From a virus (lineage: Duplodnaviria > Caudoviricetes), in IMG/VR virus record IMGVR_UViG_3300031555_004728, positions 192,001-256,000 of that record: a stretch of 64,000 bases of DNA, one strand, 5' to 3'. Position numbers and translations under genes: made by a program. Shown piece by piece: positions 1 to 64,000 of the stretch (positions within the stretch are counted from its first letter, which is position 1; the number at the start of each line of letters is the position of its first letter). A model generated the notes under the pieces. It ran no database searches. It saw only the letters and a program-made list of their open reading frames with translations, and was not told where the DNA came from.

Positions 1-427
1 TTTGTTTTATAGAATCGGCATCTATATTTAACTTTCCAAAGAATACATATACAATATTTTCACCATTTTCATCTTTTTCAGGTATTTTAAATAAAACTGT
101 ATTGTCTTTAAAATATGCTTGAATGAATAATAATAATATAGAAAAATTCATAGGTTTTCTATTTAAATTAAATATTTTTTTACACTCTTCATTATTCATT
201 TCATTTACAAATAAACCTATAATAATAAAATCTAAATATGATATATCAAATACAGGTCTAATATTTCTATCTCCATGTACAGAATCAATTTTGTATTCAT
301 CCATATAACTATGTGTAAAGTTTTCTTCTTGCATTATAAATTTTCTTTGATGTTCAACTAAAGGAACTATTCTTTTACGCAAAACATATTCAATTAAAGG
401 TACATATCTATCATCATTATAATTCAT
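1..427 (-). CDS. hypothetical protein, runs off the window start
   Basis: Manual translation from ATG at 427 (MNYNDDRYVPLIEYVLRKR...) stays open to position 1; GAGG RBS upstream. Not in the ORF track. Confidence 0.7.
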   Translation of the reverse strand, partial: MNYNDDRYVPLIEYVLRKRIVPLVEHQRKFIMQEENFTHSYMDEYKIDSVHGDRNIRPVFDISYLDFIIIGLFVNEMNNEECKKIFNLNRKPMNFSILLLFIQAYFKDNTVLFKIPEKDENGENIVYVFFGKLNIDADSIKQ

Positions 428-505
428 AATTATAATTCCTCATTTCTAATATTTGAATTAACTAATAGTTAAAATATTAATTAAGTAATAAAAGGAGATT
501 GAAAA

Positions 506-817
506 ATGGCTTTTAATATTTATAAAAAAAGAAATGATAAAATGGAAATGGTTGCTGAAAATATAGATATTGAAGATTTGGAGTTTAAAGAACCAGAAGA
601 ATTAAATACAGAAATGATTCTTACACTAGAAGAGTTTACATTATCTATGTATGCAAGACAAATGGCTATAGTTGATTTATTAATAAAGAAAGGTATTTTA
701 ACGTCTGATGAAATAATAGAAAATACCGAAAACATAAAAAATAATGAGCCATTCAAATCTATGTTTGATGATTTTTTGGCTAAAAAAGAAGCTTTATTAG
801 AAAACTTGGAGGAATAA
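506..817 (+). CDS. hypothetical protein
   Basis: ORF with AAGGAG RBS. Confidence 0.7.
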   Translation: MAFNIYKKRNDKMEMVAENIDIEDLEFKEPEELNTEMILTLEEFTLSMYARQMAIVDLLIKKGILTSDEIIENTENIKNNEPFKSMFDDFLAKKEALLENLEE

Positions 818-820
818 TTT

Positions 821-1273
821 ATGTCATATGATTCAACACAAGATGTATTAGTACATAAGAAAAATGTATGTAGAGTAGTTGATACTCTTATTGATGATTT
901 AGAAGTTAGAAAAGTACAGCATGATGCTAGTAAATTTGAATATCCTGAAAAGCAAGGATATGATGAATATATTCCTAAATTAAAAGAGACACCTTATGGT
1001 TCTCCTGAATATAAAAAAGTTAGGGAAGAGATGATGAATGGATGTTTAAAACATCATTTTGAATGTAATAGACATCATCCAGAACATTTTGAAAATGGAA
1101 TCGAAGACTATACGTTAGTTGATTTAATGGAATATTTTTCTGATACATATGCAGCATCAATGACATCTGATACTGGATATGAAGAAGGACTAAAATTCAA
1201 TGCTAAAAAGCATAATTTACCAGATGTTTTAGTAAAAATTTTCTTAAATACTGTAAGGGAGTATTTTGAATAG
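821..1273 (+). CDS. DUF5662-like HD-type protein
   Basis: HDASKF...HHFECNRHHPEHF...DLMEY motifs; GGAGG RBS. Confidence 0.7.
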   Translation: MSYDSTQDVLVHKKNVCRVVDTLIDDLEVRKVQHDASKFEYPEKQGYDEYIPKLKETPYGSPEYKKVREEMMNGCLKHHFECNRHHPEHFENGIEDYTLVDLMEYFSDTYAASMTSDTGYEEGLKFNAKKHNLPDVLVKIFLNTVREYFE

Positions 1274-1308
1274 AAAGATACGAGTACTTTTTTTGTACTC
1301 GTATCTTT
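1274..1308 (+). terminator. intrinsic terminator hairpin
   Basis: AAAGATACGAGTAC / GTACTCGTATCTTT inverted repeat followed by T-rich tail. Confidence 0.75.
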
Positions 1309-1346
1309 ATTTTTATTTAAATATTATTTAGCAGGAGAGGGGGCGG

Positions 1347-1428
1347 GAACCAATTTTGTTAAGTTAACTTTCTCTAGTTATCGATAATTTACGAAGAATA
1401 CAGAAATCTTACTTAACAAAACTGCAAC
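1347..1428 (+). repeat. 82-bp palindromic cassette-leader repeat, copy 1
   Basis: GAACCAATTTTGTTAAGT...ACTTAACAAAACTGCAAC; five further copies in the window. Confidence 0.95.
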
Positions 1429-1824
1429 CAAATAACATGCCAGATATATCATTATTCTGTTGATGGTAATAATCCTTTAGGTATACCTTGGGGTTGTTTT
1501 ATATATAAATATTCCAATGGATTAATGATGATATCTGCTTGGCAAACAGTTAGTGATATTCCTGTATCATCATCATGGGGATCTTTATATTCATCTGCCA
1601 GAATTGGTGGGATTGCATACGGATATCAATCTAATACATGGGTACCAGTAACATTTAAAAATGTATTTTTTGAAATTGCATGGTCAAACCACCCGAACCT
1701 ATTAACATTGGGAGGTGGAGGATTTTATCATGAACAAACACAAGATATATATCTTGTATCTGCTGTAAATATTCCAGATGTTGATGCTACTATATATTAT
1801 CATACAGTAGGTATATGGAAATAA
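1417..1824 (+). CDS. tail-fibre tip cassette 1, no 5' start codon (gp53-like C-terminal domain)
   Basis: Frame open from QNCNQ in the repeat; YKYSNGLMMISAW...YHTVGIWK resembles gp53-like fibre C-termini. Confidence 0.65.
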   Translation, partial: QNCNQITCQIYHYSVDGNNPLGIPWGCFIYKYSNGLMMISAWQTVSDIPVSSSWGSLYSSARIGGIAYGYQSNTWVPVTFKNVFFEIAWSNHPNLLTLGGGGFYHEQTQDIYLVSAVNIPDVDATIYYHTVGIWK

Positions 1825-1911
1825 AAATATTGAAAATATCACTAATAAATTAATTAAGATTTATAGACTAAAATAAATATGAGATACAGAAAAATCTGTA
1901 TCTCATATTTC

Positions 1912-2595
1912 TTAAGCTGTATGAATATCTACCATATTTAATAAGATATTTCTCTCTTCTGTTGTAATATCTCCTTGATAACATGACTCATAAACTAAAA
2001 GTTTAATCTCATCAAGTTTATCATCTGTAGATTCTTTGGTCATTCTAGTTCTTCTACTCATTGAAATATCAGCATCATCGATTTTATCAATCATTTTATC
2101 GATTTTAACTTTTGCTGATTTTGGAAGGTTCTTTGTATTAACATTTGATAATGATTTTTTGATTTGGATAAGTTTATCATGAACATCACTATCAGCGTTT
2201 GTTCTAAAATATACAAGAACTGGTGTTAATAAAGTATCTAATGTCATTATTACACCAAATGTTAATGCTCCTGGTATAGATACACCCGTTAATCCAATAA
2301 ATCCAATAAATTCAATAGTAATTCTAATTAAGAATCCTACATCAGTTTTACGCAACTTATCAGGTTCTTTTTCAAGAATATCAGATGCTTTAATAATGTC
2401 ATCATAATTCTTATCTACAAATTCAATAACTTCTTTATCATCTGAGTATTGAGATGGTTTATTATCACGGATATTCTTAATAATTTTCTTAAATTTACCA
2501 AGAGGATTTATAATACTTTCAGTAAAAAACTCTTCTTCTATCTTATTAAAGCTGTATTCCATGACCTCTTCAAATAATACATTATATGCACTCAT
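1912..2595 (-). CDS. putative virion/internal head protein (paralog of 3258..3947)
   Basis: C-terminal KLLVYESCYQGDITTEERNILL motif shared with 3258..3947 and 42639..43025. Confidence 0.55.
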   Translation of the reverse strand: MSAYNVLFEEVMEYSFNKIEEEFFTESIINPLGKFKKIIKNIRDNKPSQYSDDKEVIEFVDKNYDDIIKASDILEKEPDKLRKTDVGFLIRITIEFIGFIGLTGVSIPGALTFGVIMTLDTLLTPVLVYFRTNADSDVHDKLIQIKKSLSNVNTKNLPKSAKVKIDKMIDKIDDADISMSRRTRMTKESTDDKLDEIKLLVYESCYQGDITTEERNILLNMVDIHTA

Positions 2596-2755
2596 GTAAA
2601 ATACCTCATTTCTATTATAATTAAAATATTGTAGTTTATTTTTACATGAATTAAATATTTTAAATAAATATAAATAGTATTTATTTATACTTATTATATT
2701 ATAAAATAAAATATATTAAATACCTATTCTAGATAAATAATTCCTTATTTTCATT

Positions 2756-3097
2756 TTAAAATCCTATTACTAAATAACTGATTTTATATGTACTATCTTC
2801 TGAAAGTGATCCATTAAAATTCCATCCTTTAATATTAACCTTAGTTCTCTCTATAGTACCAACACCCACATTTATAATTGTATCAATATACTCATTTCCT
2901 GCATTTTTTGTAACACTAACAAATGGCTCTTGTGTATAACTAACAGGATATGTCAACTGTCCTTGAAGTATCCACTCTGATATTGGGACAATATCAATAT
3001 ATCCAAAACATATTTTAAGACCATTTTCAAATATTAAATATCCTGATGTTCCATCTTCAAGTTGTTTTCTATATTCTATAAGTCGATTGCAGTTTTG
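2756..3097 (-). CDS. tail-fibre tip cassette 2, no 5' start codon (gp53-like domain)
   Basis: QNCNRLIEYRKQLEDGTSGYLIFENGLKICFG...TYPVSYTQEP...SYLVIGF*; matches the GY..F.NGL..xG / YP..Y...P / Y..IG pattern. Confidence 0.75.
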   Translation of the reverse strand, partial: QNCNRLIEYRKQLEDGTSGYLIFENGLKICFGYIDIVPISEWILQGQLTYPVSYTQEPFVSVTKNAGNEYIDTIINVGVGTIERTKVNIKGWNFNGSLSEDSTYKISYLVIGF

Positions 3098-3167
3098 TTA
3101 AGTAAGTTTTCTGTAATCTAAGGAAAATCTCGATAACTAGAGAAAGTTAACTTAACAAAATTGGTTC
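3086..3167 (-). repeat. 82-bp palindromic cassette-leader repeat, copy 2
   Basis: Reverse-strand copy, same length as copy 1. Confidence 0.95.
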
Positions 3168-3207
3168 CACTTCCTTATTATTTTCTTTTAATTATTTATA
3201 TAAATAA

Positions 3208-3219
3208 AACATAATTATA
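3208..3219 (+). promoter_or_regulatory. AACA-N6-TA late-type phage promoter
   Basis: AACAtaattaTA upstream of 3258; motif recurs before many genes. Confidence 0.55.
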
Positions 3220-3257
3220 ATACATATGTTAAAACTTAATACAAAAATAAATATGAG

Positions 3258-3947
3258 GTGATTACAATGGCAAATTATGAATTACTTCAAGAATCAGTAA
3301 GCGATTATATTTTTGATCAAACTGTTGGATTACTCGTTCAAGAAGGTGAAGATTTAAAAATTTCTAAAATTTTTACTGAAGCTAAAAAAGAATGGAAAAA
3401 ATCTACTAAAGAAATTAGAAAAGCTTGGTCAAATAAAGAGTATGACAAGGCTGCTGAAGAGTGTGATAAACTTATTAAATATCTTAATGATATGGAAGCA
3501 GAAGTTAATGATATTAAAGATGATGCATGGACTATTGTTGGTGGTGTATTATCACAAGGATTACTTACAGTTTTCAAAGCTTTCTTAATTTCAATTCCTA
3601 CATTTGGAATTGGTACTTTTATACCAGTTGTAAAAGATGTTCTTGATGTTGTAATCGGTGTTACAAAACAATGGAAAGAAGAAGGTGAATTTACACCAGA
3701 AATGATCAATACTAGAAGAGATAAGATCAAAGGTCTTTTTTCTGAAATGACACAAATGGTTAAAAACTATAAAAAGAATATCGAAGCAGAAGCTAAAAAA
3801 GTAAAAGAAGAAGAAAAGAAAGAAGAAAAACCTGTTAAAGAATCTGCAACAGTAGAAGAAGTTAAACTTCATATCTTTGAATCTTGTCATGCAGGAGAAA
3901 TTTCTCAAGAAGAAAGAAACGCATTACTTGCAATTCTTGAAAAATAA
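3258..3947 (+). CDS. putative virion/internal head protein
   Basis: C-terminal KLHIFESCHAGEISQEERNALL motif; late-type promoter upstream. Confidence 0.55.
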   Translation: MITMANYELLQESVSDYIFDQTVGLLVQEGEDLKISKIFTEAKKEWKKSTKEIRKAWSNKEYDKAAEECDKLIKYLNDMEAEVNDIKDDAWTIVGGVLSQGLLTVFKAFLISIPTFGIGTFIPVVKDVLDVVIGVTKQWKEEGEFTPEMINTRRDKIKGLFSEMTQMVKNYKKNIEAEAKKVKEEEKKEEKPVKESATVEEVKLHIFESCHAGEISQEERNALLAILEK

Positions 3948-4012
3948 CATTTTTATATTTTTGTACAAAAATATAAATTCCCTAGACTATATCAAATAGT
4001 CTAGGGATTATT

Positions 4013-5287
4013 TTATTTTGTTTTATGAAGTCTTCTAAGTTCAATATATGCTAATATAGAGAAATCTCCATTACCTGTTGTATTTACAAATTTAAATACA
4101 GTTTTACTTAAAAAATAAGTTCCTTTATATTTATTAGTAAGTTTTTGGTCTTCAAAAACTAATGAAAATTTCTTATTTGGTGTTAAAGCGGATACATCAA
4201 CGTCACTAATCATACCTGATATAATTAATGAGTTTGATGATGTTTGAGCTGTAAATGTGGTATTAAGCCATTCATTTTCACCTTCATTTTCAATAATTGC
4301 TACATTAGCATCTCCATTAGTAATTGTATTACTAGTAGATTTACTTGTATTTCCAGTAGATGTGTTTATAACTAAAGCATCACTACCAGTTAAAACATCT
4401 CTAGTAACTGATTTATTACTAATTTTTATTTCATCATAATTCCAATTTATATAATGTCTATTATCATTACTTTCAATACTTCCTATACCTGAATTTTCTA
4501 CACTTGTTAATTTTGGTATATAAATACAAGTTTCAGTTTTCTCACCATTTTCAAATGCTGTACATCCACCTTTAAAATTCAAAATATAAGTTCTATCAAT
4601 ACCAAAAAATATAACAGAACCGTATTTATAAAAACCATACATTGCATCTAAATGTAATAGTTGTTTATTTATGGTTAGTGGTGGTAATAAAATTTCTTCA
4701 TAAGTTCTATTATTTTCTAATGGACTTACTAAAGCATTTTTAATCTTACTAATACCAAATAAATATCCTATTACACTAGATAATGTAACATTTTTAAGAA
4801 TATTATTTATTTGGGTTTTTACTCCTGTAGATGTTTCTTCCCTGTACAAGAATAACTCTAATGGATAATCATACATTTCAAGTTCATCATCTGAATTAGA
4901 TTTATTTATTTTTTCTTGTAAGTCTAAATCATCATCTCTTGATATGTCCATTGTATCATCTATTATTACAAAAGTATCATTTATAAAATCTTTATACATA
5001 GATTTTTTATTACTTCCATATAATTGATAGTATTTTTGTAATCTAAGTTTAATTTTCACTTCAGTTTTATTATTAAGTATTTTATAGTATGTACTGCTAT
5101 CTAAAACTAAATTTAATTTAAAAATAGGGAATGTGTTATTAAAATAATCATTCACTAATTCAATACCAGTAACACACATTTTATCTAATTGAATTGCTTC
5201 ATCATTGACTAAAATTATACATGAATATATAGAATATCTCCATGATTGTAATTTGGAAGAATCAAATAACGCCATGATTAAAGTCAC
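4013..5287 (-). CDS. putative baseplate hub/tail-associated structural protein
   Basis: 424 aa; C-terminal LTPNKKF...YKGTYFLSKTVFKF resembles hub/late-control-D C-termini (weak). Confidence 0.4.
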   Translation of the reverse strand: MTLIMALFDSSKLQSWRYSIYSCIILVNDEAIQLDKMCVTGIELVNDYFNNTFPIFKLNLVLDSSTYYKILNNKTEVKIKLRLQKYYQLYGSNKKSMYKDFINDTFVIIDDTMDISRDDDLDLQEKINKSNSDDELEMYDYPLELFLYREETSTGVKTQINNILKNVTLSSVIGYLFGISKIKNALVSPLENNRTYEEILLPPLTINKQLLHLDAMYGFYKYGSVIFFGIDRTYILNFKGGCTAFENGEKTETCIYIPKLTSVENSGIGSIESNDNRHYINWNYDEIKISNKSVTRDVLTGSDALVINTSTGNTSKSTSNTITNGDANVAIIENEGENEWLNTTFTAQTSSNSLIISGMISDVDVSALTPNKKFSLVFEDQKLTNKYKGTYFLSKTVFKFVNTTGNGDFSILAYIELRRLHKTK

Positions 5288-5336
5288 CTTCCTTTCAAAA
5301 AAATATCACTTAAGGTAATGTGCCTTAAGTGATATC

Positions 5337-6425
5337 TTAAATTGTAAGTTCTTCAAGCATAAATCTATGCTCATAAAATCTTGTTGAATTGAGTTGTAAT
5401 AAACCATTATGATCAAACCTATCTACTAACTGTGATTCAACAGAGTGAATTTGTTCTTTTGTAAGTTTACTATACATAGTTTCCATATCCAAACAATTAA
5501 AATTACATATTACATCTTCTTGTAGTTCTTCAGGAAAAATACTTGAAATAGTTTGGATATTAGTTGTATTTATAGTTATCTTATTTTCTCTTAATCCTTG
5601 ATTAAGAAGTTTTAATAAAGTTATATTTCCTATACCTGGTATTTTTTCAACTGCTCTATATTGCTCTCCAAGTACAGAAAATAATAACATATAAAATGAT
5701 TTATTACAATATAAATTTAGTTCTTCATTATAATCTCCATTTGGTTTATTCAATAATGATGATAAATGTCCTTTTAAATCTCCACTTGTTGTTGATTTTA
5801 TAGGACTACGTCTAAGATAGTGACAAATATAATTTGGTATTAACGAATACTGAGTATCTACGTATTCTCCAGTCACTAATAAATTTTTTCTACTTTTATC
5901 CAAATTACCAATTATAAGAGGAACTAAAGAACTATCAAAACCTTTAGTAGTTATAAAATAAACACCCTTAATATAATTACAAATTGCTTGTGTTTGAGGT
6001 ATTATGGTATTTTTAAATTTTTCTGACATCTCCATATATTTTGGATTCTTTGAATATTTAACTGTATAATATGACCTAAAATCAGGATTAATTTCCGTTT
6101 CGTTAAATTTATCTTCTGAATAATCTGTCATATATAGATACACTCTTGTATCTAGGTTGTTTCCTCTAAAAAACTTTCGATAATGTGCAGCTAGATTTAT
6201 AATATTAGATATAATATTTTCATTAAAATCTGTGCACGAATAAACTTTTCTGTCTACATCTTTTATATTAGATAATAATCTAAGTATAGATTCTAGATTA
6301 ATAAATACATTTACTTTATCAGTCGGTTGTAAAAAATTTAACTCGTCCAAACTTTGATCGTATGTTGCATATTTAATCTTCATCACATTAAAACAAACAG
6401 AAAAGGAATCAAATTCATTCATCAT
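5337..6425 (-). CDS. 5'-3' exonuclease / T4 RNase H-like (FEN family)
   Basis: Helix-hairpin motif EKIPGIGNITLLKLL; size fits; acidic motifs look degenerate. Confidence 0.6.
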   Translation of the reverse strand: MMNEFDSFSVCFNVMKIKYATYDQSLDELNFLQPTDKVNVFINLESILRLLSNIKDVDRKVYSCTDFNENIISNIINLAAHYRKFFRGNNLDTRVYLYMTDYSEDKFNETEINPDFRSYYTVKYSKNPKYMEMSEKFKNTIIPQTQAICNYIKGVYFITTKGFDSSLVPLIIGNLDKSRKNLLVTGEYVDTQYSLIPNYICHYLRRSPIKSTTSGDLKGHLSSLLNKPNGDYNEELNLYCNKSFYMLLFSVLGEQYRAVEKIPGIGNITLLKLLNQGLRENKITINTTNIQTISSIFPEELQEDVICNFNCLDMETMYSKLTKEQIHSVESQLVDRFDHNGLLQLNSTRFYEHRFMLEELTI

Positions 6426-6529
6426 AATGATTACCGTTCCTTTTATAATATTATCAAAAAGTTTTAACGTTAGAAAAATAGTATGACAAGATCAATTTCA
6501 TGACCTTGTCATACCAATTATTTCATAAC

Positions 6530-7237
6530 TTATTTATTCACATGAGTTTGTTTTACAATTCTAAGAATGTCTGAAACATTGTCTTTCTTTTGTTTCTTCG
6601 GTTCTTTTGTAACGAAGTACTTGTAATTTTCATGTGAAATTCTTTCGACCTTTTCAATAACTGTAAAGTATCTTGGAACACCCTGTTTTGTAACATCGTC
6701 ATTACCAGTTTTAATCATATCACTGATGACTTTAATAGGGTCAATTAAGAAAACAACTGACTTACGAGAAGAGTCATTTGATTTCATAATCTTTGGTGAG
6801 CATAGACCTGCTATCTCACTAGCCATTCTTGATGTAAGTGACAGGTTCTTTTTAAGAAGTCCTGAATTTAAGAATGCTTTCTTATCATCTTTTGTATAGA
6901 TGAATGATAATAATGCATCCCAGATTGGCTTTTCAATTTTTGACACGTTATCATTACTTTCGTCTTTGAAAATGTCATAGATTCCTTGACCATTAGCACC
7001 TCTGCTCTTAATTGCTTCCTCTGGAAGAACGATCATCATAGGAACAAATTTCTTAGTCCAGTCAATTGACACAAGGCTAATTTGTACATCTGGTATATCA
7101 ATACCATTTTTACGTGCTGTACTTGTAAAAGTATTCAGTCTTTTTTGTAGAAAGTCTGCTACTTGAGATGTAGCAATTTCAAATTTTTCGACAGTTTCGA
7201 CAGGTTGAAGTCCTGCCCTGTTACCGTTATTGGACAT
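6530..7237 (-). CDS. hypothetical protein
   Basis: ORF with AGGAGG RBS and TATATTAT motif upstream. Confidence 0.75.
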   Translation of the reverse strand: MSNNGNRAGLQPVETVEKFEIATSQVADFLQKRLNTFTSTARKNGIDIPDVQISLVSIDWTKKFVPMMIVLPEEAIKSRGANGQGIYDIFKDESNDNVSKIEKPIWDALLSFIYTKDDKKAFLNSGLLKKNLSLTSRMASEIAGLCSPKIMKSNDSSRKSVVFLIDPIKVISDMIKTGNDDVTKQGVPRYFTVIEKVERISHENYKYFVTKEPKKQKKDNVSDILRIVKQTHVNK

Positions 7238-7369
7238 ATCTAAGTCCTCCTTTTATAAAATATTTTTTTATTGATAAATAGATTAAATCTATTATATCTA
7301 AATTAATAATATACTCTCAAAAGTATAAAATCAATTTTCTTAATTTGATGTTTCGTATCGTATTTATTT

Positions 7370-7834
7370 TTATACTGATGAAGCAAATCCTATTACACCT
7401 GTTAAAATAAACCAATTTAAAATTATTAGCAATATATGTGCAATCTGATCACCTAGTAGTGAAATCTTATATTGGTTTGCTTTCATATCATCAATTGCAT
7501 AATGAGAATATGTTGCTGCGAAAAGTAATAAAGCAGTAATCATTATTACATACCAATCATTCATACACACAGGATTTATTAAAAATCCGTAAACTATTAT
7601 AGGTATAAAAACCATAATAGAATTTTCTAATGAATGAAGAAACAATGCTACTTTATAATCACTTTGATAAAGTTCGTCTGGATAATTTTCTACCCACCAT
7701 GATTCTTGTTTCATATAACAGAATTTACCTTGTAATACGAAGTCATCGATGATATGCATCAATATCATCAAAAATAGTATATAAATACTGTCTGCTCTAA
7801 TCATATCATCTACCTCCTCACATAATAGAAACAA
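7370..7834 (-). CDS. DUF3307-like membrane protein
   Basis: HIIDDFVLQ...H...HYAIDDMK...DQIAH motifs with hydrophobic segments; true start probably ~7803-7806. Confidence 0.7.
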   Translation of the reverse strand: MFLLCEEVDDMIRADSIYILFLMILMHIIDDFVLQGKFCYMKQESWWVENYPDELYQSDYKVALFLHSLENSIMVFIPIIVYGFLINPVCMNDWYVIMITALLLFAATYSHYAIDDMKANQYKISLLGDQIAHILLIILNWFILTGVIGFASSV

Positions 7835-8216
7835 ATATTGGATATGTTAACCAACTAAGTAAACCTATCCATGTTGTAATTTTAAATTGTTCCTTAGTAT
7901 CACTTGTGTATCTTATAGTTTCAATAAATAAAGCTACATTGGTGAAAATGTAAATTAGTGTAACTATAATTGTGTATACATCCAAAACATTTTCTATTGT
8001 TGTTAAACAGAAGTATATAACAACTAATCCAAATGTAAATAATAACCATTCGATACTTGCTAATAAACAATCTCCAAATTTTTCAACTTTGCTTACTTTA
8101 TAAATATTAAAGTCTAATTCTCTAACTTTAGAAGTTGCAAAACTTGTCAAAATAATACATAAAGATAAAATTATGTATCCTGGAATATGTGGTATTAATA
8201 ATCTTATAACGTCCAT
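7818..8216 (-). CDS. membrane protein (about 4 TM)
   Basis: Hydrophobic segments; abuts neighbouring genes. Confidence 0.6.
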   Translation of the reverse strand: MDVIRLLIPHIPGYIILSLCIILTSFATSKVRELDFNIYKVSKVEKFGDCLLASIEWLLFTFGLVVIYFCLTTIENVLDVYTIIVTLIYIFTNVALFIETIRYTSDTKEQFKITTWIGLLSWLTYPIFVSIM

Positions 8217-8602
8217 TATATAATCACTCCTATCTGTTTAAGACTTATAAATGTAATCGCCCATACTACAAATGATAATAAAAGTAATTTTTTATATCTT
8301 CGTTTAAAAGATATTTCTTGTATTATAAATACTCTATGAACTAAAAATACAATGCACCATAATATTAAATGCATAATTGTAAAATATGTTGATACAGAAG
8401 GTTTTATATATACAGCTTGTACAATTGATATCATAAAGCAACTTGATAATGTATATTTGATACTATATAAATTAAGTTTTAATCTAGTACCTTTATTAAT
8501 AGCAGTTTCAACATTAATTATTGATGCTAAATCCATCAGTATACTAATAAATATAAATCCACAAAGCCATAAAATACCTTCCATAAAATTTAATCTTACC
8601 AT
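8216..8602 (-). CDS. membrane protein (about 4 TM)
   Basis: Hydrophobic segments; AGGAGG RBS. Confidence 0.6.
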   Translation of the reverse strand: MVRLNFMEGILWLCGFIFISILMDLASIINVETAINKGTRLKLNLYSIKYTLSSCFMISIVQAVYIKPSVSTYFTIMHLILWCIVFLVHRVFIIQEISFKRRYKKLLLLSFVVWAITFISLKQIGVII

Positions 8603-8843
8603 TTTTGACCTCCTTTACCATTTGTAGGTGGGAATAATTGTGATATAATAACAACTAACATCACAATCAAAAACCATGTTGAAGCTGTATTATTCATCAC
8701 ATTTATCTCCTTCATTTTCATCAGTATTTTTAGAATTGATTAATTCTAATTCGTATCTAATATCACCTAATTTATCATTTATTATATATAATATGAATAC
8801 TATTATTCCTAAACAAATATAAATTATTTCTTCATGTTCCATA

Positions 8844-10052
8844 TTAATCATTCATCTCCATTTCTATAAGTTTCATGACATCTGTATGTAAATACATATC
8901 TATTTGCTCCCCTCCTAATTCCTTTCCATTTAAATCTTTGATATATGTATTTAAAACTTCCCCAACAGATAGATTCTTATTGAGTATATAGTCATACTTA
9001 AATAATATATCTTTTAAAGCCGATTCGTCAGTTTGCTTTTTCTTTGATATATATCCATTTACAAAGTCACAATGAACTCCATTTAAATTTCTGAAATTCT
9101 CTCTCATAGTACTTATAAAAAATTCTGGATTTGGGTAATCTTCTGGTATATTGAAAATAAGTCTTGTACTTTTATTATCACTATTTTCAATTAAGTTTCT
9201 TAATGTCTTTAAATGATTTTCAAGCATTTCTTCTGATGAAAAAATTTCATGGTCGTATCCAAATATATGAGTTTTAAATTTTGGAGCATCATAATTCTCG
9301 TGAAATTCCGATGAATAATGAGGTTCATCTTCTAAATCACAAATTATTTCATAATATCCCTTTGGTTCTTCTTCACCATGTATCCAACGAGTAAAACTTC
9401 CAACATAATGGACATAATCTTGAATTACTGTATGTACATGGTAATGACCGAAATAAACTTCACCTTTACAGCATTTCTTAAAATCTGCTGTAGTAAATAC
9501 AGCTGGTTTAAGTCTACTATCTTTATCTTTTTTATTTTCTCTTTTAATCATAGTCATTGCTTCAGCAATTACACCATGACCAAATATATAATCATATTTT
9601 TTCTTTTGACTGAAGAACTCTTTATAGTATTCATCTTTATCTTTAATATACTCTTCAGGAAGATACAAAACTTGCATTCCTGGAAGTAGTTCTTCTTCGC
9701 AAACGGTTTTAATAATTTTAAAATCTAAACCTTTCATATTTTCATAAATAGAAAATATATGGTACTGATCTACTTCATGTGATTCTGTACCATAAACAAT
9801 TCGTATACATTTTGTATATTGGGTTAATTTATTCATAAGCCATAATCCTGCATCACTAGCACGATTGTTTAAGAATATTTTCTTATCCCAATAATCACCA
9901 TCTATAATTATAAAGTCAAAATAATATCTAGTGTCCAAAAGATTAAATAGATTAGTTCTAAGCTCTTGTTTCATTTCATCAACATCTGTTGCTCCGAAAT
10001 GTATGTCCGCTAGAACTAATCCTCTATATTTTTTACTCATAACACTATCCAT
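8844..10052 (-). CDS. SbcD/Mre11-like metallophosphoesterase nuclease
   Basis: ADIHFG, GDYWD, GTESHE, FGHG and FGHYH motifs. Confidence 0.8.
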   Translation of the reverse strand: MDSVMSKKYRGLVLADIHFGATDVDEMKQELRTNLFNLLDTRYYFDFIIIDGDYWDKKIFLNNRASDAGLWLMNKLTQYTKCIRIVYGTESHEVDQYHIFSIYENMKGLDFKIIKTVCEEELLPGMQVLYLPEEYIKDKDEYYKEFFSQKKKYDYIFGHGVIAEAMTMIKRENKKDKDSRLKPAVFTTADFKKCCKGEVYFGHYHVHTVIQDYVHYVGSFTRWIHGEEEPKGYYEIICDLEDEPHYSSEFHENYDAPKFKTHIFGYDHEIFSSEEMLENHLKTLRNLIENSDNKSTRLIFNIPEDYPNPEFFISTMRENFRNLNGVHCDFVNGYISKKKQTDESALKDILFKYDYILNKNLSVGEVLNTYIKDLNGKELGGEQIDMYLHTDVMKLIEMEMND

Positions 10053-10142
10053 CCTTTGCTATTTATTCTTAATTTTTTGTAAATAGAAAAATATTATTTT
10101 ACTGAAGATGTCATGAATTTAATAAAGAAAGGATGGTAATAA

Positions 10143-11168
10143 ATGTTTGATGTACATGAAAGAGACAGACAAGAAATTGACACGATTTTGGATAACCTGA
10201 AAAAGCAGGGCAAAATTGATTTAGAACTTAAAGGTGATAATGAAAGACAACTTTTCCAAGACCAATTTCACCAGCAAGCAATTCAGATGGGATTATTACA
10301 ACAACCCAGTTCTGAATTTGCAAGTTCGTATAATGTACTTAGAGAATTTTTACTTAGTAAGAAATTTGAAAATCTTTCTAGTAATACTTTAAAAATTTAC
10401 TATAATACGATTTTCAATTTTATTGAACAAATGGATGAAGGTAAGACTCTATTTGATGTCAAGACTGCTGATATCAGAGCTTATTTAATGCACTATCAAG
10501 ATGAACATAAGTGTTCTAGTCTAACTATAGATAATATGAGAAGGTGTTTCTCATCATTTTATAATTGGCTAGAAGATGAGGATTATGCTATTAAAAACCC
10601 GGTTAAAAAGATAAAGAAAATAAAAAGTGATAAAGTTATAAAGAAACCATTTAGTCATGAAGAATTGGAAATGATTAAAGATGCTTGTAGAAACTATAGG
10701 GAATTATCACTTATAGAGTTTCTGTATTCTACAGGTATTCGTGTTAGTGAACTTTGTGGACTAGATATTTCAGATTTAGATTTTAACCAAAGAGAAGGTA
10801 TTGTATTTGGTAAAGGTAGCAAAGAACGTGTTATATATTTTGATGTTAGAAGCAAAGTCCATTTATTACGATATTTAAATACAAGAGTCGATAATAATCC
10901 GGCATTATTTGTTACTAAGAAATATCCATTTAATAGATTAGAAAAAAGCGGTGTCGAATCTATTATAAGAGAAATAGGTAAACGTGCTGGAGTGGAAAAA
11001 TGTCATCCACATAGATTTAGAAGAACATTTGCTACTAACCTTCTCGATAGAGGGGTTCCTATCGAGCAAGTACAGATTTTATTAGGTCATAATAAAATAG
11101 ATACTACGTTATTATATGCTACAGTAAATACACAATCAGTTAAATTAAATCATGACAGATTCGTTTAA
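10143..11168 (+). CDS. tyrosine recombinase (XerD-like, N-terminal SAM-like domain), candidate cassette recombinase
   Basis: Catalytic residues: TGIRVSE (R), GKGSKER (K), HPHRFRRT (HxxR), LLGH (H), TTLLY (Y). Confidence 0.92.
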   Translation: MFDVHERDRQEIDTILDNLKKQGKIDLELKGDNERQLFQDQFHQQAIQMGLLQQPSSEFASSYNVLREFLLSKKFENLSSNTLKIYYNTIFNFIEQMDEGKTLFDVKTADIRAYLMHYQDEHKCSSLTIDNMRRCFSSFYNWLEDEDYAIKNPVKKIKKIKSDKVIKKPFSHEELEMIKDACRNYRELSLIEFLYSTGIRVSELCGLDISDLDFNQREGIVFGKGSKERVIYFDVRSKVHLLRYLNTRVDNNPALFVTKKYPFNRLEKSGVESIIREIGKRAGVEKCHPHRFRRTFATNLLDRGVPIEQVQILLGHNKIDTTLLYATVNTQSVKLNHDRFV

Positions 11169-11179
11169 TTAGAAAATAA

Positions 11180-11212
11180 AAATGACTAGATAGAAAATCT
11201 ATCTAGTCATTT
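11180..11212. terminator. bidirectional terminator between convergent genes
   Basis: AAATGACTAGATAGA / TCTATCTAGTCATTT inverted repeat flanked by A and T runs. Confidence 0.75.
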
Positions 11213-11224
11213 ATTTTTTTAATA

Positions 11225-12130
11225 TTAGAATGTGATATCAATTGCTTTAACAGCTTCGATTGTTTCAGCATTTCTAATTTCAACTTCAATTTCCTGTTGT
11301 TTAGATACTAATGGTCTAACAACTGCTTCAATGTCTGCAGCAAGAGCCTGAAGTTCATCTAATGTCCAGTCATATGTACATACTTCTCCAGTAGCATTCC
11401 ATGATGGAGTATATTCTGGATTTAATGATGCCATCATAATAACTGCCATAAGTTGTGATTGTTTTTCTTGTGTCATACTGTATTCAGCTTCAACACCAGC
11501 ATGTGCTGTAGATTTAACAGTATTTGTTGCAAGATAATTTGCAAGATTAACTTTGCTTGTTGCAATTCTGTAATCTTTAAGACCTTCAAGATCAAGTTCA
11601 TCTTCATCAAGAAGATTAAGTTGTGTCTTGATAATGTCAATATCACTTGCATTACTTGTAACAGTTTCATTATATTTAGCCATTTGAGCTAATGATTCTT
11701 TAAGTTCAGTATTAGCTGTGCTCAAAGTTTCAACTTTACCAGCAAGTGTCTTATTTTCTCCTTGAAGTGTATTAACAAGATCTTCAAGAGTTGCAATCTG
11801 CTCTGGGATTGTTGTAGAGAGGCTCATCTTAGCTTCTAATACTTCAACTTCTTCACCATCAATTTCAACAAATGCTGTTGAGATTTGTTCTAATACAGTA
11901 TAATCATTGATTGTACGAACTTCAACTTCATTTTCATATACTGTAAGAACTGCAGTCTTTAATTCATCCTGACAGATAGCTTTTACTGCTGCAATTGTAT
12001 CAATTTCTTTGCCAAATGTAAAGCAAATAACTTTTTTACTAACGCCTTTTCTTTTAAGAATTGATTCAAAAGGAAGGGCTGCAAGAGGATATGCAGTAGA
12101 GTCATTTGTGACTAATTTATACATACTCAT
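11225..12130 (-). CDS. coiled-coil protein with C-terminal DUF4376-like domain (tail-fibre associated/chaperone)
   Basis: C-terminal W..T...WTLDELQALAADI...QQEIEVEIRNAETIEAVKAIDITF pattern; central heptad repeats. Confidence 0.6.
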   Translation of the reverse strand: MSMYKLVTNDSTAYPLAALPFESILKRKGVSKKVICFTFGKEIDTIAAVKAICQDELKTAVLTVYENEVEVRTINDYTVLEQISTAFVEIDGEEVEVLEAKMSLSTTIPEQIATLEDLVNTLQGENKTLAGKVETLSTANTELKESLAQMAKYNETVTSNASDIDIIKTQLNLLDEDELDLEGLKDYRIATSKVNLANYLATNTVKSTAHAGVEAEYSMTQEKQSQLMAVIMMASLNPEYTPSWNATGEVCTYDWTLDELQALAADIEAVVRPLVSKQQEIEVEIRNAETIEAVKAIDITF

Positions 12131-12297
12131 AGTAAATTATACCTCACTTTCAAAATTTTAAATAATTAATTTTTAATTACTTTTTCATTTATTGAAATGT
12201 TTCATTTGATGAGAATAGATTAATAATTTAAAAATATATTATATTTAAGTATAGACTATATAATAATACTATTTCTAAAAAAGAAGGGAGTATACAA

Positions 12298-13107
12298 ATG
12301 AGTATTAAAGAAGCAAAAAAGAAAGCAATTAAGAGACAAAAAAGAGAAGAACTTGGATATAAGTTCAGATGTGTTTTAGCAACACTTATTATGATTTTAT
12401 TGGTATCTGGTACATGTGTTGGTGGAGTTGCAATCGTTATTGCATCTGCTAATTCCGCACTTGAAGATATTAGTAAATCAATCGTCTCAAACGAAAATGA
12501 AACTAAAAGTGTAAAAGAAAAAGAAGAGAAAGAAATCATTGAAACTGTAGCAGCTATTGATACTATCTCAGATAAGACAAGTGAGGTTGAAACTGCAGTA
12601 GACGTCAATGAAGAAATTCATCAGGTACATTATGAAAAAATGAGCAAAGAAGAAATTGTATCTGAAGGATTATCACAAGATGAAAATGTAGCACAAAGAA
12701 TGACTATCGACCATAATACAATGTCTATACTTATTCGAGTAGTCGAGGCTGAAGTTACAGGTTCGTCATTCAGATACAAAGGAAATGATGTAAGTTATGA
12801 TGAATTATTAAAATCTAAAATTAGAGTTGCTCAGGTATTCATGAATCGAGTCGAGGATCAAGGTGAATTTAAAAATATAACATCATTATATCAATCACTT
12901 ACATATCCAGGAGCTACATCTACATTTGGTGATGGAAGATATTATAAAGTAGAAATTACTGACATTACTAGAGAAGCTGTTAGATTAGCTTTAAGAGCAG
13001 ATACACCTGATTATACAGATGGTGCATTGTTCTTTAATAGTGGCACATCTTGCAAATATGGTTCATACCTATTTACAGATGCTGTCGGACATTCATTCTA
13101 TAAATAA
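12298..13107 (+). CDS. membrane-anchored SleB/Hydrolase_2-like cell-wall hydrolase
   Basis: N-terminal TM; RVVEAE, VAQVFMNRV, DYTDGALFF, GHSFYK. Confidence 0.75.
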   Translation: MSIKEAKKKAIKRQKREELGYKFRCVLATLIMILLVSGTCVGGVAIVIASANSALEDISKSIVSNENETKSVKEKEEKEIIETVAAIDTISDKTSEVETAVDVNEEIHQVHYEKMSKEEIVSEGLSQDENVAQRMTIDHNTMSILIRVVEAEVTGSSFRYKGNDVSYDELLKSKIRVAQVFMNRVEDQGEFKNITSLYQSLTYPGATSTFGDGRYYKVEITDITREAVRLALRADTPDYTDGALFFNSGTSCKYGSYLFTDAVGHSFYK

Positions 13108-13149
13108 AATAATCCCTAGTAGCATTTAGCTACTAGGGATATTTATTTT

Positions 13150-15417
13150 TTACTCAAAAAATGAAGCCATCATTTCATCAGCAAAATCATCAAAGCTTTT
13201 TTCTTCAACTAAAGATTCTGGAATGTGACTCATTTCCTTAAAAGTATCTTCAATTACTGATTCCATCTTTGCATCTGATTCATCTGAATCTGCTTTATCA
13301 AGATTATCAACCCATTTCTTAAGTGAATTCATATAATCAGATTTCCACTTTTCAAATGCTTCATTAGGTGTTCCATCTTTTTTATCATATTCAAATGCTC
13401 TTACATAAATAGATGTCTTATCAGCATTCTTGTTTTCATACCATCCTTCTGGAATTGATTTCAAATTATACTTCTTATCAAATGTTAGTCTTGCTGTTGT
13501 ATATAATTTACCATGATATACACCATCTCTAAAGTTATCTTCTTTAATTCTTGTCTTATTATGACCAGAACAAGAGTATTTAACTTTATAACCAAGTCTA
13601 TTAAGAAGTTCTACTACATATTTGATATCGTCATCAATTTCATGTGTTGCTTCAGAGAATAGTTCAGAATCAAAATCAACCTGATTTAATACAGTTTCAC
13701 ATATTTTTTCTTCTTCAAACTGATTTTCAAGACATTCTAAAAATACACCAACTTTTGTTTCAAAGTTTTCTGCACTTTCTTCAAAGATTGAATTTATCAT
13801 TTCCATACATGAAATACTTACGTTTTTCATAGGTGCTTCTGATAAAACAGATTCAATAAATTTACCTACATTTGATTCTGTTATGAAAATTCCTTTATTT
13901 AAAGAATCTACTTTTTCAACGATATATTGCTTTCTTTCACTAACAAAATCATCAGATGATTCTTTAACAAGAATTTCTGATAATGTGTATTTGTTGTTAT
14001 TGAAACCTGATATAATGTCTTCCGCTGATTCTTTAACATCTTTTTCTTTTTCAACATCTTTAAAGTTTTCGATTGCATGATCTAAGCGATTTAATGCTTC
14101 ATCATAATCTTCTTTTTTAGAGTCTTTATCTTCTCTTATTTTCTTTAAACGTTTTGCAGCATCTTTAACATCAGATGCATCACATTTAAGTCCGAAATCA
14201 ATTTTTTCATCTACAGTAGATTCTTTTACAACTTCTGCAGATTTCTCATAGAAGATAATAACACCATTATCAACTGATGTGAATTCTGCTGTCATAGTAA
14301 TTCCTTTTGTAGACTTTTCATATTTGATTACAATACCATTTTCTTTTATAGGTTTAAACCCACAACCTACAATAGCATTTACAACTTCAGATGGTTCTAA
14401 TTCTTGATTAATGAAATTAAATGTATAACGATTCTTTTTAACGTTAATCAATGATTTAAATGATTGGGAATCATTTTCAGGATTTGATAATCTTAGATGT
14501 TTTTTAAGTTTATCAAATAACTTTTTAACTTCAGAATCAAAGATAATATTATTTTTGTATACAACACCTTCAAGAGCGATAAAAGCACCTGATGAGCGTA
14601 ATACATCTCCATAATATTCACTTACTGATTCTGCAGCAACCATTTTAAATTCTTCGTTATTTTCTTCCTCTTCAGAATTAATTTCTGCATCAGTAGATGC
14701 TACCATATCTTTAACAGTTCCAGCACTTTGATGAACTAATAATTGACCATCTACTGGAATAACAGGCATCATAGTTTCAACACCTTCTTGTGCTGTAAAT
14801 CTTGTAGATATGAAGTCTTTAAGAAGATACCCATCTTCTAATGAAATAGCACCAGATAAGATTTGACCATCTATAACTCTCTCATATAAAAATCCAGATT
14901 CTACTCTGTAATCAGGATATGATTCATACATACTTCTTTCGAACTCTGTAAAACCATCTTCTCCATTTGATTCTTTATATAATTTGAGATTATCCATTTT
15001 TCTATCAGCAATTTCTGTTGCTAACTTACCAACCACATTATCATTTGACCATGTTCTTTCAAATGTATATGAGTTGTAAATTGACTCTCCTGTTAATCCG
15101 TTTATGATTTCTTTATAATCTAAAACACTTTCACCAACAAATGGATTGATGTTTGGTACATTAGCTTCAATAACTGATTCAAGAGTCGCATCGTGTAAGG
15201 TATCTGCAGCCTCCAATGCAAATTCTAAAAGTGATTCTTCGCTTGTATTTATAATATTAAGCATAGCACATGCACTAGATTCTGTAAGATATCCTAAGGA
15301 ATAATTTTCAGTGATTTGATTTAATAATCTAAAGTCTTCCAATACTTTAGCTTCCATGTATCTACTACTAAATACTCTTTCTTTTGAGCTAGGTATTGGT
15401 CGTACATCAAAACTCAT
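13150..15417 (-). CDS. large acidic putative virion/head protein
   Basis: 755 aa with many xxES motifs; C-terminal LNRLGYKVKYSCSGH domain; late-type promoter at 15444-15455. Confidence 0.5.
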   Translation of the reverse strand: MSFDVRPIPSSKERVFSSRYMEAKVLEDFRLLNQITENYSLGYLTESSACAMLNIINTSEESLLEFALEAADTLHDATLESVIEANVPNINPFVGESVLDYKEIINGLTGESIYNSYTFERTWSNDNVVGKLATEIADRKMDNLKLYKESNGEDGFTEFERSMYESYPDYRVESGFLYERVIDGQILSGAISLEDGYLLKDFISTRFTAQEGVETMMPVIPVDGQLLVHQSAGTVKDMVASTDAEINSEEEENNEEFKMVAAESVSEYYGDVLRSSGAFIALEGVVYKNNIIFDSEVKKLFDKLKKHLRLSNPENDSQSFKSLINVKKNRYTFNFINQELEPSEVVNAIVGCGFKPIKENGIVIKYEKSTKGITMTAEFTSVDNGVIIFYEKSAEVVKESTVDEKIDFGLKCDASDVKDAAKRLKKIREDKDSKKEDYDEALNRLDHAIENFKDVEKEKDVKESAEDIISGFNNNKYTLSEILVKESSDDFVSERKQYIVEKVDSLNKGIFITESNVGKFIESVLSEAPMKNVSISCMEMINSIFEESAENFETKVGVFLECLENQFEEEKICETVLNQVDFDSELFSEATHEIDDDIKYVVELLNRLGYKVKYSCSGHNKTRIKEDNFRDGVYHGKLYTTARLTFDKKYNLKSIPEGWYENKNADKTSIYVRAFEYDKKDGTPNEAFEKWKSDYMNSLKKWVDNLDKADSDESDAKMESVIEDTFKEMSHIPESLVEEKSFDDFADEMMASFFE

Positions 15418-15500
15418 ATATTTTCACCAACTTTCCATAGATTTAAAAGATTGTTTCGAGTATGGTTAAAAAGTGAATAAAAAGACTAGTAGATTTACTA

Positions 15501-16244
15501 CTAGTCTTTTTCCATAATTCTAAATGAAACTACACCATTATATCCAAACATTTGAAGATTCCTTAGAAGGATATTTGTATTTATAGGATTAGTATATCTA
15601 CCTGCCTCCAAAGTGTATGATCCATCATCATTATTTGTAATAAACAGTGACTTTTTATCAAATTTCTTATTTATTAAATCAGAACGAATCTTTATTAATT
15701 CTTGTTTACTTTTACTAGATCTGACTTTTACGAAATAATAAATATCTGTATCAGATGCCCAACCAATCTTCTCTTTTCTAGTTCGATTGAGTTCTCTTAT
15801 AAATCTACTATATTCGTATATACTAAAATCAGTAATTGTATCATATTTAAATAGTTGATAAATATCATTACTATCTGAACAGCATTCTGATTTAATTCTT
15901 CTATATGTAGTTGAATGTGGATTGTCTATCACATTTTGTGTAGATGCTTTTTGAAGTATTTCATAGTGGGCTATAATACAATCTTCTATCGTATTAAAAG
16001 TTTCTAACTTTTTACCTGTACTTTGTACACCTATACCAGCCACATTATTTCCAACAATTTCATTCTTTAAGAAATTTGTATATGTAAGACACATTATATA
16101 TGCAACATCAACTTGAATATTGAATTCTAATGCATATTTAATATATAAAGATATAATTTCTTCATTATCAACGTTATTATTTTGAGAAAATTTTCTAAGT
16201 TGATAGTCTGTTACAATACTTGCACCAGTTATATTTTTAACCAT
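15501..16244 (-). CDS. glucosaminidase-like domain plus SPOR-like domain
   Basis: NNVAGIG...FNTIEDCIIAH pattern; C-terminal YFVKV...YTLEAGRY...LQMFGY; catalytic Glu not evident. Confidence 0.5.
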   Translation of the reverse strand: MVKNITGASIVTDYQLRKFSQNNNVDNEEIISLYIKYALEFNIQVDVAYIMCLTYTNFLKNEIVGNNVAGIGVQSTGKKLETFNTIEDCIIAHYEILQKASTQNVIDNPHSTTYRRIKSECCSDSNDIYQLFKYDTITDFSIYEYSRFIRELNRTRKEKIGWASDTDIYYFVKVRSSKSKQELIKIRSDLINKKFDKKSLFITNNDDGSYTLEAGRYTNPINTNILLRNLQMFGYNGVVSFRIMEKD

Positions 16245-16351
16245 ACATAACTTCCTTTCTTAACTTATTCAATTAAAAAAATGTTTTTTGAGGTAAAAGA
16301 TATAAAAAAGAAAAGGCTTTGGGAGAAAGCCTTTTCAAAGGAGATTTATAT

Positions 16352-16897
16352 TTAATTCATATCATGAACGTAATATTCGTTCTTGATACTATTAAATACC
16401 TTAATTTCATCTGGCAGTAAATCTGCAGCAATGATAAGACGATTTGAAATCATATCGATGAAAATATCATGAGGTTCGTCATAATACTTTTCATCAGGAA
16501 TATATGCAAAGTAATCATATTTTCCATCATAAATTTCATCGCAGATTTTATTCATTTCTGCAACTGCAAGAGTTTCGATTTCAAGTAATCGATTTGTAGT
16601 GTTTTCATGATCACCATATTTTATTCCAGCTTCAATATAGAGACATCCATATGTTAAAGCAGCTAAAGTTTCTGTAGCTTCAGCAAATGCATCACGAAGC
16701 ATTCCGATACCCTCAAGTTCTTCCTGCTCTTTGATTTTTTCATTTCTTATAGTATTGGTTTTCTTGACACCGTATACAAAAGAATATATAGGCTTAACTA
16801 CATTATATGATGTGAACATATTACATGTTACATCGTTTGAAAATCTCAAACCTTTTCTTCCATATTTCTTTTTGATAATTCGTTTAATCTTTCTCAT
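16352..16897 (-). CDS. hypothetical protein
   Basis: AGGAGG RBS; shares a conserved leader with 43509..43832. Confidence 0.7.
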   Translation of the reverse strand: MRKIKRIIKKKYGRKGLRFSNDVTCNMFTSYNVVKPIYSFVYGVKKTNTIRNEKIKEQEELEGIGMLRDAFAEATETLAALTYGCLYIEAGIKYGDHENTTNRLLEIETLAVAEMNKICDEIYDGKYDYFAYIPDEKYYDEPHDIFIDMISNRLIIAADLLPDEIKVFNSIKNEYYVHDMN

Positions 16898-17067
16898 GAT
16901 TAAACCTCCTTAATAATAATATTTTTTGTTGACGATTGTATTTATTTACGTCACACTATTAAGTTTTCATAAAGGTATGTAATATCTTTTACCTTTATTC
17001 ACGATAATATTATATCATTGAATTTGATAGAAATTACAAGAAAATATAATGGAATAGAGTGGGAGGG

Positions 17068-17149
17068 GAACCAATTTTGTTAAGTTAAATTTCTCTAGTT
17101 ATCGATAATTTACGAAGATTACAGAAATCTTACTTAACAAAACTGCAAC
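17068..17149 (+). repeat. 82-bp palindromic cassette-leader repeat, copy 3
   Basis: Two substitutions relative to copy 1. Confidence 0.95.
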
Positions 17150-17542
17150 CAACAAGAAATTTCTGAAACTTTAAACTATAGAAATGCTTATATAGAAGTA
17201 TTAAAAAATGATGATCAGACAAATACTACAATAACACCTGGTACAGATACTACTTTAAATATGTTTACAATACCTAGTACTGGCATATATTTTATAGTAG
17301 CATCCATAACTGCTACTAGTAAAGAAGATAATAAATATTTAATATTTCATTTGATTAAAACAACTTCAACAGGAACATATTGGACACCTATAGAACTTTG
17401 TGATAGTGGTTCTTATACAAGACTTTCAGGTTCTTGTATGGTTCCACTTGATAAAGGTACTATTTTAACACTTAAAGCAAGTACAAATAATTCAAGTAAT
17501 TTAAGTGTTAGTTATCGTTTTAGTATAGTAAAATTAGTATAA
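17138..17542 (+). CDS. cassette 3, no 5' start codon (C1q/BclA-like beta-sandwich, putative fibre tip)
   Basis: QNCNQQEISETLNYRNAY...FTIPSTGIYFIVAS...LDKGTILTL...FSIVKLV*; FT.P..G.Y and L.KG motifs. Confidence 0.6.
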   Translation, partial: QNCNQQEISETLNYRNAYIEVLKNDDQTNTTITPGTDTTLNMFTIPSTGIYFIVASITATSKEDNKYLIFHLIKTTSTGTYWTPIELCDSGSYTRLSGSCMVPLDKGTILTLKASTNNSSNLSVSYRFSIVKLV

Positions 17543-17582
17543 ATAAATGAGAGAATGGATTTTTTCCATTCTCTCATTTATT

Positions 17583-18125
17583 TTATTCAACGGTTTCAGT
17601 ACTTTCAGTAGTGGTTGTTTCTTCAGATGTATTATTCTCTTCAGAACCATTTTCATTTTCTTCTGTAGATGTATTTTCATCTGGTTCAACGGTTTCAGTA
17701 CTTTCAGTACCTTCTTTTTCAGTTTCAGTATCAACTACATCTTCTGATTTAGTTGATTCTTCTTCTTGAAGTTTGATCTTATTCTGATCAATTTCGTCGT
17801 ATCTTTCATGAACGATAATTGTTGGTTTTTTATTTGTTTCTGTAATACTTGGTACATATGTATCAGAACTTCTACCAGTTGGTACACATACAAATACTCT
17901 TACAGCATCTTGTAATAAAATGAAGTCTTTATGTACTGTATATACAACATCATCATATACAACTTCACTTGTTCCTTTATTGTATGTTTGAAGTTCATAT
18001 GCACTATTAGCAATATCAACCCATTTATCTTGATTATTTTTTATAAAATTATAACCAAAATTATTTCCTATTTTAGCTTCTTCTTTTGTTAAGAATAATG
18101 CTTTATAGTTATATGGTGTATCCAT
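17583..18125 (-). CDS. hypothetical protein with acidic E/T-rich tail
   Basis: ORF; TESTETVE occurs twice. Confidence 0.7.
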   Translation of the reverse strand: MDTPYNYKALFLTKEEAKIGNNFGYNFIKNNQDKWVDIANSAYELQTYNKGTSEVVYDDVVYTVHKDFILLQDAVRVFVCVPTGRSSDTYVPSITETNKKPTIIVHERYDEIDQNKIKLQEEESTKSEDVVDTETEKEGTESTETVEPDENTSTEENENGSEENNTSEETTTTESTETVE

Positions 18126-18143
18126 AATTCATTTATTCCTTTC

Positions 18144-20897
18144 TTACATAGATTTTCTATCAGCTATTTCAGCCATTTTTGCAGCATTGAGTCTAGTATC
18201 GCCATGAACTCTTGAATATGATAAATATCCATTCATTCGTTCTATGGAAAGTATATGTTTAGAACCACATTTTGGACATACATCCATAGCAACACCTTCT
18301 TTACCACAATCTTCACAATAACAAAGAGTAAAATTAACACCTTCATACAATCCCATTTTCATAGCACGCCTTACGAAAGCTCTAATTGCATCTTTGTTAT
18401 AGTTAATTCCATATTTTACATATTGAATTCTTCCACCAGCACTTAAATTCCAGAATCTATATTCTTTATCTTGTTTTTCAATTCCATCCATTTCTTCACT
18501 TACATGACAATGGAATGAATTACTTACATATTCTCTATCAGAAACATTTTCCACAATACCATATTTTTGTCTAAATTGAGTAACTTGTGTTCCACATAAA
18601 CTTTCTGCTGGAGTTCCATAAATCGCATAAAGAATACCATCTTCTTTTTTAAACTCATTAATTTTATCGTTAATGTGTTGCATAACTTGTAATGGAAATT
18701 CTCCATCTTCACGAATAGATTTTCCATTATGTAATTGATTAAGTTCATTAAGCGCAGTAAATCCATAACTTGCTGTAGCGTATTTTAATAAAGGTTTAAT
18801 TTTTTCAGATGGATCTAAGAAACCATTATGAAAGCCACCTTGACAAAATGCTACAGGATTAGTACTTGCTTTAATATTAGATAAATATTCATATGTCATA
18901 ATATGAACTTCTCTAATTAATTGGAGATATTCATCTAAAACTTCATAGAAGTCTCTGTCTTCTTGTTTAGCTTTAGCATAAATCATTGGTAAGTGAAGTG
19001 ATACTACACCAATATTAAATCTTCCAGTGAAGAATGGTTTATCATTCTCATCTGCAGGATACATTCCACCACGTTCATAATATGGTGAAAGAAAAGCTCT
19101 ACAGTTATGAGAATCAAGTTCATTAACCATAAATCTGTCTGATTCTGTAGTGAAGTCATAACTGAATTTTCTTTGATGGAAAATTTCAATTTTTTCTACT
19201 TCAAATTCAGTATACATTTTGTAATCTGTAATACCAACTATTTTATCTCCTACTTGTATATTTTGTGCTTCAGTTCTTCCTTTTCCAATTATTGGAAGTG
19301 GATGATCAAAAGTACACATAAGTGATCTTTCTCTCGAACTGAAGTATTTTGTATCTTTAAAAGTGATTTTAATCCATTCATCAGTAACATTTCTGATTAC
19401 TCTATGAACTTTAACAAATTCATTTTTATTGATATCATATGTATAAAGATTAATAGGATCTGCATAAAAATCCCATTCTCTTCCTTCTTGTAATTTTACA
19501 CCAAACTTGGTAGGAATATTTCCAAGTTCGATTTCTTCCCAAAGATCTTCAAATGTATAATTAATATATTTATTATCATTATCATCTTCAGGTTTATTTT
19601 CTTTAATTCTGATTCTAGCAGAACCATCAACACAGCCCATAGGTGCAATAATTTCACCGTATTTATGCCACATTTCTGCTACAGTTGTATCTCCATCAAG
19701 AGATAAATAATCAGGATACATAGCTTTTGATGAGCAATCTAATGCTTCTTCAAAAAGCCATTCCAATTCTTTTCCCGGTCCATGTAAATCCTCAGTATAT
19801 GTAAATACTAATTTAGGGAAAAGAACTGATTTCTTTTTACCTGGTGCTCCTTGCCCTTCTTTTCTAACTTTAAGACAAATAGATGCTGCTAAACTAGCAA
19901 ACTTATCTGTTGAAACACCGATTGTGAATGTAGTAAATGGATAATCTCCTCTACTACTTGCTACAGTATTAAGTTTAATTTCAAGACCTTGGAAACCTTG
20001 TTCCATATCTCTTATAACTTTTGCCATTGCTTCATCTTCTGCTTCTTTAAATAATAGTGCTTTCATTTCATCTGTAATTTCAACACCTATAGTACTTAGA
20101 GCAGATAATAATGAATTAAGTTTTGATTCATAAATACCACTTTTATATTTATCAAAACTTAATTTAGCATATTTGGATACTAACTCATCAATACGTGGAA
20201 CTGTAAAACCACCGTATTGCTGACTTGCTGCGGATAAAATAATATCACCGATAACGTCAAATGTCGTATCGAGTGATTTTGGTTCATTATACCAGAGATT
20301 ACCCATCTCAAATCCACCAGTTAAAACAGTTTTAACATCAAAAAGACAACAGTTGATACCGTCTCTTCGAGAACTCATATCATGAATGTAAATATATCCA
20401 TCTCTACATGCCTGTAACATCTTTTTATTTAACTGGAATTTTTGGTATAATTCTTTGTTAAGTTGTCCAAAAATAAGACTACGTTTAGTAGATACTAACG
20501 TAGAATCTGAATTTGCATTTTCTTTATCACCGATATACATAATAGCTTGTGCTTTTTTATAGATAGAATCTATCATTGCGACAAATGAGGTTTTGTAATC
20601 ACGATAGTCTCTATAACTTTTTGCTACTTCAGGTGCAATTTCTTCTAACACTTTTTCTACTATATTATGCATCATTGGTACGGTTATATATCCATTACCA
20701 TCTTCTTCTTTTACCCAGTATTCTTTATTATGAATACTTTCATTTGCAAATTCTTTAATACGTCTAATTTCTTCATCAGAGAATTTATAAAGAACTCTGA
20801 ATGCAGATTTTTTAACAGCATTAATGATCTTATCTACATTAAAAGGCTGTATCGTATTATCCTTTTTAATAATATAAATCATATCATAAACCTCCAA
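18144..20897 (-). CDS. nrdD: anaerobic ribonucleoside-triphosphate reductase with ATP cone and intein
   Basis: N-terminal ATP cone; YIHDM, NCCLFD, PMG|CRAFL, YGTPAESLC, CxxC...CxxC and glycyl-radical RMNGYL motifs. Confidence 0.95.
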   Translation of the reverse strand: MEVYDMIYIIKKDNTIQPFNVDKIINAVKKSAFRVLYKFSDEEIRRIKEFANESIHNKEYWVKEEDGNGYITVPMMHNIVEKVLEEIAPEVAKSYRDYRDYKTSFVAMIDSIYKKAQAIMYIGDKENANSDSTLVSTKRSLIFGQLNKELYQKFQLNKKMLQACRDGYIYIHDMSSRRDGINCCLFDVKTVLTGGFEMGNLWYNEPKSLDTTFDVIGDIILSAASQQYGGFTVPRIDELVSKYAKLSFDKYKSGIYESKLNSLLSALSTIGVEITDEMKALLFKEAEDEAMAKVIRDMEQGFQGLEIKLNTVASSRGDYPFTTFTIGVSTDKFASLAASICLKVRKEGQGAPGKKKSVLFPKLVFTYTEDLHGPGKELEWLFEEALDCSSKAMYPDYLSLDGDTTVAEMWHKYGEIIAPMGCVDGSARIRIKENKPEDDNDNKYINYTFEDLWEEIELGNIPTKFGVKLQEGREWDFYADPINLYTYDINKNEFVKVHRVIRNVTDEWIKITFKDTKYFSSRERSLMCTFDHPLPIIGKGRTEAQNIQVGDKIVGITDYKMYTEFEVEKIEIFHQRKFSYDFTTESDRFMVNELDSHNCRAFLSPYYERGGMYPADENDKPFFTGRFNIGVVSLHLPMIYAKAKQEDRDFYEVLDEYLQLIREVHIMTYEYLSNIKASTNPVAFCQGGFHNGFLDPSEKIKPLLKYATASYGFTALNELNQLHNGKSIREDGEFPLQVMQHINDKINEFKKEDGILYAIYGTPAESLCGTQVTQFRQKYGIVENVSDREYVSNSFHCHVSEEMDGIEKQDKEYRFWNLSAGGRIQYVKYGINYNKDAIRAFVRRAMKMGLYEGVNFTLCYCEDCGKEGVAMDVCPKCGSKHILSIERMNGYLSYSRVHGDTRLNAAKMAEIADRKSM
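19104..19634 (-). mobile_element. mini-intein (177 aa) in NrdD
   Basis: Starts CVDGSARI, block B CTFDHPL, ends YDFTTESDRFMVNELDSHN before C(+1) of CRAFL; no LAGLIDADG motif. Confidence 0.9.
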
Positions 20898-20956
20898 TTA
20901 ATATGAATTAAAAGAATGTTTTTTGGTGTATGAAATGGTAAAATATAAATTACTGA

Positions 20957-21038
20957 GAACCAATTTTGTTAAGTTAAATTTCTCTATTTCTCGATAATTT
21001 ACGAAGAATACAGAAAACTTACTTAACAAAACTGCAAC
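20957..21038 (+). repeat. 82-bp palindromic cassette-leader repeat, copy 4
   Basis: Same length and arms as copy 1. Confidence 0.95.
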
Positions 21039-21329
21039 CAGCAAGATCTTGAAACTTATATATCATCATCCACAATGCCATATGTATTTATAACATGTAG
21101 AGAAACTGATTCTACTGAAGTTGTAGATATCTTAAATTGTATACTTGATGAATTACCTAATGATATTTTATTTGGTATTAGGTTAGAAGGTCATAATATT
21201 CCAAGACAGTTTGGATCAGGGTATTTATATGATAATAGTAATTATGGTTCACTAATATTATCTACATGGGATGCACCTGCATTTTTTAGAATTTATAATA
21301 AAGAAATAACAAGAATAGTTTTAACCTAG
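21027..21329 (+). CDS. cassette 4 (putative fibre-tip domain)
   Basis: QNCNQQDLETYISSSTMPY...GSGYLYDNSNYGSLILS...; in frame with the repeat; resembles cassette 5. Confidence 0.55.
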   Translation, partial: QNCNQQDLETYISSSTMPYVFITCRETDSTEVVDILNCILDELPNDILFGIRLEGHNIPRQFGSGYLYDNSNYGSLILSTWDAPAFFRIYNKEITRIVLT

Positions 21330-21356
21330 TTTTGTTTGAACTATAAATGGATAGTG

Positions 21357-21438
21357 GAACCAATTTTGTTAAGTTAACTTTCTCTATCTTTCGATAATTT
21401 CCTTTGATTACAGAAATCTTACTTAACAAAACTGCAAC
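21357..21438 (+). repeat. 82-bp palindromic cassette-leader repeat, copy 5
   Basis: Tandem after cassette 4. Confidence 0.95.
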
Positions 21439-21726
21439 CAGCAAGAAATTATAAATTGTATAGAATCCAATCATATATGGCTTTCCGATAATACTGGTGA
21501 AGATATTACAACATCTGTATATAATTTAGCAACATTTTTCCCAATTAATACATCATTCTGTTGCATACTTCAAACACCATCTGGTATTTGGAATGGTACA
21601 GGTTTTGTATATAAAGGAGCTGAAAATCAATTAAATGGGACATTCATATTATCAAGTGTTGCAGGTATATGTACTGTAAGAATATTAAATGGATATGCAC
21701 TAGGACAAATGTTATATACATTTTAA
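21427..21726 (+). CDS. cassette 5, no 5' start codon (putative fibre-tip domain); missed by the ORF track
   Basis: 99 open codons QNCNQQEIINCIESNHIWL...GTGFVYKGAENQLNGTFILSS...MLYTF*; only ATG is 5 codons before the stop. Confidence 0.65.
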   Translation, partial: QNCNQQEIINCIESNHIWLSDNTGEDITTSVYNLATFFPINTSFCCILQTPSGIWNGTGFVYKGAENQLNGTFILSSVAGICTVRILNGYALGQMLYTF

Positions 21727-21763
21727 AAATAGAGAAGATGGAATTTCCATCTTCTCTATTTAA

Positions 21764-22792
21764 TTATCTAAGATCATTAATAACTACAGCTGGATCATCT
21801 TCTTCAACTACCAAGTAATTATTACCACCACGTGATACTTCAGCAATTTCTCCACCATTAATAGTAAGAGTACATTTCTTGAATGTACCACTAGCATCAG
21901 TACTTGTGTTAGGTTTTTCAGGAGAACCAGCAAATGGAATTTCTCCACCAGCAAATAACTTATTAATAGTTCCTCCATTAATTACCATATCGATAGTATT
22001 CATTGTACCACGATTGATACCTTGAAGAATATTAATATTACCACCATTAACAACCAAAACACCCGTTCCTTCGTGACCATTAGAACCTCCTACTGTAACA
22101 TATGTTTCTGCAACAAAATCACCATCGATAATCATTGATAATGATTTAGCATATGAATATCCGTTTCCACCACCGTAAACAAGATTTTCACAAGTTCCAC
22201 CTGTAAGTTCCATTGTAATGTCTTCTACAATATTCCATGTATTATCAATATCACCATCATATTTAACTGATGAGCATGTACATGTATTAATCCATCTATC
22301 TGCTCCACCACCACGAATATTTCTACATTTACCACCTGTCATTTTAACAACAGCTTTTACAGTGTGTGATTTATGAAGACCACCACCAAATACGTGTTTA
22401 ACATATCCACCTTCAATAGTTACACTTGTATTTGTAAGTGTTTCATCATCATGTCTTCCACCAAATAAATTAAGTGTTGGTCCTGCAAGAATTTCTCCAC
22501 CATCCCATGTAATAAGGCAACCTTCTTCTCCATCAGGTCTTTCCTTTACAACAACTGGTGTACCATTAGCAAAGAAGAATTCTTCACCTTCAAGAATAAT
22601 AAGTTCTGTACTAGGTTCATCAACTTTAGCAGAAACTGAATTAATGAATGTCTCATTAACCATAGTTCTTACAATCTCTTCTACATCGGCTGTTGTAGCG
22701 ATAGGAGCATTGTTTGCTTTTTCTTGTTGCTCTCTGATCTCTTTACATGTTTCACCGATGAAACCAAGTAAGGTTTTATTTTTAGTAGACAT
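21764..22792 (-). CDS. glycine-rich repeat (beta-helix-like) putative structural protein
   Basis: Repeated [VI]xGG..[VL][FY]GGG units; late-type promoter at 22822-22833. Confidence 0.55.
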   Translation of the reverse strand: MSTKNKTLLGFIGETCKEIREQQEKANNAPIATTADVEEIVRTMVNETFINSVSAKVDEPSTELIILEGEEFFFANGTPVVVKERPDGEEGCLITWDGGEILAGPTLNLFGGRHDDETLTNTSVTIEGGYVKHVFGGGLHKSHTVKAVVKMTGGKCRNIRGGGADRWINTCTCSSVKYDGDIDNTWNIVEDITMELTGGTCENLVYGGGNGYSYAKSLSMIIDGDFVAETYVTVGGSNGHEGTGVLVVNGGNINILQGINRGTMNTIDMVINGGTINKLFAGGEIPFAGSPEKPNTSTDASGTFKKCTLTINGGEIAEVSRGGNNYLVVEEDDPAVVINDLR

Positions 22793-22887
22793 AATAGCTA
22801 CCTTCCTTTCTTTTATAATATTAATAAACTGTTTTTAAGTCCATTTTTTAGACATTATTTTAAATTATTATTAGGAGGAAATTTAAG

Positions 22888-23133
22888 ATGTTTTCTGTTG
22901 AGAAATTAAATGAAATTAAATCTGAACTTGCAACTGTTTTAGAATCTGCTGAAAAAGAAGAAAAAGATCCGGTTGCTGAATTAGAGCAAAAAATAGAAGA
23001 TATTAAGAAAAAAGAAACTAGAGGTTTTATTTCAAAAGAAGAAGCTGAAGAAGGAATTTCAGATCTTCAAAAGAAATTAAAAGAAATCAAAAAAGAACTT
23101 TCTGAAAAGAAAGAAGATAAAAAAGAAGATTAA
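22888..23133 (+). CDS. small charged protein
   Basis: AGGAGG RBS; RGFISKEEAE resembles the shared C-terminal motif family. Confidence 0.65.
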   Translation: MFSVEKLNEIKSELATVLESAEKEEKDPVAELEQKIEDIKKKETRGFISKEEAEEGISDLQKKLKEIKKELSEKKEDKKED

Positions 23134-23171
23134 AATAATCCTAGACTGAAAAATCAGTCTAGGATTTCTTT

Positions 23172-23750
23172 TTACAGAAGAATTGCTAATGCTTTAACAT
23201 ACTTATCTTTAAGAGAATCTGTTAAAGTATCATACAATTCAAAATGATGTTTGATGTCTGCAAGTTTAACAAACCATGCTGCTGAATATTGAGGTTTATT
23301 ATCTTTTATCATCTCAATATATGTATTGTATGGTTTTACAACTTTTGATTTTACTGGTTGATTGTCTTCATAATCGATATTTCTTGATACTAATTCAATA
23401 CATGATATGATGTAATCTTCAATAACTGTATTGTGGATTTCAGATAAAATATTTCTTAAATCCTCAAGTGTTACATCAGTATCTTCAATTAAATCATGTG
23501 AAATACCAACTATTTCAATTATGATTTCATCTTGGATTTCTAAAGCCATTCCTAACGTTCTTAACATTTCAGATGAATATTCAGCAACCTTTACAGCATG
23601 TTCATATGTAGCATCATCATACTTAACAAGTGCAAGTTCTTTTATTTTTGCATTTACTGTTAATAATCTTCTTGTTTCATCTGGTAAAATTCTATCCCAG
23701 ATAAAATTCATATTTCTTGCATGATCAACTATCATTATTTTGTCCTCCAA
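23172..23750 (-). CDS. HD-domain hydrolase, Mesh1/SpoT (p)ppGpp-hydrolase-like
   Basis: [22 protein letters not shown]. Confidence 0.7.
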
Positions 23751-23953
23751 GTGATACGTCCTTTTGTTAAATCATATGGTGATATTTCAACAGTAACTTT
23801 ATCACCTGGTAAGATTTTGATAAAATTCGTTCTTAGTTTTCCACTTATGTGTGCTAATACTTCATGGTCATTTTCAAGTTTAACCTTAAACATAGCACCT
23901 GGTAACTTTTCAGTTACAACACCTTCCAATTCAATAAAATCTTCTTTTGACAT
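23735..23953 (-). CDS. infA: translation initiation factor IF-1
   Basis: [41 protein letters not shown]...[13 protein letters not shown] is canonical IF-1. Confidence 0.97.
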
Positions 23954-23969
23954 TACATTTTCTCCTTCT

Positions 23970-24461
23970 TTATTTATATTGAGTATTCATTATATTATGT
24001 GCAATTATTTGCATATCTATTTTTTGATATTCTCCATTAAAGTCTGTTGCTAAACCTACCATACGTTTAGCAATACCTTCAATCAAATACTTTTCAGCAA
24101 TTTCTCTACTGGTATCTACAATTTTATGTGCAACTTGATCTGCAGATTTTTGATACTCATCAGTTTCAAGCAATGCTGCAACTTTATCATTTAGTACCTT
24201 ATATACATTATCCGAAACTATCTTTCTAAAAGATGTCATCTTTTCATATGTATAAGTACTTGTATTAGGTATTGATGCATCATTAAATGTGTTAAATACC
24301 ATTCTTATCATAGAATCTATTTCATTCTCATTTAAGTATCTTTCTAGTACATCATCTGTTAAAATATCTTTTACTTTTTCACGGATGACTTCTTTTGTAG
24401 TCTCTTTAATAATTTCATCCATGTTTGAATTTTCATTAGTTGTTTTCATATTTTCTGACAT
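23970..24461 (-). CDS. hypothetical protein
   Basis: ORF with AAGGAG RBS. Confidence 0.7.
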
Positions 24462-24488
24462 AGTTTAAATCTCCTTTATTTTATATTC

Positions 24489-25316
24489 TTAAAAATAATA
24501 TATCTTTGAAAAAATATCAAAATATGAATAATCAATATGGAAAATTGCATAATATAATTTAACACTTCCATTATCTTCAAATTCATCTGACATAAATTCT
24601 ATATATGGTTTATCTTTTTCTGTATAGAATGGAAATAACTGTATATTACCTTCTATTTCTGGAAAGTCTTTATATTTAATACTGAATTTCTTTTTCATGT
24701 TAATTATATCTGGTTCTTCTTCATCATTAATAAATAATGAAATAAATAATTCAATATTATTCTTAATGAGTTCTAACTCATCATTCATCTTTGAGACTAA
24801 AGAATTTGTTTTTTCTTCATCACAAACTTCAATGACACCTAATTCTTTAGCCCTTGATAAGATAATATCTTTATCTTCAAGATTTTCTTCAACGAGACTT
24901 TTTAACTCCGATATATCTCGGATAAAAATGAGTTCGTTAGTTTCATTTTTAAATAAAATCTCTTTCATACATTCTTCAAATTCATCTTTTATTTTAATAA
25001 TGAATTTCCCTTTTAATGATTCCTGAGAGATAACTCCAGGAATGGAATATATACCATTGTAAATATATAGATCTTTTCTATATACTTTATTAAGTTTTAT
25101 TAGAAGACTTTTTAAATCTTTGGTAAGTCGTGTTTTTTCTTTTTTAAACTCTCTTAAAGCTTTAGCTTCATCCATAAGTCTTCTTTTTAATTCTTTTAAA
25201 CTTTTTAAATCATGCTCTTGATTATAGATTTCATCAAAATTTTCATAACCAAGAGCAGTCATTCTTTTTTCTATATCTTTTATTAAGTCTATTCTTGTAT
25301 CTACCATTCGAATCAC
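24489..25316 (-). CDS. hypothetical protein
   Basis: ORF in operon downstream of the polymerase gene. Confidence 0.7.
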   Translation of the reverse strand: MIRMVDTRIDLIKDIEKRMTALGYENFDEIYNQEHDLKSLKELKRRLMDEAKALREFKKEKTRLTKDLKSLLIKLNKVYRKDLYIYNGIYSIPGVISQESLKGKFIIKIKDEFEECMKEILFKNETNELIFIRDISELKSLVEENLEDKDIILSRAKELGVIEVCDEEKTNSLVSKMNDELELIKNNIELFISLFINDEEEPDIINMKKKFSIKYKDFPEIEGNIQLFPFYTEKDKPYIEFMSDEFEDNGSVKLYYAIFHIDYSYFDIFSKIYYF

Positions 25317-25723
25317 CTATTATAGTTTACATATCTGACTAAGTCAAATGCTATAATTCTTAGTTTATTATCATTTTTATTTTTACTACCCAATGCTCTG
25401 AGTTTTAACTCATAGTCTTTTTCCTTAAGATCTTCAAGAATATACACATATTCTTCTTTTATAGGTTTTACTATAATTTCTTCTTCTGTGAAACTAACTA
25501 ATCTAGCTATTATAGTTTTAGCATCCACTGTCATAAAATCAAGAATATTTTTAAATTTATTATCAATTCTAAGTGGATCATATGTTATAGGAAGACCGCA
25601 ACCAAATATATTATTTGATTTATTCTGTGCTTCGTATATTTGTTCTTTTACTAAATCTATATGAATAGATTTAGTTCCTAATATAAAATCAGCTTTATCT
25701 CTTTTAAATATTATATTCTTCAT
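25313..25723 (-). CDS. hypothetical protein
   Basis: ORF abutting neighbours. Confidence 0.65.
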   Translation of the reverse strand: MKNIIFKRDKADFILGTKSIHIDLVKEQIYEAQNKSNNIFGCGLPITYDPLRIDNKFKNILDFMTVDAKTIIARLVSFTEEEIIVKPIKEEYVYILEDLKEKDYELKLRALGSKNKNDNKLRIIAFDLVRYVNYNR

Positions 25724-25725
25724 GA

Positions 25726-27609
25726 TTATACTCCTAAGTCTTTACATGCTTTCTTATATAATTTATCCAACGATGGTAAATTAAACCATTTTCTACCAGT
25801 ACATAACCAGTTTTTAGTTTGGAAATTATCAAAAGCTTCTTTAGCAACATCATCATGAAAATCTGATGTTTCTTTTGGTAATAATCTGACATTAGTTATA
25901 GTATGAACTTTTCTTGGACCACCAAGTACATTAAATTGACCTGCATCAAGAATACACTTAAAGTGTAATGTACTAGGGTCAATATTCATGGCGAATATTG
26001 TACTTGGATAGAAACTACTCATATCCATATCTATAGCATATTGGAATATATTATTTGACTTTTTACTTCCATATAAAGCCATACCAGTTGGAAGATTTAA
26101 TCTAGGATCACCTACAAGTGCACCCTCGAATCCAACTTTTTTCTTATCATCATCATCATCCTCATCTGGTTCTTCATCACTACCAAATGGTGTTAGGTTT
26201 ATATTTTCACCAGGAACCATTCCACGTGTTAAGAAATCCAAATATTGATAATTCCTAAGTTTTACAGTTTGTTTAAATTCTGAATCGTATGGTGTTATAT
26301 TTTGATATGCCGTAGCATAATAGTTTTCTAAATCTTTAGTTTTATCTTCAATACCTTTTTGAAGTAAAACGTCTTTGATGTTGTATATAAAATATTTCTT
26401 ATAATTCTTATAAGAGAAATATTTAATACTTCCTTCTTCACCATAATCTAATTTAGAATCACCCACTACTTTTTTACCTATATAATTAAGTGAGAATGAA
26501 CGTATTTCTGATTGACCTTTTCTAATAGCCGCATACGTTCTCATCTGACATGTATAATTAGTATATGATGTATTAAAAAAGTAGTCTGTTTTTGATTTAA
26601 TATCAAAATGAAAATTATCTTTTTTAAACCAGCATTCTTTAACTGGAAAATCTGGATGACAGAATAAATCCTTAGGATCTAATCCTAACTTCTGAGCACG
26701 CTTATAAATATAATTAACGTCAAATTCGAAGTTCCAGAAAGTTACAAAATCAAATTTCCTTTTATTAATTAATTCAAAAAGATGAACTAACATCTTTTTT
26801 TCATCTTTATAGAAAAAGAATTTATAATCTAAGACTCCATATACATCATCAAACATCTCATGAAGTTCTTTCTTTATATCTTCTTGATGCTCGATAAAAT
26901 CTATTTCCTGTTCAAGTCTACTTTTATGGAGTTCTCTTCTATATAATTCTTTATCTCTTTCACTTTGTGTCATATATGTTAAATCACGTTCAACATATTC
27001 ACGTCCAACCAAAGCAAATGTGTAACACTTGGATTCATCGTTATCCACAAGTGTTACTAAATCAATAGGACATGTATCTGGATTAGCCAATCCTTCAACA
27101 TCCAAAAAATCCGTCTCTATATCGGCAAATGCCTTTGATATAGGTTTAGGTCTTGAATTGTCATACATCATCATCCATTTATATCTATATAGTGCTCTTA
27201 CATCATAATCAGCACCATATACAAATGGATACATTAAAAAATTCTTAAGTTCTGAGTATCTATGAGTTTTATAGATATCAGAGGCTTGTCTTTTTAAACC
27301 ATCACCACCATCTTCAATTATGGCTGGTATAATATCTTTAAATGGTACACTTTTCTTTTCACACTTATCAAGATATTGATAGTTCAAACTGTATGGAACT
27401 CCATAAGGATCTAAATGTGTTGTCCTGTATTCTGGTTTTTCAAAGTATATGTCCACTGGTGGATTTGGTATTGTTGTAACGTGTTTTTCTTCTGTATCCA
27501 AATCTTTCCAAACGATATATAAAATATCTGGAGTTCCTTCTTTTTTGTTTTCTTTTACGTATTGGATATCTACAAGCATTGCAGAATCCTTTGGTATAAT
27601 TTTACCCAT
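25726..27609 (-). CDS. family B DNA polymerase, N-terminal part (3'-5' exonuclease plus motif A)
   Basis: ExoI ADIETD, ExoII WNFEFD, ExoIII YNIKD, motif A DMDMSSFYPS; motifs B and C absent. Confidence 0.85.
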   Translation of the reverse strand: MGKIIPKDSAMLVDIQYVKENKKEGTPDILYIVWKDLDTEEKHVTTIPNPPVDIYFEKPEYRTTHLDPYGVPYSLNYQYLDKCEKKSVPFKDIIPAIIEDGGDGLKRQASDIYKTHRYSELKNFLMYPFVYGADYDVRALYRYKWMMMYDNSRPKPISKAFADIETDFLDVEGLANPDTCPIDLVTLVDNDESKCYTFALVGREYVERDLTYMTQSERDKELYRRELHKSRLEQEIDFIEHQEDIKKELHEMFDDVYGVLDYKFFFYKDEKKMLVHLFELINKRKFDFVTFWNFEFDVNYIYKRAQKLGLDPKDLFCHPDFPVKECWFKKDNFHFDIKSKTDYFFNTSYTNYTCQMRTYAAIRKGQSEIRSFSLNYIGKKVVGDSKLDYGEEGSIKYFSYKNYKKYFIYNIKDVLLQKGIEDKTKDLENYYATAYQNITPYDSEFKQTVKLRNYQYLDFLTRGMVPGENINLTPFGSDEEPDEDDDDDKKKVGFEGALVGDPRLNLPTGMALYGSKKSNNIFQYAIDMDMSSFYPSTIFAMNIDPSTLHFKCILDAGQFNVLGGPRKVHTITNVRLLPKETSDFHDDVAKEAFDNFQTKNWLCTGRKWFNLPSLDKLYKKACKDLGV

Positions 27610-27710
27610 ATAAATACCTACTTTCTTTTAATATGAGTTTAAATTATTGTGCTTTGGTATATAAAAAAGAACTATGATGAAGAAGACAAAAATCTTCTTC
27701 ATCATATAAA

Positions 27711-28367
27711 TTAAATTGCCCAATATCCATCTACTGATATTAAACCTTCAATTTTATTAGTATTATCATATCCAGAACCACTTACTGTATAACATAATAA
27801 TGCAAATCCAGTGTCCCATAATTCTCTTATATAATAATTTTTTACAAACCACATTCCACCATGCAACGTAAACTGTGGACAGGCATTATAAATATTAAAT
27901 GGATAAAGACATGCTGTTGATGGTGTACCTGCACTATCTGATGTTGCACCATTAATACCTGATGCTACACACCATGCTTTACAATAGCCATTTTGATATT
28001 TTATATAATTCCAGTTATTTATTTTACCGCTTTCTACCATAGGATTTTCACGAGCCCACGGTTCAAATTTACGTACAACTGTAACACCATCAGAGTCATG
28101 CATTGTTAAATATGCTCTTCTATATACTCTTCCATTAATAGTTGTGAATTCTTGAAATTTATATATCCATGGAGATCCAGGTGAATTGAATGAACCGTTT
28201 CCATCATAAACCATAAGTCTACCAGCAGAAACTTGTGGGAGATTTAAACATGTTTCTGCCTCAGTATTTCCTTTTACATAATATATACCACTATCTAAAA
28301 CTGTATTAATATCAACATTTTCTAAGTATCCTTTAATAATAACAAGATTTTGAGAGTTGCAGTTTTG
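27711..28367 (-). CDS. tail-fibre tip cassette 6, no 5' start codon (pyocin-knob-like plus gp53-like domains)
   Basis: QNCNSQ...DINTVLDSGIYY...NLP..SAGRLMV...QEF...VYRR, then ESG...WNYIKYQNGYCKAW...VDGYW. Confidence 0.75.
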   Translation of the reverse strand, partial: QNCNSQNLVIIKGYLENVDINTVLDSGIYYVKGNTEAETCLNLPQVSAGRLMVYDGNGSFNSPGSPWIYKFQEFTTINGRVYRRAYLTMHDSDGVTVVRKFEPWARENPMVESGKINNWNYIKYQNGYCKAWCVASGINGATSDSAGTPSTACLYPFNIYNACPQFTLHGGMWFVKNYYIRELWDTGFALLCYTVSGSGYDNTNKIEGLISVDGYWAI

Positions 28368-28437
28368 TTAAGTAAGATTTCTGTAATCTTCGATAATTCT
28401 CTAAAGATAGAGAAATTTAACTTAACAAAATTGGTTC
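28356..28437 (-). repeat. 82-bp palindromic cassette-leader repeat, copy 6
   Basis: Reverse-strand copy. Confidence 0.95.
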
Positions 28438-28526
28438 ACACCCCTTTTTTCTTATAATTAATTTAGTATTAAATTATCAATTTAACAAATTTGTAATGTT
28501 TAACTTATATAAGGAGGTAAAAAATA

Positions 28527-28841
28527 ATGATTAAGAAATTATTTATTTCACAACCTATGAGGGGTAAAAGTGAAGAATATATTAAACATGAAAGAGAAGC
28601 AATGATAGCTAAAGCTATAGAAGAAGCAAAGAAAAAATATGGAGAAAACACAAGAGTTGCAATTATTGATTCATATTTTGAAGATTATGATGGAAATGCT
28701 GTAGGATTTTTATCAAAATCAATTGGTAAATTAGCAGAAGCTGATATAGCAGCATTTTCTCCTGATTGGGCATCTGCAAGAGGATGTAAAATTGAACATA
28801 CTATTTGTGAAGAGTATGAGATTGAAATTATTCTTGATTAG
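28527..28841 (+). CDS. DUF4406 / nucleoside 2-deoxyribosyltransferase-fold protein
   Basis: KLFISQPMRG...WASARGCKIEH. Confidence 0.7.
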   Translation: MIKKLFISQPMRGKSEEYIKHEREAMIAKAIEEAKKKYGENTRVAIIDSYFEDYDGNAVGFLSKSIGKLAEADIAAFSPDWASARGCKIEHTICEEYEIEIILD

Positions 28842-28851
28842 GTGATAGAGT

Positions 28852-29097
28852 ATGACTAATGAACCTATGACTATTTTTGAATATTTGGAATTTTGTGCTA
28901 AAAGAAAATTACGCACATATGAAAAGAAACTCATTGAAATGATGACGGCTGATGATGCTAGAACTACATCAATTGTAATTCCTCTTTCACATAATTCCGT
29001 AAATATGAATAAAACTAAATATGGATTAAAAGCATCAAATGTAGTTATTGATGATTTCAATCTTATTAATCAGGAGGTAGTAAATAATCATGAGTAA
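28852..29097 (+). CDS. hypothetical protein
   Basis: ORF in operon. Confidence 0.55.
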   Translation: MTNEPMTIFEYLEFCAKRKLRTYEKKLIEMMTADDARTTSIVIPLSHNSVNMNKTKYGLKASNVVIDDFNLINQEVVNNHE

Positions 29098-30079
29098 AAA
29101 TTTTGATGATGATTCTTATGTGCCTTCTAGATATAGAGCTAAAGAAGCATTAGAGGATCTAGATGCATTAGAAGAGTTATTTATTCTTCCTTCAGATATA
29201 GCTAAAAGAGAAGAATCAAAAAAAGAAAGTAAGAAAAAAGAAACTGTTAGTGAACCTGATGATTTACTTGATACTGATTGGATGGATACTCTAAGTACTC
29301 TTAGAACTGAAAAGAAAAGATTCAAAAATGTAGAAGACTTATTTGGTGAAGGTGGAAAGAAAAAGAAGAAAAAGAAAAAGAAAAACGCTGATGGACCAAA
29401 AGACCATTCTGAAGATTTTGAAAATGAACTCAGATTACTTAGAAATATCTTAAAAGAACAAACAGGATTGTCAGATTCACTTCAGGAAAGATATGATACA
29501 TTAAACAGACAAAAATCATCAGCAAGAGGTGTTGGTAAATTTACAACAGATTTAATTGCTACATTAAATCATGCCCGTACATTAGAAAAAGACATAGTCA
29601 AAGAAATTACGGGTATAAAGAAGACTATTGCTGATTTAAATATGAAGGAACGTGAAAAATTCGGAAAACTTGAAAATATGAGTGATGAAGATATGAATCA
29701 ATTCGCTTCTACATATTTAAAGAAAATTATGGGTGCTAACCAAGACATTAATGGTGGATTTGGTGAATCAATAATTGATGATGTTATTGATGCAGATGAC
29801 TTTTATGGTGAATTAGATTTGAATATGAGAGAATCTGATGGATATGCATCTAGAAGTGAGGATGCTGACAAGTATCTCAAATATGAAAAACAACAAATTA
29901 CAGTAAAAATACTTTATGACCAAAGTGATGAAAGTATGCAATTCTTTGCAGAGAATGAAAATGGTGAAATAGTTGATGATTATCCATTACCTGGAACTAT
30001 TGATTCGGTTAGAATTAATCATTCAACTAAAATTGGTACAGATAGATTTGGTCAGAAGTTCCAAGTTATTTATCAATAA
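29090..30079 (+). CDS. hypothetical protein with poly-Lys tract and coiled coil
   Basis: AGGAGG RBS; GGKKKKKKKKK. Confidence 0.75.
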   Translation: MSKNFDDDSYVPSRYRAKEALEDLDALEELFILPSDIAKREESKKESKKKETVSEPDDLLDTDWMDTLSTLRTEKKRFKNVEDLFGEGGKKKKKKKKKNADGPKDHSEDFENELRLLRNILKEQTGLSDSLQERYDTLNRQKSSARGVGKFTTDLIATLNHARTLEKDIVKEITGIKKTIADLNMKEREKFGKLENMSDEDMNQFASTYLKKIMGANQDINGGFGESIIDDVIDADDFYGELDLNMRESDGYASRSEDADKYLKYEKQQITVKILYDQSDESMQFFAENENGEIVDDYPLPGTIDSVRINHSTKIGTDRFGQKFQVIYQ

Positions 30080-30290
30080 TAACAAAAAAGAAAGGAGTAG
30101 TTTTTACTACTCCTTTCTTTTATAAGGAAATCTTCTAGTTGAAATTCTATAATTGGTTCGTAATAATACCCAATATCAAATAATATAATTAAATCTCCTT
30201 TATTATAAATATTTTATTACATGAAAATAATATATCTATAAAAAAATTCGATAAAAACAGAGGAAGTAGATTTTCTACTTCCTCATTTAT

Positions 30291-30947
30291 TTAGTTAAAT
30301 AAACCATTTACTGTAATACTAAAATCACCAGTAATATATGATAATCCAGTCAAATCTGCTGTATCCATTCCATCATAATGATATACATGGATAAACAAGT
30401 TTCCATTAGAGCATTCAGTAACTACATTATGGATAGTTGAATTTTTCATAAATGTTGAATCATTACCTTCCGTCACATTAATTGAAGAATTATATGTATC
30501 CATAGTTTTCTTACCAGAAAAGTTTGATGGTAATGGAATTACAAATGTATATTTATGAATAGCAGATGTACTTCCATATTGAATCTCTTCTTCTACTTTA
30601 TTTCCATCTTCATCAATCTTTGTAATAATGAAACTTCCAGTAGCATCTCCACCTTCTTCTACAATATCTGGTGTTACAGCAATACTAGGTCTAACTCTTG
30701 TACTTAATTGGAATTTAGTTTCTCCATAAGTTAAGCAAGACCATCTATAAATGCTTCCTTCATGAGTAACATCTTCTGTATCATGTTTAATAAGCATTGT
30801 AGTTTGTATATCTTTTTCCCACTTTTCAAGAAGAGAGTCTCCATCAGGAAAGAAAACACATCTTGCTAATGTGTTTAATATTAATGGTTTTAAACTCTCA
30901 GTATGTTTATCTCTATATAGGAAAAAGGCTTTTTTTAAGTTTTTCAT
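30291..30947 (-). CDS. hypothetical protein (possibly structural)
   Basis: AGGAGG RBS. Confidence 0.7.
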   Translation of the reverse strand: MKNLKKAFFLYRDKHTESLKPLILNTLARCVFFPDGDSLLEKWEKDIQTTMLIKHDTEDVTHEGSIYRWSCLTYGETKFQLSTRVRPSIAVTPDIVEEGGDATGSFIITKIDEDGNKVEEEIQYGSTSAIHKYTFVIPLPSNFSGKKTMDTYNSSINVTEGNDSTFMKNSTIHNVVTECSNGNLFIHVYHYDGMDTADLTGLSYITGDFSITVNGLFN

Positions 30948-30958
30948 CTTTTACCCTC

Positions 30959-31990
30959 CTATACTAATTTCATAAGTTCAACCCAAAACTTTCTAATATC
31001 CTTAGTATTTTTAACGATATCAGATAATGTATTTTGACTTAATAAGAATCCACCTACCAATGTATTATCAATTGCAAAAATAACGTATGGTAAATAATCA
31101 ATACAAAGTACTGATGAACCTCCATATGTATTTAAAAATCTTTCTACAAAATAACGAACTGTTAAAGTTTTCATTCTTGGTGATAAGTCTTTTAAGAAAT
31201 TGAATAGATCTTCAATTGTTTTAGGTTTGGCTAAATCATACTCATCAAGAACCTGTTCAATATTCTGAACTTTTCTTTCTGTAGTAATCTGAAGGGCTGT
31301 GTTATTGATAATATCGTCATTTTCTAATTCCCATACATTTTCTAAGAAAAACTTAGATACTAAAAATGCAATCTTATCATGTAATGTAGTATCAAGTGAA
31401 AGAGCATAGTCTCTATTTAATACTCTCATAAACATATTCACATATACTTCATTAGCAATTTTCATAATAGTAGTACTTCTTGATAAAACTTGATGTCTTG
31501 AATGGAAATGCCATGCTAAGAATGCTGATTCTAAAAGAATATATAAATTCTTCATAGGTATATCAAGTCTTAATTCATCGGCAACCAATTTACCAAAAGA
31601 ACTCACAAAAATACTAACTACTGGACCACTAGAACTTTTGTGAATTACAAATGGTACAGACTTTGTCATTTTCTGAGTTGTTGATTTCCAATATACTAAA
31701 CGAATTACACCATCATTAAATGCTTCTAATACTTTAGGTGCAAGAGGTGAAATACGAGTTTTATCTATTTGAATAAGTTGCTCTTCAATAAAGCTTTTAT
31801 CTAAAACGATTCCTTCTTTTAATGCTTTTAAAATTCTACTCTGGATTTCCCCAGAAGCATTAAAAAGCCCATAAATAAAAGAATCTGACATTGATGATTC
31901 CATAAATATTTCATCATTAACTACATTATTCATTCTTTTATTCCGCCTTTCTATTTGTATTAAGTATATTGTTTTCTGGGTACTTTTCAT
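30959..31990 (-). CDS. hypothetical protein (possibly virion protein); true start probably ~31933
   Basis: Long ORF; RBS before MNNVVN. Confidence 0.7.
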   Translation of the reverse strand: MKSTQKTIYLIQIERRNKRMNNVVNDEIFMESSMSDSFIYGLFNASGEIQSRILKALKEGIVLDKSFIEEQLIQIDKTRISPLAPKVLEAFNDGVIRLVYWKSTTQKMTKSVPFVIHKSSSGPVVSIFVSSFGKLVADELRLDIPMKNLYILLESAFLAWHFHSRHQVLSRSTTIMKIANEVYVNMFMRVLNRDYALSLDTTLHDKIAFLVSKFFLENVWELENDDIINNTALQITTERKVQNIEQVLDEYDLAKPKTIEDLFNFLKDLSPRMKTLTVRYFVERFLNTYGGSSVLCIDYLPYVIFAIDNTLVGGFLLSQNTLSDIVKNTKDIRKFWVELMKLV

Positions 31991-32022
31991 GCAAAAAAAT
32001 AATAACTACCCACAGGTAGTTA

Positions 32023-32487
32023 TTATTTCATAGTTAAATATGCTAATACCATTCTAACATGTTTGTCAGTTGGAATCATAGCATCTACATATGTACGTAA
32101 CTTTGTATATGATGAGTTACCAAAACTTTTTGTGATATTATAAAGAGTATCAAATGCACCACATAATTCTTGTAAACCTGTTATACTTTCTGGCATTGTA
32201 ATTTCTGACCATGATGTATCATTGTCATCAATACAACGTAATATAATTAATATAGCCTTTGCAATTTTATTTATTTCTTCAGTTGACTTATTCATTCTAA
32301 GTATTTTCTGAAGTGATTGAAATAAAATAGTAACTACTTTATCACATATTTTATTTGACTCTTTTATATCTGACAAAAATTTATTTAAGTCATCATCTCT
32401 TATTGCTTCATATGTACTCTCCATATTAGGTTGTGTTAAAACATACAAAGCAGTTACATACTCTCTTCTTTTTGAATATAGATCCAT
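32023..32487 (-). CDS. hypothetical protein
   Basis: AGGAGG RBS. Confidence 0.7.
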   Translation of the reverse strand: MDLYSKRREYVTALYVLTQPNMESTYEAIRDDDLNKFLSDIKESNKICDKVVTILFQSLQKILRMNKSTEEINKIAKAILIILRCIDDNDTSWSEITMPESITGLQELCGAFDTLYNITKSFGNSSYTKLRTYVDAMIPTDKHVRMVLAYLTMK

Positions 32488-32597
32488 AATTCATACCTCC
32501 TTTATATTCAATTTAATAGTATACTATTTTAAATTTAGTATTTTCGTTTAAAAGTATACAAGACGTTTATAAACGTCTTGTATACCACATAGACAAT

Positions 32598-33110
32598 TTA
32601 ATATTTTGCCTGAACTGTTCCTGCATCTTCAATAGTTGATTCTTCATCTCCTGAAGTTTTCTCTTGAGTAGGGATTACTTCTTCTGGAATAACTTCATCA
32701 GACTCAACTGGACGACATACTCCATTATTTTCTGTTGTATCACCATCCATAGGACATGAACCTGCATCTACAATATTGGAATCTGATACTTCAACTGGAC
32801 ATGGACCAGCAGGTCCAACTTCCTTCAAGTCTTCTGCTTCTGCATCATACATTACTCCACCTTCTCCCATATATCTAGGAGCATTTTCTGGTGATTGAAT
32901 AGGTTCGCCTACCACAGATCCATGTGTTTCTTGATTATCAGATGCAATTTCTGCTTGTTGAATGCTTCCTTTGTGTTTAATAATATCGAATGCATTTACA
33001 ACATTTCTCATTGATTCGATACCTGTAATAGGTGTCTCTTCATTTAAGATTTTTAATACGGTATTGATATCTTCACTATCATATACCACTACTGTCTTCA
33101 TTTCAGCCAT
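32598..33110 (-). CDS. acidic hypothetical protein
   Basis: AGGAGG RBS. Confidence 0.7.
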   Translation of the reverse strand: MAEMKTVVVYDSEDINTVLKILNEETPITGIESMRNVVNAFDIIKHKGSIQQAEIASDNQETHGSVVGEPIQSPENAPRYMGEGGVMYDAEAEDLKEVGPAGPCPVEVSDSNIVDAGSCPMDGDTTENNGVCRPVESDEVIPEEVIPTQEKTSGDEESTIEDAGTVQAKY

Positions 33111-33193
33111 TATAACTGCCTCCTTAAATTTATTTATTTGATTATATAAATTGTCAAATAGTGTATAAAAAAGAAGAGAGGTTACTCTCTTCT

Positions 33194-34216
33194 TTAATAA
33201 ATCATTTTTGAAATAATCTTTTCAATTGGTTTGCTGTTTGAATAGAATGCTAAATAACTTAATGCTCTACATCCCTCAACTAATTTTGAATTGTAATTGA
33301 TATCTCCAAACTTATAATAAATCTTTGGTAACGATGTTAAATACCAACGATATACATCTGGATAATCAATATATTCAAGTTCCTTAGATTCATATTTTTC
33401 TCTTTTATCAATAATACACTGACCGAGAATTTCAACTAATCCTTTTATTGTAGTTGAATCTTTGATTGTAACTTCTTCTGGAACCAGTAATGTGGTATTT
33501 ACATTTGGAGAACCTGTTACAAGTACATATGCTAATAAGCATACATTTTGAAGAATAATATCATCTGATGGTCTTTCTCCATCTAAAAATCCAGGTGTTA
33601 ACATATCTTCAAGTCTGAGTACTTGTTTTGATACAGTTTCCAAAACTTCTTTAGCATTCTTACTGTAGAATGAATCTGCCATTCCAATGAGTTCTGAAAT
33701 TTTAAATAATTCATCTCTGTAAGATACGTTATTTGAAGCAAAATATGATATAAAATTTCCAATACAATCTCTGATTTGATAAATAAGATTTATTGCCTCT
33801 TTGTGGTTCTTCTTTTTACCACGATACTTTAATTCTTTTGCGATGATATGTTCGAAATTATTATCGATATTCAAAAGCATGTTTATAATAAACCGTGCTT
33901 TATAAATATTTGATTTAACCGGAACTGTATCGAGTTTTCCATTCCATAAAATACTTGTAATATAACTTTCAAGAATAAGATCTGCTGGTGAGGTTCTTAC
34001 TCCAGTTTTTATATACGAAGCATCCAATAACGACATATTATTCAGTACTCTAACTGCAAGACCAACATCATAATGAAATGAATCAACTACTCTACTATAT
34101 TCGAGACTAAGTTCAATATCACTTTTTATAATTTCATGTCTTTTAAGAAGTCTTTCTTTTATATTTAAGATAATCTTAGATGCGTACTCTAATTTATCTC
34201 GTCCTAAATCTTTCAT
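33194..34216 (-). CDS. hypothetical protein
   Basis: AGGAGG RBS; TATATTAT motif upstream. Confidence 0.75.
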   Translation of the reverse strand: MKDLGRDKLEYASKIILNIKERLLKRHEIIKSDIELSLEYSRVVDSFHYDVGLAVRVLNNMSLLDASYIKTGVRTSPADLILESYITSILWNGKLDTVPVKSNIYKARFIINMLLNIDNNFEHIIAKELKYRGKKKNHKEAINLIYQIRDCIGNFISYFASNNVSYRDELFKISELIGMADSFYSKNAKEVLETVSKQVLRLEDMLTPGFLDGERPSDDIILQNVCLLAYVLVTGSPNVNTTLLVPEEVTIKDSTTIKGLVEILGQCIIDKREKYESKELEYIDYPDVYRWYLTSLPKIYYKFGDINYNSKLVEGCRALSYLAFYSNSKPIEKIISKMIY

Positions 34217-34267
34217 TATATTATACCTCCTATATTTTCATTATTATAATATACTTCTTTAAATAAT

Positions 34268-34846
34268 TTACCAATGATCATAATATCTATACTCATCTAT
34301 ACTTAATATAGTTCTTTGTAAATCATAATCATCAATAAATTCAATATCACCTACTGAATTTAAAGTTTCTAGATTATAATATACAGCATTTTGAAATTCT
34401 ATAGTTTCATATAAATCCCTAGAAACCATCCATTTGAAATAGTCTTTATCTTTAAGATGTCCTGGTACTACAAATTTATCTCTTAATGATTCAGTATCAC
34501 CTATTAATATTTTATATGAATCACTAAAATGTAAAAATAAATAAAATGATTCACAGTGAGTAGTTCCGAAAAATTTCTTATGATTATATACCATATAATC
34601 ATGATAATTCATATAAAAATATTTTCTTACAAAAGCTTCTTCTGGATTATGTTTAAGATCAACAACTTCAAAATTTATTAATTTAAAATCATCCATATTT
34701 GCCCTAAACCTATTTGTCAATACAGAATCTGTACATAATCCTATTGTATCATTTGTTTGATTTTTATATGAATCTATTTCATGTATTGAACAGAACTTAG
34801 TTGATATATCATCAGTTGGATTTGTATATGTTAATTGATATAGCAT
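34268..34846 (-). CDS. hypothetical protein
   Basis: Overlaps the stop of the upstream ORF. Confidence 0.7.
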   Translation of the reverse strand: MLYQLTYTNPTDDISTKFCSIHEIDSYKNQTNDTIGLCTDSVLTNRFRANMDDFKLINFEVVDLKHNPEEAFVRKYFYMNYHDYMVYNHKKFFGTTHCESFYLFLHFSDSYKILIGDTESLRDKFVVPGHLKDKDYFKWMVSRDLYETIEFQNAVYYNLETLNSVGDIEFIDDYDLQRTILSIDEYRYYDHW

Positions 34847-35418
34847 TAAATATAACCCTCCATTTCATCAATCAAAATTTTTGCAAGGACGTTAACTTCT
34901 TTATTTATTAACTTACATGAATTTAGAGCATTATGTCTTTTTTGGTAATAATAACTACTTTCAAATGCTATTTGCTTACTAAGTGTATCAAATTTTAATT
35001 TAGTATTATCACCCATTATTTTAATAAATACCATAGTAGAAGCGTTTATAATAAAATCACGACCTTCTAAAATAGCTCTAGCAGCTTTATGATTTCTAAA
35101 CATATTAGAAGCTTTTTCATATTCTTCATCATCATTAGAATCCATAGTTGAAAGGATTGATTGTAGAACAAAATAAAACTTTGTTCTTGCACTAGCCTCT
35201 GGGACATTACATTTTAAATAAAGTTTTTCAATTCCAACTTCTTCAAATTCTGATCTGTATGATAATATCATGTCTTGATCAGATTTATAATAAAAATCTA
35301 TATATTCATCTTTAATATTTTTAATATAATCAATACTAGGTGTTTTATTTGTATAATTTATATCTAAAATATCCATATCAAACTGATCTATCATTTCAAA
35401 ATTTATTTTATCAATCAT
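34846..35418 (-). CDS. hypothetical protein
   Basis: AAGGAG RBS; TATATTAT motif upstream. Confidence 0.7.
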   Translation of the reverse strand: MIDKINFEMIDQFDMDILDINYTNKTPSIDYIKNIKDEYIDFYYKSDQDMILSYRSEFEEVGIEKLYLKCNVPEASARTKFYFVLQSILSTMDSNDDEEYEKASNMFRNHKAARAILEGRDFIINASTMVFIKIMGDNTKLKFDTLSKQIAFESSYYYQKRHNALNSCKLINKEVNVLAKILIDEMEGYI

Positions 35419-35500
35419 AAGAAATCTCCTTTTATCATTTATATAAAAATAATATATTTTTATAAAATATAATAATTTATTACACCTATAACATAAAATT

Positions 35501-35850
35501 AATGCAGAAGATAGGTACCAAAAATTGTAGTATCCTCGGAAGTGTTATGATAGCGGTTTACCGTTTATAACCGGATACGATTTTCTTGCATTCTTTGTAT
35601 TGTGGTGCCACCCGATAAAAGCTTAGGTGGTGAGATCCGGACGTGAAAATCAATGGCTTAGTAAAATTGAGAGAATAAAATTTGGAGAACATAAAACCAT
35701 ATATTCGTTATGTAACTCTGCGTGAGTGAAGAATAGTGGTAATCTTCATACCTAGCCCGGGGTAAATTAGGGTTTGAATGCTTATAGCCAATAATTCCGG
35801 ATAAGTAATTATGAACAAGGATGAGATTAAGTTCTCATCCTTGTTCTTTT
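35501..35850 (+). ncRNA. candidate structured non-coding RNA of unknown family
   Basis: GC-enriched, no ORF in the track, multiple nested stems, late-type promoter with predicted +1 at 35501, terminator at 35813-35850. Confidence 0.6.
35813..35850 (+). terminator. intrinsic terminator
   Basis: GAACAAGGATGAGA / TCTCATCCTTGTTC followed by TTTT. Confidence 0.8.
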
Positions 35851-35914
35851 CATTTTTTTAACCGAAAAACAGTTTACTAAGCTCAGATTATTAATAAAGA
35901 AGGGAGGTTACTAA

Positions 35915-36640
35915 GTGTCTAAATATTTTAGAAAAGATAATGAATTCATCTATTTAACAGATGATTACATGGAATTTTATATTCCCCTTGATTTTTTTGA
36001 TCAGAGCAAAAGATTCGCAGTAGATTTTTCTTCATATATTGAAACTTTAGGATTATTTTATGTTGGAATTTTCGAAAAAGGATCATTTAAAGAATTTAAA
36101 GTGATGAAGCAACCATATACTATTACAGTTTATGTGTATGATTCAGAGAATAGAACTGTACAACTCCCTGATGGGGAAACTGTATGTAAAGTTCTTAAAT
36201 ACAACAAAAATGCTGCACTTATGAATTCAAAAATTATTCAAGATGCACAATCATCACTTGAATATCTTGATTTAGTAATGGGTGGAAAAGTACCATCAAG
36301 TGTGCCATATAATATGGCTGCTATATTGTGTCAGAAAAATAAAATGGTTAATAAGGTTAATTTTGGTGTAAGACCAGAAGTTGAAGAAATGGTTATAGCA
36401 TTAAATTACCGTAATCCTAATGATTTGTCTGAACCTTTTGCAATCACATATGGTGGAAATTTAGCTGTTTCACCACATGCGTATACTACTGTAGGAACTC
36501 GACAAATTTGTCAATATGCATCAACGTTCTCTTCATTAACATTTGAAGATATGGATGCTATGCTAACTACATCTATTAATCGTTCTCGTAAAAAAGGAAA
36601 AGAGAAGTTTTCTCCTATAGAGGATGTAATAAAGATGTAA
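35915..36640 (+). CDS. probable RNA polymerase beta'-like C-terminal fragment
   Basis: EVEEMVIALNYR and STFSSLTFEDMDAMLTTSI resemble beta' KHIEVIVRQM and SAASFQETTRVLTEAA. Confidence 0.5.
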   Translation: MSKYFRKDNEFIYLTDDYMEFYIPLDFFDQSKRFAVDFSSYIETLGLFYVGIFEKGSFKEFKVMKQPYTITVYVYDSENRTVQLPDGETVCKVLKYNKNAALMNSKIIQDAQSSLEYLDLVMGGKVPSSVPYNMAAILCQKNKMVNKVNFGVRPEVEEMVIALNYRNPNDLSEPFAITYGGNLAVSPHAYTTVGTRQICQYASTFSSLTFEDMDAMLTTSINRSRKKGKEKFSPIEDVIKM

Positions 36641-36708
36641 TAATGTTATTTCCTACCCTTTATTAACCAAAACAAATATATAAAAATTTAAAAGGAGGGC
36701 TATTTTTT

Positions 36709-38913
36709 ATGGCATCAGTAATTCAGATTGTTCCTAAGGGACAATACCCTCATGTCGAGACTTTTATCTACGACAATACAGAGGTTAATGATACTCCTTC
36801 TACTGAAGTCGATGATACTATAAAAACTATCCATGTCTTCAGATCTGGAAAGGGTATTGATAATAAAATTGTTAAAATAACAAGTCAACCAGATTTTACT
36901 GAAACTTTCGGTAAAACTGACTATAAGAAATATGGTCAAGCCTTGATGATGCCTTATGCTTCTCTAGCTTCAGAAAGAACATCAGTATACTGTATGAGAT
37001 TAATGCCTGATGATGCGGCATATGCAAACTCAGCTATTTATGCATATTACAGATTAGCTAATGTCACTGTGAAAGAACCAGTTCTTGATGAAAATGGTAA
37101 AGTTACTTATGAAGAAGATGGTTACACAGTAAAAACTCAAGAAGTTGAAAAGCAGGTATTTCAGGTTATGTTCCGTTCAGCATCTTTTGCTCCAACAGTA
37201 AATGCTGAAACAAATAGACTTGAAAATGATAGTACTGCAGTAATCGATGACAAAACATTTGATTCATTGATTAAAGCATCTATCGAAGATATCGAAGCAA
37301 CTGATGGTGGCGAAAATTGGGTATGCGTACCTCTTATGCGTTCAAGATTAGTTGGTCGTGGTATTTATGGTGATGACTATAAATGGCGCATCACAAAAAA
37401 TGCTGAATATGAAAAAGATTATGAAAAGAAAATTTATACTTTCGAAATCATGTCAGCTGAAAACGGACTTGAAAAGTCTGCAACATATGTAGGTTCTTTG
37501 GTAACATCTGTTGTTAATAATGAATCTATGTTTATTGATGATATTATTTCTGAATATGATGAAGGTGAATATCCAGTAGCCATCAACGTTTATGAAGAAT
37601 CTGTTGAAATCATCTACAATGCTTACAAGAAATTCTTATACTCAGTTGCAAAAGAAACTGGTGAAGAAATCGTTGTTCCAGACAAAGATGAATTCGACTT
37701 ATTATTCGGTATGGAATTAAATACAAATACACCATATGAATACTTCCAAGTATTAACACCTCCGACAGAAACTGTTACAGCTGAAGATGGTTCTGTATCC
37801 GTTGTTCCTAATGGATACCCAGTTCCAGATGATGCTAATGCAATCGTTATGGGTGATACTATTGGTATTCCATATGCTGGTGGATATGATGGATCATTCT
37901 CTATGTTTGTTGATACAGAAAATAAGACAGTTGTTAATGGTGCTCTTGAAACTATTTCTGCAGCCGATTATGCTACAGCAGTTAGAAATGGTATTCTTCA
38001 TCTCCAAAAAGATAAAGTTGGAACCAGAGATGCATCAACTGTTGAAGACTTTATGTATGCAAAAGCCTTCGCTGGTATGTTAGACAAGTCAATCTTATCT
38101 GTAAGAAGAACTCCTGCAGATTACTTACTTGATGCTAACTACTCATACTATACAAAACACTCATTTGTTCAATTTGCTCTTGCTCGTAATGATGCATTAG
38201 TATATATTGATACAGGTGTTGAATATGATTCATTCACAAATGCAGTTCTTGAAACACTCAAAGCTGATTATTATGAATCAATCTTTGCTGACAGATTAGT
38301 TTCTGTAAATGCTCATCATATGAAAGTGTCTGATCCATTTACACAGAAGAAAGTAGTAGTTACTATGACATACTACATTGCAAGAAACTTACCTGTTCAT
38401 TGGGCAGCAAATGGTATCCAAACACCATTCGCTAAAGCAAAAGCTCGTATTACAGAGCACGCTAAAAACTCTATTTATCCTGTAATTGATTTACATGAGG
38501 GTGATCTTATGGAAACACTTACAAATATTAGAGTTAACTATGTTGAAGCTATTGGTGAGAACCAATTCCAACGTGGTATTCAAAACACTGCTCAAACAAT
38601 CAAGTCTGATCTTGATGAAGAAAGCAATGTTCATGTATTAATGTGGTTAAAGAGAAATATCGAAAAAGATGTATTCGATAACCTCTATAACTTCGCAAAT
38701 GCTTCTGAAAGAGCTACATTCAGACAAGTTGAAAAAGCTAAGTATGAATTTATTGAAGGAAGCATGGTTGAATCGTTTGATATCACTTTTGATATGAACG
38801 AATGGGAATCTCAAAGACAAATTCTTCATTGTTACCTCGAAGTAGTATTCCGTGGTATCGCTAAACGTGCTATCATTGAAATCGATGTTAACAAGAGAGA
38901 TTATACAGCGTAA
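36709..38913 (+). CDS. tail sheath protein
   Basis: 734 aa; N-terminal YPHVETFIYD and FTETFGK; C-terminal RVNY...QNTAQ...SDLDEESNVHVLMWLKR; followed by a tube-like gene. Confidence 0.85.
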   Translation: MASVIQIVPKGQYPHVETFIYDNTEVNDTPSTEVDDTIKTIHVFRSGKGIDNKIVKITSQPDFTETFGKTDYKKYGQALMMPYASLASERTSVYCMRLMPDDAAYANSAIYAYYRLANVTVKEPVLDENGKVTYEEDGYTVKTQEVEKQVFQVMFRSASFAPTVNAETNRLENDSTAVIDDKTFDSLIKASIEDIEATDGGENWVCVPLMRSRLVGRGIYGDDYKWRITKNAEYEKDYEKKIYTFEIMSAENGLEKSATYVGSLVTSVVNNESMFIDDIISEYDEGEYPVAINVYEESVEIIYNAYKKFLYSVAKETGEEIVVPDKDEFDLLFGMELNTNTPYEYFQVLTPPTETVTAEDGSVSVVPNGYPVPDDANAIVMGDTIGIPYAGGYDGSFSMFVDTENKTVVNGALETISAADYATAVRNGILHLQKDKVGTRDASTVEDFMYAKAFAGMLDKSILSVRRTPADYLLDANYSYYTKHSFVQFALARNDALVYIDTGVEYDSFTNAVLETLKADYYESIFADRLVSVNAHHMKVSDPFTQKKVVVTMTYYIARNLPVHWAANGIQTPFAKAKARITEHAKNSIYPVIDLHEGDLMETLTNIRVNYVEAIGENQFQRGIQNTAQTIKSDLDEESNVHVLMWLKRNIEKDVFDNLYNFANASERATFRQVEKAKYEFIEGSMVESFDITFDMNEWESQRQILHCYLEVVFRGIAKRAIIEIDVNKRDYTA

Positions 38914-38931
38914 GGAAGGAGGAAATAATCA

Positions 38932-39747
38932 ATGCCAGTAACAATTCAAGAGAATATTAAGTCTCATAATGACGCCAACTTAACAAAGTATGCTTTGTTT
39001 CTTGGCGGTTTAGATGTAACTCATGATGTTCTTGCTTCTTACGATCCATTTATTGGTGGTAAAGCACGTATCTTCATGACAAGAATGCCTACCTTCACTC
39101 TTGATTCACAAAAAGGTATTCCTGAAAAAATGAAAAAGTTTAAACATATCTTAGAGTATGCTAACACTGGTGTTTCAGGAATCAATGATATTGATGTCAA
39201 TAGTGAAACTATGACAGGTGGTTATGTTGGTAGAGAATTTGCTATTCCAACACTTGCTAAAAACAATACAAATACTATCACTATTTCTACTTATGAATTC
39301 TCAGGTAGACCAATGGGTGAAGTATTACACTGGTGGATTTCTGGTGTTATGGATTACCAATCAGGATTTGCAACATATCACGATGTAGATTTGGCTGTTA
39401 AACAATCAAATCATATTGCTGAGTTCATTTATGTTGTAACAGATAGAACTGGTAAATCAAGTGGAATTGAATTTGCATGTATGTTTGCAAACTGCTTCCC
39501 AACAACTATTAAGATGGATCACTTGAACTATAGAGCAGGTGAAGCTAATGTTGCAGAAATGGACATTACATTCAGCTGTACTATGTACGAGTCTCCACAA
39601 ATCAATGCAATTGCTAAGAAGTTGCTTGAAAAATATCAAATCCTTATGGATTCACTTGATTTCTGTCCGAAGTTCGATATGAACACAGATGAAACGGGTG
39701 TAGCAACTGCTTACAATCCTGAAACTGGTCGTTTAGAAAACGCCTAA
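38932..39747 (+). CDS. tail tube protein
   Basis: Directly follows sheath; FANCFPTTI...LNY...EMDITFSC pattern. Confidence 0.75.
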   Translation: MPVTIQENIKSHNDANLTKYALFLGGLDVTHDVLASYDPFIGGKARIFMTRMPTFTLDSQKGIPEKMKKFKHILEYANTGVSGINDIDVNSETMTGGYVGREFAIPTLAKNNTNTITISTYEFSGRPMGEVLHWWISGVMDYQSGFATYHDVDLAVKQSNHIAEFIYVVTDRTGKSSGIEFACMFANCFPTTIKMDHLNYRAGEANVAEMDITFSCTMYESPQINAIAKKLLEKYQILMDSLDFCPKFDMNTDETGVATAYNPETGRLENA

Positions 39748-39792
39748 AATAAATAAAATATAGGTTGATGAATTATCATCAACCTATATTTT

Positions 39793-40107
39793 TTACGTAA
39801 TATTAACTCTTTCTAGATAAGTTTCATTATTATATGTCTCTTCACTATACTCAACAATAAAGTCTTTCATAAATTCTTCATCATTCAATTTTTCAACAAC
39901 CGCATCTACTCCTTCTCTTAATACATCTACATGTATAATACCAGCAGAAATTGAAAAATCTACTTTATGACCTGTTGCATAGCTTAAAGCTTCTACTAAT
40001 TTTTGAGCTTGTTTACTTCTTCCATGGAAAAATGCTACTCTTATTCCATTATTATAAATTTCATCATCTTCTTTATCGCTCCATGTAAAATTTTGTTTGT
40101 TATCCAT
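39793..40107 (-). CDS. hypothetical protein
   Basis: AAGGAG RBS. Confidence 0.7.
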   Translation of the reverse strand: MDNKQNFTWSDKEDDEIYNNGIRVAFFHGRSKQAQKLVEALSYATGHKVDFSISAGIIHVDVLREGVDAVVEKLNDEEFMKDFIVEYSEETYNNETYLERVNIT

Positions 40108-40182
40108 TTTTATAAATCTCCTTTTCTTAAATTATAAAAAAGTAACTAGATAGATGATTTTTCATCTATCTAGTTAAATTAA

Positions 40183-42552
40183 TTATTGTATCTCATCTGC
40201 AAATACATCTAAGTTATCTTTACCTTTATTTTCTGGATTTAATGAATTATCAATATTTTGAAGTTTGATTTCTTCATACCAATCAAAAATTTCATCAACA
40301 TCAATACTTGGTAAGTATTTTCTAACTAGACGTTTTGTGATTTCTTGTATAACATTTTCCAACTCTGGATTTTGATTCCATGCCTCACCTAAAAGAAGAT
40401 TAAGAATAAATGTCCTAATAGCATCAAATGATGTTAATGCTTCTTGTTTAAGCAAGTTATTTGCAAAATTAGGAGGTGTAAGTGTAACTGTAAATGATTT
40501 AATTTTATTAGGATCAACTGCACCAGAGTGTTTAGCAACTAGTCTATAGAACTCTGTGATATTTTCATTAAAATTAATCTGATATGACATTACACGTCCT
40601 TGGAATCTTGTATTTGCAAGTTCTAATGATTTTGCAAAATCTGCTTCGTTCATGTAATTCATAATTGCTTGTGGAACACCTGTTCCTAAGATATAACAAT
40701 TACGAAGCATTTCCATGAGTTCAGTATTTAACTGGACATCCTGTCCTTGAAGAATTTCTGTTTCAAATCCTCTTTCACCATTTCTGCCTGTTGGAATATA
40801 CATTTCTGTACCATTACCAACTTTCCTAAGTAGGGTTGTGTAAGACATTAAATCCATGATATTTACTTGATGGTTTTGTTTATCTCTCGCAATTTCCTGT
40901 ATCTTATTAGATATATTCTTATCAATTCCTGATGTTCTAACATAGTTTACCTTTTGGTCATTAGAATAAAGAATGATAGATGTAATCTTAAATAAAAGAA
41001 GCATGAGATATAACTTAGCATAGAATAATGAAGGTTCAATCATAGATACACCTTCTTCATTCTCATTTTCATTTACTTTAAATTCACAAACATATTCTGC
41101 TGGAATAAATTGGAATTTAAGTCTCTTTGTATTAAGATCATAATAAGTTAAAGCTTCTGCAATAACTTCTTTAAGTTCAGAATTTTCTCGTAAAAACTTC
41201 TTATCAAAACTCATTACGATTCTATGTACAAGATTATCAATAATTGATCTTTGTCTACCACTATTATTATACTTATTATAATAAGTAGTACTTGTCATTA
41301 TACCATTTACTGGCTTAATTTCATCCTCTTGAATATAAAAATAACCAATTGGTTTATTTAAAATTTTAAGAGGAAACATATGCATTGGATCAACTAATTT
41401 GATATAACAATCAGTAAAATTCTCAAATTCTTTATCAATTTTCTTTTCTGATTTTTTGTAGTCTTTGCCATATACACCAGCATCAACATTTGAAACTTTT
41501 GTGAATAAGTCTCGTCCATCCTCTACATATAATTTAGCATACTCTTCAAGAGCTTCTGCTGACTCTGTTATAAATGGTAATGGAACTTCATCGTTACATA
41601 CAGTAATATTATTCATGTATGATTCGATTTCATCCTTAACTTTTTCTACAAATTTATCTTTTGTTAGCTCAGAGCCATAATGAATATTTGTCATGTGTTT
41701 AATTTCTTTCTCGTCGAATTGATCAACAAAATCTGTTGCACACTCTCTAAAATATTCATCTTTTGTTTTCTTTCCATCATTATTATCTTCTTTAAAAGAA
41801 TCAATAATAGGACTTTCAGTATAGGTTCTAGCATCACTTAAGAAACTTGCACCACTTATAGGGTCAACCATCTTTTTCTTAAAATCTGCAAATATTTTAG
41901 AATATGGTAAAACATAAGCATAGTAATTTCCATATGTTAAAGTCTTAGGAACTACATGGTCTTTAATTTTTGATTGTAATTTGAATTTAGTTTCAATAAA
42001 CTCCATATGAGATTGAAGTTCTTCTATAACATCATCAGATTCAAATTCAAAATTAAAGTTTCTTGAAATACCACCATCATTAACATCAGGAGATACAATT
42101 GCATCTCTCATAATATTAATAGCTTCTCTAAGTTCAATTAACTGAGAAGATATTTCTTGTAAATCTGCATATTTAAGCATTTTATTCTGATATGCATCAG
42201 ATAAAAATGTAGTTATTTGCCCATCATCTGAATTCAAAAATGATTCAATACTAGGATTATTCCATGAGATTCTTGTATCTTGTTTAAATAACTCACCCAT
42301 AAAAGTAGTTATACTTTGTCCATCTGAATGGTTTAATCCATCCATTTCATTTTTAAGTAAATCATTAAATTGATTTACTAATACTGAATGATCATTCTTT
42401 TTTGTTGCACCATAAAGGGATAATTCCATTTGGCTAATCATATTATTGAGACTATTTGTAATAGACTCATTTCTCTTTTTTTCTGAAGGAGTAAGATCAT
42501 CCAGACTACGTGGTTTGCTCTCATTTTTTGGCATGAGTGTCTCTCCTTTCAT
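40183..42552 (-). CDS. portal protein (T4 gp20-like)
   Basis: AINIMRDAIVSPD, GVSMIEP..FYAKLY, FETEILQGQ, GTGVP pattern; size and context fit. Confidence 0.7.
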   Translation of the reverse strand: MKGETLMPKNESKPRSLDDLTPSEKKRNESITNSLNNMISQMELSLYGATKKNDHSVLVNQFNDLLKNEMDGLNHSDGQSITTFMGELFKQDTRISWNNPSIESFLNSDDGQITTFLSDAYQNKMLKYADLQEISSQLIELREAINIMRDAIVSPDVNDGGISRNFNFEFESDDVIEELQSHMEFIETKFKLQSKIKDHVVPKTLTYGNYYAYVLPYSKIFADFKKKMVDPISGASFLSDARTYTESPIIDSFKEDNNDGKKTKDEYFRECATDFVDQFDEKEIKHMTNIHYGSELTKDKFVEKVKDEIESYMNNITVCNDEVPLPFITESAEALEEYAKLYVEDGRDLFTKVSNVDAGVYGKDYKKSEKKIDKEFENFTDCYIKLVDPMHMFPLKILNKPIGYFYIQEDEIKPVNGIMTSTTYYNKYNNSGRQRSIIDNLVHRIVMSFDKKFLRENSELKEVIAEALTYYDLNTKRLKFQFIPAEYVCEFKVNENENEEGVSMIEPSLFYAKLYLMLLLFKITSIILYSNDQKVNYVRTSGIDKNISNKIQEIARDKQNHQVNIMDLMSYTTLLRKVGNGTEMYIPTGRNGERGFETEILQGQDVQLNTELMEMLRNCYILGTGVPQAIMNYMNEADFAKSLELANTRFQGRVMSYQINFNENITEFYRLVAKHSGAVDPNKIKSFTVTLTPPNFANNLLKQEALTSFDAIRTFILNLLLGEAWNQNPELENVIQEITKRLVRKYLPSIDVDEIFDWYEEIKLQNIDNSLNPENKGKDNLDVFADEIQ

Positions 42553-42638
42553 TTTTCTTTAACTTAGAAAACTGTTTTTAAGACAATAAATTAGTCAAAA
42601 CAATTTATTAATTTATAAATGATTCGAGGTGTTAAAAG

Positions 42639-43025
42639 ATGGGAATTTTTCCAAAAAAAGAAGAATTTGTATCTAAAATACCACAAAAATATCAAAACCT
42701 TACTTATCAAAGCATGACACTAGATTTAGTATCAAAAATTTCAAGTGAATTCCCTGAATTGAAGCCACCAAAATTTATTGATTCTGAATTACAAAAAGGA
42801 AACATGACTGAAGAAAAAGCTAATCAATTAAAAATCAGATCAATGGTAAATGGTATCAAAAGTTATGTAAGTAATGAAAAACGTAAATTTGATGCTGAAC
42901 AGACTAAAAAGAAAAATATTCTTCCTGATAAGATTAAGCGTAAAATGATTAAGGTTTATGAAAGTGGTTCAAATGGTACAATATCAAAAGATGAAGTAAA
43001 TTATCTTATTGATGCATTAAAATAA
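42639..43025 (+). CDS. small putative virion protein
   Basis: C-terminal IKVYESGSNGTISKDEVNYLI motif; late-type promoter at 42599-42610. Confidence 0.55.
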   Translation: MGIFPKKEEFVSKIPQKYQNLTYQSMTLDLVSKISSEFPELKPPKFIDSELQKGNMTEEKANQLKIRSMVNGIKSYVSNEKRKFDAEQTKKKNILPDKIKRKMIKVYESGSNGTISKDEVNYLIDALK

Positions 43026-43059
43026 CAAAAAAAGAAGATTGATTAGATCAATCTTCTTT

Positions 43060-43470
43060 TTATTTTTTCAATTCATAATATGGAAGAATTATATGCATTG
43101 AAGATGTAATTTGACTATCACCTTTTAAATCATTTACATAATTAACATCTTCAATCCATCGTTCCATTCTATAGTTTTCTGTTTCAGGATGCATTTCACA
43201 TACATATCCATATAATTCTGACACTGTATCACCAGATTGAATTTCATATGAAAAATACATTTTATCATATAACTGACTTGCAACATAATCTTCTTTTTCT
43301 CTTTTGTTACCTTCTTCAATAGCTATTGAAATTGTATATGTAAAGAAAAGTAATAAAGCGATAAAAATTACAAAGTTGATATTGCTTTGTTTTCTATTAT
43401 GTCTTCTTGTAAATTCCTCCTGAAAACTTGGATAGTGCTTAACCCCATTTTTATCAATATAAGCTCTCAT
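43060..43470 (-). CDS. membrane-anchored LysM protein (YneA-like architecture)
   Basis: TM then YEIQSGDTVSEL...VNDLKGDSQITSSMHIILPY. Confidence 0.65.
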   Translation of the reverse strand: MRAYIDKNGVKHYPSFQEEFTRRHNRKQSNINFVIFIALLLFFTYTISIAIEEGNKREKEDYVASQLYDKMYFSYEIQSGDTVSELYGYVCEMHPETENYRMERWIEDVNYVNDLKGDSQITSSMHIILPYYELKK

Positions 43471-43508
43471 TTTATTTATGCTCCTTTTTAAAAATTTAGA
43501 GAAGAGGA

Positions 43509-43832
43509 TTAATCCTCTTCTCCTGTTTGTTCTGGTGTAACAGTTTCGTCTTCAAATTCATCATCGATAAAATCATCTTCAAAATCATCATCTTCTTTAG
43601 ATGCTGATTTTTCTGCACGTTTATCTTTGATTAATTTTGCGGTATTTTTAGCTACTTTAGAAACACCTTTAACTGCTAACTTTCCTGTTTCTATAAGTAA
43701 TTTACCAACTTGAATACCTACTTCAACTGCTACTACAGTAATAACTGCATCACCAATAATTTGTGAATAGTTTTTGTTTGTGTTGTTTGTTGTTTTCATA
43801 AAACCTCCGGCTCTTGATATTATCTCCACCAC
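43509..43832 (-). CDS. hypothetical protein with acidic tail; true start probably 43799
   Basis: GGAGG before MKTTNN. Confidence 0.65.
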   Translation of the reverse strand: MVEIISRAGGFMKTTNNTNKNYSQIIGDAVITVVAVEVGIQVGKLLIETGKLAVKGVSKVAKNTAKLIKDKRAEKSASKEDDDFEDDFIDDEFEDETVTPEQTGEED

Positions 43833-44009
43833 ATGTAATAAATTTTGTTTGCTGACGATTATATTTATTACGTCACGCTATGAACTTTTTTGATATAAAT
43901 AGATTTATTTCTACTCATATTCGCGAAAATATTATATCAATATTAGATTTAACTTTACGGTTAATTTAATTGAAAAAACACTACTTTAACCCTATAAACA
44001 AGAAAGTAG

Positions 44010-45416
44010 GTGAATACATTGAAAGTAGGATTATTAAATACTGAAGAATTTATTTCAGTAAATAATCTTAAGGAAATAACATCACCTGTTATGTTCCAAA
44101 GAGGAAATAACCCTCATCCAGAAGGTCTCTTTAGTACTGAAATTTTTGGTATGACACCAAAAGATAGAAAAGAGACTTTTGCATATATTAATTTAAATCA
44201 TGTATTCCTACATCCTCATATTTATAAGATAATGAAACGATTTTTTAGAAACGTTGAAAAAATAGTTAATGGTTCTTCTTATTATCAAATTAATAGTGAA
44301 GGACATCTTGTTTTATCTGATAATATTAATGGGGAAACAGGAGTTCAATTTTTATATGATAACTGGGAAAAGATTAAATGGGAATATTCTGATTCACCGT
44401 CAAGAAACGAAAGAATTGATGTTGTGACAAAAAGTAAGAAATCAGAAGTTTTCATTTCAAAACTTATAATCATTCCACCATTTTATCGAGATGTAACATC
44501 ATCATCAGGTGGAGGACAAATACCAGAGATTAATAACTTTTATGCAAATGCTATTCGTTTATCTTCTATATTAAAAGAAAACGATTTATTTAGTTTTAAT
44601 CTCTATTCATCTCAATATGCTATACAAGAATTACTTGTAGAGACATATGATTATTTTAAAGAAAAACTTCAATCTAAAAATGGTTTACTTAGAAAATATC
44701 TTATGGGTAAAAACGTTGACCTTTGTACAAGAGCTGTTATTACAGCAGCATCTTTCCATGCAAATAGACCTGAAGATATGCAGATTAATCTTAAATATAG
44801 TGGTGTTCCTATATCACATATTTTATCTCTATGTAATCCATTTATTATGACATGGATTAAAAATTTCTTTGAACGTGAATTAATGGATCCAAGTGAAAAG
44901 CATTTAATTGATTCTAGAACTGGGAAGGTTGTTGAATTAGTTGAACTTGCTAATCCTGAACTTATTTTTACTGATAAAGAAATTACAAAGAAAATGAATT
45001 CATTTATTAAAGATCCAGATATGAGATTCAAGCCAATTGAAGTTCCTCTTAAAAATGGAAAAACTTCATATCTTTTATTTCATGGTAAAAGATATGATAT
45101 GAGAAATAAAGATGAAATTGCATCAATTGCTAATAGAAAGATGACATGGACAGATGTATTTTATATGGCATGTGAAGATGCAGTTAAAGATAAACATGCA
45201 ATTATTACTAGATATCCTTTGATTGACCAGTATGGTCTTTTTGTTACTAGAGTAACTACATTGAGTACATCAAAAACTGTACCTATGCAAGTTGGTGAAA
45301 CTTTATATCCATATTATCCAGATATTGATTTATCTGTACCAGATAGTAAAGTTCCTACTTTATTTATAGATTCAGTTATGTTCTCTAATAGTTATCTTCC
45401 TGGTATAGATGGTGAT
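44010..45416 (+). CDS. phage multisubunit RNA polymerase beta'-like subunit, exon 1
   Basis: GLFSTEIFG, IIPPFYRD, KNGLLRKYLMGKNVD..RAVIT, TRYP; ends GIDGD. Confidence 0.9.
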
Positions 45417-45699
45417 TAACAAAATAGTTACCTAACCTCTTTAATTGCTGGAAACTCCTTAGAGTCTAAACTACCAAAGTGTAACAATGTTTAGAATTGG
45501 ACAATCAGCAGCGAAGCTTCTTATTATAAGAAGAACGTTCAACGACTATCGAAAGCATAACATAAGAGAAAGACTTATGTGAAGAAGTGAGTAGAGTAGG
45601 ATTTATAATCCGAAATGGGAGGCAATATTAATTTGGTAGTAGAATTAATATTGAAGATATAGTCTGAACTTTATAGAAATATAGAGATTAACATAGTTG
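45417..45699 (+). mobile_element. group I intron (283 nt, no homing endonuclease ORF)
   Basis: P AATTGCTGGAAA, Q AATCAGCAG, R GTTCAACGACTA, S AAGATATAGTCT; P1 pairs exon GGTGAT with GTTACC (U-G at splice site); ends in G. Confidence 0.92.
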
Positions 45700-47076
45700 T
45701 ATGACGGTGATCAAACTACAGTAAAAATTGTATGGACGCAAGAAGCCAATAAGGAATGTGAAGAAGTTATGAATAGACCATCATTCTTTGTAAGAATGGA
45801 TGGTTCATTAGTAAGGTTTGTTGAAATAGAAGCTATTCAGACATTCTATAATATGTCTAAAGAACCTTCTAGATCTAATAAAACTTTATCTATTCCAGAA
45901 GTTCATAATTTAACAAAATTAACACCAAATGATATCACATTCGATTTACTTATTGATTTATTTGGTCATATTGGTGGTAAAAAACCTAAATATGAACCAG
46001 AAGATAAAATGATTATTCCAGTTGGAGAGTATTATAATAAAGAACCTATTGAAACTACAGTAGGAAGATTTATCTTTAATAAAGCTCTTATTGAAAAATC
46101 TGGTATGGTTAAAGTACTTGGATATATCAACGATGTTTTAACTGAAGGATATTTCCATAATAAATTAGAAGGTAAAATTGCTGTTGAATTAATTGAAGGT
46201 AGAATTACAACAGACCAAATGTATACTTATGTTGATACTAGAGACTGGTTATCACTTCAATTACATGCATTAATAACACCTTCATTCACACCAAATACTA
46301 TAAAGATTCATCCTGAAGTTCAAAAACTTAAGAATGAATTATTTAAGAAATATGAAAAAGAATTAGCAAGTGGTAATGCTATTATAGCATCACAAATAGA
46401 ATCTGAATTGATTAATAAAACCAAAGAAGTATTAAAAGATGATATTGGAATGGATTTATATGTTTCTGGAGCTCGTGGTAGTTTAGGAAATAACTATAAA
46501 AATATTGCACTTATGAGAGGTGCGGTTTATAATCGTGCTACTGGAAAATTTGAAGTTGTTAAGAATTCATTAAATGATGGTCTTGCAGTAGAAGATATTC
46601 CTATTTCATCAAATACAATTCTTGAAGGAGCCTATCCTAAAGCTTGTGGTACGAGAGATTCAGGATATATATCTAAAAAATTACTTGCTGAATGTCAGAC
46701 TGAGTTTTTAGGAGATAAAGATTCAGATTGTCATACTAAACGTGGAATTAAAATAAAATTAGAACCTGGTATGGCTAAAAACTATATTTATAGATATATC
46801 ATGGTTAATGGTAAACCAGTTAAATTAACTGCAGATAATATCGATAAGTATATAGGAAAAGAAGTAGAACTTAGAAGTCCAATGACATGTATTAGAACTG
46901 AAAAAGGTGAGATTTGTAATGTATGTGCTGGAGATTTCTATTATATGGTAGATAATAGAGCTATGGGATTATCAGCATCTCGTATTGGAAATGCTCTTAC
47001 AAAATATAATATGAAAAAATTCCATGATAACGTTATTAAATACACTGATGTTGATTTGGATGATTTATTAATGTAA
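45700..47076 (+). CDS. RNA polymerase beta'-like subunit, exon 2
   Basis: Splicing restores DGDYDGDQ; TTVGRFIFN, SGARGS, TRDSGY, DC...LRSPMTC...ICNVCAG. Confidence 0.9.
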   Translation, partial: YDGDQTTVKIVWTQEANKECEEVMNRPSFFVRMDGSLVRFVEIEAIQTFYNMSKEPSRSNKTLSIPEVHNLTKLTPNDITFDLLIDLFGHIGGKKPKYEPEDKMIIPVGEYYNKEPIETTVGRFIFNKALIEKSGMVKVLGYINDVLTEGYFHNKLEGKIAVELIEGRITTDQMYTYVDTRDWLSLQLHALITPSFTPNTIKIHPEVQKLKNELFKKYEKELASGNAIIASQIESELINKTKEVLKDDIGMDLYVSGARGSLGNNYKNIALMRGAVYNRATGKFEVVKNSLNDGLAVEDIPISSNTILEGAYPKACGTRDSGYISKKLLAECQTEFLGDKDSDCHTKRGIKIKLEPGMAKNYIYRYIMVNGKPVKLTADNIDKYIGKEVELRSPMTCIRTEKGEICNVCAGDFYYMVDNRAMGLSASRIGNALTKYNMKKFHDNVIKYTDVDLDDLLM

Positions 47077-47117
47077 AAAATAAAGAGAGATGAAAATAAT
47101 TCATCTCTCTTTATTTT
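47077..47117. terminator. bidirectional terminator
   Basis: AAAATAAAGAGAGATGAA / TTCATCTCTCTTTATTTT between convergent genes. Confidence 0.75.
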
Positions 47118-48228
47118 AGTTTTGAATATCCTTTGGATGGTCTTTAGATTTATTTTTCTTTTCTTTAATTTTAAACCATAATTGCATAATAATAAATGCA
47201 ATACCTGCTAAAAATCCAAGTCCAAAATATCCAATGACAAAATATTTAAATAGGTCCCAAATACATTTAAGACAATATTTAAATCCTTTAACATATGTTA
47301 TTTTACCAAGCATAATAATGATTAGTATAATAGTAGTATATCCAACTAAATCCCATATAAACTTTTTAAATCTTTCATCATCTGAAAAGTATAAATCAAG
47401 TTTATATCTTAAGATTCGTCTTTTTGTCAATTCATTATAACCATATATATCGTATACAGTTATAGTTGTATTTTCATATGAATCAACTACATACATAGGA
47501 AGACCTGTTAAAGTATTTATTTTCTTAATAATAATAGCTTCTTCAAATGTCTTTCTTCCATTGATATTATGAACATAAACTTTATCACCTACTTCAAATT
47601 TAGGATGGGTGATAGTTTGTTTTCCTCTTACAGTAAAACTCTTATATTCTAAGTCAATATCAGATACAATATCATCTACAGCTTCAATCATTTCATCTTT
47701 TGAAACTATATCTGTATTAATGAAGTAATCAATATATGAAGATTGATAATCTCTGAAATAATCAAATTCTTCTCTTTCAGATTCAATTCTCTTTTTAAAT
47801 ACTTCTTCTTTTTCTTTTCGTTCTTTTCCTCTTTCAAATAAACTCTCTTCAGAACAGTCTACGAAAATTACATAGTAGAAAATATCTGAAATATCATTAT
47901 TTGCTAAGAAGTATCTGAAACCTTCTGGATTAATTATATATGTATAGAATTTATCAGATTTTAAATCTGTTGTCGTAGCACAATATTCATATCCAGTTTT
48001 ATCATTTTTAGTGTAAGCAATCATTTTACCATCATCTTTGATTTTTTGCATTCTCTCTTCACTAATAAAATTATGCTCAACACCATTAGTTTCGTTTGCT
48101 CTCATAGGTCTAGTAGTATATGATACAATTGGTTCATAGTCATATTCTTTTTTAAGAATTTTAGCTATTGTATCTTTACCACTTCTTGATTTACCTACTA
48201 TAAAAATTATTTTCTTTGAATTTTCCAT
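47116..48228 (-). CDS. guanylate kinase-like domain fused to an extra domain and two TM helices
   Basis: P-loop GKSRSGKDT; SYTTRPMRANETNGVEHNF. Confidence 0.75.
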   Translation of the reverse strand: MENSKKIIFIVGKSRSGKDTIAKILKKEYDYEPIVSYTTRPMRANETNGVEHNFISEERMQKIKDDGKMIAYTKNDKTGYEYCATTTDLKSDKFYTYIINPEGFRYFLANNDISDIFYYVIFVDCSEESLFERGKERKEKEEVFKKRIESEREEFDYFRDYQSSYIDYFINTDIVSKDEMIEAVDDIVSDIDLEYKSFTVRGKQTITHPKFEVGDKVYVHNINGRKTFEEAIIIKKINTLTGLPMYVVDSYENTTITVYDIYGYNELTKRRILRYKLDLYFSDDERFKKFIWDLVGYTTIILIIIMLGKITYVKGFKYCLKCIWDLFKYFVIGYFGLGFLAGIAFIIMQLWFKIKEKKNKSKDHPKDIQN

Positions 48229-48247
48229 TGGTACTTACTCCCCTTCT

Positions 48248-48643
48248 TTATTTAAATAATAAAATAATTGCTATAATAGCAATATATAATGCATTTGATA
48301 AGAAAAATAATTTTTTCCATAAAGATAATTTAATATCAAGCGTAATTATTTTTTCTTCAAAATATTTTTTCAATTCTTCTATTTTTGTTGTTGACCATTC
48401 TTCAAGTTTTCGATTTTCAAAATAGCAAGTATCCATAAATCCGTTAACAACAGTACTCAAAATATCTTTTTTCGTTTCAAATAATTTTGTTTTAAATTCT
48501 TCATGTATTTTTTGAAGTTGTTCTGTACTAGATATATACATATCTTCAAATTCTTTTCTCATTTTATTTGTATAATTATTTAGTTGAGTTGTTACTACAG
48601 GTTCAAATGTACCCATTTTCTTTTTTGCCATTTCATTCACCAT
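48248..48643 (-). CDS. hypothetical protein with C-terminal TM
   Basis: ORF with hydrophobic C-terminus. Confidence 0.6.
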   Translation of the reverse strand: MVNEMAKKKMGTFEPVVTTQLNNYTNKMRKEFEDMYISSTEQLQKIHEEFKTKLFETKKDILSTVVNGFMDTCYFENRKLEEWSTTKIEELKKYFEEKIITLDIKLSLWKKLFFLSNALYIAIIAIILLFK

Positions 48644-48809
48644 ATTTATTTACACAAGGGTTACTCTAATAAAGTAACTTCAATGTGAATTTTAAATAGA
48701 CCTTTCTATTTTTATTCGATAATTATCGGTCAAAAAATTAATGATAAATTTAATATCATTAATTTTACTTTTTCGTATGAAATGAAAAAGTTCCAATATT
48801 TAATTATCT

Positions 48810-49334
48810 TTAATCAGAAAAGTCATAATATGGAACCTTTTCATTAAAATCATTATCAAGAGATGAATAATAATTCATCTCATCTTTAAATCTTTTATAC
48901 ATTTCATCTCGTTCTTTATAAAGATCTGGAGATGATACAGATTCTAAAGCATCATTGATTGATTCTTGAAGAATTACTATAGTTTTTTGTATATGGTTTT
49001 TATCTTTTTCGTTTAAATTCCCGAATTCAAATAATCTCATTAATATTTCTATAGAATATTTGTAGTCATTTGTTTCCGTTGCAATATCCTCATTACCATA
49101 TTCATAATATAATGCAGGTATATAATTATGACCAAGTCTAACGAGATAATATTCATAATAATCAGGAATCTTTTTCAATACTTTGTTTTTACATTTGACA
49201 AGTTTAAATTTGTCAGTATTATCGTTTTTTACTAAAGCATGATAATATTTAGAAACAACTTTTTTCTTTTCATGATAACCTATAAGTTTATCTTCAGAAG
49301 TTTTTACAGATGTATCAATTACTGCATATACCAT
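48810..49334 (-). CDS. hypothetical protein
   Basis: ORF in operon. Confidence 0.65.
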   Translation of the reverse strand: MVYAVIDTSVKTSEDKLIGYHEKKKVVSKYYHALVKNDNTDKFKLVKCKNKVLKKIPDYYEYYLVRLGHNYIPALYYEYGNEDIATETNDYKYSIEILMRLFEFGNLNEKDKNHIQKTIVILQESINDALESVSSPDLYKERDEMYKRFKDEMNYYSSLDNDFNEKVPYYDFSD

Positions 49335-49345
49335 AATTTAATACC

Positions 49346-49795
49346 TTATGCAACTGAAGCACATAATTTGTATAAAGTATCAATTCGTTCTAATGCTTTA
49401 TTTGATATTTTTTCTTTAATTACATCTAAAGATAAAATAGAAACTATCAAAGCCATAAGTAATTTGCTGATAATAACCACAATTGGTTTTAAATCTTCAA
49501 AAATATTTTTAATAGTTTTAAAGATTTTATCACCTGTTATTTCATCAATAGCCCATAATCTTACTTTCTTATCTTTTGGCTCATAGAAATTGATTTTACC
49601 TTTTTTCATTTTCTTTTTTTGTTTCTTCTGTTTCTTCTTATCAGCTAAGTAAATTTTATATTGAATATCTTCAATATCTCCAATTATTTCTTGATATTGC
49701 TTATCAAGTTTTGAACTGAATTTACTATCAAATTTAAATTGACCTAAATCGTAGTTAAATTCAGATTTTTTATTTTTCTTCTTTTTCTTACTCAT
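49346..49795 (-). CDS. Lys-rich hypothetical protein
   Basis: AGGGAG RBS; TATATTAT motif upstream. Confidence 0.7.
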   Translation of the reverse strand: MSKKKKKNKKSEFNYDLGQFKFDSKFSSKLDKQYQEIIGDIEDIQYKIYLADKKKQKKQKKKMKKGKINFYEPKDKKVRLWAIDEITGDKIFKTIKNIFEDLKPIVVIISKLLMALIVSILSLDVIKEKISNKALERIDTLYKLCASVA

Positions 49796-49927
49796 TTTTT
49801 AAAACTCCCTTTCTATAGTTATTCTATAAATATAATATATTTCTATTTTTATATTTTGAGATAATCAAAAATAGAGTAATTCTTATTATAATTTACAATA
49901 GTTCTTTATTTTTAATTTCTGGTATTA

Positions 49928-50387
49928 GTTTCAAGTTATAAATCCGAGTCAAAAGAAAGTAAATATATAATAAAAAAGAACTAAATTAAAAATAAATTAA
50001 TAAAAATAGTAAAAAAGAATTAAAAGATAATAAAAAATAATAAAAAGAATTAAAGATAATAAAAAAAGATTAAAAAATTAAAAATAATAAAAAAGAATTA
50101 AAAAAATTAAATAAAAATTAAAAGATAATAAAAAATTAATAATAAAAATATTAAAGAGAAATAAAAAAATAAATAATAAAATTAAATAATAAAAATAAAA
50201 AAAAAATAAATAAAAAATAATAAAAAATAATAAGATAAACAAAATAAATAAAGGGGAGAAAGAAAAGAAAAATAAAGAAAATAAATAATAAAAAAAGAAA
50301 AAGAAAGAAGATAATAAAAAAGAACGACGACGAAGGAGGAGTTCTTTTTTATTATATTTTTTTTTGACCCGAATTATTACTTGAAAC
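49928..50387. repeat. A-rich low-complexity tract bounded by ~50-bp imperfect inverted repeats
   Basis: Arms 49928-49982 and 50340-50387; interior mostly A with AATAAAAA-type units. Confidence 0.8.
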
Positions 50388-50476
50388 AGTCATAAATATT
50401 GTTCTTAATATAAATAATAATTTATATAAAATCTACTAATAGAGCATAATAAACTCTATTAGTAGATTAATTTATT

Positions 50477-51775
50477 TTATTTCAAAACAGTGTCTATTAA
50501 TAATAGATTTGATTTAATAACAGACATAATTGTATATAACTCATTATCTATTAGGTATCCTTTTGATTCTAAAGTATCTAATACTTTAGTTAATTCATTT
50601 TTAGTACCTTTAATCATAAATTTAATATTTGATGATCTAGGAATTAAGTTATATACTTCAAGTTTTGAATAATGCATTTTTTGTTTTTGATTTTTAGATG
50701 ATTCTTCTATTGAGATTTCTTTAAGTATATTTAATCTATATTTATCTAATGCTTTTATAGCATCATTATAAATACTGGCAACTCCTGCTTTATCCCTAAT
50801 TTCAAATGGTAATTCATATTTAGTTTCAGTACCAACTATAGTCTTTAAGTCAGTCATATAGTAAACTACATTTGTGAATGATAAAAACTTAATTAACGTT
50901 TCCATTGTACCTGATATTGCAAAATGATAAATTAAATCATCATCTTTATTAATATTATAATTATAATGAGATGCTTCACTCTTCATATAACTAACATCAT
51001 ATACCAGTTCTTTAGAACTATTATAATTACACATTTTAATTTCTTTAATAGGATTTCTTATATGTGTACATACACATTTTACAGATGTATTTACTAACTT
51101 AAGAAATTCATCATCAAATCTAACATCTGTTAAAATATCTCTTGGTGCAAGAGTTTTATTTATATAAGAATAAAATTCTTGTACAAATAATTTTGCACAA
51201 TAATTTTCAAATTCTTTTGTTCCTTCTTCATAATACTCTCCTTTTACATTCTTTTTACGTAAAGTAAATTCTGGAAAAGCATTAAATAATGAAAGAATAT
51301 CAATCCCACTAAATCTTGCAATAGCATCGAATCTATATGAACCAATATCAAACATACCAAAATAATTAGGATCTTCTTTTCTAACACCTTGATTTGTTAT
51401 CAAATAATTATGATATGATAAAAGAGAATCTCTTAAAACTTCAATATCTTTCTTTCTCTTTTTATCTTCTTCATTCATAACTGATTTAGGAGGTATAGGT
51501 AATACAACATCTCCTGTTATTGGTTCTGGTGTTTTAAAGAATGCTGATGTATTTGATGAATCGAATATGATAGAAGAAGAACAAAAACTTTTTAAAAATA
51601 AAACTTCAATACCCTTTAAATTTGTAAGATAAAAACAAATTTCTACGTTTTCATAAAAAGAATTTGCTTTTTGACCAAAGGATAAATCTCTACTATTTTT
51701 ATAAGAATCAACTAGTCTATTAATACTATTAGAAGTAACTTTTACAATTCTCATATTTTTATTCCTCCGTATCAC
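50477..51775 (-). CDS. hypothetical protein, possibly degenerate tandem ThyX-like fold; true start probably 51754
   Basis: Weak resemblance only (YENVEICFYL; VYNLIPRSSNIKFMIKGTKNEL). Confidence 0.4.
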   Translation of the reverse strand: MIRRNKNMRIVKVTSNSINRLVDSYKNSRDLSFGQKANSFYENVEICFYLTNLKGIEVLFLKSFCSSSIIFDSSNTSAFFKTPEPITGDVVLPIPPKSVMNEEDKKRKKDIEVLRDSLLSYHNYLITNQGVRKEDPNYFGMFDIGSYRFDAIARFSGIDILSLFNAFPEFTLRKKNVKGEYYEEGTKEFENYCAKLFVQEFYSYINKTLAPRDILTDVRFDDEFLKLVNTSVKCVCTHIRNPIKEIKMCNYNSSKELVYDVSYMKSEASHYNYNINKDDDLIYHFAISGTMETLIKFLSFTNVVYYMTDLKTIVGTETKYELPFEIRDKAGVASIYNDAIKALDKYRLNILKEISIEESSKNQKQKMHYSKLEVYNLIPRSSNIKFMIKGTKNELTKVLDTLESKGYLIDNELYTIMSVIKSNLLLIDTVLK

Positions 51776-51908
51776 CTTTACTTAATTCTTCACATTCCAT
51801 GATACCATTTTTATATGACCAATTATTACAACCATTACACTCTTCTACACCTTCAGTAATAGCAGTAATAATTTCTTGTTTTGTTTTACATCCTCTTGGG
51901 CAATTCAT
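51759..51908 (-). CDS. small Cys-rich protein (49 aa)
   Basis: MNCPRGCKTK...ECNGCNNW...MECEEL; AAGGAG RBS; below the ORF-track cutoff. Confidence 0.55.
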   Translation of the reverse strand: MNCPRGCKTKQEIITAITEGVEECNGCNNWSYKNGIMECEELSKGDTEE

Positions 51909-52073
51909 GATTTTAATCTCCTTTCAAAATTTCCTTTATAATGAAGTTTTTTCATTATTTATTTAAAAAGTATAATAATATACATTAATTTAATACTGAT
52001 TTAATAAAAGATGCGAAGTCTCCTATACAAAAATATATAGAAGAGGAAAAATTGAATTCCTCTTCTATATATT

Positions 52074-52823
52074 TTATTTCACTTTTAAAATGACATCAAA
52101 ACTCTTTTTATAAATAGTTTTTGTTTGTGATACATATGTAGAAATAAGTTCATTAAACTTTTTAAGTTTATGATGAATTCTACCACAATTATCTTTTCTT
52201 TTATTTAATTCAGGATCATCACCAATTTTGTTATCATGACGAAAAGCATTAAAATCATTTAATTCATTTTCATCCTTCTTTATTTCCGAAAACATCTCTT
52301 CGAATAAATCAATAATATCATCCATATCATTAAAATATTTTAACATTTTACGACATTCAGATGTTGCTTTATATGTATTATATTCATCTTTAAATGAAAA
52401 TACATCTGTAGTTAATTTATATATATTTTTAAGAGTCTTCTCAACAGATTCAAATGTATTATTTAAATCTTCTCCTGAACTAAAAGACTTAGAAACAAAA
52501 GAAAGTAATTTCTCTCCACAAGATAAATTTGCCTCTATTAATTCTTTAATTAAATCTAATCTTGTAAGAGTAATTGTCTTTTTAGCTAAGTCATTATCAT
52601 TTTCACATTTTTTAAGTAATGACTCTAAATTAGAATCAATTTCTTTTAATTTTGTAACACCAATCTCTTCAATAAAGTTATCAAAATCTTCTGATATATT
52701 TTTAATATTCATTGAATATCCATTAATATTAACACTTTCAGTTACATCAAAAGTGTTAATATTTCTAAGTTCCGACATAATTTCTAGTAAATTTTCTTTA
52801 TTTAAAGACCAAATATTAGCCAT
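52074..52823 (-). CDS. hypothetical helical protein (possibly virion)
   Basis: Late-type promoter at 52860-52871. Confidence 0.65.
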   Translation of the reverse strand: MANIWSLNKENLLEIMSELRNINTFDVTESVNINGYSMNIKNISEDFDNFIEEIGVTKLKEIDSNLESLLKKCENDNDLAKKTITLTRLDLIKELIEANLSCGEKLLSFVSKSFSSGEDLNNTFESVEKTLKNIYKLTTDVFSFKDEYNTYKATSECRKMLKYFNDMDDIIDLFEEMFSEIKKDENELNDFNAFRHDNKIGDDPELNKRKDNCGRIHHKLKKFNELISTYVSQTKTIYKKSFDVILKVK

Positions 52824-52930
52824 TATAATTACCTACTTTCTAGACTTTTATTTTAATATTAGTAAAATGTTTTTTAGTATATGAAATGGTGATATATTAT
52901 TTTATTGAGTTTAAATAAGGGGGTTAATAT

Positions 52931-53128
52931 ATGGTAGCCGATCATTTTATATCAGCGATTGATAATTTGAATAATGTCTTATATATAGGTAAATATTCTT
53001 TAAAACATAAAGATACACATAAAAAAGATAAGAAACGAATCAAGAAACTTATAAAAGCTTTTAAAGATGAAAATTTAAAAGACTTTATAGATTTTGATTG
53101 CTTAGAGGAAGACATTTATGAAGACTAA
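52931..53128 (+). CDS. hypothetical protein
   Basis: First gene after the TATATTAT motif. Confidence 0.6.
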   Translation: MVADHFISAIDNLNNVLYIGKYSLKHKDTHKKDKKRIKKLIKAFKDENLKDFIDFDCLEEDIYED

Positions 53129-53720
53129 CTATAAGTATTGGATATTTTATGCGAATGAAACATACATAGATGAATTGACATGTCTCATTGATAAAGGTGA
53201 TCTAATTTATGCATATACAGATGATAAACAGATTGCAAATATATTTGAGATTTATCATGATATGTCTAAAATTAAAAAGAAACATGTAAATCTAACACGA
53301 TTTGAAGTGAATCAATTAGCAAGAGACCATCAAACTAAAATTATTAAAATGAGAAAATTCTTAACTAAAGATAAAGATGGTAAAAGAATGGAATTAAATA
53401 TTCCAGTTACTGTAATGGAAGAGCAACATATAGATTTACAAATAATAGCTACACTAAATAAACTTATATATCAAGTAGTAAAAACACCATGTCCGGTTAA
53501 AATCTTTAAAGAAGAGATAGTTAAGGAATTTGAAAAGATAAGGTTATTTTCAATTATAAATCATTCTAAATTAAATGAAGATTATATAAATATCGGTAAT
53601 GATTGTATTTTATTTAGTGATAATCTTAAAAAAGGAAGTAAAATATTTGCAGATGAATTATCAATTTATATTCATTTATTTGGAAATATTTTAAATTTGA
53701 ATATTGGAGGAGATATTTAA
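53118..53720 (+). CDS. paralog family member 1 (YAxT motif)
   Basis: IYAYTDDKQIANIFEIYHDM. Confidence 0.75.
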   Translation: MKTNYKYWIFYANETYIDELTCLIDKGDLIYAYTDDKQIANIFEIYHDMSKIKKKHVNLTRFEVNQLARDHQTKIIKMRKFLTKDKDGKRMELNIPVTVMEEQHIDLQIIATLNKLIYQVVKTPCPVKIFKEEIVKEFEKIRLFSIINHSKLNEDYINIGNDCILFSDNLKKGSKIFADELSIYIHLFGNILNLNIGGDI

Positions 53721-54421
53721 TGGAACTAAAAACAGTTGATTTAGTCTATTACCTTATATTCATTTCAGTATCACAAGAATTTAGAGATAAACATAAAGTT
53801 TTATCTAACGGATTTATTAACCTTCAATGGACATATTCATCTGAAAAAGATGAATATAATGCATTATATGCATATACTACAGATAAAAAGATTTTAAAAG
53901 AGTTTAAACGAACTCGTGATATGTCATTATTCACAATCTATAAATTAGGATTTAATGTATTGGAACAGGATAAAAATGCTGTAAATATAAATGAAAGTAT
54001 GAAATTGGATTATTTCCTATATAAATCTGGACCAAAAGGTGAAGAAACAGCAATATTATCAAATGAAAATGAACATGAAATATGTGAAACTTTACCACAT
54101 CTTATAGAAATGAATATAAAAAATCCATATTTACCAGATCCCCAATTAATTAATATTGATTTATTAAAGGTACTGGAAATGATTTCATATTCATTTCATT
54201 TTTATTCTTATGTGATTGAAGCACCATCTAATTTAGAAAATAACTTGGATAATTTTAATCCACAAGCTGAATTACTAGCAGAGAGATATGATGTATTTTG
54301 GAATAATTATAGATTTGCATATAATGGAAAATATATGAATGAATATAACCAAGAAGGAAGAAGTGTTACTGTAAATGAATTAATGGCATTTATAAATACA
54401 TTTGGTATGTTATTTAAATAG
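53720..54421 (+). CDS. paralog family member 2
   Basis: LYAYTTDKKILKEFKRTRDM. Confidence 0.75.
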   Translation: MELKTVDLVYYLIFISVSQEFRDKHKVLSNGFINLQWTYSSEKDEYNALYAYTTDKKILKEFKRTRDMSLFTIYKLGFNVLEQDKNAVNINESMKLDYFLYKSGPKGEETAILSNENEHEICETLPHLIEMNIKNPYLPDPQLINIDLLKVLEMISYSFHFYSYVIEAPSNLENNLDNFNPQAELLAERYDVFWNNYRFAYNGKYMNEYNQEGRSVTVNELMAFINTFGMLFK

Positions 54422-54435
54422 AAAGGATTGATATT

Positions 54436-55116
54436 GTGATAGTACATTCATTTTTCTTGAAATGTGATAAAATAGATAATCGGGAAGATTTTATATTTAT
54501 GGATGAGTATTCATATGTATTATCTGGTAAGAGTAAATATTCTATAGAACATCCAACTATTCAAAATGATGAAGGTTGTTCAAAAATACTTTATGCATTT
54601 ACAAATTCGAAAGAATTAAAAGATTTATTTATGCTTACCAGAAATATGGATTTATTTTCATATTATAAACTTAATATGGATAAAAAAGAATATAATGCTA
54701 TAAAGAAATCATATAATGATGTATTACTTTCGAAAAGAGATTTGAAAGATACAAATAGTAATAGAACTAAACTAGTTAATATTCCTATGGCTATTACTAA
54801 TTTTGAAATGGATAAAATTAATGATGAAATAATCATAGTTCAAAAATTAAGAGAGTTATTTGGGAGTGATAGTATATCATTACTTGAGTATAATTTACTT
54901 AGGGGTAAAACTAAAACACTTCTGAATTTAATTAAACTAAACGATGCTACAAATTTAGCTAGATATGGGAATTCTGGTGCTAATGATTCTGATGTAGAAT
55001 TTGCTTCAAATGATTATTATATAGCATTACAAGAGTTTTATGATAAAATGAAAATAAAGACATTTGAAGTATTTGTTGATTTGTTTAGTATTACGTTAAT
55101 GAGTAAGGGGGTATAA
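54436..55116 (+). CDS. paralog family member 3
   Basis: LYAFTNSKELKDLFMLTRNM. Confidence 0.75.
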   Translation: MIVHSFFLKCDKIDNREDFIFMDEYSYVLSGKSKYSIEHPTIQNDEGCSKILYAFTNSKELKDLFMLTRNMDLFSYYKLNMDKKEYNAIKKSYNDVLLSKRDLKDTNSNRTKLVNIPMAITNFEMDKINDEIIIVQKLRELFGSDSISLLEYNLLRGKTKTLLNLIKLNDATNLARYGNSGANDSDVEFASNDYYIALQEFYDKMKIKTFEVFVDLFSITLMSKGV

Positions 55117-55117
55117 A

Positions 55118-55783
55118 ATGAAAGTATGGTTATTTTATATAGCATCAAAAGAAATAGATAACCTTCCATTTGATAGTGAAAGCCGTGAGAAAAAAGAATT
55201 ATATGCTTTGACCAATTCAAAAAAATTAGCAAAAGGGTTTAAAGATACACGTAATATGGAAAAATTTGTTCTTCGAAAACATGAAATGGAAAAGAGTGAT
55301 TATAGTAGATTAGCAAATGATAATAGAGAGTGTGTATTAGAGTGGTCAAAAATAAAATCTAAAAAAGAAAATCCATATCCAGAAACAGCAAGTGAATCGT
55401 TTGGAAAATGTGTTGATGAATATACTTTTCCTATAACGTTTTTAGAAAAACAAAGTATGCTTGAAGCATGTGATACATTTTTCGAACACTGTAGTTTAAT
55501 ATTACCATCACCATATTTATTTAAATGGGATTTGAAATTATTTATGAAACGATTAGGGTTTGAATATATTTACAAACTCAAAAATTTCCCATTTATAGGA
55601 GGCGATAATATGCTTCCAGACTCAATTGATTTAAGTGGAGAGTTGATTGGTGAAAAGAAACAAGACCTCACATATGCAGAAAGAAGATTTTTACAAGAAG
55701 ATATGGATTTTAGTATGCCAGAAATTTGGGTAGATCAATTAGAAGTATTTTTACAATTATATCATCATTTAATGAATTTATAA
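55118..55783 (+). CDS. paralog family member 4
   Basis: LYALTNSKKLAKGFKDTRNM. Confidence 0.75.
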   Translation: MKVWLFYIASKEIDNLPFDSESREKKELYALTNSKKLAKGFKDTRNMEKFVLRKHEMEKSDYSRLANDNRECVLEWSKIKSKKENPYPETASESFGKCVDEYTFPITFLEKQSMLEACDTFFEHCSLILPSPYLFKWDLKLFMKRLGFEYIYKLKNFPFIGGDNMLPDSIDLSGELIGEKKQDLTYAERRFLQEDMDFSMPEIWVDQLEVFLQLYHHLMNL

Positions 55784-55854
55784 TTTGTTAAATGATGATA
55801 TATTATTTTTATGTAAAAAAGAATAAAATGATTCACATCATTTTAAAAAATTAA

Positions 55855-56604
55855 ATGTTAAAGGAGATTAAAACTATGAGTAACGTAAGTGCAATGTACT
55901 TAACAGAAGACATTAAAAGTCAAATGTCAGATCAAGAAATGACTGTATACGCAGCATTATCAAAAAGAAAAATCTATAGAGATAGATTACAAAAACTTTT
56001 AGATCCAGCAACAAAATTTGTTGGTACAAAAATTGGTAACCCTGCAGAAATTAATGGAATATCAGAAGAAGATTTCATTAATAAATGCAAATCAAATTAT
56101 GATAAAGCAGTGGCAGTTATTCATAACTTCCATGCGCTTAACGCAGCAATTACACAGAGTAATGCTAAAACTACTATTACAATTAATAATGAAAGTTTCA
56201 CAGTTGCAGAAGCAATTGTAAGATACGATCAGCTTAATGCTGAAATTTCATTCCTTAATAAGATCGCTGAAGATGTTGCAAAAGCAACAGCAACCATAAC
56301 AAGAGTCAACACAGACAAATTGTCAGATGAAGTTATCACAAAACATGTAAACAAAGTTATGGAATCACTATCAACAACACTTGCAACTGCAACAGATTCA
56401 GATACTGATGCAATTAATGTTATGATGGATAAAATTCGTACAGATTATATTACAAATAATACATGTACACTCATTGATCCATATGATCATACATCAAAGA
56501 TTGAAGATAAAATGGAAAAATTAAGAGAGTACATGGATCAGTTCAATGAAGCTCTTAATATTTGTAATATGAAGACAGTTATCACTGTTAAATTATTACC
56601 ATAA
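55855..56604 (+). CDS. DIP1984/DUF6847-like coiled-coil protein; true start probably 55876
   Basis: MTVYAAL..RK, SNAKTTITI...TVAEAI, IDP, LNICNMKTVI pattern. Confidence 0.55.
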   Translation: MLKEIKTMSNVSAMYLTEDIKSQMSDQEMTVYAALSKRKIYRDRLQKLLDPATKFVGTKIGNPAEINGISEEDFINKCKSNYDKAVAVIHNFHALNAAITQSNAKTTITINNESFTVAEAIVRYDQLNAEISFLNKIAEDVAKATATITRVNTDKLSDEVITKHVNKVMESLSTTLATATDSDTDAINVMMDKIRTDYITNNTCTLIDPYDHTSKIEDKMEKLREYMDQFNEALNICNMKTVITVKLLP

Positions 56605-56670
56605 TTTGGTTAATAATATACATATACCAATAAGTAGTTTTATGCTACTTATTTAAGTTTCATTTAAGTA

Positions 56671-57035
56671 TGGGCATGAAGTCCCCTTATGAGAATAAAT
56701 AATAAACAGGTTACAAGTTAATCTAATATTACATTTATACTCCCCTCAAAAAATTATTGAATCAAAAAGGCAAATCCAGCCAAACAAAACTTCATGCCCA
56801 AAAAAGAGTCCAGGATAATTAACATACCAATACTAATTCTGTTTATGAAAGAGTATTTCTCCTTAAGTCTGGTATACGATAACCCAAATATATCAGATAG
56901 TATAATATTTATTATTTATTATTTATGTCATATATATGATCTCATCTATAATTATTTTATATAGGTGTAATATGACCATATTTACACAAAATTCTAACAA
57001 GAGAAAATTGAAAACCTCATCCTGGATTCTTTTTT
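56671..57035 (+). ncRNA. candidate structured RNA / 3' UTR with two long-range stems
   Basis: TGGGCATGAAGT / ACTTCATGCCCA and AAAAAGAGTCCAGGAT / ATCCTGGATTCTTTTT. Confidence 0.5.
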
Positions 57036-57093
57036 GTATTTAATTGATTTGACATTTTGTTAATTTTAAGCATTAATAAGGTGGTGTAAATCA

Positions 57094-57768
57094 ATGAGTA
57101 AAAAAGGGAAAAAAGTCACAAAAATTCCTAAAATGAATAAGTTTGAATATAGAGTACCATTAGATTCTTTTAAAAATAGAGATAAATTTATTAAACGAGT
57201 TGAGAGATTAATTCGTTCATCTTTAGAATATAGAGATTTGATGTTTTATCTTAAAGAAAATATGGATTTTAATCAGTGCTCATTTTTTATTCATGTTGAA
57301 AATGGGAATGGAATAAAAGCTAGAATTGAAATTCATCACGAACCATTTACATTATATGATATCGTTGATACAGTATTGACTAAATTTGAGCAGGAAGGTA
57401 GACCTATAAATGATATGTATATTGCTGATGAAGCGATGGAATTACATTATAGAAATATGGTCGGTTTAATACCTTTATCTAAAACTATTCATGAAGTAGT
57501 TCATAGTAGTTATAAAGAAGGAACAAACAAATTATTCATTCCTATGAATTTAGTTTATGGAAACTTTAGAGAATTCATTAAAGAATATGGTGAATATATT
57601 GATGATTCTATTTATGAAAGATATAAATTCAAGATAGATAGTTCAAAAGGTTTAACACAAGAATCATTTAATGCTATTATGACTGAATTTGAATATCTTG
57701 AAATTGGAGGAAATGAACAACTTCAAAAATTTGAAGATGAAAGTGATGAAAATATTTTAGTTGCATAA
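57094..57768 (+). CDS. HNH-like nuclease-fold protein
   Basis: IEIHHEPF...GLIPLSKTIHEVVH. Confidence 0.45.
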   Translation: MSKKGKKVTKIPKMNKFEYRVPLDSFKNRDKFIKRVERLIRSSLEYRDLMFYLKENMDFNQCSFFIHVENGNGIKARIEIHHEPFTLYDIVDTVLTKFEQEGRPINDMYIADEAMELHYRNMVGLIPLSKTIHEVVHSSYKEGTNKLFIPMNLVYGNFREFIKEYGEYIDDSIYERYKFKIDSSKGLTQESFNAIMTEFEYLEIGGNEQLQKFEDESDENILVA

Positions 57769-57893
57769 AATATGAAGAAGTATCTACTTTTGTAGATACT
57801 TCTTCATATAAGTTTAAATTTTAAGAAATATATTATTTCTTAGAATGATTATACATAAATAATCATATTATTGAGGGAAGGAGAAAATACGAA

Positions 57894-59237
57894 ATGTCTG
57901 ATAGTGAATTTATTTTAGATGCTGATTCAGAAGATAGTATAGACTTAACTGATGAATCGGCTGTAGAGAAATTAAAGCCAACAACTGATGTAGCACATTC
58001 AATATTAGAACCTATGAAAATCGAACCTTTGAAACTACCGCAGCATATTATTGACCAGATGATGGCAAGTTATGATGTAGTATGTCTTAATGATTTTCAA
58101 GATATGTATCATATGTCTGAAGAAGAAAGAAAACGTTCATTCCAATTCTATGAAGTCTTTAGAGAAATGAGAATGATAAAAATTAAACATAGAACTTTAA
58201 ATTCATATGTAGAAGCATACAGAATTATGCTTAAGGTTCTTAATGCAGTTGCAGAAGTTAATGGTGTTTATGAAAAAGATGAATTCATTAAGAAAGTTCT
58301 TAAGGGTAAGATTAAAGTTTCAGGTCTTAAGAAACCGAAATATGTTGGACGTGGAAAGAAAGATATTAACTGGGAATTAGTATCTGAATATATTTTGGAC
58401 TTAGATAAAGATCCAAAAGACTTAATGAAATATAAAAATGAAGCATATTTCGATTGTATAACAGAAGATGATATTAAAGAATTAGAAGAAGACCTTGGAA
58501 CTACAATTGAAGATTACATGGATAGCCATGAAGATGTATCAGATAAATATCTTGAAGAGATAGATGTAGAAGAAACAGATGTTGCAGGAATGAATGTGGT
58601 TATTCCATTATCTAAGAAAGAACAAAGAAACTTATTAAAGAATAATAGGGGAATTCTTATAGGTATTAAAGATGCTGCTAAAATGAGAAATTCTAACGTG
58701 AGTAGAATTTATTCATCCTATGCGTACGAGCTTACGAGAGATGCCTTTGATGAAATCAAAGAACGAGATGAATCAACTGGTAGAATTAAATTACCTGAAT
58801 TTAAAGGTTCTGCAATGAATAAATCTGATGTTGATAGATATATGTATGTTCTTGATGAGTATGATAGAGCTCATACTAAAATAGAGTATAATGGAAGATA
58901 TTATACACCAGATGATATTGATGAAATGGAACTTAAGAGAATTCTTGAAAATAATGGATTTGATATTAGAAAATTCTATAGTTACAAGAAAGATGAGAAA
59001 AGAATTCGAAAACAACAAAAACGTGATAAAGAGAAAATAAAGAGACTTAAGAAAACTCTTAAGAAAGCAGAAAAACGTTACGAAGAAAGAGATTCGCATG
59101 GTAAAGTAAATCATAAGAAAAAGAAAAGTAAAAAAGGCAAAAAGAAAGGAAAAAAGATAGCTAACCATGTAGCAACTAGTTCAGGTTATGAGTCATTTGA
59201 TGACTATGCAAGAATGATGGAGAGTTGGAGTGATTAA
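57894..59237 (+). CDS. hypothetical protein with basic C-terminus
   Basis: AAGGAG RBS; TATATTAT motif upstream. Confidence 0.75.
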   Translation: MSDSEFILDADSEDSIDLTDESAVEKLKPTTDVAHSILEPMKIEPLKLPQHIIDQMMASYDVVCLNDFQDMYHMSEEERKRSFQFYEVFREMRMIKIKHRTLNSYVEAYRIMLKVLNAVAEVNGVYEKDEFIKKVLKGKIKVSGLKKPKYVGRGKKDINWELVSEYILDLDKDPKDLMKYKNEAYFDCITEDDIKELEEDLGTTIEDYMDSHEDVSDKYLEEIDVEETDVAGMNVVIPLSKKEQRNLLKNNRGILIGIKDAAKMRNSNVSRIYSSYAYELTRDAFDEIKERDESTGRIKLPEFKGSAMNKSDVDRYMYVLDEYDRAHTKIEYNGRYYTPDDIDEMELKRILENNGFDIRKFYSYKKDEKRIRKQQKRDKEKIKRLKKTLKKAEKRYEERDSHGKVNHKKKKSKKGKKKGKKIANHVATSSGYESFDDYARMMESWSD

Positions 59238-59239
59238 GT

Positions 59240-60187
59240 ATGTATGAAGGAAATGAAGAAATCTTATTACATTCAATGGTTAAAAAACACTTTTCACCAG
59301 AATTATTATTTGAACTCGATCGTCTTAGTATGACTCGTAATGTTGATAATAATACGAAAGGTGTTGTAGTTAATCAGATTTTAACAGCATATAATATTCC
59401 ATTTAAACCATTAGGAAGCGGAACCAATAGATATGCAGTTTTAATTGAAGATTATGTATTTAAATTTGCTCTTGATGAAGATGGAAAAACTGATAACAAG
59501 AGAGAATTTATTTATTCACAAGCAGCACAACCATATGTAATTAGATTTTATGAATGTATGGCAAATGGTCTTATTGGAGTATGTGAATACTTTGAAGTAT
59601 TTTCTGAAGAAGATTTCTTTATGACAAAAAATCAAATCGAAATGAAGAAAATCTTAAAAGAATTATCACAGATATTCTTAATAGGTGATGTTGGTATTTA
59701 TAAAAAGAATTATACCAATTGGGGTTATAGACAAACTGATGGTAAAATTGGTATTTTGGATTTTGCATATTGTTATAAACTGAGTTATCAAGTATTTCAA
59801 TGTACTTGTAAAGATAAAGGAATGCTTTATTATGATGACTCTTACAACCAATTAATATGTCCTTTCTGTAATAAGAAACATACATTCTGGGAAGTTCGAA
59901 AAAGAATTCCAAAAAAACAAGAACAGGAAGAAATTGGTGATCTTACTACGAAAGGATATGTTGTTAGATCAGAATGGGAAAAACAACCTTTAAATCCAAA
60001 GTTTACAGAAATACCAGGTAAGAAAAAGAAAAAGAAGAAAGTTATTAAAGAAGAAAAATTACCATCATATGATGATTTGACAGACTATCAGCCAAGTCCA
60101 GATGAAGCATTTGAGATGTTTGTAAAATCATTGAAAAAGAAAAATACCGAAAGTGAGGAAAATGATAATGGGAAAGAAGAAGAATAA
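59240..60187 (+). CDS. protein kinase-like protein with C-terminal Zn ribbon
   Basis: LGSGTNR, VFKFA, NKRE, GDVG...NWG, ILDFAY; CxC...CPFC. Confidence 0.7.
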   Translation: MYEGNEEILLHSMVKKHFSPELLFELDRLSMTRNVDNNTKGVVVNQILTAYNIPFKPLGSGTNRYAVLIEDYVFKFALDEDGKTDNKREFIYSQAAQPYVIRFYECMANGLIGVCEYFEVFSEEDFFMTKNQIEMKKILKELSQIFLIGDVGIYKKNYTNWGYRQTDGKIGILDFAYCYKLSYQVFQCTCKDKGMLYYDDSYNQLICPFCNKKHTFWEVRKRIPKKQEQEEIGDLTTKGYVVRSEWEKQPLNPKFTEIPGKKKKKKKVIKEEKLPSYDDLTDYQPSPDEAFEMFVKSLKKKNTESEENDNGKEEE

Positions 60188-61829
60188 GAAGAAAGATAAC
60201 ATGATGTTATTTGGAAAAGATTATTCAGAAGATGTGACATTTGAAGAGCAATGTAGATTAAATCTTATTGCTGAAAAACTTATGGCTGGTGAAAATGTTG
60301 ATTTGGATTTTGATGACAAAGAAAAAACAAAGAAAAAACATCCAGCTGATTTGTTAATCCCTAATACTGAATGTGCAATTGAAGAAGGTGTAAATCAAGG
60401 TGCACTTCAAGATGTTTTTGTAAGATTAGGTATGACAAAAGATGATGAGGTTGGTTGTCAGGATGACAGCGACCTCAAACAATTAGCATCACAAATCGAA
60501 GACGGTTATGTTGCAGTCATGAATTATGATCAACCAGTTGAATCTGATGAAGATGATGAAGATGATTTGGATGATGGTATTTTTGGAGATAGATTCCAAG
60601 ATCCAATATTTGATGACCCTGATGACCCAGACGATCAAGATGATGACTTTAAAGAAGATGAGGATGAAAGTGAAATGTCAGTAACGCTTGATAGTAAGTT
60701 TAAACTTATTAGAAATGATAGTAACGACTTTGGAGATTTGATTTTGAATATTCCATGGGATAAAGAAAATAAGATATTCTTAAATATTGCAAATGCAAGA
60801 GAATTTATAGTTAACTATGAAGATTCAAAATTATTCCAACAAATGAAAGAAATGGCTGTTTTGGCTGCAGCTTTTATAGCAGGACCAATACTTGTAATTC
60901 CAGGTACAAGTAGAGAATTGAAGAAATTCATAAGTGAATGTCATTCATTTGATAAAAATAGAATATTCTTTGTAAGTAAAACAGATGATACAAGAAAAGA
61001 TGAAGATGGAAACCCAATTGTTCACTTCTTGGTGTATTATATAGATGAAGAAAGTGGAAACTTCATGGAAAGATATATTGATGAATATTCCATTGGTAGT
61101 AAAGATGAAAGTGAAGATGAAAAAGTTCATGCTGCACTTGATATTCTCTTTACACTATTCTTCAAAGCATGTTTCAGACTTGATAATAGATTTGCAGATT
61201 TAAATAACCTAGATTCAATAATCTGGGAAAATAAGTCAAGTAGTAGTGAAATCGAATATGTATTTGACCTCATCAAGAGAGATAAAGATACAAAACTTGC
61301 TGAATCAGACTTTGCATCTTTCAATGAATTAGTTTTACCTATCGAAGCATTGATTCCTAGAAATAAAGAAGATATTGATACTGTTTTCGGTATGTTCCAA
61401 GTACTTCTTTCATTATTCTTAGATGATGAAAAAGGAAAAGATCAACTTAGATTTGATGAAAGAAATATTCCTATCTTACCAGATAACTTTGGATTCGATG
61501 AAAATGGTCAAAGAATCAATGTTGAAGATAAACAAGAGGAATTTACTATAGAAGAACTTGTTAGTGATCGTGAAATGGTTGAGAGTGTTTCTTTAAAAGA
61601 AGAACAAGAAGTTGTGATTATGACAGGTTCAGCACATGTAGCAGCCCCTACAAAAGATGAAATTGTAAATCCGACTGTTGAAGATGAAAAAGGAGATGAC
61701 GAAATCACTATCGATGAAATTGAGGGTGATGCTGATATCGAATTACCATTAGGAACAGTTTCAGATTCAGGAATCAAGAAATTAGATTCTGATGATGTAA
61801 CAAGACCCCTTGTCATTGAAACAAAATAA
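60153..61829 (+). CDS. acidic hypothetical protein
   Basis: Long ORF, D/E-rich. Confidence 0.75.
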   Translation: MRKMIMGKKKNKKKDNMMLFGKDYSEDVTFEEQCRLNLIAEKLMAGENVDLDFDDKEKTKKKHPADLLIPNTECAIEEGVNQGALQDVFVRLGMTKDDEVGCQDDSDLKQLASQIEDGYVAVMNYDQPVESDEDDEDDLDDGIFGDRFQDPIFDDPDDPDDQDDDFKEDEDESEMSVTLDSKFKLIRNDSNDFGDLILNIPWDKENKIFLNIANAREFIVNYEDSKLFQQMKEMAVLAAAFIAGPILVIPGTSRELKKFISECHSFDKNRIFFVSKTDDTRKDEDGNPIVHFLVYYIDEESGNFMERYIDEYSIGSKDESEDEKVHAALDILFTLFFKACFRLDNRFADLNNLDSIIWENKSSSSEIEYVFDLIKRDKDTKLAESDFASFNELVLPIEALIPRNKEDIDTVFGMFQVLLSLFLDDEKGKDQLRFDERNIPILPDNFGFDENGQRINVEDKQEEFTIEELVSDREMVESVSLKEEQEVVIMTGSAHVAAPTKDEIVNPTVEDEKGDDEITIDEIEGDADIELPLGTVSDSGIKKLDSDDVTRPLVIETK

Positions 61830-61895
61830 AAGAAATTGGGAGTAAATTTACTCCCTTTCTTTTTTATAAATATATCATTATATTGAGGTGATAGA

Positions 61896-62549
61896 ATGAT
61901 TTATATAATGAACACAAAAACTTTTATTAAAATTTTCTCAAAGGAAGACCCTAAGAGAATTGAAAAAACACAATTCGTTGTAATCTCAAAACGAATTAGA
62001 AAAACTGTCGAAGATCCGAATGTAATTTTCTGCTCAAAACTATTTCCATCTGATATGTTATTAGCAGATTACAGGATAGGAGTAGATGGATATTTCCAAG
62101 AAAAGTATAAAGAAGAAATTGAAAAATCTAAACTTACTTTAGCAGTTATTATTAAAGGTGCTATTGAAGAACGTATGCCAATTGTATTCTTATGTACTTT
62201 GAAAGAGTGGAAAGTTGGATATATGAAAATTCTTGCAGAATATATTATGGAAGAATTCGGATATCCAATTATAAATTACAAGAAATATAAAATTAAAAAA
62301 GAATTACCAAAGGAAATTAAACAACTTAATGAAAGAGCTATAATTGATAGATGTGATGAAGTCATTAAACAAGAAGAAAAGAAACGCAAAAAGAAACTTA
62401 TGAAAACAAGAGGTGGAAGGTTAGAGCTTCTTAAATCTATGAGTACAGAAGAAATGAAAGCACAACTTAAAAAGATGGCTCTCTATTCAAATGGATTAGA
62501 TAAACACACAATGAGAGAATTATTGATGGAATTCTTTGTTGAAAGGTAA
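61896..62549 (+). CDS. DUF488-like protein
   Basis: LFPSDMLL...FQEKYKEEI...IVFLC...ILAEYI pattern. Confidence 0.5.
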   Translation: MIYIMNTKTFIKIFSKEDPKRIEKTQFVVISKRIRKTVEDPNVIFCSKLFPSDMLLADYRIGVDGYFQEKYKEEIEKSKLTLAVIIKGAIEERMPIVFLCTLKEWKVGYMKILAEYIMEEFGYPIINYKKYKIKKELPKEIKQLNERAIIDRCDEVIKQEEKKRKKKLMKTRGGRLELLKSMSTEEMKAQLKKMALYSNGLDKHTMRELLMEFFVER

Positions 62550-62554
62550 TTAAT

Positions 62555-63316
62555 ATGTTACCAAGTAATTTTAATGAAAAATCAAATTACACAAACCAAA
62601 ATATACTCTATTTATTCAATAGATTAATCTATGAATATGATATTCATTCAGCAGATATAAATCTTTGTAGATATTATAATATTTTACCTAAGGAAACAAT
62701 TGAGAAGATATCAAATCTTGATAAGATGAGACGTGTTGTTAAAATTGGTAAACTTCAAAAAGAAAAAGAGTTTAGAGATAAACTTAAAAAAGCTTTTGAA
62801 GATATAAGAAAAGAATTTTATGATTCTAATAAATTAGATATTAATGATATTCTTGCTGTTAAAAAGGATGCTATTTTTACAACAACTTCGTGTGGTTCTG
62901 TTGTATTTGGACCTGTTGAATTTCAAGTAAAAAATATTTACACATCATATATCCAATTACCAAATAGGATTGAAATATATTATAATAGTAATGGGAAATG
63001 TGATATAAAAGGAATTGATGATGAGGTGGTTAAACTTCATAATGACGGTATTATGAAAGTTATTATTAATTTCTTTAAAAAGATGGAGACTGGTAGTACA
63101 ATGGATGTACTTAAATACCTAAATAGAGTTTCTACATCATATAAACTTCGAGAATTACCGTTAGAATACTATAGAGAATTTAATAATAATTCCAAATATA
63201 CAATAACTGGTTCAGAAGATACATATGATGAGTTTTGGGAAGAAAGTAAAGATGAACTGAATATTATGTATAATTTCATTAATGTGTTAATTCCATTGGT
63301 TAAAATTCCATTATAG
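62555..63316 (+). CDS. small PolB palm-like protein
   Basis: YEYDIHSA (motif A-like), AVKKDAIF (motif C-like), DIKGID. Confidence 0.5.
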   Translation: MLPSNFNEKSNYTNQNILYLFNRLIYEYDIHSADINLCRYYNILPKETIEKISNLDKMRRVVKIGKLQKEKEFRDKLKKAFEDIRKEFYDSNKLDINDILAVKKDAIFTTTSCGSVVFGPVEFQVKNIYTSYIQLPNRIEIYYNSNGKCDIKGIDDEVVKLHNDGIMKVIINFFKKMETGSTMDVLKYLNRVSTSYKLRELPLEYYREFNNNSKYTITGSEDTYDEFWEESKDELNIMYNFINVLIPLVKIPL

Positions 63317-63351
63317 ATATCCGATATGATAAAAATCATATCGGATATTTT

Positions 63352-63915
63352 TTATAATAATATTGAATTATTATGGTCAGTTACAATCTTGAGCATAATA
63401 TTTAATGATTGACCAATTATATATTGCATAATATATGTAGAGTTGAATATCAGTCTATTTTTTAATAATAAATCTGTATTTAATCCAGTAAATACAGCTT
63501 CTGATACTTTTTTTACATCTTCGTCAATATTTATAATTTCATATTTTTGTTGTAAAGTCAAAGGTGCTCTAAGTGCAGAATATACTTCACTCATAATCAT
63601 ATTATCAATCATTGTTTTAACTTTTTCTGAAGCTAAAATTTCATCCATAATAAGTGCTTCACTATCTAAAATATGATCATCAAGATATAATTTATATCTT
63701 TCTATTCTTCTAATATATTTAGATTTCTCAGTTTCAGGAAGTTCTTGAAGTTTCTTAAGTTTTTTATTGATTGAATCAATTATATATGGAGAGATAAGAT
63801 TTTCTAAATAACTCTCATATACATAACGAATTAAATTAATAAATAAAACTACTACTCCAAAGATTCCAAGAATTAATCCCATAATAATTAATATGGTAAA
63901 TAGTGTAGATTTCAT
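63352..63915 (-). CDS. hypothetical protein with N-terminal TM
   Basis: AGGAGG RBS. Confidence 0.7.
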   Translation of the reverse strand: MKSTLFTILIIMGLILGIFGVVVLFINLIRYVYESYLENLISPYIIDSINKKLKKLQELPETEKSKYIRRIERYKLYLDDHILDSEALIMDEILASEKVKTMIDNMIMSEVYSALRAPLTLQQKYEIINIDEDVKKVSEAVFTGLNTDLLLKNRLIFNSTYIMQYIIGQSLNIMLKIVTDHNNSILL

Positions 63916-64000
63916 AATCCAACCTCCTAATTTTATTTTATTAAAAATAGTGTGCTAGAATTTATAAGTTTTTAAATGATGTAATATTTTAATATAAATA

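Follow-up and report, generated by a model that had tools for sequence, protein, structure and literature searches.

The 82-nt repeats of this phage probably serve as docking sites for a library of tail-fibre tips that extends over the genome, with switching brought about by the exchange of a head, i.e. the promoter region and the front of the fibre gene, against the spacer of another site. According to this proposal, each of 35 sites would precede one promoterless, start-less tip cassette, the single head would occupy one site, where it replaces the spacer, and the full fibre would be produced only with the tip located behind the head. In a switch, head and spacer would trade places between two sites by crossovers at the left end and at the right core, and the backbone would remain unaltered. 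The evidence comes from the window (the whole stretch of 64,000 nucleotides analysed, Table 1), from the complete 275,512-bp genome, which is that of a 275-kb gut phage, and from related phages. The phage was present in 20 runs, in all of them as assembled contigs; the comparison of variants is one between strains or assemblies.

Table 1. Features located in the window (positions counted from its first nucleotide)
Feature	Position	Strand	Basis
82-nt element copy 1, putative docking site with spacer	1347..1428	+	alignment, DNA fold
82-nt element copy 2	3086..3167	-	alignment, DNA fold
82-nt element copy 3	17068..17149	+	alignment, DNA fold
82-nt element copy 4	20957..21038	+	alignment, DNA fold
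82-nt element copy 5, tandem with copy 4	21357..21438	+	alignment, DNA fold
82-nt element copy 6	28356..28437	-	alignment, DNA fold
Tip cassette 1, 135 codons, begins QNCNQITC	1417..1824	+	first canonical start codon index 36
Tip cassette 2, 113 codons, begins QNCNRLIEY	2756..3097	-	in 5-member cassette family
Tip cassette 3, 134 codons, start-less	17138..17542	+	sub-cut-off BclA_C match
Tip cassette 4, 100 codons, start-less	21027..21329	+	open frame
Tip cassette 5, 99 codons, start-less	21427..21726	+	open frame, clustering
Tip cassette 6, 218 codons, start-less	27711..28367	-	weak PHROG 'tail fiber protein' match
Xer-like tyrosine recombinase, 341 aa	10143..11168	+	Pfam Phage_integrase 4.8e-37 and SAM-like N domain
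Tail-fibre-like gene (DUF4376)	11225..12130	-	Pfam DUF4376 4e-6; PHROG tail fiber protein 1.6e-7

The 82-nt element and its distribution

Gap-free alignment reproduced all six window copies of the initial annotation, each of 82 nt, at the same coordinates and on the same strands. That annotation had described six cassettes scattered over 27 kb on both strands; the dispersal and the use of both strands hold, but the full extent is larger, with 35 gap-free copies in the genome at sites spanning genome 29529-220437 (191 kb) and interspersed with other genes. The window copies are identical at positions 1-21 and 62-81 (6/6), with a variable centre and either C or T at position 82. Of 36 genome-wide occurrences of the 21-nt left end, 35 are full 82-nt elements, while the reversed control pattern occurs 0 times; this recurrence, together with the same-phase open frames described below, is far beyond chance. 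The element ends are invariant in 35/35 copies here and in 4/4 copies of the close relative L018, with the backbone 82-96% identical and the centres different.

Folding of copy 1 as single-stranded DNA revealed an 11-bp outer stem (dG -9.2, z -2.8), and the outer stem was predicted for all six window copies. The fold-back symmetry is maintained through two-sided changes at pairs 11/72, 13/70 and 17/66, and the fraction of paired cells is 86.5%, as compared with 35-48% when the partner is slid. Immediately upstream (positions -12 to -1) the elements contain 50% G, against 14% in the genome.

Start-less tip cassettes

Behind every element (35/35) there is an open frame of 90-276 codons in the same phase, which begins with QNCN. 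In the six window copies the frame past the internal TAA reads CAA AAC TGC AAY and, in agreement with the initial annotation, stays open for 99-218 codons. The lack of a start codon at the 5' end was likewise corroborated, as the first in-frame ATG, GTG or TTG of the window cassettes lies 16-94 codons into the frame; across all 35 cassettes the first canonical start has a median position of codon 31, and it is absent altogether in 4/35. We infer that the 35 cassettes have no promoter of their own. BLAST clustering placed them in 24 clusters and indicated that they are unrelated sequences, not point-mutated copies of one another. For three pairs of silent cassettes the dN/dS values are 0.49, 0.22 and 0.08, and the silent cassettes therefore evolve as coding sequence.

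The tip folds proposed earlier (gp53-like, pyocin-knob-like and C1q/BclA-like) found no confirmation in Pfam, PHROGs or a PDB sequence search. Pfam reported a sub-threshold match of cassette 3 to BclA_C (E 0.0082; 16.4 bits, cut-off 38) and no match for window cassettes 1, 2, 4, 5 and 6; in PHROGs, cassette 6 matched 'tail fiber protein' weakly (E 9e-4), cassette 3 matched an unnamed family, and window cassettes 1, 2, 4 and 5 had no match; the PDB sequence search, carried out for cassettes 6 and 3, returned no significant match.

The fibre gene and its head

The cassettes had been proposed to be silent C-termini of one constant fibre gene outside the window, and the genome does contain such a gene (genome 186101-187527), which lies 5.9 kb ahead of the window and carries AAACTGCAACC in frame upstream of its last domain. 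Its assignment as a putative fibre is based on distant homologues with phage-fibre Pfam accessions; Pfam gave no match in the fibre itself, and its AlphaFold model is poor (pLDDT 46). The constant fibre region and the region upstream of it are single-copy in the genome. The head, composed of the promoter region, the leader and 375 codons from the start of the fibre gene, corresponds to genome 185925-187233 (1.3 kb). It is flanked by the left end of the element (18 nt, a G-run and GAACCAATTTTGTTAAGT) and by the right-end core (11 nt, coding for N-C-N), which is the sequence common to the fibre gene and the elements, and it sits where the other 35 sites carry a 54-nt fold-back spacer. At the junction the fibre reads ...QIDEL-NCN-tip. 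It counts against the exchange model that the right-hand homology amounts to only 11 nt and that the head is devoid of the right arm of the palindrome.

Related phages with the same front and other tips

In three close relatives (P0003, L018 and P0004) the fibre fronts are 95-97% identical and are followed by other tips at N-C-N, so that the fusion at the repeat junction (CAAAACTGCAAY / N-C-N) postulated from the window alone is found in natural variants, with the same head joined to different tips at the level of DNA. Of the silent cassettes of this genome, the one at 185505 matches the tip of P0003 with 99% identity and the one at 142832 that of L018 with 84% identity; the tip of P0004 is not among the 35 cassettes of this genome. 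Cassettes that match a head-fused tip thus number 2/35, and the relatives' fibres examined did not include a fusion of any of the six window cassettes with the fibre front.

The L018 head (96.8% identical) is flanked by backbone matching genome 145011-143280 and 142760-140789, both collinear, i.e. it is positioned ~43 kb away from the place of the head in this genome, in a backbone that is otherwise collinear, with one joint within the left end and one within the 11-nt core. As the head is relocated and both flanks are collinear, recombination took place at both ends and a single inversion is ruled out. The variants seen differ between strains, and such events could be rare. A search of IMG/VR with two short probes found no spacer-filled site at the head position of this genome. 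Additionally, the cassette at genome 187566 is absent in two runs, where the contig joins across (4528 to 4985 and 4528 to 5013).

The more distant phage contig C129 encodes a fibre that is 54% identical and a recombinase ortholog that is 72% identical. It contains 17 collinear 82-nt elements, of which 15 are followed by open cassettes and the other two by frames that close after 13 and 24 codons, which indicates that some cassettes decay. The C129 element ends match the flanks of its own fibre gene (left GATTGAATTTA, right TAAATAGTAA = N-S-K/N), and the fibre of this lineage is 84% identical to that of P0010 up to LNSK and unrelated beyond.

The candidate recombinase

The Xer-like tyrosine recombinase encoded in the window exceeded the cut-off of the NCBIfam XerA-type model (238.8 bits, cut-off 220); against the integron-integrase models it scored 91.9 bits (TIGR02249, cut-off 265) and 52.4 bits (NF011946, cut-off 435). 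The genome contains one PF00589 match, i.e. a single tyrosine recombinase, and genome-wide searches revealed no resolvase or serine recombinase and no Y1 transposase. As the sole site-specific recombinase found in the genome, it is the only candidate for the switching enzyme, and the exchange may be programmed, frequent, site-specific and carried out by this one protein. Its distance from the head (16 kb) counts against the exchange model, and the element sites show no recognisable classical two-arm core site. The tail-fibre-like DUF4376 gene is convergent with the recombinase gene and is a neighbour only.

Comparison with known systems

In engineered recombinase-mediated cassette exchange the DNA between two different sites is swapped and the flanks are unchanged, and the exchange proposed here would have the same outcome. 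We tentatively suggest a natural counterpart, in which the 1.3-kb head hops among at least 36 hairpin-marked sites over 191 kb, replacing the 54-nt spacer, with two different sites of 11-18 nt and the Xer-like recombinase; it could yield several fibre types per gut population, as a 36-way host-recognition switch with no change elsewhere in the genome. This stronger form of the proposal is plausible but quite possibly wrong. A literature search found no published description of such a system and none of natural recombinase-mediated cassette exchange. In pilE/pilS and vlsE, homologous recombination transfers copies of silent sequences to an expression site that is fixed; there, as here, a silent library of partial genes feeds one expressed gene, but in this phage it is the expression part that occurs at the place of the cassette. 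Integron attC sites have the order RYYYAAC ... GTTRRRY and lie at the 3' end of cassettes, in an array beside attI. The phage cassettes resemble them as presumably promoterless units marked by imperfect palindromes, and differ in the opposite orientation of the boxes, the lack of an array and the lack of an IntI-type integrase in this genome.

Min, Gin and Cin are serine invertases that act on crossover sites of ~26 bp in one invertible block with two to six variants, whereas this genome is without a serine recombinase. In all three systems (Min of p15B, Gin of Mu and Cin of P1), alternative fibre C-termini are joined to a constant part by site-specific rearrangement (PMC6109161). The same source describes the Rin shufflon of Bifidobacterium prophages as a constant N-terminal segment of the receptor-binding protein with unrelated C-terminal segments, each behind an 11-bp repeat, and a phage-encoded tyrosine recombinase, which generates variation in host recognition; it is a compact single locus with five variants, and the inversions take place beside its recombinase (PMC6109161). 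As far as this description goes, Rin shares with the present system the constant N-terminal part, the start-less alternative C-termini, the junction repeat of 11 nt and the presence of a phage-encoded tyrosine recombinase (here a candidate enzyme). It differs in that the phage analysed here has 35 tips, spread across 191 kb and each located behind a two-ended 82-nt fold-back element, and in that the promoter and constant part are relocated without inversion of the backbone, with the recombinase 16 kb from the head. The vpma, vsp and vsa systems of Mycoplasma, as outlined in PMC2268961, combine a unique promoter region with many silent genes and Xer-like tyrosine recombinases (Xer1, Mbr and HvsR), which bring alternative silent genes under that promoter, and switch bacterial surface lipoproteins by inversion within one clustered locus (PMC2268961). 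To that extent, vsa and vpma resemble the phage system in the single promoter-bearing expression part and the silent genes (with the cassettes here probably promoterless), whereas the phage system concerns a fibre and has dispersed sites and a two-ended exchange, with no inversions at one locus.

Alternative explanations

It could be argued that the elements are conserved linkers at which co-infecting relatives rarely recombine, with no programmed switch and with the cassettes as stored or decaying fragments. Every alternative arrangement indeed comes from a different assembly, junction heterogeneity inside one sample is not proven with assembled contigs, and the two short C129 frames fit such a process. 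We nonetheless regard such mosaicism as unlikely, as the ends and the length of 82 nt are invariant in three genomes (35/35, 4/4 and 17/17) in which centres and flanks diverge, purifying selection acts on silent cassettes, the two lineages show covariation of the element ends with the fibre flanks, and general recombination would have a very short right-hand homology of 11 nt to work with. A shufflon or vsa-type inversion, with a crossover only at the right-end core of inverted sites so that the DNA from the fibre gene to the cassette is inverted, would agree with the presence of cassettes on both strands and, as in Rin, with the 11-nt core before every tip, the constant N-terminal part and the tyrosine recombinase. 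This model is improbable: in L018 the backbone is collinear on either side of the head and its upstream neighbour has also changed, which calls for an additional crossover at the left end; the head carries the left end of the element in both lineages; and single inversions between sites that are scattered among core genes, at distances of up to 191 kb, would reverse large stretches of the genome.

We consider it very improbable that some unusual event in translation or at the RNA level lets each cassette be expressed independently from its element, even though the upstream G-rich run resembles a Shine-Dalgarno sequence ~9 nt ahead of a UUG (positions 10-12), a skip over the predicted hairpin (13-70) would put this UUG in frame with CAA AAC UGC, and the outer stem is predicted throughout the window copies. 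Fusions to the fibre front exist in DNA, the G-run and left end also precede the promoter region of the head, where they cannot serve as a cassette ribosome site, positions 10-12 are TAG in C129 and thus no start, and neither an upstream frame nor matching take-off and landing codons were found. The least credible reading takes the elements as attC-type sites recombined as folded single strands, with element-plus-tip units being mobile. The element does form an imperfect palindrome, conserved at the ends and variable in the centre, its GTTAAGT and ACTTAAC boxes fit the GTTRRRY and RYYYAAC consensus, and the cassette missing in two runs would suit mobility of such units; but the order GTTAAGT ... 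ACTTAAC is opposite to that of attC, the boxes lie 5' of dispersed cassettes and are not kept in C129, the recombinase stays below the integron-integrase cut-off, no array adjoins an integrase gene, and the joints left by the missing cassette fall outside the element cores.

Other classes were tried and rejected: a compact clustered inversion locus, given the spread of the sites among other genes and the collinear L018 flanks; a T4 gene 60-type translational bypass, given that the 35 sites share no consistent upstream frame and the only matching codon pair in the cassette frame is UGU/UGC, with no frame feeding it; and an IS200/IS605-type hairpin-end transposon or a miniature derivative, given the lack of a PF01797 match in the genome.

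Implications

Known phage tip switches (Gin, Cin, Min and Rin) have two to six tips in one small invertible block. By contrast, the head/spacer exchange proposed here would serve one fibre gene with 35 stored tips from 24 clusters, scattered over the genome of a jumbo phage, and it appears to be the promoter and front half of this gene that change place. With the head joined to different tips in different strains, the library looks like a very large host-recognition switch. Should this switch prove active, no larger programmed repertoire for host recognition would have been described in a phage, and the system would be a natural two-site cassette exchange that uses short, well-defined sites and has a directly testable candidate enzyme. 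It would also be a warning for annotation, since many of the small start-less 'orphan' frames in such genomes would be halves of one gene, and it would be relevant to the way in which large gut phages keep pace with the variable surfaces of their hosts.

The 82-nt elements

The record that contains the window (G000:C1:192001-256000) comprises 275,512 bp with direct terminal repeats and a G+C content of 28.5%. The six 82-nt copies that the initial annotation had recognized in the window were recovered at the same positions and on the same strands; they align without gaps, are identical at positions 1-21 and 62-81, and differ in the centre. A whole-genome search for further copies retrieved the 21-nt left end 36 times (0 times for the reversed control pattern), and 35 of these matches are full 82-nt elements. 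The ends are invariant in all of them, as well as in 4/4 elements of L018, a metagenome contig of a close relative, while the centres of the 54-nt spacer differ and the backbone is 82-96% identical. The 12 nt on the 5' side of the elements are strongly enriched in G (50%, compared with 14% genome-wide); the element of cassette 142832 instead adjoins an (AT)n run, in contrast to the longer G-rich run at most sites. Folded as single-stranded DNA, all six window copies are predicted to form an 11-bp outer stem (dG -7.5 to -14.5 kcal/mol; z -2.4 to -5.9).

The 35 elements carry 22 distinct spacers. Since the same spacer can recur at sites far apart and polymorphisms of the left and right parts are mixed, the distribution fits spacers that have been moved or copied between sites. 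A blastn search of public phage records with the element gave no match. Three other IMG/VR contigs that contain it are pieces of the 29-66 kb region of the same phage with identical spacing, and they are uninformative on the expressed fibre gene.

Silent tip cassettes

In line with the initial annotation, which had described open frames lacking a 5' start behind the window copies, behind each of the 35 elements, always in the same phase, lies an open frame of 90-276 codons beginning with QNCN, often QNCNQQE. The first in-frame ATG, GTG or TTG lies at median codon 31, and 4/35 cassettes contain no canonical start at all. The cassettes fall into 24 BLAST clusters and are often antiparallel to both adjoining genes. 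Between the studied genome and L018, silent cassettes have dN/dS values of 0.49, 0.22 and 0.08, which shows that they are kept as coding sequence. Sequence searches of the PDB with two cassettes reported nothing significant.

The expressed fibre gene

The 36th match to the left end is partial, is preceded by a G-run and is followed by a non-coding region and the fibre gene (see table). The prediction that a fibre gene would carry the repeat in frame before its last domain was borne out: the protein reads ...QIDEL-NCN-LNEF..., and the DNA at this junction, AAACTGCAACC, is identical to the right end of the element. At this site a 1.3-kb piece, hereafter the head (promoter region, leader and constant fibre codons), occupies the place of the 54-nt spacer found at the other 35 sites, so that the tip is joined to the constant part of the fibre at the level of DNA. 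The constant region is present in a single copy in the genome.

More distant homologues of the fibre front, i.e. the constant coding part, have been assigned Pfam accessions of phage fibres; the source of one of them calls it a "phage tail protein". The fibre protein itself gave no Pfam match and nothing significant in a sequence search of the PDB, and an IMG/VR protein search with the fibre front returned distant relatives only. The AlphaFold2 model, obtained from a 12-row alignment, is poor (pLDDT 46.3), and little weight can be given to its helix 363-375 just before NCN and the strands after it.

The leader contains a terminator-like hairpin, and a hairpin of other sequence lies at the matching place in a distant relative; the fibre leader may be regulated. 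Direct repeats were also found on the 5' side of both fibre genes; their motif is not one shared by promoters of the studied genome in general.

Coordinates of the features (genome: whole record; L015: stretch around the fibre gene; L031: stretch of a distant relative)
Feature	Position	Description
Tyrosine recombinase	window 10143-11168	Pfam Phage_integrase, 4.8e-37; SAM-like N domain
Tail-fibre-like gene	window 11225-12130 (-)	DUF4376; convergent with the recombinase gene
Group I catalytic intron	window 45380-45686 (+)	Rfam RF00028, 87.1 bits, gathering score 50; full model length
A-rich stretch	window 49940-50322	~380 nt, extremely A-rich, loosely repetitive; listed as an 84-nt unit with 28 overlapping copies
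(AT)n run	genome 142833-142856	~22 nt, directly 5' of the element of cassette 142832
Partial left end	genome 185925	GAACCAATTTTGTTAAGT, G-run 5' of it
Upstream direct repeats	L015 2933-2975 (genome 185933-185975)	TTTTGTTAAGTAAAAT twice; first copy overlapping the left end of the element
Leader hairpin	L015 3034-3051 (genome 186034-186051)	followed by TTTTCC; between the conserved AATGTGAAA box and the Shine-Dalgarno
Fibre start	genome 186101	ATG, Shine-Dalgarno 5' of it; 375 codons, fibre-like protein
Fibre tip	stop at genome 187527	97 residues; next full element at 187566
Cassette 187566	L015 4529-5012 (genome 187529-188012)	element and tip
137-nt repeat	L031 4606-4742 and 4978-5114	95% alike, 372 nt apart; related inverted copy at ~16995-17172; unrelated to the 82-nt element
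Upstream direct repeats	L031 ~9737-9780	ATGTGAGTAAAAT and GTGTGAGTAAC
Leader hairpin	L031 ~9930-9951	other sequence, matching place

Natural variants and relocation of the head

Database searches with the fibre front yielded 362 relatives, among which three clusters are at least 95% identical to it. P0002 shows the same arrangement as the studied genome. The alternative junctions expected among relatives, if the cassettes are interchangeable, were found: the tip of P0003 and the silent cassette at genome 185505 share 99% identity, while the tip of P0004 has no counterpart in this library. None of the six window cassettes was seen fused to the fibre front in the variants examined.

In L018 the head (96.8% identical) lies at another place in the backbone. 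Its left flank corresponds to genome 145011-143280 and its right flank to 142760-140789, both collinear, and its tip shares 84% identity with silent cassette 142832. The joints fall within the left end and within AAACTGCAACC, and cassette 143302 of the studied genome is absent from L018. As the flanks are collinear on both sides and there are joints at both ends, this sequence arrangement cannot be made by a single inversion at the core (the right end of the element); it needs crossovers at both ends, i.e. an exchange of head and spacer. Chimeric assembly may account for the left joint of L018, but as a source of the variants it is unlikely, given shared stretches of only 11-21 nt and in-frame fusions in three independent assemblies. 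In IMG/VR, a spacer-filled counterpart of the head position of this genome was sought with two short probes, which gave 0 matches.

The stretch around the fibre gene is present in 20 entries, every one of them in the form of assembled contigs and none of them RNA; of the 22 runs listed, the contigs of four (X6, X7, X8 and X10) were examined. In X6 a single contig spans the fibre front, the core and the tip of the expressed gene, tip0 (L015 3643-4593). X10 contains a 1312-nt contig that corresponds exactly to the head (L015 2925-4235) and a tip0 contig whose first 18 letters do not match the fibre front; the contig that stops at the left end (L015 2942) has 9 extra letters unlike the head in both X7 and X10. 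Several arrangements in one sample would fit these contig ends, which we do not count as evidence, because strain differences and low depth can likewise interrupt a contig. Cassette 187566 is missing in X7 and X10, where one contig per run bridges the gap with 40 (X7) or 67 (X10) other letters, hence cassette content varies between strains.

A second lineage

A distant relative is represented by G004:C129, a contig of 136 kb that shares a bin with an uncultured Lachnospiraceae genome; its fibre and recombinase are 54% and 72% identical, respectively, to those of the studied genome. It contains 17 elements, all of exactly 82 nt and collinear with those of the studied genome, and behind 15/17 of them an open frame starts with LNS(N/K) and runs for 107-274 codons. 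The outer ends of its elements differ from those of the studied genome, yet they match its own fibre gene: GATTGAATTTA, with a G-run on its 5' side, sits upstream of the fibre promoter region, and TAAATAGTAA is found at the ...TTL-NSK junction. A relative of this fibre, P0010, is 84% identical to it up to LNSK and unrelated beyond. The fold-back is kept in both lineages by two-sided changes at pairs 11/72, 13/70 and 17/66; paired cells across both amount to 86.5%, compared with 35-48% when the partner is slid, with few independent events, as there are essentially two families.

Candidate recombinase and alternative readings

The tyrosine recombinase exceeds the cut-off of the NCBIfam XerA type (238.8 bits, cut-off 220) and provides the single PF00589 match of the genome, which gave no match to resolvase-type recombinases or Y1 transposases. 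It is the only candidate we can name for the enzyme of the exchange; its links to these sites are its presence and its conservation in C129.

An integron can be rejected, as the recombinase scores 91.9 bits with the integron-integrase model, below the cut-off of 265. Translational bypass or hairpin skipping was rejected as the main reading, since inspection of all three frames on the 5' side of the 35 sites revealed no consistent frame or start, and the UUG at element positions 10-12, which could serve as a start for bypass, is TAG in C129. Recoding by phage tRNAs was dismissed because ARAGORN detects none, either in the window or genome-wide; neither tRNA nor tmRNA genes are reported by it in the entire 275-kb phage genome. 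In the window, the Rfam scan at gathering thresholds did not assign the element to a known RNA family and matched just the group I intron elsewhere.

Proposed mechanism and relation to known systems

The same logic is found in tail-fibre shufflons, of which the Rin shufflon, with a tyrosine recombinase and 11-bp sites, is the nearest (PMC6109161), and in the expression-site switching of Mycoplasma by Xer-like recombinases (PMC2268961). However, those systems are defined by a compact locus switched by inversion, which is not the arrangement found here, and no published description of such a system was found in open-access full texts and bioRxiv.

We propose, as the most likely mechanism, that the head would change places with another site's spacer through recombination at the left end (11-18 nt and the G-run) and at the right core (10-11 nt, N-C-N). 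The sequences show the anatomy, the fusions in DNA and the different position of the head among strains, whereas the frequency of this switch, its site-specific chemistry and its enzyme are what we infer. The tip that comes to lie behind the head would be the only one produced within a complete fibre, while the other genes would stay unmoved and the spacer would be left at the old site.

Follow-up and report, generated by a model that had tools for sequence, protein, structure and literature searches.

Known phage tail-fibre switches choose among two to a handful of alternatives held in one compact locus. In the Gin, Cin and Min systems, serine invertases act on two to six sites in one segment. 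The shufflon of plasmid R64 (Rci, sfx sites) recombines by inversion only, at seven sites clustered within 2 kb. Integron attC sites are imperfect palindromes: their outer boxes are conserved, the central part remains unpaired and the tip varies. The Rin shufflon of Bifidobacterium prophages, as set out in the passages of Mavrich et al. (2018; PMC6109161) that deal with it, uses a tyrosine recombinase and 11-bp asymmetric sites to connect one constant N-terminal segment with five variable C-terminal receptor-binding segments, and occurs as isoforms that differ between genomes, with breakpoints in the sites; the same passages name Gin (Mu), Cin (P1) and Min (p15B) as tail-fibre inversion systems.

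Here we describe an 82-bp element in a phage genome, which is probably the recombination site of a dispersed tail-fibre tip-switching shufflon with two different crossover cores. Most likely, the phage recombinase re-joins a single fibre gene to a new tip at these sites and so alters the bacteria to which the phage can attach. If active, the system would give a 275-kb phage of animal guts 36 alternatives, stored across its genome; it would be the expressed constant module that moves, rather than the tips, and the system would rank among the largest programmed host-range repertoires known without a diversity-generating retroelement. The window, that is, the whole stretch of 64,000 nucleotides analysed, corresponds to bases 192001–256000 of a virus record that is 275,512 bp long, carries direct terminal repeats and has a G+C content of 28.5%. 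Coordinates refer to the window unless given as genome positions; elements of the genome are designated by genome position.

Architecture and copies of the element

The element at 1347–1428 is composed of GAACCAA, the arm TTTTGTTAAGT, 46 nt, the arm ACTTAACAAAA and CTGCAAC. The two 11-nt arms are a perfect inverted pair and bound a 68-nt imperfect palindrome (1354–1421), in which TTTCT (1369–1373) lies opposite AGAAA (1402–1406); the arm pair and inner pairing that an earlier, sequence-only reading had described can be read directly here. The exact 11-mer arm occurs 12 times in the window, at six sites, four on the plus and two on the minus strand, and 22 matches were found when up to one mismatch was allowed, against 6.6 expected from shuffles (shuffle maximum 14). 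The 68-mers start at 1354, 17075, 20964 and 21364 on the plus strand and at 3093 and 28363 in inverted orientation, and the alignment of the six copies is directional:

1347–1428, plus strand: element copy 1; GAACCAA, 68-nt palindrome at 1354–1421, CTGCAAC
3086–3167, minus strand: element copy 2; inverted copy
17068–17149, plus strand: element copy 3; located by arm search and alignment of copies
20957–21038, plus strand: element copy 4; first of a tandem pair
21357–21438, plus strand: element copy 5; second of the tandem pair
28356–28437, minus strand: element copy 6; inverted copy

In the whole genome, 34 copies with exact arms were found, against none for a reversed-pattern control, and a 35th copy carries one arm mismatch. 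The arms, which had been called invariant, are thus exact at all six window sites and identical in 34 of the 35 genome copies. GAACCAA upstream and CTGCAA downstream are invariant in all 35; the earlier remark that AAC flanks five copies had picked up a real conservation of the flanks, and understated it. TTTCT/AGAAA is constant genome-wide except for a single mismatch in one copy. The copies are spread from 29.5 to 220 kb (191 kb) and are present singly or in pairs, on both strands. What the sequence-only reading said of the copies was correct, although it missed the two inverted copies and the probable role in tip switching.

No Rfam family reached its gathering score at any element, and between 1200 and 3400 only sub-threshold chance matches were seen. 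The window contains no tRNA or tmRNA genes, and megablast of 12 kb of it against a phage collection gave no match. A search for hairpin-less (deleted) elements returned two unrelated coding matches only. A loose 14-base pattern picked out approximately 108 stretches in viral contigs, evidently chance matches, and these were left out.

Interior mosaic and G-rich tract

Variation among the 35 copies falls at element positions 15, 24–45 and 54. Position 15 is C in 19 copies and A in 16, position 54 is T in 17, A in 16 and C in 2, and positions 24–27, 29–34 and 37–45 vary; positions 12–23 and 46–57 form further conserved inner blocks. Altogether there are 22 distinct 68-mers, and all four gametes are present in 61 of 136 informative column pairs, which sets a minimum of 5 recombination events. 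The polymorphisms listed in the sequence-only reading, and their independent assortment, are thus real, as is the mosaic; this is the recombination test on all genome copies that it had proposed.

That reading had also suggested sequence exchange between copies, and this is borne out by near-identical genomes as well as by the four-gamete mosaicism. Three viral contigs are 99.97–99.998% identical to the genome and collinear with it. One of them, 99.97% identical, shows 13 differences in 49,043 bases. Of its three elements, two together account for 10 of these differences, and each has in consequence an interior that the genome carries at other loci; whole interiors have thus been swapped.

A G-rich stretch before the copies, likewise mentioned earlier, is confirmed at positions −15 to −7, which contain 59% G and 1% C (G 185/315, C 4/315) in a genome with 14% G. 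The genome encodes no reverse transcriptase that could be the source of this tract. In front of copy 1, it reads as follows:

1331–1346, plus strand: purine/G-rich tract before copy 1, GCAGGAGAGGGGGCGG; of variable sequence and almost C-free

Silent tip cassettes

Directly 3′ of the element, and in the same frame in all 35 cases, lies a start-less open reading frame (ORF) of 90–276 codons. Most of these tip ORFs have 90–145 codons; two are longer (218 and 276). The TAA of the right arm is the last stop before the tip frame, which begins QNCNQ(Q/E)E and lacks a start codon. Upstream of the element, the frame that matches the tip has no ATG, GTG or TTG since the previous stop in at least 16 of the 35 copies, and there is no upstream frame with a start that is consistent across copies. 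Moreover, stops inside the element close the tip frame in 35 of 35 copies and all three frames in 32. Family matches of the cassettes point to tail fibres. The cassette at genome 51069 matches Gp10_C (37.1 bits; cut-off 27) and several tail-fibre PHROGs at their C-terminal ends, and that at genome 191069 matches phrog_4492 (‘tail fiber protein’) over profile positions 788–1039 of 1096 (E = 2e-18); the six window cassettes gave weak family matches or none in Pfam and PHROG searches:

1417–1824, plus strand: silent tip cassette 1; 135 codons, starts QNCNQ; no Pfam match
2756–3097, minus strand: silent tip cassette 2; 113 codons; weak matches to the C-terminal ends of virion/tail-fibre PHROGs
17138–17542, plus strand: silent tip cassette 3; 134 codons; BclA_C/TNF/C1q-like matches, all below cut-off
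21027–21329, plus strand: silent tip cassette 4; 100 codons
21427–21726, plus strand: silent tip cassette 5; 99 codons; similar sequence behind a different element in run X12
27711–28367, minus strand: silent tip cassette 6; 218 codons; weak tail-fibre PHROG matches

Given the start-less common frame, the stops in the elements and the tail-fibre family matches, the cassette ORFs are predicted to be C-terminal receptor-binding tips that would be inexpressible as they stand.

The expressed fibre gene

The single full-length fibre gene lies approximately 4.5 kb to the left of the window, at genome 186101–187528. It has 475 codons, a good ribosome-binding site and an ATG, and is made up of a constant part of around 375 codons, ending ...IDEL-NCN, and a tip of around 100 codons. 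The sequence AACTGCAAC has three occurrences outside elements, and the full 11-nt core AAACTGCAACC is present at one of them only, genome 187226, in the context ...GAGCT-AAACTGCAACC-TGAAT..., approximately 100 codons before the end of the ORF. At this position the core reads Asn-Cys-Asn, and the junction between the constant part and the tip is ...IDEL-NCN-LNEF.... The right border of every element contains this same 11-nt core. The left-half motif GAACCAATTTTGTTAAGT is found once outside elements, at genome 185925, some 175 nt upstream of the fibre ATG. The constant module (approximately 1.3 kb), bounded at its left by the left flank plus left arm and at its right by the right core, thus occupies the place of the 46-nt interior and right arm of an ordinary element. 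The inner arm at the right core of the fibre gene is poor (5/11 matches).

The constant part belongs to no significant family. It matches two PHROGs of unknown function (E = 2e-7 and 4e-6), gives one short match to an annotated ‘tail protein’ (E = 1e-4), and its Atlas neighbours are fibre-like, all scoring below 0.9; it is mainly the tips that suggest its identity as a fibre. The left end of the module (genome 185926–185975) carries the left arm, a degenerate right-arm-like stretch and a second, direct copy of the 11-nt arm, and the same arrangement of arm, degenerate arm and direct arm is present at the left end of the module in the related phage described below.

Comparison with other assemblies

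A scan with the two arms recovered a related phage, consisting of three contigs of one metagenome assembly with 80–97% nucleotide identity to the present genome; L146, from the metagenome arm scan, was a chance match. The constant module of the related phage (95.9% amino acid identity, one copy in the loci compared) is preceded by the upstream flank of element 143228 and followed by the tip of element 142758, to which it is fused in frame (...GAGCTAAACTGCAACC then AACAAGAAATG...). Since the module is joined at the core to a tip different from that in the present genome, the crossover falls within the 11 shared nucleotides. Conversely, the tip expressed in the present genome is a silent cassette in the related phage, behind an intact element that carries the upstream flank of element 195093.

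Both flanks could be mapped for 18 of 28 distinct related-phage elements: 4 are collinear and 14 join a flank to another cassette, including 4 that look like deletions between tandem copies. Inverted blocks are also bounded by elements, for example those at genome 174.8–177.7 kb and 191.1–193.4 kb. The rearrangement breakpoints relative to the related phage thus fall in elements, as expected from the earlier proposal that the element is a recombination site. None of the 14 related-phage interiors equals any of the 22 found here. The arms are identical in all 28 related-phage copies, exact arms having been required by the search, which placed diverged copies outside its scope. The G-rich tract is unalignable between the two phages even where both upstream flank and tip are conserved, and one related-phage tract resembles the tract of a different locus in the present genome.

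Contigs from sequencing runs show further joins. In run X12, the constant module is followed by around 440 nt that cannot be aligned to the present tip, and the sequence after element 187573 continues into a tip like that at 213364. These run data consist of contigs that break at elements, and most of the listed joints, having sides of 20–22 letters, were ignored. Part of the reassortment of flanks and cassettes may be artefactual, as short-read assemblers can mis-join at 82-bp repeats; assembler mis-joining cannot, by contrast, explain the fusion of the constant module across 11 shared nucleotides. Isoforms with breakpoints in the sites are therefore seen between assemblies only, and it is from such differences, in contigs that break at elements, that switching would appear to be ongoing. 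The near-identical contigs G002 and G003 end 21 and 35 bases past an element (genome 29624 and 66664) and Logan contigs likewise break at elements, so that the repeat fragments short-read assemblies. More generally, 82-bp repeats of this kind break, and may scramble, short-read phage assemblies.

Candidate recombinase

The genome has one match to the tyrosine recombinase family PF00589:

10143–11168, plus strand: Xer-type tyrosine recombinase, 341 amino acids; sole PF00589 match in the genome and candidate catalyst

There are no matches to the serine recombinase family PF00239 in the genome (12 of 14 control genomes gave one). The protein matches NF040815 (XerA-type ‘tyrosine recombinase/integron integrase’) with 238.8 bits (cut-off 220), TIGR02249 with 91.9 bits (cut-off 265) and PRK15417 with 52.4 bits (cut-off 435). 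Its nearest solved structures are the XerA-like 4a8e and XerD 1a0p, and its sequence contains what we take, from the family motif, to be the catalytic residues R, K, HxxR, H and Y. It is 98.2% identical in amino acid sequence in the related phage. The gene lies approximately 15 kb from the expression locus and adjoins no element. The enzyme is tied to the sites solely by being the only recombinase found, and we infer that it acts on the elements.

Four relatives from the phage collection were examined, three with 48–50% identity (H8, H9 and H10) and one with 36.8% (H12). Two of the four are located in type I restriction loci, one within an hsdM-hsdS-recombinase-hsdS-hsdR arrangement whose hsdS genes contain direct and inverted repeats, and another beside hsdM. 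The record MT835621.1, possibly bacterial despite its label ‘UNVERIFIED: Bacteriophage sp.’, has a type I restriction locus at 4026–13057; there, the gene for a recombinase 49.8% identical to the present one is placed between hsdS genes with 144-nt direct and 31-nt inverted repeats. From these gene neighbourhoods and the hsdS repeats, the recombinase clade appears to include enzymes in shufflon-like loci and not integrases alone.

Convergent with the recombinase gene, an ORF at 11225–12130 (minus strand) gives coiled-coil-like matches and, at its C terminus, a match to DUF4376 (27.7 bits; cut-off 25), a domain found in phage tail-fibre proteins. Elsewhere in the window, we observed a group I intron at 45380–45686 (plus strand; 87.1 bits, Rfam gathering score 50), a long A-rich low-complexity stretch with overlapping imperfect repeats at 49940–50322, and the gene for the anaerobic ribonucleotide reductase NrdD at 18144–20897 (minus strand; 917 codons). 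The family match of NrdD is split into two stretches (approximately 7–422 and 592–917), which suggests an insertion of around 170 residues.

Proposed mechanism of tip switching

In the mechanism that we propose, the two inverted 11-bp arms would bind the recombinase, with the 46 nt between them serving as filler. Each arm would have its own invariant outer crossover core of 6–7 nt (left, GAACCAA; right, CTGCAA(C)), where the exact cleavage points would presumably lie; because the two cores differ, pairing would be confined to sites of the same side, left with left and right with right. At the expression locus, the constant module would take the place of the filler, with GAACCAA and the left arm on its left and AAACTGCAACC on its right. 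An exchange at the right core would then fuse the constant module in frame to another tip, whereas one at the left core would re-link the upstream flank. Both exchanges together would swap module or filler between loci and leave these otherwise unchanged, much like recombinase-mediated cassette exchange, of which the system would be a natural two-site example. Such a double exchange would fit the whole-interior swaps in the near-identical contig and the relocation of the module in the related phage. A single exchange would invert the stretch between inverted copies and delete a cassette between tandem copies, and would fit the inversions and tandem deletions seen relative to the related phage. 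The model leaves unexplained the mosaic of the filler, the conserved inner blocks at 12–23 and 46–57, and the hypervariable G-rich tract; the filler mosaic would need gene conversion or heteroduplex repair in addition to a tyrosine recombinase with fixed cores.

A further step, which we put forward tentatively and with some doubt, would make double exchange the actual mode of operation. Here, a mobile expression module comprising promoter, start and the constant 375 codons would hop among at least 35 docking sites, trading places with the 46-nt filler and giving 36 alternative tips per lineage. The palindrome would synapse both cores, perhaps as a cruciform, and thereby couple the two exchanges, and the reaction would either require the C-free G tract or produce it incidentally.

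Alternative readings

The site could have the same role and act as a folded single strand or extruded cruciform, like attC or the CTX phage site, a variant that we regard as unlikely. The 11-bp stem and the TTTCT/AGAAA stem would then be the recombinase boxes, the 4 × 4 internal loop the unpaired spacer, and the variable centre a variable terminal structure. Both strands indeed fold into outer stem, internal loop and second stem (−6.9 to −11.8 kcal/mol; z-scores −2.1 to −4.0), with the bottom strand slightly more stable in all three copies tested; the consensus fold retains both stems, variable positions 15 and 54 are opposite each other in the internal loop, and the recombinase is of the Xer/integron-integrase type. 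The commonest interior of the related phage also has a 7-bp tip stem of its own, in another register. However, the stability as single-stranded DNA is modest, the stems are invariant and so yield no covariation, inner pairs 28–41 and 29–40 are broken without compensation in approximately 22 of 36 distinct sequences, and the recombinase misses the integron-integrase model by far (91.9 bits versus 265). A hairpin also seems not to be obligatory, given that the left half-site and right core used at the expression locus are separated by around 1.3 kb and cannot form one. With a small defined site and an Xer-type candidate enzyme, recognition as duplex or as folded strand is directly testable. Were there no dedicated enzyme, the repeats would be hot spots of homologous recombination or gene conversion during replication, and the shuffling a by-product. 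Interior mosaicism with its minimum of 5 events, whole-interior replacement between near-identical genomes and the lack of any interior shared by the two phages (22 versus 14), as concerted evolution within each genome predicts, would all be in keeping with this. We nevertheless consider it improbable: the 11 shared bases through which the module was joined to different tips are too short for homologous exchange, a conserved recombinase, catalytically complete by motif, has been kept, and arms, 7-nt flanks and second stem are invariant over 63 copies in lineages that differ by approximately 8–10% elsewhere. This invariance points to selection on the element sequence, the identity of the related-phage arms being partly by construction, through the exact-arm search.

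The element might also work at the level of RNA or translation, as a structured leader or through a gene-60-like bypass from UGU-UAA in the left arm to a UGC 66 nt downstream, so that the tips would be made singly. The G tract does resemble a ribosome-binding site, and AAC CAA TTT TGT TAA ends in a Cys codon and a stop, with the Cys codon TGC opening the tip in the same frame and the hairpin located in the gap. This is very improbable in view of the 16 or more of 35 copies without ATG, GTG or TTG in frame, with no other frame consistent, the lack of an Rfam family match, the complete fibre gene, which has the same junction without a hairpin, and rearrangements that break exactly at elements; a leader hairpin, a CUG start and the UGU-UAA to UGC bypass were dropped, since there is no consistent start and a complete fused gene exists. 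Scarcely credible, finally, is a selfish miniature palindromic repeat of the REP or MITE type spreading in intergenic DNA: there are many dispersed copies of an imperfect palindrome, with AACCAA on both sides like a target duplication, yet 35 of 35 stand in one orientation and frame before a start-less tip ORF. We therefore retain the tip-switching shufflon as the probable role of the element.

Comparison with known systems

As in a shufflon, the genome has a constant N-terminal segment and start-less C-terminal segments, with a crossover site at their boundary in both orientations; the recombinase, however, is not beside a compact invertible cluster, being approximately 15 kb off, and the cassettes extend from 29.5 to 220 kb. 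With integron attC sites and IntI, the system has in common an imperfect palindrome, promoterless cassettes and an Xer-related tyrosine recombinase. The elements are nonetheless dispersed and lie 5′ of their cassettes, whereas attC is at the 3′ end, in an array beside the integrase and attI; the order of the core boxes is reversed relative to the attC consensus; and the cassettes are gene fragments fused in frame, whereas those of integrons are whole genes. This different layout and the integron-integrase score of 91.9 against 265 bits are evidence against membership in the attC class. An Xer-family recombinase (NF040815, 238.8 bits) and 11-bp arms are features shared with Xer/dif. The dif site is 28 bp long and has inverted 11-bp arms around a 6–8-bp spacer, whereas the arms here are 46 bp apart, and beyond the 7-nt flanks there is no sequence recognisable as an inverted partner arm.

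Among inversion systems, Gin, Cin and Min likewise join a tail-fibre constant part to alternative C-terminal parts and alter host range, but do so by a serine invertase, for which there are no PF00239 matches here. R64 is similar in its tyrosine recombinase, its asymmetric site with conserved arm and spacer, and the swapping of adhesin C-terminal ends; it differs in having neither palindromic pairing of sites nor a filler segment. The hsdS shufflons resemble the present system in that the nearest recombinase relatives in the phage collection (approximately 50% identity) lie in type I loci, but there the target is the specificity subunit and the repeats are coding, whereas here the target would be a fibre and the palindrome is non-coding. 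We also observed, within the initial 7.8 kb of the viral contig G004 (409,537 bp), a distant homologue of the fibre constant part (45% identity over 84 residues) together with a 22-nt G-rich site, present in three copies that face one way and three or four that face the other, one inverted pair being 100% complementary; a distant tyrosine recombinase (26% identity) is encoded at the other end of the contig. Judged from its sequence, this locus resembles a compact shufflon that serves a related fibre.

No dispersed tail-fibre cassette system with palindromic sites was described in the literature searched. Rin, the closest published system found, as portrayed in the consulted passages of PMC6109161, is like the present system in being phage-encoded, in its tyrosine-family enzyme, and in a constant N-terminal segment followed by variable C-terminal segments after a short crossover site, which is 11 bp long in Rin and corresponds here to an 11-nt shared core. 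According to the same passages, the variable segments of Rin form one compact locus, bordered by the constant segment and the recombinase gene, whereas here 35 silent tips and one expressed tip extend over 191 kb, the tips lie among replication and other genes, and the recombinase is not adjacent. Further differences from Rin as described there are the 82-bp composite palindrome, the stops in the tip frame, the two cores, and a constant module that itself relocates. The system described here shares the logic of a shufflon, and differs in its 36 tips, its dispersal over 191 kb, its two-core palindrome with stops and its movable constant module.

Follow-up and report, generated by a model that had tools for sequence, protein, structure and literature searches.

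A Xer-like tyrosine recombinase and its probable role in switching the tail-fibre tip of a jumbo phage

What does a jumbo phage do with a lone tyrosine recombinase? The gene in question lies in a 64,000-nucleotide stretch of DNA (the window) from a complete 275.5-kb jumbo phage record, G000, which is terminally redundant, with direct terminal repeats. The phage is found in mouse and bovine gut samples (22 listed sequencing runs, all of them represented by contigs and none an RNA run). An earlier note on the window had proposed that the enzyme acts on 82-bp repeated sites and is not a lysogeny integrase. That proposal is the best-supported reading of the data assembled here, and we consider it likely that the enzyme serves a "shufflon" dispersed over the whole genome, by which the receptor-binding tip of a single tail fibre is changed.

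It seems clear that the protein belongs to the tyrosine recombinase superfamily, as it matches Pfam Phage_integrase (PF00589) at 127.8 bits against a cut-off of 27.1. Phage_int_SAM_4 is matched at 56.2 bits, and the Pfam scan gave no match to an arm-type domain. R200, K227, H290, R293, H316 and Y325 fall in motifs that align with XerA 4A8E and XerD 1A0P, at what we take to be the catalytic positions of those proteins; the open reading frame, its convergence with the next gene and the R-K-HxxR-H-Y residues are thus as the earlier note described them. Assignment within the superfamily is less simple. The model NF040815 (recomb_XerA_Arch) scores 238.8 against a cut-off of 220, and the scores fall below the cut-offs for XerC (180.9 against 335), XerD (170.9 against 330), IntI (TIGR02249, 91.9 against 265; PRK15417, 52.4 against 435) and FimB/FimE (PRK09870 and PRK09871, 41.8 and 45.4 bits against about 221). 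The name Rci is absent from the 12 NCBIfam matches, and "shufflon-type" is used here as a label of function only, not of membership in the Rci family. The four closest matches in the GenBank phage collection are 47-53% identical, and three of the four (L066-L068, 47-50% identical) lie beside hsdM or hsdS, which bears out the likeness to hsdS-locus recombinases suggested before. In an 18-row tree, which left out Rci, Rin, IntI, XerC, XerD and XerH sequences, the hsdM/hsdS-locus recombinases form the sister group of the enzyme with weak support (80/79). No hairpin repeat family was found around the more distant homologues L044-L051 (35-44% identity) or L037, in 10-19 kb at each. Searches of the genome with seven Pfam families brought up no other site-specific recombinase: the enzyme is the sole PF00589 gene in the 275.5 kb, and PF00239, PF07508, PF00078, PF01797, PF00665 and PF01548 are matched nowhere.

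Do the surroundings of the gene point to lysogeny? Family scans of ten neighbouring ORFs gave no match to repressor or excisionase families, and to that extent agree with the earlier view that such a context is missing. The convergent neighbour lies 56 nt away, across an inverted repeat that looks like a terminator. This neighbour had been called DUF4376-like and fibre-associated, a description that is upheld by a marginal DUF4376 match (27.7 bits against a cut-off of 25) and a weak match to phrog_1348, "tail fiber protein" (E 1.6e-7); a PDB sequence search gave nothing for it. The DUF4376 gene adjoins the recombinase in both jumbo phages considered below, it contains no core site, and it has no visible part in the switch. 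For a 402-aa neighbour no Pfam, NCBIfam, PHROG or PDB sequence match was obtained, and its AlphaFold model (mean pLDDT 38.5) is too poor to serve as a structure-search query. An Rfam scan of the window at the gathering threshold reported a group I intron only, and no tRNA was found. The location given before, "inside the cassette field", stands in part: the recombinase gene does lie between repeat copies 3087(-) and 17068(+), but the system spans ~190 kb and is not a local field.

The 82-bp sites themselves are real. Six copies lie in the window, and the genome holds 35 full copies and one 23-nt remnant, on both strands, at positions from 29.5 to 220.4 kb. The copies are 90-100% identical to each other, and each is a conserved hairpin, with a long imperfect hairpin in the middle that has stop codons in every frame. 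The folding is stable (z-scores -1.7 to -5.2). The repeat has two conserved arms, which are separated by 46 bp and point outward; one of them may resemble the XerD arm of dif. This is unlike the textbook core site of a tyrosine recombinase, which is 28-34 bp long, not only in the placing of the arms but also in that 11 nt are all that the repeat has in common with its partner on the fibre side. A dif-type site, with two arms around a 6-8-bp spacer, was not recognised in the phage genome. Several other identities for the repeat were considered and rejected. The Rfam scan did not return it as a family; as an integron-like attC it would have its R-box motifs out of order, and the enzyme falls short of the IntI model; and for an upstream mini-ORF, a ribosome bypass or a split ribosome-binding site, none of the three frames ahead of the repeat offers a start or frame that is consistent.

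What lies behind the repeats? In all 35 of the 35 copies the frame CAA-AAC-TGC-AAC, which starts in the repeat's last 12 nt, runs on without a stop for 90-276 codons, and the other two frames past the repeat close after 4-31 codons. An ATG, GTG or TTG occurs within the first 10 codons in eight of the 35 cassettes, and 22 of the 35 have none within the first 20. The predicted products match C-terminal parts of tail-fibre PHROGs (phrog_4492, E 2e-18); C1q, TNF and BclA_C matches of the cassette at 17138..17542 are below threshold. Read from their sequences, the segments behind the repeats are silent C-terminal fibre-tip cassettes, most of them without a start codon (Table 1).

Table 1. Features of the recombinase locus, the repeats and the predicted cassettes (window positions unless marked otherwise)
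Feature	Position	Strand	Basis or remark
Expression module: promoter region and ~380 fibre-shaft codons	genome 185925-187235		just upstream of window
82-nt hairpin repeat copy	1347..1428	+	repeat search
Predicted silent fibre-tip cassette, 135 codons open from repeat 3' end	1417..1824	+	
Predicted silent fibre-tip cassette, 113 codons	2756..3097	-	
82-nt hairpin repeat copy	3087..3168	-	repeat search
Xer-like tyrosine recombinase, 341 aa	10143..11168	+	ORF, Pfam, motif alignment, tree
Inverted repeat, 22-nt arms, between convergent genes	11173..11219	.	terminator-like
Coiled-coil protein with C-terminal DUF4376, 301 aa	11225..12130	-	ORF, Pfam, PHROG
82-nt hairpin repeat copy, reference query	17068..17149	+	repeat search
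Predicted silent fibre-tip cassette, 134 codons	17138..17542	+	phrog_15750, E 1.8e-5
82-nt hairpin repeat copy	20957..21038	+	repeat search
Predicted silent fibre-tip cassette, 100 codons	21027..21329	+	
82-nt hairpin repeat copy	21357..21438	+	repeat search
Predicted silent fibre-tip cassette, 99 codons	21427..21726	+	
Predicted silent fibre-tip cassette, 218 codons	27711..28367	-	weak tail-fibre PHROG matches
82-nt hairpin repeat copy	28356..28437	-	repeat search

The partner of these cassettes is a fibre gene 4.5 kb upstream of the window and 15 kb from the recombinase. Its frame of 481 codons (a 475-aa protein) carries the 11-nt core that is present in 35 of 35 repeats; the core is in frame, at the junction of shaft and tip, 101 codons before the stop. 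The expression module is bounded on its left by the repeat's first 23 nt and on its right by the repeat's last 11 nt, AAACTGCAACC, read N-C-N, and the module's homology to the repeats is 11 nt on the one side and 18-23 nt on the other. As in a shufflon, there is one constant N-terminal segment with several alternative C-terminal segments that have no start of their own, and a short identical crossover sequence stands in frame at each junction, likewise in a second jumbo phage with another core. The segments are not clustered in one invertible locus beside the recombinase. Searches for relatives of the fibre confirmed none in IMG/VR, where the exact junction string had no match either; the shaft had no match among GenBank phages, and its protein-atlas matches, all below 0.9, are leads only.

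The second jumbo phage, G001, has a 73% identical orthologue of the recombinase in the same local gene order, again the sole PF00589 gene there. It carries 17 full hairpin copies of its own diverged family, with no match to the G000 repeats in a DNA search, and its fibre gene has G001's own core, CTAAATAGTAA, in frame, with a 5' half-site upstream of the fibre. Across G000 and G001 the core evidently co-varies between the repeats and the fibre gene. Co-occurrence of recombinase and repeat amounts to two cases, because only two lineages have the system. When the two genomes are aligned, a repeat lies at 19 of 45 boundaries of syntenic blocks and in 2 of 124 gaps inside blocks.

Has the tip been exchanged in nature? 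Rearranged forms, with breakpoints inside the sites, are found among near-identical genomes. In JAEIGA010000180.1, a ~95% relative of G000, fibre residues 1-382 (95% identical) continue at the core into the homologue of silent cassette c142762, and G000's own tip (91% identical) is found behind a full hairpin on the other strand. In the ~95% relative, a repeat whose upstream flank matches that of copy 3087(-) precedes the tip expressed by G000. In this relative the tip and a cassette have been exchanged reciprocally. For G001, one contig of 100% identity has the shaft joined at the core to cassette c153861, and in another of 100% identity a complete hairpin replaces the module and carries a SNP unique to repeat r153792 (one of 17 copies). 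The precise recombinant junctions in these contigs lie in the 11-nt core and in the 5' arm. One recombinant, L114, is missing 16.5 kb, and may therefore represent a dead-end deletion. At G001's second location the module itself, which would be the reciprocal product, was looked for and not found; four of four IMG/VR contigs with that flank have the hairpin. Joints with 20-34-letter sides in sequencing-run contigs were set aside as repeat-induced. The junctions at the repeats are precise and reciprocal, which marks the repeats as sites of conservative recombination by which fibre tips are switched.

How might the switch work? Because the enzyme is the sole candidate, is co-conserved with the repeats and has its nearest relatives in hsdS/hsdM loci, we infer that the Xer-like recombinase does the cutting and joining at the repeats. 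One expression module, with promoter region and shaft, would be served by 35 silent tips, each behind a complete repeat. Conservative recombination in the 11-nt core would join the shaft to another cassette and leave the old tip behind the hairpin. A second exchange, in the 5' arm, would swap the whole module with the hairpin loop, so that the module could move without a lasting inversion of the genome. The phage probably switches its host-binding tip by such programmed DNA rearrangement; the tips would then set the host range, switching may be frequent within a population, and the hairpin would matter as a folded or symmetric binding site. A bolder statement is that a mobile expression site hops among dozens of dispersed cassettes by double exchange at the hairpin ends, possibly on folded DNA (cruciform or single-stranded) in the manner of integron attC sites and the CTX phage, in a new mode of viral programmed rearrangement; to this we give tentatively a little less than an even chance.

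One might think that the repeats need no dedicated enzyme, and that cassettes are exchanged by homologous recombination, of phage or host, or by template switching at palindromes, while the recombinase has another task, for instance the resolution of replication multimers or recombination at some dif- or att-like site that has escaped notice. At 82 bp and 90-100% identity the repeats are long enough for homologous recombination, palindromes are known hot spots, and the XerA model scores above its curated cut-off. However, fibre and repeats have only 11 nt and 18-23 nt in common, and yet the junctions are exact and reciprocal. Simple microhomology does not predict that the fibre gene follows when the core differs between phages, as would be expected if strand exchange needs identity. 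Another site for the enzyme is not seen, and its nearest relatives are not chromosomal Xer proteins. We regard this explanation as unlikely, though deserving of attention.

Nor does either of two other accounts fit well. It is very improbable that the enzyme is the ordinary lysogeny integrase of a temperate phage, even though "integrase" PHROGs match it (phrog_1, E 7e-54) and its more distant relatives, at 33-38% identity, are annotated as integrases. The genome record is complete at 275.5 kb with direct terminal repeats, the architecture (SAM_4 plus catalytic domain, with no arm-type match) is of the Xer type, the scans of ten neighbouring ORFs yield neither repressor nor excisionase, and the position of the gene is kept in the second jumbo phage; moreover, in the Terrisporobacter and C. 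perfringens phages the annotated "integrases" are placed between structural genes and a holin, and not in a lysogeny module. The 82-nt element might instead have nothing to do with recombination and be just a regulatory part (5' leader, promoter or terminator) of small independent genes. The repeat always stands 5' of a small ORF that points the same way, it folds stably, and a G-rich, Shine-Dalgarno-like tract precedes it (on average 5.6 G in the 10 nt upstream against 1.4 expected). Against this, most cassettes lack an early start codon, no upstream ORF or start codon is consistent, and the recombinant junctions lie exactly within the repeat, which contradicts regulation as the sole explanation and leaves it hardly credible. 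A silencing or insulating role of the repeat may exist alongside recombination.

If tip switching by the recombinase is accepted, what would it mean for the phage? Host range is the main limit on phage infection and on the practical use of phages. One lineage would command about 35 host-binding tips, a repertoire comparable to the antigenic-variation systems of pathogens, and we know of no larger receptor-binding repertoire of this kind than ~35 interchangeable tips in one phage. Such a repertoire would help to account for the persistence of a large gut phage in samples from both mouse and bovine guts. Continual reshuffling of the jumbo-phage genome at repeat sites would be a by-product, and would explain why scrambling occurs at particular points, with repeats at synteny boundaries. 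The system would be compact (one enzyme, an 82-nt site and an 11-nt partner core), and its hairpin site with two crossover zones and its relocating, promoter-bearing module would extend the known roles of Xer-like recombinases.

How does the system compare with those already known? Our search of the literature turned up no dispersed cassette system in jumbo phages, and did turn up the Rin shufflon of Bifidobacterium prophages. Rin is a tyrosine recombinase that is encoded by the phage, is XerD-like and lacks an arm-binding domain, and a constant N-terminal segment of a receptor-binding protein is served by dissimilar alternative C-terminal genes with an 11-bp crossover sequence upstream of each (PMC6109161). 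The present system is like Rin in its recombinase without an arm-type domain, constant N-terminal segment, alternative C-terminal parts and 11-base crossover. The layout differs: Rin serves a few variable genes within a single compact, invertible locus next to its gene, and its 11-bp sites are bare, whereas here 35 cassettes (17 in G001) are spread over ~190 kb among other genes, the sites are 82-nt hairpins with two crossover zones, the module relocates, and the recombinase is 15 kb from the fibre gene. The phase-variable type I restriction-modification hsdS loci with a resident tyrosine recombinase hold the nearest relatives of the enzyme found here, and the logic is common to both, as domain-coding half-genes are swapped at short repeats; but there the target is a specificity subunit and not a virion fibre, and each system is confined to its locus. 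L066 has a 24-nt inverted repeat, which is not similar to the phage repeat.

In the shufflon of plasmid R64, Rci joins alternative C-terminal segments to one constant N-terminal segment by site-specific recombination. Min, Gin and Cin, of p15B, Mu and P1, are tail-fibre inversion systems (PMC6109161). The phage system resembles R64 Rci and Min/Gin/Cin in this joining of alternative C-terminal segments to a constant N-terminal one, and differs in that theirs are clustered, work by inversion only and use short sites; Min, Gin and Cin are moreover serine invertases, and this phage genome has no PF00239 gene. Folded DNA sites are known from integrons, where IntI recombines attC with attI, and from the CTX phage, which XerCD integrates at a hairpin. 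With these our system has in common promoterless cassettes, an imperfect-palindrome site with conserved ends and a variable middle, a partner with a short core only, and a recombinase in the Xer/IntI branch (SAM_4 domain). Unlike integrons, it has the hairpin 5' of the cassette, its cassettes are in-frame domain fragments, and the IntI model falls far short, as given above. In the vsa locus of Mycoplasma pulmonis, with its HvsR recombinase, many silent 3' genes lack a start and a single 5' segment bears the promoter. There, as here, silent 3' parts without a start are joined to one promoter-bearing 5' segment by site-specific recombination; the vsa product, however, is a bacterial surface lipoprotein encoded at one chromosomal locus, whereas the present system is viral and genome-wide.

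The 82-nt hairpin repeats of this jumbo phage (G000) are sites of conservative, reciprocal recombination, and the sequences they serve belong to a tail fibre. The parent record, of which the window is positions 192001-256000, is complete, with 275,512 bp, direct terminal repeats, a GC content of ~27%, and a DNA polymerase with just 26-28% identity to the polymerases of AR9/PBS1-type Bacillus jumbo phages and of Staphylococcus jumbo phages. Thirty-five full copies of the element, each at least 90% identical to a reference copy, and one 23-nt remnant are spread, in both orientations, over the region from 29.5 to 220.4 kb, with six copies in the window. The element forms a long, imperfect hairpin; for the reference copy, folding of the minus strand gives a z-score of -5.2. 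Stop codons interrupt each of the six frames of its consensus, and a G-rich tract is always found on its 5' side, with a mean of 5.6 G per 10 nt upstream versus 1.4 expected. A separate A-rich tract in the window yields spurious repeat families (see the table).

What lies 3' of the repeats? In 35 of 35 copies a frame that starts within the repeat's last 12 nt, as CAA-AAC-TGC-AAC, runs for 90-276 codons without a stop, and the remaining two frames close within 4-31 codons. Only eight of these cassettes have ATG, GTG or TTG in the first 10 codons; 22 have none in the first 20, four have none at all, and upstream of the repeats no consistent ORF or start codon was found. The products are mostly unrelated among themselves at the BLASTP level. 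Matches, where there are any, fall in the C-terminal region of virion or tail-fibre proteins: one to phrog_4492 (positions 788-1039 of 1096, E 2e-18), and others that are weaker tail-fibre PHROG matches or C1q/TNF/BclA_C matches below threshold. By their sequences, the cassettes are C-terminal domain units that would not be translatable on their own.

Features of the window and of the fibre locus, in window coordinates unless marked as genome positions
Feature	Coordinates	Strand	Remarks
Recombinase block	7370-13107		five conserved ORFs
402-aa ORF	8844-10052	-	divergent from recombinase
Recombinase, 341-aa ORF	10143-11168	+	Phage_int_SAM_4 and Phage_integrase domains
DUF4376 gene, 301-aa ORF	11225-12130	-	convergent with recombinase
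NrdD, anaerobic ribonucleotide reductase	18144-20897	-	917 aa
ORF before intron	44010-45419
Group I intron	45380-45686	+	Rfam RF00028, 87.1 bits (gathering score 50)
ORF after intron	45697-47076
A-rich, low-complexity tract	49940-50320		~380 nt
481-codon frame	genome 186083-187528		C-terminus resembles one cassette
Fibre gene	genome 186101-187528		own Shine-Dalgarno sequence and ATG
Repeat and cassette directly 3' of fibre gene	genome 187529-188012		L038 13630-14113

The expressed counterpart of the cassettes is a fibre gene ~4.5 kb upstream of the window, inside the 481-codon frame. At 101 codons ahead of its stop it reads GAG-CTA-AAC-TGC-AAC-CTG. An 11-nt core in this stretch, AAACTGCAACC, recurs as the last 11 nt of each repeat, and the reading frame agrees. 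The 23-nt remnant, from the repeat's 5' end, lies ~175 nt upstream of the fibre ATG. With the remnant on the left and the core on the right, the promoter region and shaft thus occupy the place that the hairpin loop has in a normal repeat. Crossover takes place in two zones of the repeat: the 11-nt core, on its 3' side, and 18-23 nt at its 5' end. Exchange at the core places a new tip on the fibre, and exchange at both zones trades the expression module as a whole for a hairpin loop. A single exchange between far-apart sites would produce a large inversion or deletion, which fits the scrambled synteny between G000 and another jumbo phage with a complete genome, G001 (278,849 bp): a repeat is found at 19 of 45 synteny-block boundaries, versus 2 of 124 gaps inside blocks.

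The repeat of G000 has no match in G001 DNA. G001 has its own hairpin family, of 81 nt, comprising 17 full copies plus a truncated one, and frames of 94-457 codons beginning CTA-AAT-AGT-AAx follow 16 of the 17. Its fibre gene carries the core of its own repeats, CTAAATAGTAA, which is in frame and at the position homologous to that in G000, with a 5' half-site upstream of the gene. The core therefore differs by phage and changes jointly in repeats and fibre gene. In both lineages the outer stem is preserved, one pair having changed in a compensatory way and two having become wobble pairs.

Recombinant forms are seen in both lineages. Contigs from other samples, which match G001 at 100.0% identity to either side, carry rearranged fibre loci with exact left and right junctions. 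In IMGVR_UViG_3300018494_000288 the shaft (G001 134576-137342) is fused via the 11-nt core to a silent cassette (153861-156872, c153861), and the intervening 16.5 kb are missing. In IMGVR_UViG_3300018878_000137, 51 nt stand in place of the module (G001 135699-137331) and complete a normal hairpin, which has a base change unique among the 17 G001 copies to r153792, the repeat of that same cassette. In JAEIGA010000180.1, a metagenome contig of a ~95% relative of G000, fibre residues 1-382 (95% identity) and tip residues 376-475 (91%) are at separate places on opposite strands: the shaft passes through AAACTGCAAC directly into a homologue of the silent G000 cassette c142762, and G000's tip lies 3' of a complete hairpin at the second place. 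Wherever these two loci lose collinearity with G000, the break is at a repeat. Three hairpin copies of this relative have a common loop sequence, unlike G000's variants, which suggests that repeats are homogenised within each genome. Logan contigs from two animal-gut sequencing runs (X8, X12) have one of their ends precisely at the fibre-gene core. Contigs of the same runs have 67 letters in place of the repeat and cassette directly 3' of the fibre gene, so that whole cassette units come and go; a clean 333-nt deletion (L038 1415-1749) occurs in X7 and X8.

Might the junctions of the G001 variants be assembly errors? Given usual assembler word lengths this is unlikely, because the junctions share just 18 nt and 11 nt. 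A purely regulatory element is excluded as the sole explanation of the repeat; it is possible that the hairpin, besides being a site of exchange, also helps keep cassettes silent.

Which enzyme carries out the exchange? The earlier note described an intact R-K-HxxR-H-Y recombinase convergent with a DUF4376-like, fibre-associated gene, and the ORFs, domains, aligned motifs and a tail-fibre PHROG match of the neighbour (E 1.6e-7) bear this out; the DUF4376 match itself is marginal (27.7 bits vs 25). The motifs, aligned with the solved structures nearest by sequence, Pyrococcus XerA 4A8E (E 1e-32) and E. coli XerD 1A0P (E 2e-24), contain R200, K227, H290, R293, H316 and Y325. The best NCBIfam model is XerA (238.8 bits, cut-off 220), and the protein falls below the cut-offs of XerC (181), XerD (171), IntI (92) and the FimB/E-type invertases (42-45). 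The 56-nt spacer between the two genes holds an inverted repeat with 22-nt arms that looks like a terminator. G001 has the same local gene order, with a cell-wall hydrolase gene after the 402-aa ORF, the recombinase (73% identical) and the DUF4376 gene. The 402-aa ORF (76% identical) keeps its position beside the recombinase; it has no Pfam, NCBIfam or PHROG family match and no PDB sequence match, its AlphaFold model has a pLDDT of 38.5, and by eye we take its DxH...GD...GHxH pattern to be reminiscent of metallophosphoesterases or Mre11-type nucleases. The recombinase block is inverted relative to both flanking blocks in the G000-G001 comparison, and at its borders neither the 82-nt repeat nor a notable inverted repeat was found.

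PF00589 has exactly one match in G000, this recombinase, and exactly one in G001, its orthologue. Searches of G000 for PF00239 (resolvase), PF07508 (large serine recombinase), PF00078 (reverse transcriptase), PF01797 (Y1 transposase), PF00665 (rve) and PF01548 (IS110) gave no match. Outside the two jumbo phages, the closest matches (47-53% identity) are on unannotated human-faecal phage scaffolds, and the gene adjoins hsdM or hsdS in three of the four closest. In one of these three, L066 (MT835621.1), positions 4026-13057 span a whole type I restriction-modification locus (hsdM, partial and full hsdS, hsdR). An hsdS segment of ~330 nt is duplicated there, a perfect 24-nt inverted repeat is present, and the locus has its own recombinase, with 50% identity to that of the phage. 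Further relatives (35-40% identity) lie directly 3' of N6_Mtase fragments. Such hsdM/hsdS loci are known for domain shuffling. An 18-row maximum-likelihood tree, which left out Rci, Rin and IntI sequences, groups the two jumbo-phage enzymes (100/100) and, with weak support (80/79), makes the hsdM/hsdS-locus group their sister; a Xer-like protein of a Thermus phage and Salmonella XerD are distant, on long branches. The likeness to hsdS-locus recombinases to which the earlier note pointed holds. Its further proposal, that this enzyme acts at the repeats, we retain as the probable assignment, since the recombinase is the only candidate, is co-conserved with the system in the two known lineages, has no arm-binding domain, and is kin to enzymes of domain-shuffling loci. 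Annotated 'integrases' of Terrisporobacter and Clostridium perfringens phages (L115, PP197244.1; L117, MW478291.1) are 33-38% identical to it; their genes have a large structural or deacetylase gene on one side and a holin gene on the other, and these may be further tip-switching loci and not lysogeny genes.

The window holds other candidate mobile elements. The two ORFs flanking the group I intron may be a split gene. A ~160-nt segment overlapping the intron recurs at eight genome places, with 71-85% identity to a stretch of a G001-like contig, and three G000 ORFs all match one G001 ORF; together with the intron, this suggests several introns or homing elements. NrdD matches NrdD PHROGs in two blocks (residues 6-422 and 594-916), and the ~170 residues between them look intein-like by their end motifs.

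A literature search found no description of such a dispersed system in jumbo phages. The closest published parallel is the Rin shufflon of Bifidobacterium prophages, which has a XerD-like tyrosine recombinase, a constant receptor-binding-protein N-terminus, and dissimilar variable C-terminal genes with an 11-bp rix site upstream of each (PMC6109161). The present system works on the same principle. It differs from the shufflon in that its cassettes, 35 in number, are spread over ~190 kb, its sites are 82-nt hairpins with two crossover zones, and its expression module can relocate.

What the first reader, a model, noticed from the sequence alone, without database searches (positions are those of the whole stretch)
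35490..35850. Candidate novel ~350-nt structured ncRNA with its own promoter and terminator, upstream of the RNAP-fragment/sheath/tube genes
Seen: a GC-enriched island with no ORF in the track. Stems: AATGCA(35501)/TGCATT(35587-92), GTATCC/GGATAC, GTTAT/ATAAC, GCGGT/ACCGT, GCCACC/GGTGGT, ATCCGGA(35635)/TCCGGAT(35796), TGGCT/AGCCA, ACATAA/TTATGT, TGAAGA/TCTTCA, CCTAG/TTAGG. The AACA-N6-TA motif at 35490-35501 puts +1 on the first base of the first stem, and a strong terminator closes the unit. I do not recognise it as tRNA, tmRNA, RNase P or SRP RNA. Inference: a late-expressed phage RNA of unknown function.
Basis: partly seen in the sequence, partly recalled or inferred. Interest (0 to 1): 0.7.

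Follow-up and report, generated by a model that had tools for sequence, protein, structure and literature searches.

The report
Orphan late non-coding RNA unit in jumbo phage
A giant gut phage carries a short stretch with its own on-switch and stop signal that encodes no protein and probably makes a ~355-base RNA of unknown job, but the claim that this RNA has a special conserved fold is not borne out.

Summary
The island is real. It lies in a 496-nt gap between divergent genes of a 275.5-kb AR9-like jumbo phage. It is the most GC-rich non-coding gap in the genome and has stops in all six frames.

An AR9-type late-promoter motif (AACA-N6-TA) puts +1 at A35501. A 14-bp hairpin plus U-run at 35813-35859 has no coding gene to terminate. 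Together they define a discrete non-coding transcription unit of about 355 nt. No Rfam family, tRNA or tmRNA matches it.

The same unit sits at the same place in a near-identical metagenome contig, in contigs of four animal-gut runs, and in a second lineage (neighbour gene 81% identical).

The "structured" part is weak:
- Without the terminator the fold is no better than shuffles (z +0.42).
- The interior shares no detectable sequence or pairing profile with the second lineage.
- Divergence from the close relative is near the third-codon-position rate.

Some changes do respect structure: a hairpin tip replaced by a longer one, a few pair-keeping changes, and fewer changes at confidently paired sites (p 0.06).

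Verdict: a probable fast-evolving, lineage-restricted late ncRNA in a hypervariable zone. Function is unknown and expression is untested.

The parts
35448..35457 (-). Early-type promoter motif ATATATTATT for the leftward 190-aa gene. It marks the left border of the unit and is not part of the RNA.
   Evidence: In the genome 31 of 40 copies are intergenic. Twenty have a same-strand gene start within 80 nt downstream, against 3 for the reverse complement. The motif is conserved in L004/L005.
35489..35501 (+). Late-promoter motif P1 (TAACA-N6-TA). The predicted transcription start is A35501.
   Evidence: PWM score 9.2 bits; 10 of 43 training sites score lower, and 83 of 550,954 genome positions score as high. 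AR9 consensus from PMC5312081. Conserved in L014 and L004.
35501..35859 (+). Predicted non-coding RNA of about 355 nt, from +1 to the end of the terminator U-run.
   Evidence: No ORF above 44 aa and stops in all frames. No Pfam or PHROG hit for the mini-ORFs. No Rfam hit.
35501..35519 (+). Conserved 5' leader. It is the only interior stretch alignable with the second lineage (15 of 19 identical to L004, by my count from the alignment).
   Evidence: Alignment A1.
35530..35578 (+). Domain-1 hairpin (GUAUCC...GGAUAC around GUUAU...AUAAC). Its tip is replaced by a longer, nested tip in L014.
   Evidence: Centroid; alignment and MFE.
35607..35631 (+). Hairpin GCCACC/GGUGGU, with two one-sided pair-keeping changes in L014 (G-U to G-C and C-G to U-G).
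35697..35739 (+). Candidate helix 35697-35706 / 35731-35739. L014 has one double change (U-A to C-G; 35704 and 35733), and run X11 has two pair-compatible single changes (35735, 35736).
35635..35802 (+). Long-range pairing AUCCGGA (35635-41) / UCCGGAU (35796-802) that closes the 3' domain. It does not vary between W and L014, so it is untested.
   Evidence: Centroids.
35813..35859 (+). Intrinsic terminator: 14-bp stem, 6-nt loop, then a U-run.
   Evidence: One difference in 100 nt from L014 across 35800-35899. No plus-strand coding gene lies upstream that it could terminate.
35867..35879 (+). Second late-promoter motif P2 (AAACA-N6-TA), 47 nt before the 35915 gene. This means the downstream gene has its own promoter.
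   Evidence: The 21-nt stretch is identical in L004/L005.

Best explanation
The island is an autonomous, non-coding late transcription unit of an AR9-like jumbo phage. The phage's own non-virion RNA polymerase would start at A35501 from an AACA-N6-TA promoter. It would transcribe about 310 nt of GC-enriched, ORF-free sequence and stop at the 35813-35859 hairpin plus U-run, releasing an RNA of about 355 nt.

The product is most likely a functional but fast-evolving trans-acting RNA. It would be built from a conserved 5' end plus a few modular hairpins with exchangeable tips, and would act by being bound (as a protein decoy or scaffold) rather than by long antisense pairing.

Shown: promoter motif, terminator, non-coding status, GC enrichment, and positional conservation in two lineages. 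Inferred: that it is transcribed, that it is functional, and how it acts.
For: Promoter:
- AAACA-N6-TAA is strongly intergenic (48 of 53 copies, against 13% non-coding genome) and stereotypically placed before genes.
- P1 scores 9.2 bits; 10 of 43 real sites score lower, and only 83 of 550,954 positions reach that score.
- The motif equals the AR9 late consensus, with the start site at the last A/G.
- The closest cultured relatives by tail sheath are phiR1-37, AR9 and PBS1.

Terminator:
- It has 14 bp plus a T-run.
- AR9 transcripts stop at predicted terminators.
- No plus-strand coding gene lies upstream of it.
- The next gene has its own promoter, P2.

Non-coding status.

Composition:
- This is the most GC-rich non-coding gap of the genome.
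- Several of the next most GC-rich gaps coincide with copies of group I intron sequence, which is structured RNA.
- GC is 0.37 in the window, 0.39 in L014 and 0.48 in L004, against genome values of 0.285 and 0.321.

Conservation of the unit:
- L014 holds it.
- Contigs of 4 of 4 laid runs hold it. One contig covers the whole 581 nt with 9 differences and 1 gap.
- L004/L005 have the same promoter, 5' 19 nt, non-coding GC-rich body, terminator and P2.

Structure-respecting change between the window and L014:
- A 32-nt insertion nests at a hairpin tip.
- 8 substitutions fall on 126 centroid-paired sites, against 25 on 184 unpaired sites (odds ratio 0.43, p 0.059).
- Blocks of 36 nt and 67 nt carry no change.
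Against: - No transcript evidence: no RNA run holds the stretch.
- The fold is not stabler than shuffles: z +0.42 for the window, -0.36 for L014, -1.62 for L004. The minus strands score no worse. The phage's own group I intron gives -1.67 as a control.
- The interiors of the window and L004 are not significantly alike in sequence (global z 1.57; 17 of 300 shuffles reach it).
- They are not alike in pairing profile either (52 of 60 shuffles reach the observed score).
- Divergence between the window and L014 is 28 of 295 aligned sites (9.5%) plus 40 gap columns. Third-codon positions of flanking genes diverge by 7.4-26%, so overall constraint is weak.
- Of the 8 substitutions at centroid-paired sites, 4 break the pair. 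In another MFE, 10 of 19 do.
- The shared closing hexamer TGCATT appears in 531 of 5000 shuffles of L004.
- The unit is absent from all more distant relatives examined and from AR9.
Confidence: 0.45

Rival explanations
1. It is a decayed or neutral cassette. The hypervariable zone left of the structural module swaps small cassettes bounded by conserved promoter and terminator modules. This one has lost, or never had, a gene. It may still be transcribed, but the RNA does nothing.
For: - The two genes just left of the island are not homologous between the window and L004, while the next gene (52% identity) and the right-hand gene (81%) are.
- The adjacent 190-aa gene differs from L014 almost equally at all codon positions (45, 37 and 50 of 190).
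- The island diverges at about the third-position rate.
- The interior is unalignable between lineages.
- There is no thermodynamic signal.
Against: - No frame shows any protein remnant or similarity between the two lineages' islands (best tblastn E 0.016 over 17 aa).
- Both lineages keep a non-coding body of similar length (310 and 282 nt) with GC far above genome and intergenic levels. Neutral decay in a 28.5% GC genome should erase that.
- Long blocks are unchanged against L014.
- The unit is retained in contigs of runs from four studies, and no contig joins across it.
Confidence: 0.25
2. It is a cis-acting leader. Transcripts from P1 read through the terminator under some condition, riboswitch- or attenuator-like, and add to expression of the structural operon.
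For: - It lies directly upstream of the virion-structural, sheath and tube genes on the same strand.
- AR9 5' UTRs reach 491 nt (PMC5312081, passage).
Against: - The downstream gene has its own strong, conserved late promoter between the terminator and its start codon.
- No riboswitch or T-box model matches, even at E up to 10.
- No antiterminator pairing beyond chance: 136 of 200 shuffled arms do as well in the window, and 22 of 200 in L004.
- AR9 and the other relatives express the same operon without it.
Confidence: 0.1
3. It is a DNA-level or R-loop element. Examples would be a replication origin primed by the P1 transcript, or a GC-rich insulator between the leftward early and rightward late units.
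For: - A very AT-rich stretch (14% GC at 35300-35499) abuts a G-over-C skewed transcribed island at a divergent junction.
Against: - The genome-wide minimum of cumulative GC skew is at 244,840, not at 227,500.
- The local skew switch is what the change of gene strand gives anyway.
- No iterons or repeats: only the terminator recurs in the genome.
- Relatives with the same divergent junction lack the island (L006).
Confidence: 0.07
4. It is a highly diverged member or remnant of a known RNA class, such as a group I intron (of which the genome holds many copies), tmRNA, RNase P RNA, 6S, pRNA or GOLLD/ROOL.
For: - The genome is rich in group I introns.
- Size and GC are similar to those introns.
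Against: - No Rfam match at gathering score.
- At E up to 10 there are 8 weak matches, the best 24.3 bits against a cut-off of 60. Seven of the 8 overlap the terminator region and none is one of these families. L004 gave likewise nothing credible.
- The same scan finds the true intron at 87 bits.
- ARAGORN finds nothing.
- blastn finds no similarity to the genome's intron copies.
- There are no flanking exon halves.
Confidence: 0.03

Closest known systems
AR9/PBS1 late transcription units (nvRNAP promoter AACA-(6N)-TA/G, intrinsic terminators)
   Same: Same promoter consensus with the start site at the last base. Hairpin plus U-run at the unit's end. Same gene order downstream: virion structural protein, sheath, structural protein.
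   Different: In the passages read, the AR9 late genes reported are 124 protein-coding genes and 1 tRNA. This unit encodes neither. AR9 has only a 95-nt gap at the equivalent place.
phi29-family packaging RNA (pRNA)
   Same: A phage-encoded, independently transcribed RNA. From recall, not from any call here: its sequence diverges strongly among related phages.
   Different: pRNA is about 120-174 nt, is made from an early promoter at the genome end, and has a conserved secondary structure (recalled). Here the promoter is late-type, the RNA is about 355 nt, no conserved structure was detected, and no Rfam match was found. Any role in assembly is pure conjecture.
Large orphan phage- or prophage-associated RNAs (GOLLD, ROOL)
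   Same: Non-coding, of unknown function, and found in phage contexts.
   Different: Those are about 580-800 nt with strong covariation support (recalled) and are in Rfam. Nothing in the island matches them. This RNA is shorter, confined to a narrow clade, and lacks covariation support.
Promoter/terminator-bounded exchangeable cassettes of T4-type hyperplastic regions (recalled from the literature, not read here)
   Same: Conserved regulatory modules flank content that differs between related phages.
   Different: Those cassettes carry small protein genes. Both versions here are non-coding and GC-rich.

Membership tests
AR9-type late transcription unit | AACA-(6N)-TA/G motif with the last base as start site | tested here: met
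   35490-35501. Motif statistics and PWM. Consensus from PMC5312081.
AR9-type late transcription unit | Transcript actually initiated there late in infection | not testable with these tools
   No RNA run holds the stretch. The host is uncultured.
Any Rfam 15 family | Covariance-model score at or above the family's gathering score | tested here: not met
   only Intron_gpI, elsewhere in the window; best scores 24.3 and 15.8 bits, far below the cut-offs.
Group I intron | Conserved P3-P8 core and insertion inside a gene with two exon halves | tested here: not met
   No RF00028 match at E up to 10. The flanks are a promoter and a terminator, not exons. No blastn similarity to the genome's intron copies.
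tRNA / tmRNA | Cloverleaf or tRNA-like domain plus tag reading frame | tested here: not met
   ARAGORN finds 0 genes in the window.
Riboswitch / T-box / attenuator leader | Known aptamer, plus a terminator that competes with an antiterminator and controls the next gene | tested here: not met
   No model match. No antiterminator beyond chance. The next gene has its own promoter.
Structured ncRNA in general | Fold stabler than shuffles | tested here: not met
   z +0.42 for the window, -0.36 for L014, -1.62 for L004.
Structured ncRNA in general | Pairs kept by compensatory change across homologues | tested here: inconclusive
   Only two independent lineages exist. Between the window and L014: one clean double change, several one-sided compatible changes, one nested tip replacement, but 4 of 8 centroid-paired substitutions break pairs. 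The window and L004 share no profile.
Trans-acting antisense regulator of phage mRNAs | Outstanding complementarity to a translation-initiation region | tested here: not met
   Best of 275 targets is -49.2 kcal, against -46.3 for the reversed-RNA control. No antisense blastn hit in the genome.
phi29-type pRNA | Rfam pRNA model; binding to the portal during packaging | tested here: not met
   The model does not match. Binding is not testable here.

The most novel reading that the evidence does not exclude
This is a fast-evolving late RNA with a direct role in building or arming the virion of AR9-like jumbo phages. It would be a pRNA-like assembly or packaging cofactor, or an RNA packaged with the injected polymerase. 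It is encoded at the head of the sheath/tube module and co-evolves with lineage-specific partners, which would explain why only its 5' end, size and GC content are kept.
Probability: 0.05. Interest if true: 0.85.

Novelty: new member of a known kind. Interest (0 to 1): 0.4.

Why it matters
If it is transcribed and functional, this would be, as far as the passages I read go, the first dedicated non-coding RNA gene driven by a non-virion-RNAP late promoter in the AR9/PBS1-like jumbo phages. Those passages report only protein genes and one tRNA as late genes in AR9. Two full-text searches for jumbo-phage structured or non-coding RNAs and the 2026 jumbo-phage review (passages) turned up nothing like it.

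Its position in a hypervariable accessory zone and its rapid change would fit an arms-race role. As it stands, it is a well-delimited candidate with weak structural support, found in a narrow, uncultured clade.

Tried and rejected
Homologue searches that found nothing new:
- blastn of the gap and of the L004 island against 50,697 phage records, and of the L004 island against plasmids: no match.
- Exact-motif scans of IMG/VR returned only the two L004/L005 contigs.
- The same scans of genome contigs got no answer from the machine, so bacterial genomes and host-derived origin remain unsearched.
- The motif AACA-N6-TAATGCA in three relatives' records gave one ordinary mRNA promoter and one coding-region match.

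Loci examined for an island upstream of the anchor gene:
- 47 loci. L052 and L054 were left out as partial matches. Four had no upstream ORF or too little upstream sequence.
- 42 of the 51 loci. Left out: the L004, L005, L006, L007, L008 and L009 contigs seen before, and L104, L111 and L141 with short flanks.
- Only L004, L005 and L014 carry the unit.
- The other long gaps hold small ORFs, repeats or AT-rich sequence.

Expression: no RNA holder was listed for the stretch, so it could not be tested.

Hypotheses that found no support:
- Coding potential: six-frame comparison of the two islands and Pfam/PHROG scans of the mini-ORFs gave nothing.
- Antisense targets among 275 translation-initiation regions: no better than the reversed control.
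- Antiterminator: none beyond chance.
- Origin of replication: the skew minimum lies elsewhere.

Other points:
- The apparent GC-rich gap at genome positions 239-2309 was an artefact of my ORF caller. It is a long open-ended minus-strand ORF.
- No covariance model was built. The full unit exceeds practical model size, and two lineages give no leverage.
- Supplementary tables of the AR9 paper (promoter lists) were not seen.

Full report
**Where it is.** The window is bases 192,001-256,000 of a 275,512-bp IMG/VR virus record with terminal repeats. The record has 28.5% GC. Its tail sheath is most like those of the uracil-DNA jumbo phages phiR1-37, AR9 and PBS1, at about 24-25% identity. The gene order virion-structural protein, sheath, structural protein matches AR9 gp124-126.

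The finding sits in a 496-nt gap (35419-35914). On its left is a leftward 190-aa ORF of no known family. On its right is a rightward 241-aa ORF of phrog_2926, a virion structural protein, followed by the sheath. The RNAP beta-like pieces lie at 44010-47076 and are split by a group I intron.

**Checking the observation.**
- The GC island is real: 37.5-39% at 35500-35799 against 14-23.5% immediately upstream.
- After I corrected an ORF-caller artefact, it is the most GC-rich non-coding gap of the genome.
- Several of the next most GC-rich gaps coincide with copies of group I intron sequence.
- It is non-coding. The longest ORFs are 44, 32 and 36 aa, every frame has many stops, and the mini-ORFs hit nothing in Pfam or PHROGs.
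- They do not exceed chance. Without the terminator, 35501-35810 folds at z = +0.42, and 63 of 100 shuffles fold at least as well.
- The minus strand gives z -0.95.
- Moving the ends by a few bases changes the MFE.
- As a yardstick, the phage's own group I intron gives z -1.67.

**Promoter and terminator.**
- In this genome AAACA-N6-TAA occurs 53 times. Of these, 48 are intergenic although only 13% of the genome is non-coding, and most sit about 30-50 nt upstream of a same-strand gene start.
- This is the published AR9 late-promoter consensus AACA-(6N)-TA/G, whose last base is the transcription start (PMC5312081, passages read).
- A weight matrix from 43 gene-proximal sites scores it 9.2 bits. 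Ten of the 43 sites score lower, and only 83 of 550,954 genome positions reach that score. It is a credible but sub-median promoter.
- The hairpin at 35813-35846 (14 bp) plus T-run is a strong intrinsic-terminator pattern.
- The nearest upstream plus-strand gene ends at 30079, with leftward genes in between. The terminator therefore has no coding gene to serve.
- A second, conserved late motif (35867-35879) stands 47 nt before the 35915 gene.
- On the minus strand, an early-type motif ATATATTATT (35448-35457) precedes the leftward gene.
- The gap therefore reads, left to right: leftward early promoter, P1, about 355 nt of non-coding unit, terminator, P2, structural operon.

**Known families.** The Rfam gathering scan of the window finds only the intron. 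A permissive scan of 35350-35950 (E up to 10) gives 8 matches, the best at 24.3 bits against a cut-off of 60. Seven of the 8 overlap the terminator region and none is credible. The same holds for the L004 version. ARAGORN finds no tRNA or tmRNA. The phage and plasmid collections give no blastn match.

**Relatives.**
- *L014.* This metagenome contig, whose neighbour protein is 99% identical, carries the same unit.
- *Gut runs.* Contigs of all four animal-gut runs laid on 35380-35960 hold it. One contig spans the whole 581 nt with 9 differences and 1 gap, and no contig joins across the island.
- *L004/L005.* This second lineage (neighbour 81% identical; the two are the same sequence over the aligned stretch) has the same layout at the same place. 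It has the early motif, CTATAACA-N6-TA, a 5' leader identical at 15 of 19 positions (my count from the alignment), about 282 nt of non-coding sequence at 48% GC, a 12-bp terminator hairpin, and then the identical 21-nt P2 stretch.
- *Interior similarity.* The interior is not detectably related to the window's. blastn finds nothing. The global alignment gives z 1.57, with 17 of 300 shuffles reaching it. The pairing-probability profile is no closer than shuffles, with 52 of 60 reaching the observed score.
However, TGCATT appears in 531 of 5000 shuffles of L004. In the window and L014 the model prefers a shifted partner.
- *More distant relatives.* All lack the unit. This covers 47 loci, 42 further loci, the gaps read, and AR9.
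- *Motif scans.* Scans of IMG/VR return only the L004/L005 contigs. Scans of bacterial genome contigs did not complete.

**Is it constrained?**
- Against L014, the island has 28 differences in 295 aligned sites (9.5%) plus 40 gap columns. Third-codon positions of the flanking genes differ by 7.4%, 11.4%, 14.4%, 17.6% and 26%. Overall constraint on sequence is therefore weak.
- The changes are clustered: four patches hold most of them. Blocks at 35508-35535, 35566-35601 and 35786-35852 carry none.
- Using the window-only centroid as an unbiased structure, 8 substitutions fall on 126 paired sites and 25 on 184 unpaired sites (odds ratio 0.43, Fisher p 0.059). Of the 8, four keep the pair and four break it, three of those in a replaced hairpin tip.
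- The largest indel is a 32-nt insertion at the tip of the domain-1 hairpin. It folds as a nested extension while the hairpin base is unchanged.
- The hairpin at 35607-35631 has two one-sided pair-keeping changes.
- A candidate helix at 35697-35706 / 35731-35739 has one U-A to C-G double change in L014 and two compatible single changes in run X11.
- These G-U-dependent changes fit the plus strand.
- This is suggestive of a modular RNA with tolerant tips, but it is far from proof.

**Context.** The two genes left of the island are unrelated between the window and L004. The next gene leftward is 52% identical and the right-hand gene is 81% identical. The adjacent 190-aa gene differs from L014 about equally at all three codon positions. 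The unit therefore lies in a hypervariable accessory zone bounded by conserved regulatory modules.

**Mechanism and rivals.**
- *Best reading (0.45).* A real late non-coding transcription unit whose RNA is functional, fast-evolving and acts in trans by being bound. What is conserved is the promoter, the 5' end, the length, the GC enrichment and the terminator, not a long pairing surface.
- *Antisense action.* Unsupported. The best of 275 translation-initiation regions gives -49.2 kcal, against -46.3 for a reversed control.
- *Decayed or neutral cassette (0.25).* This fits the near-neutral rate and the zone's plasticity. It does not fit the retained GC excess and matching size in two lineages, or the absence of any protein remnant.
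- *Read-through leader (0.10).* Disfavoured by P2, by the lack of an antiterminator, and by relatives that lack the unit.
- *Origin or R-loop element (0.07).* No support from skew or repeats.
- *Diverged known family (0.03).* Disfavoured by the Rfam and ARAGORN results.

**Novelty and value.** No family matches. Two full-text searches and passages of a 2026 jumbo-phage review mention only that phiKZ expresses non-coding RNAs. The AR9 transcriptome passages list protein genes and one tRNA as late genes; the supplementary promoter tables were not seen. I file it as a new, orphan example of a known kind, the phage-encoded ncRNA gene. It is narrowly distributed and untested for expression, and its structural claim is unproven. 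Interest is moderate.

Noticed in passing
window 45380-45686 (with 44010-45419 and 45697-47076): A group I intron (RF00028, 87.1 bits) splits an RNA polymerase beta-like gene (phrog_2986 / phrog_2962). blastn shows related intron sequence at many other places in the genome, for example G000 176555-176823, 175342-175478, 268863-269036, 80164-80650, 16364-16512 and 150515-150679.
   Followed up: partly
whole genome G000; examples at window 35448-35457 (-) and 35867-35879 (+): Two oriented promoter-type motifs. Late AAACA-N6-TAA: 48 of 53 copies intergenic, about 30-50 nt before gene starts. Early-type ATATATTATT: 31 of 40 intergenic, and 20 with a same-strand gene start within 80 nt, against 3 for the reverse complement. 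The phage appears to use an AR9-like two-polymerase programme.
   Followed up: partly
window 34268-35418: Two leftward genes (192 and 190 aa, no Pfam or PHROG family) have no homologue at the same place in L004. Against the near-identical L014, the 190-aa gene differs almost equally at all codon positions (45, 37 and 50 of 190). This marks a hypervariable accessory zone.
   Followed up: partly
G004:C1:168560-168900 and G002:C1:233740-233990 (relatives' genomes, outside the window): GC-rich non-coding patches (up to 50% GC) closed by CCTATG/CATAGG-type stems. They share an 83%-identical 42-nt core between two phages and have no Rfam gathering hit. This is a second candidate RNA, not found in the window's genome.
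   Followed up: partly
L015 2180-2720: About 14 copies of GATTCATT spaced about 45-55 nt apart, in an 898-nt gap upstream of the homologous structural gene of a 62%-identical relative. The array looks iteron-like.
   Followed up: no
L042, L113, L114, L135 (upstream 1.5-3 kb): No ORF of 70-80 aa or more under code 11 upstream of the anchor gene. These relatives may read a stop codon as sense.
   Followed up: no
G000:C1:104467-104506 and window 35813-35846: The island's terminator hairpin recurs at 88% identity elsewhere in the genome. It also appears in other contexts in run contigs (loose ends at 35817 and 35850), so it is a reused terminator module.
   Followed up: no
G002:C1:18640-18760: A GC-rich patch in an AT-rich divergent gap contains a GGTTCGTATCC-type stretch that looks like a tRNA T-arm (by eye). 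No tRNA scan was run on it.
   Followed up: no
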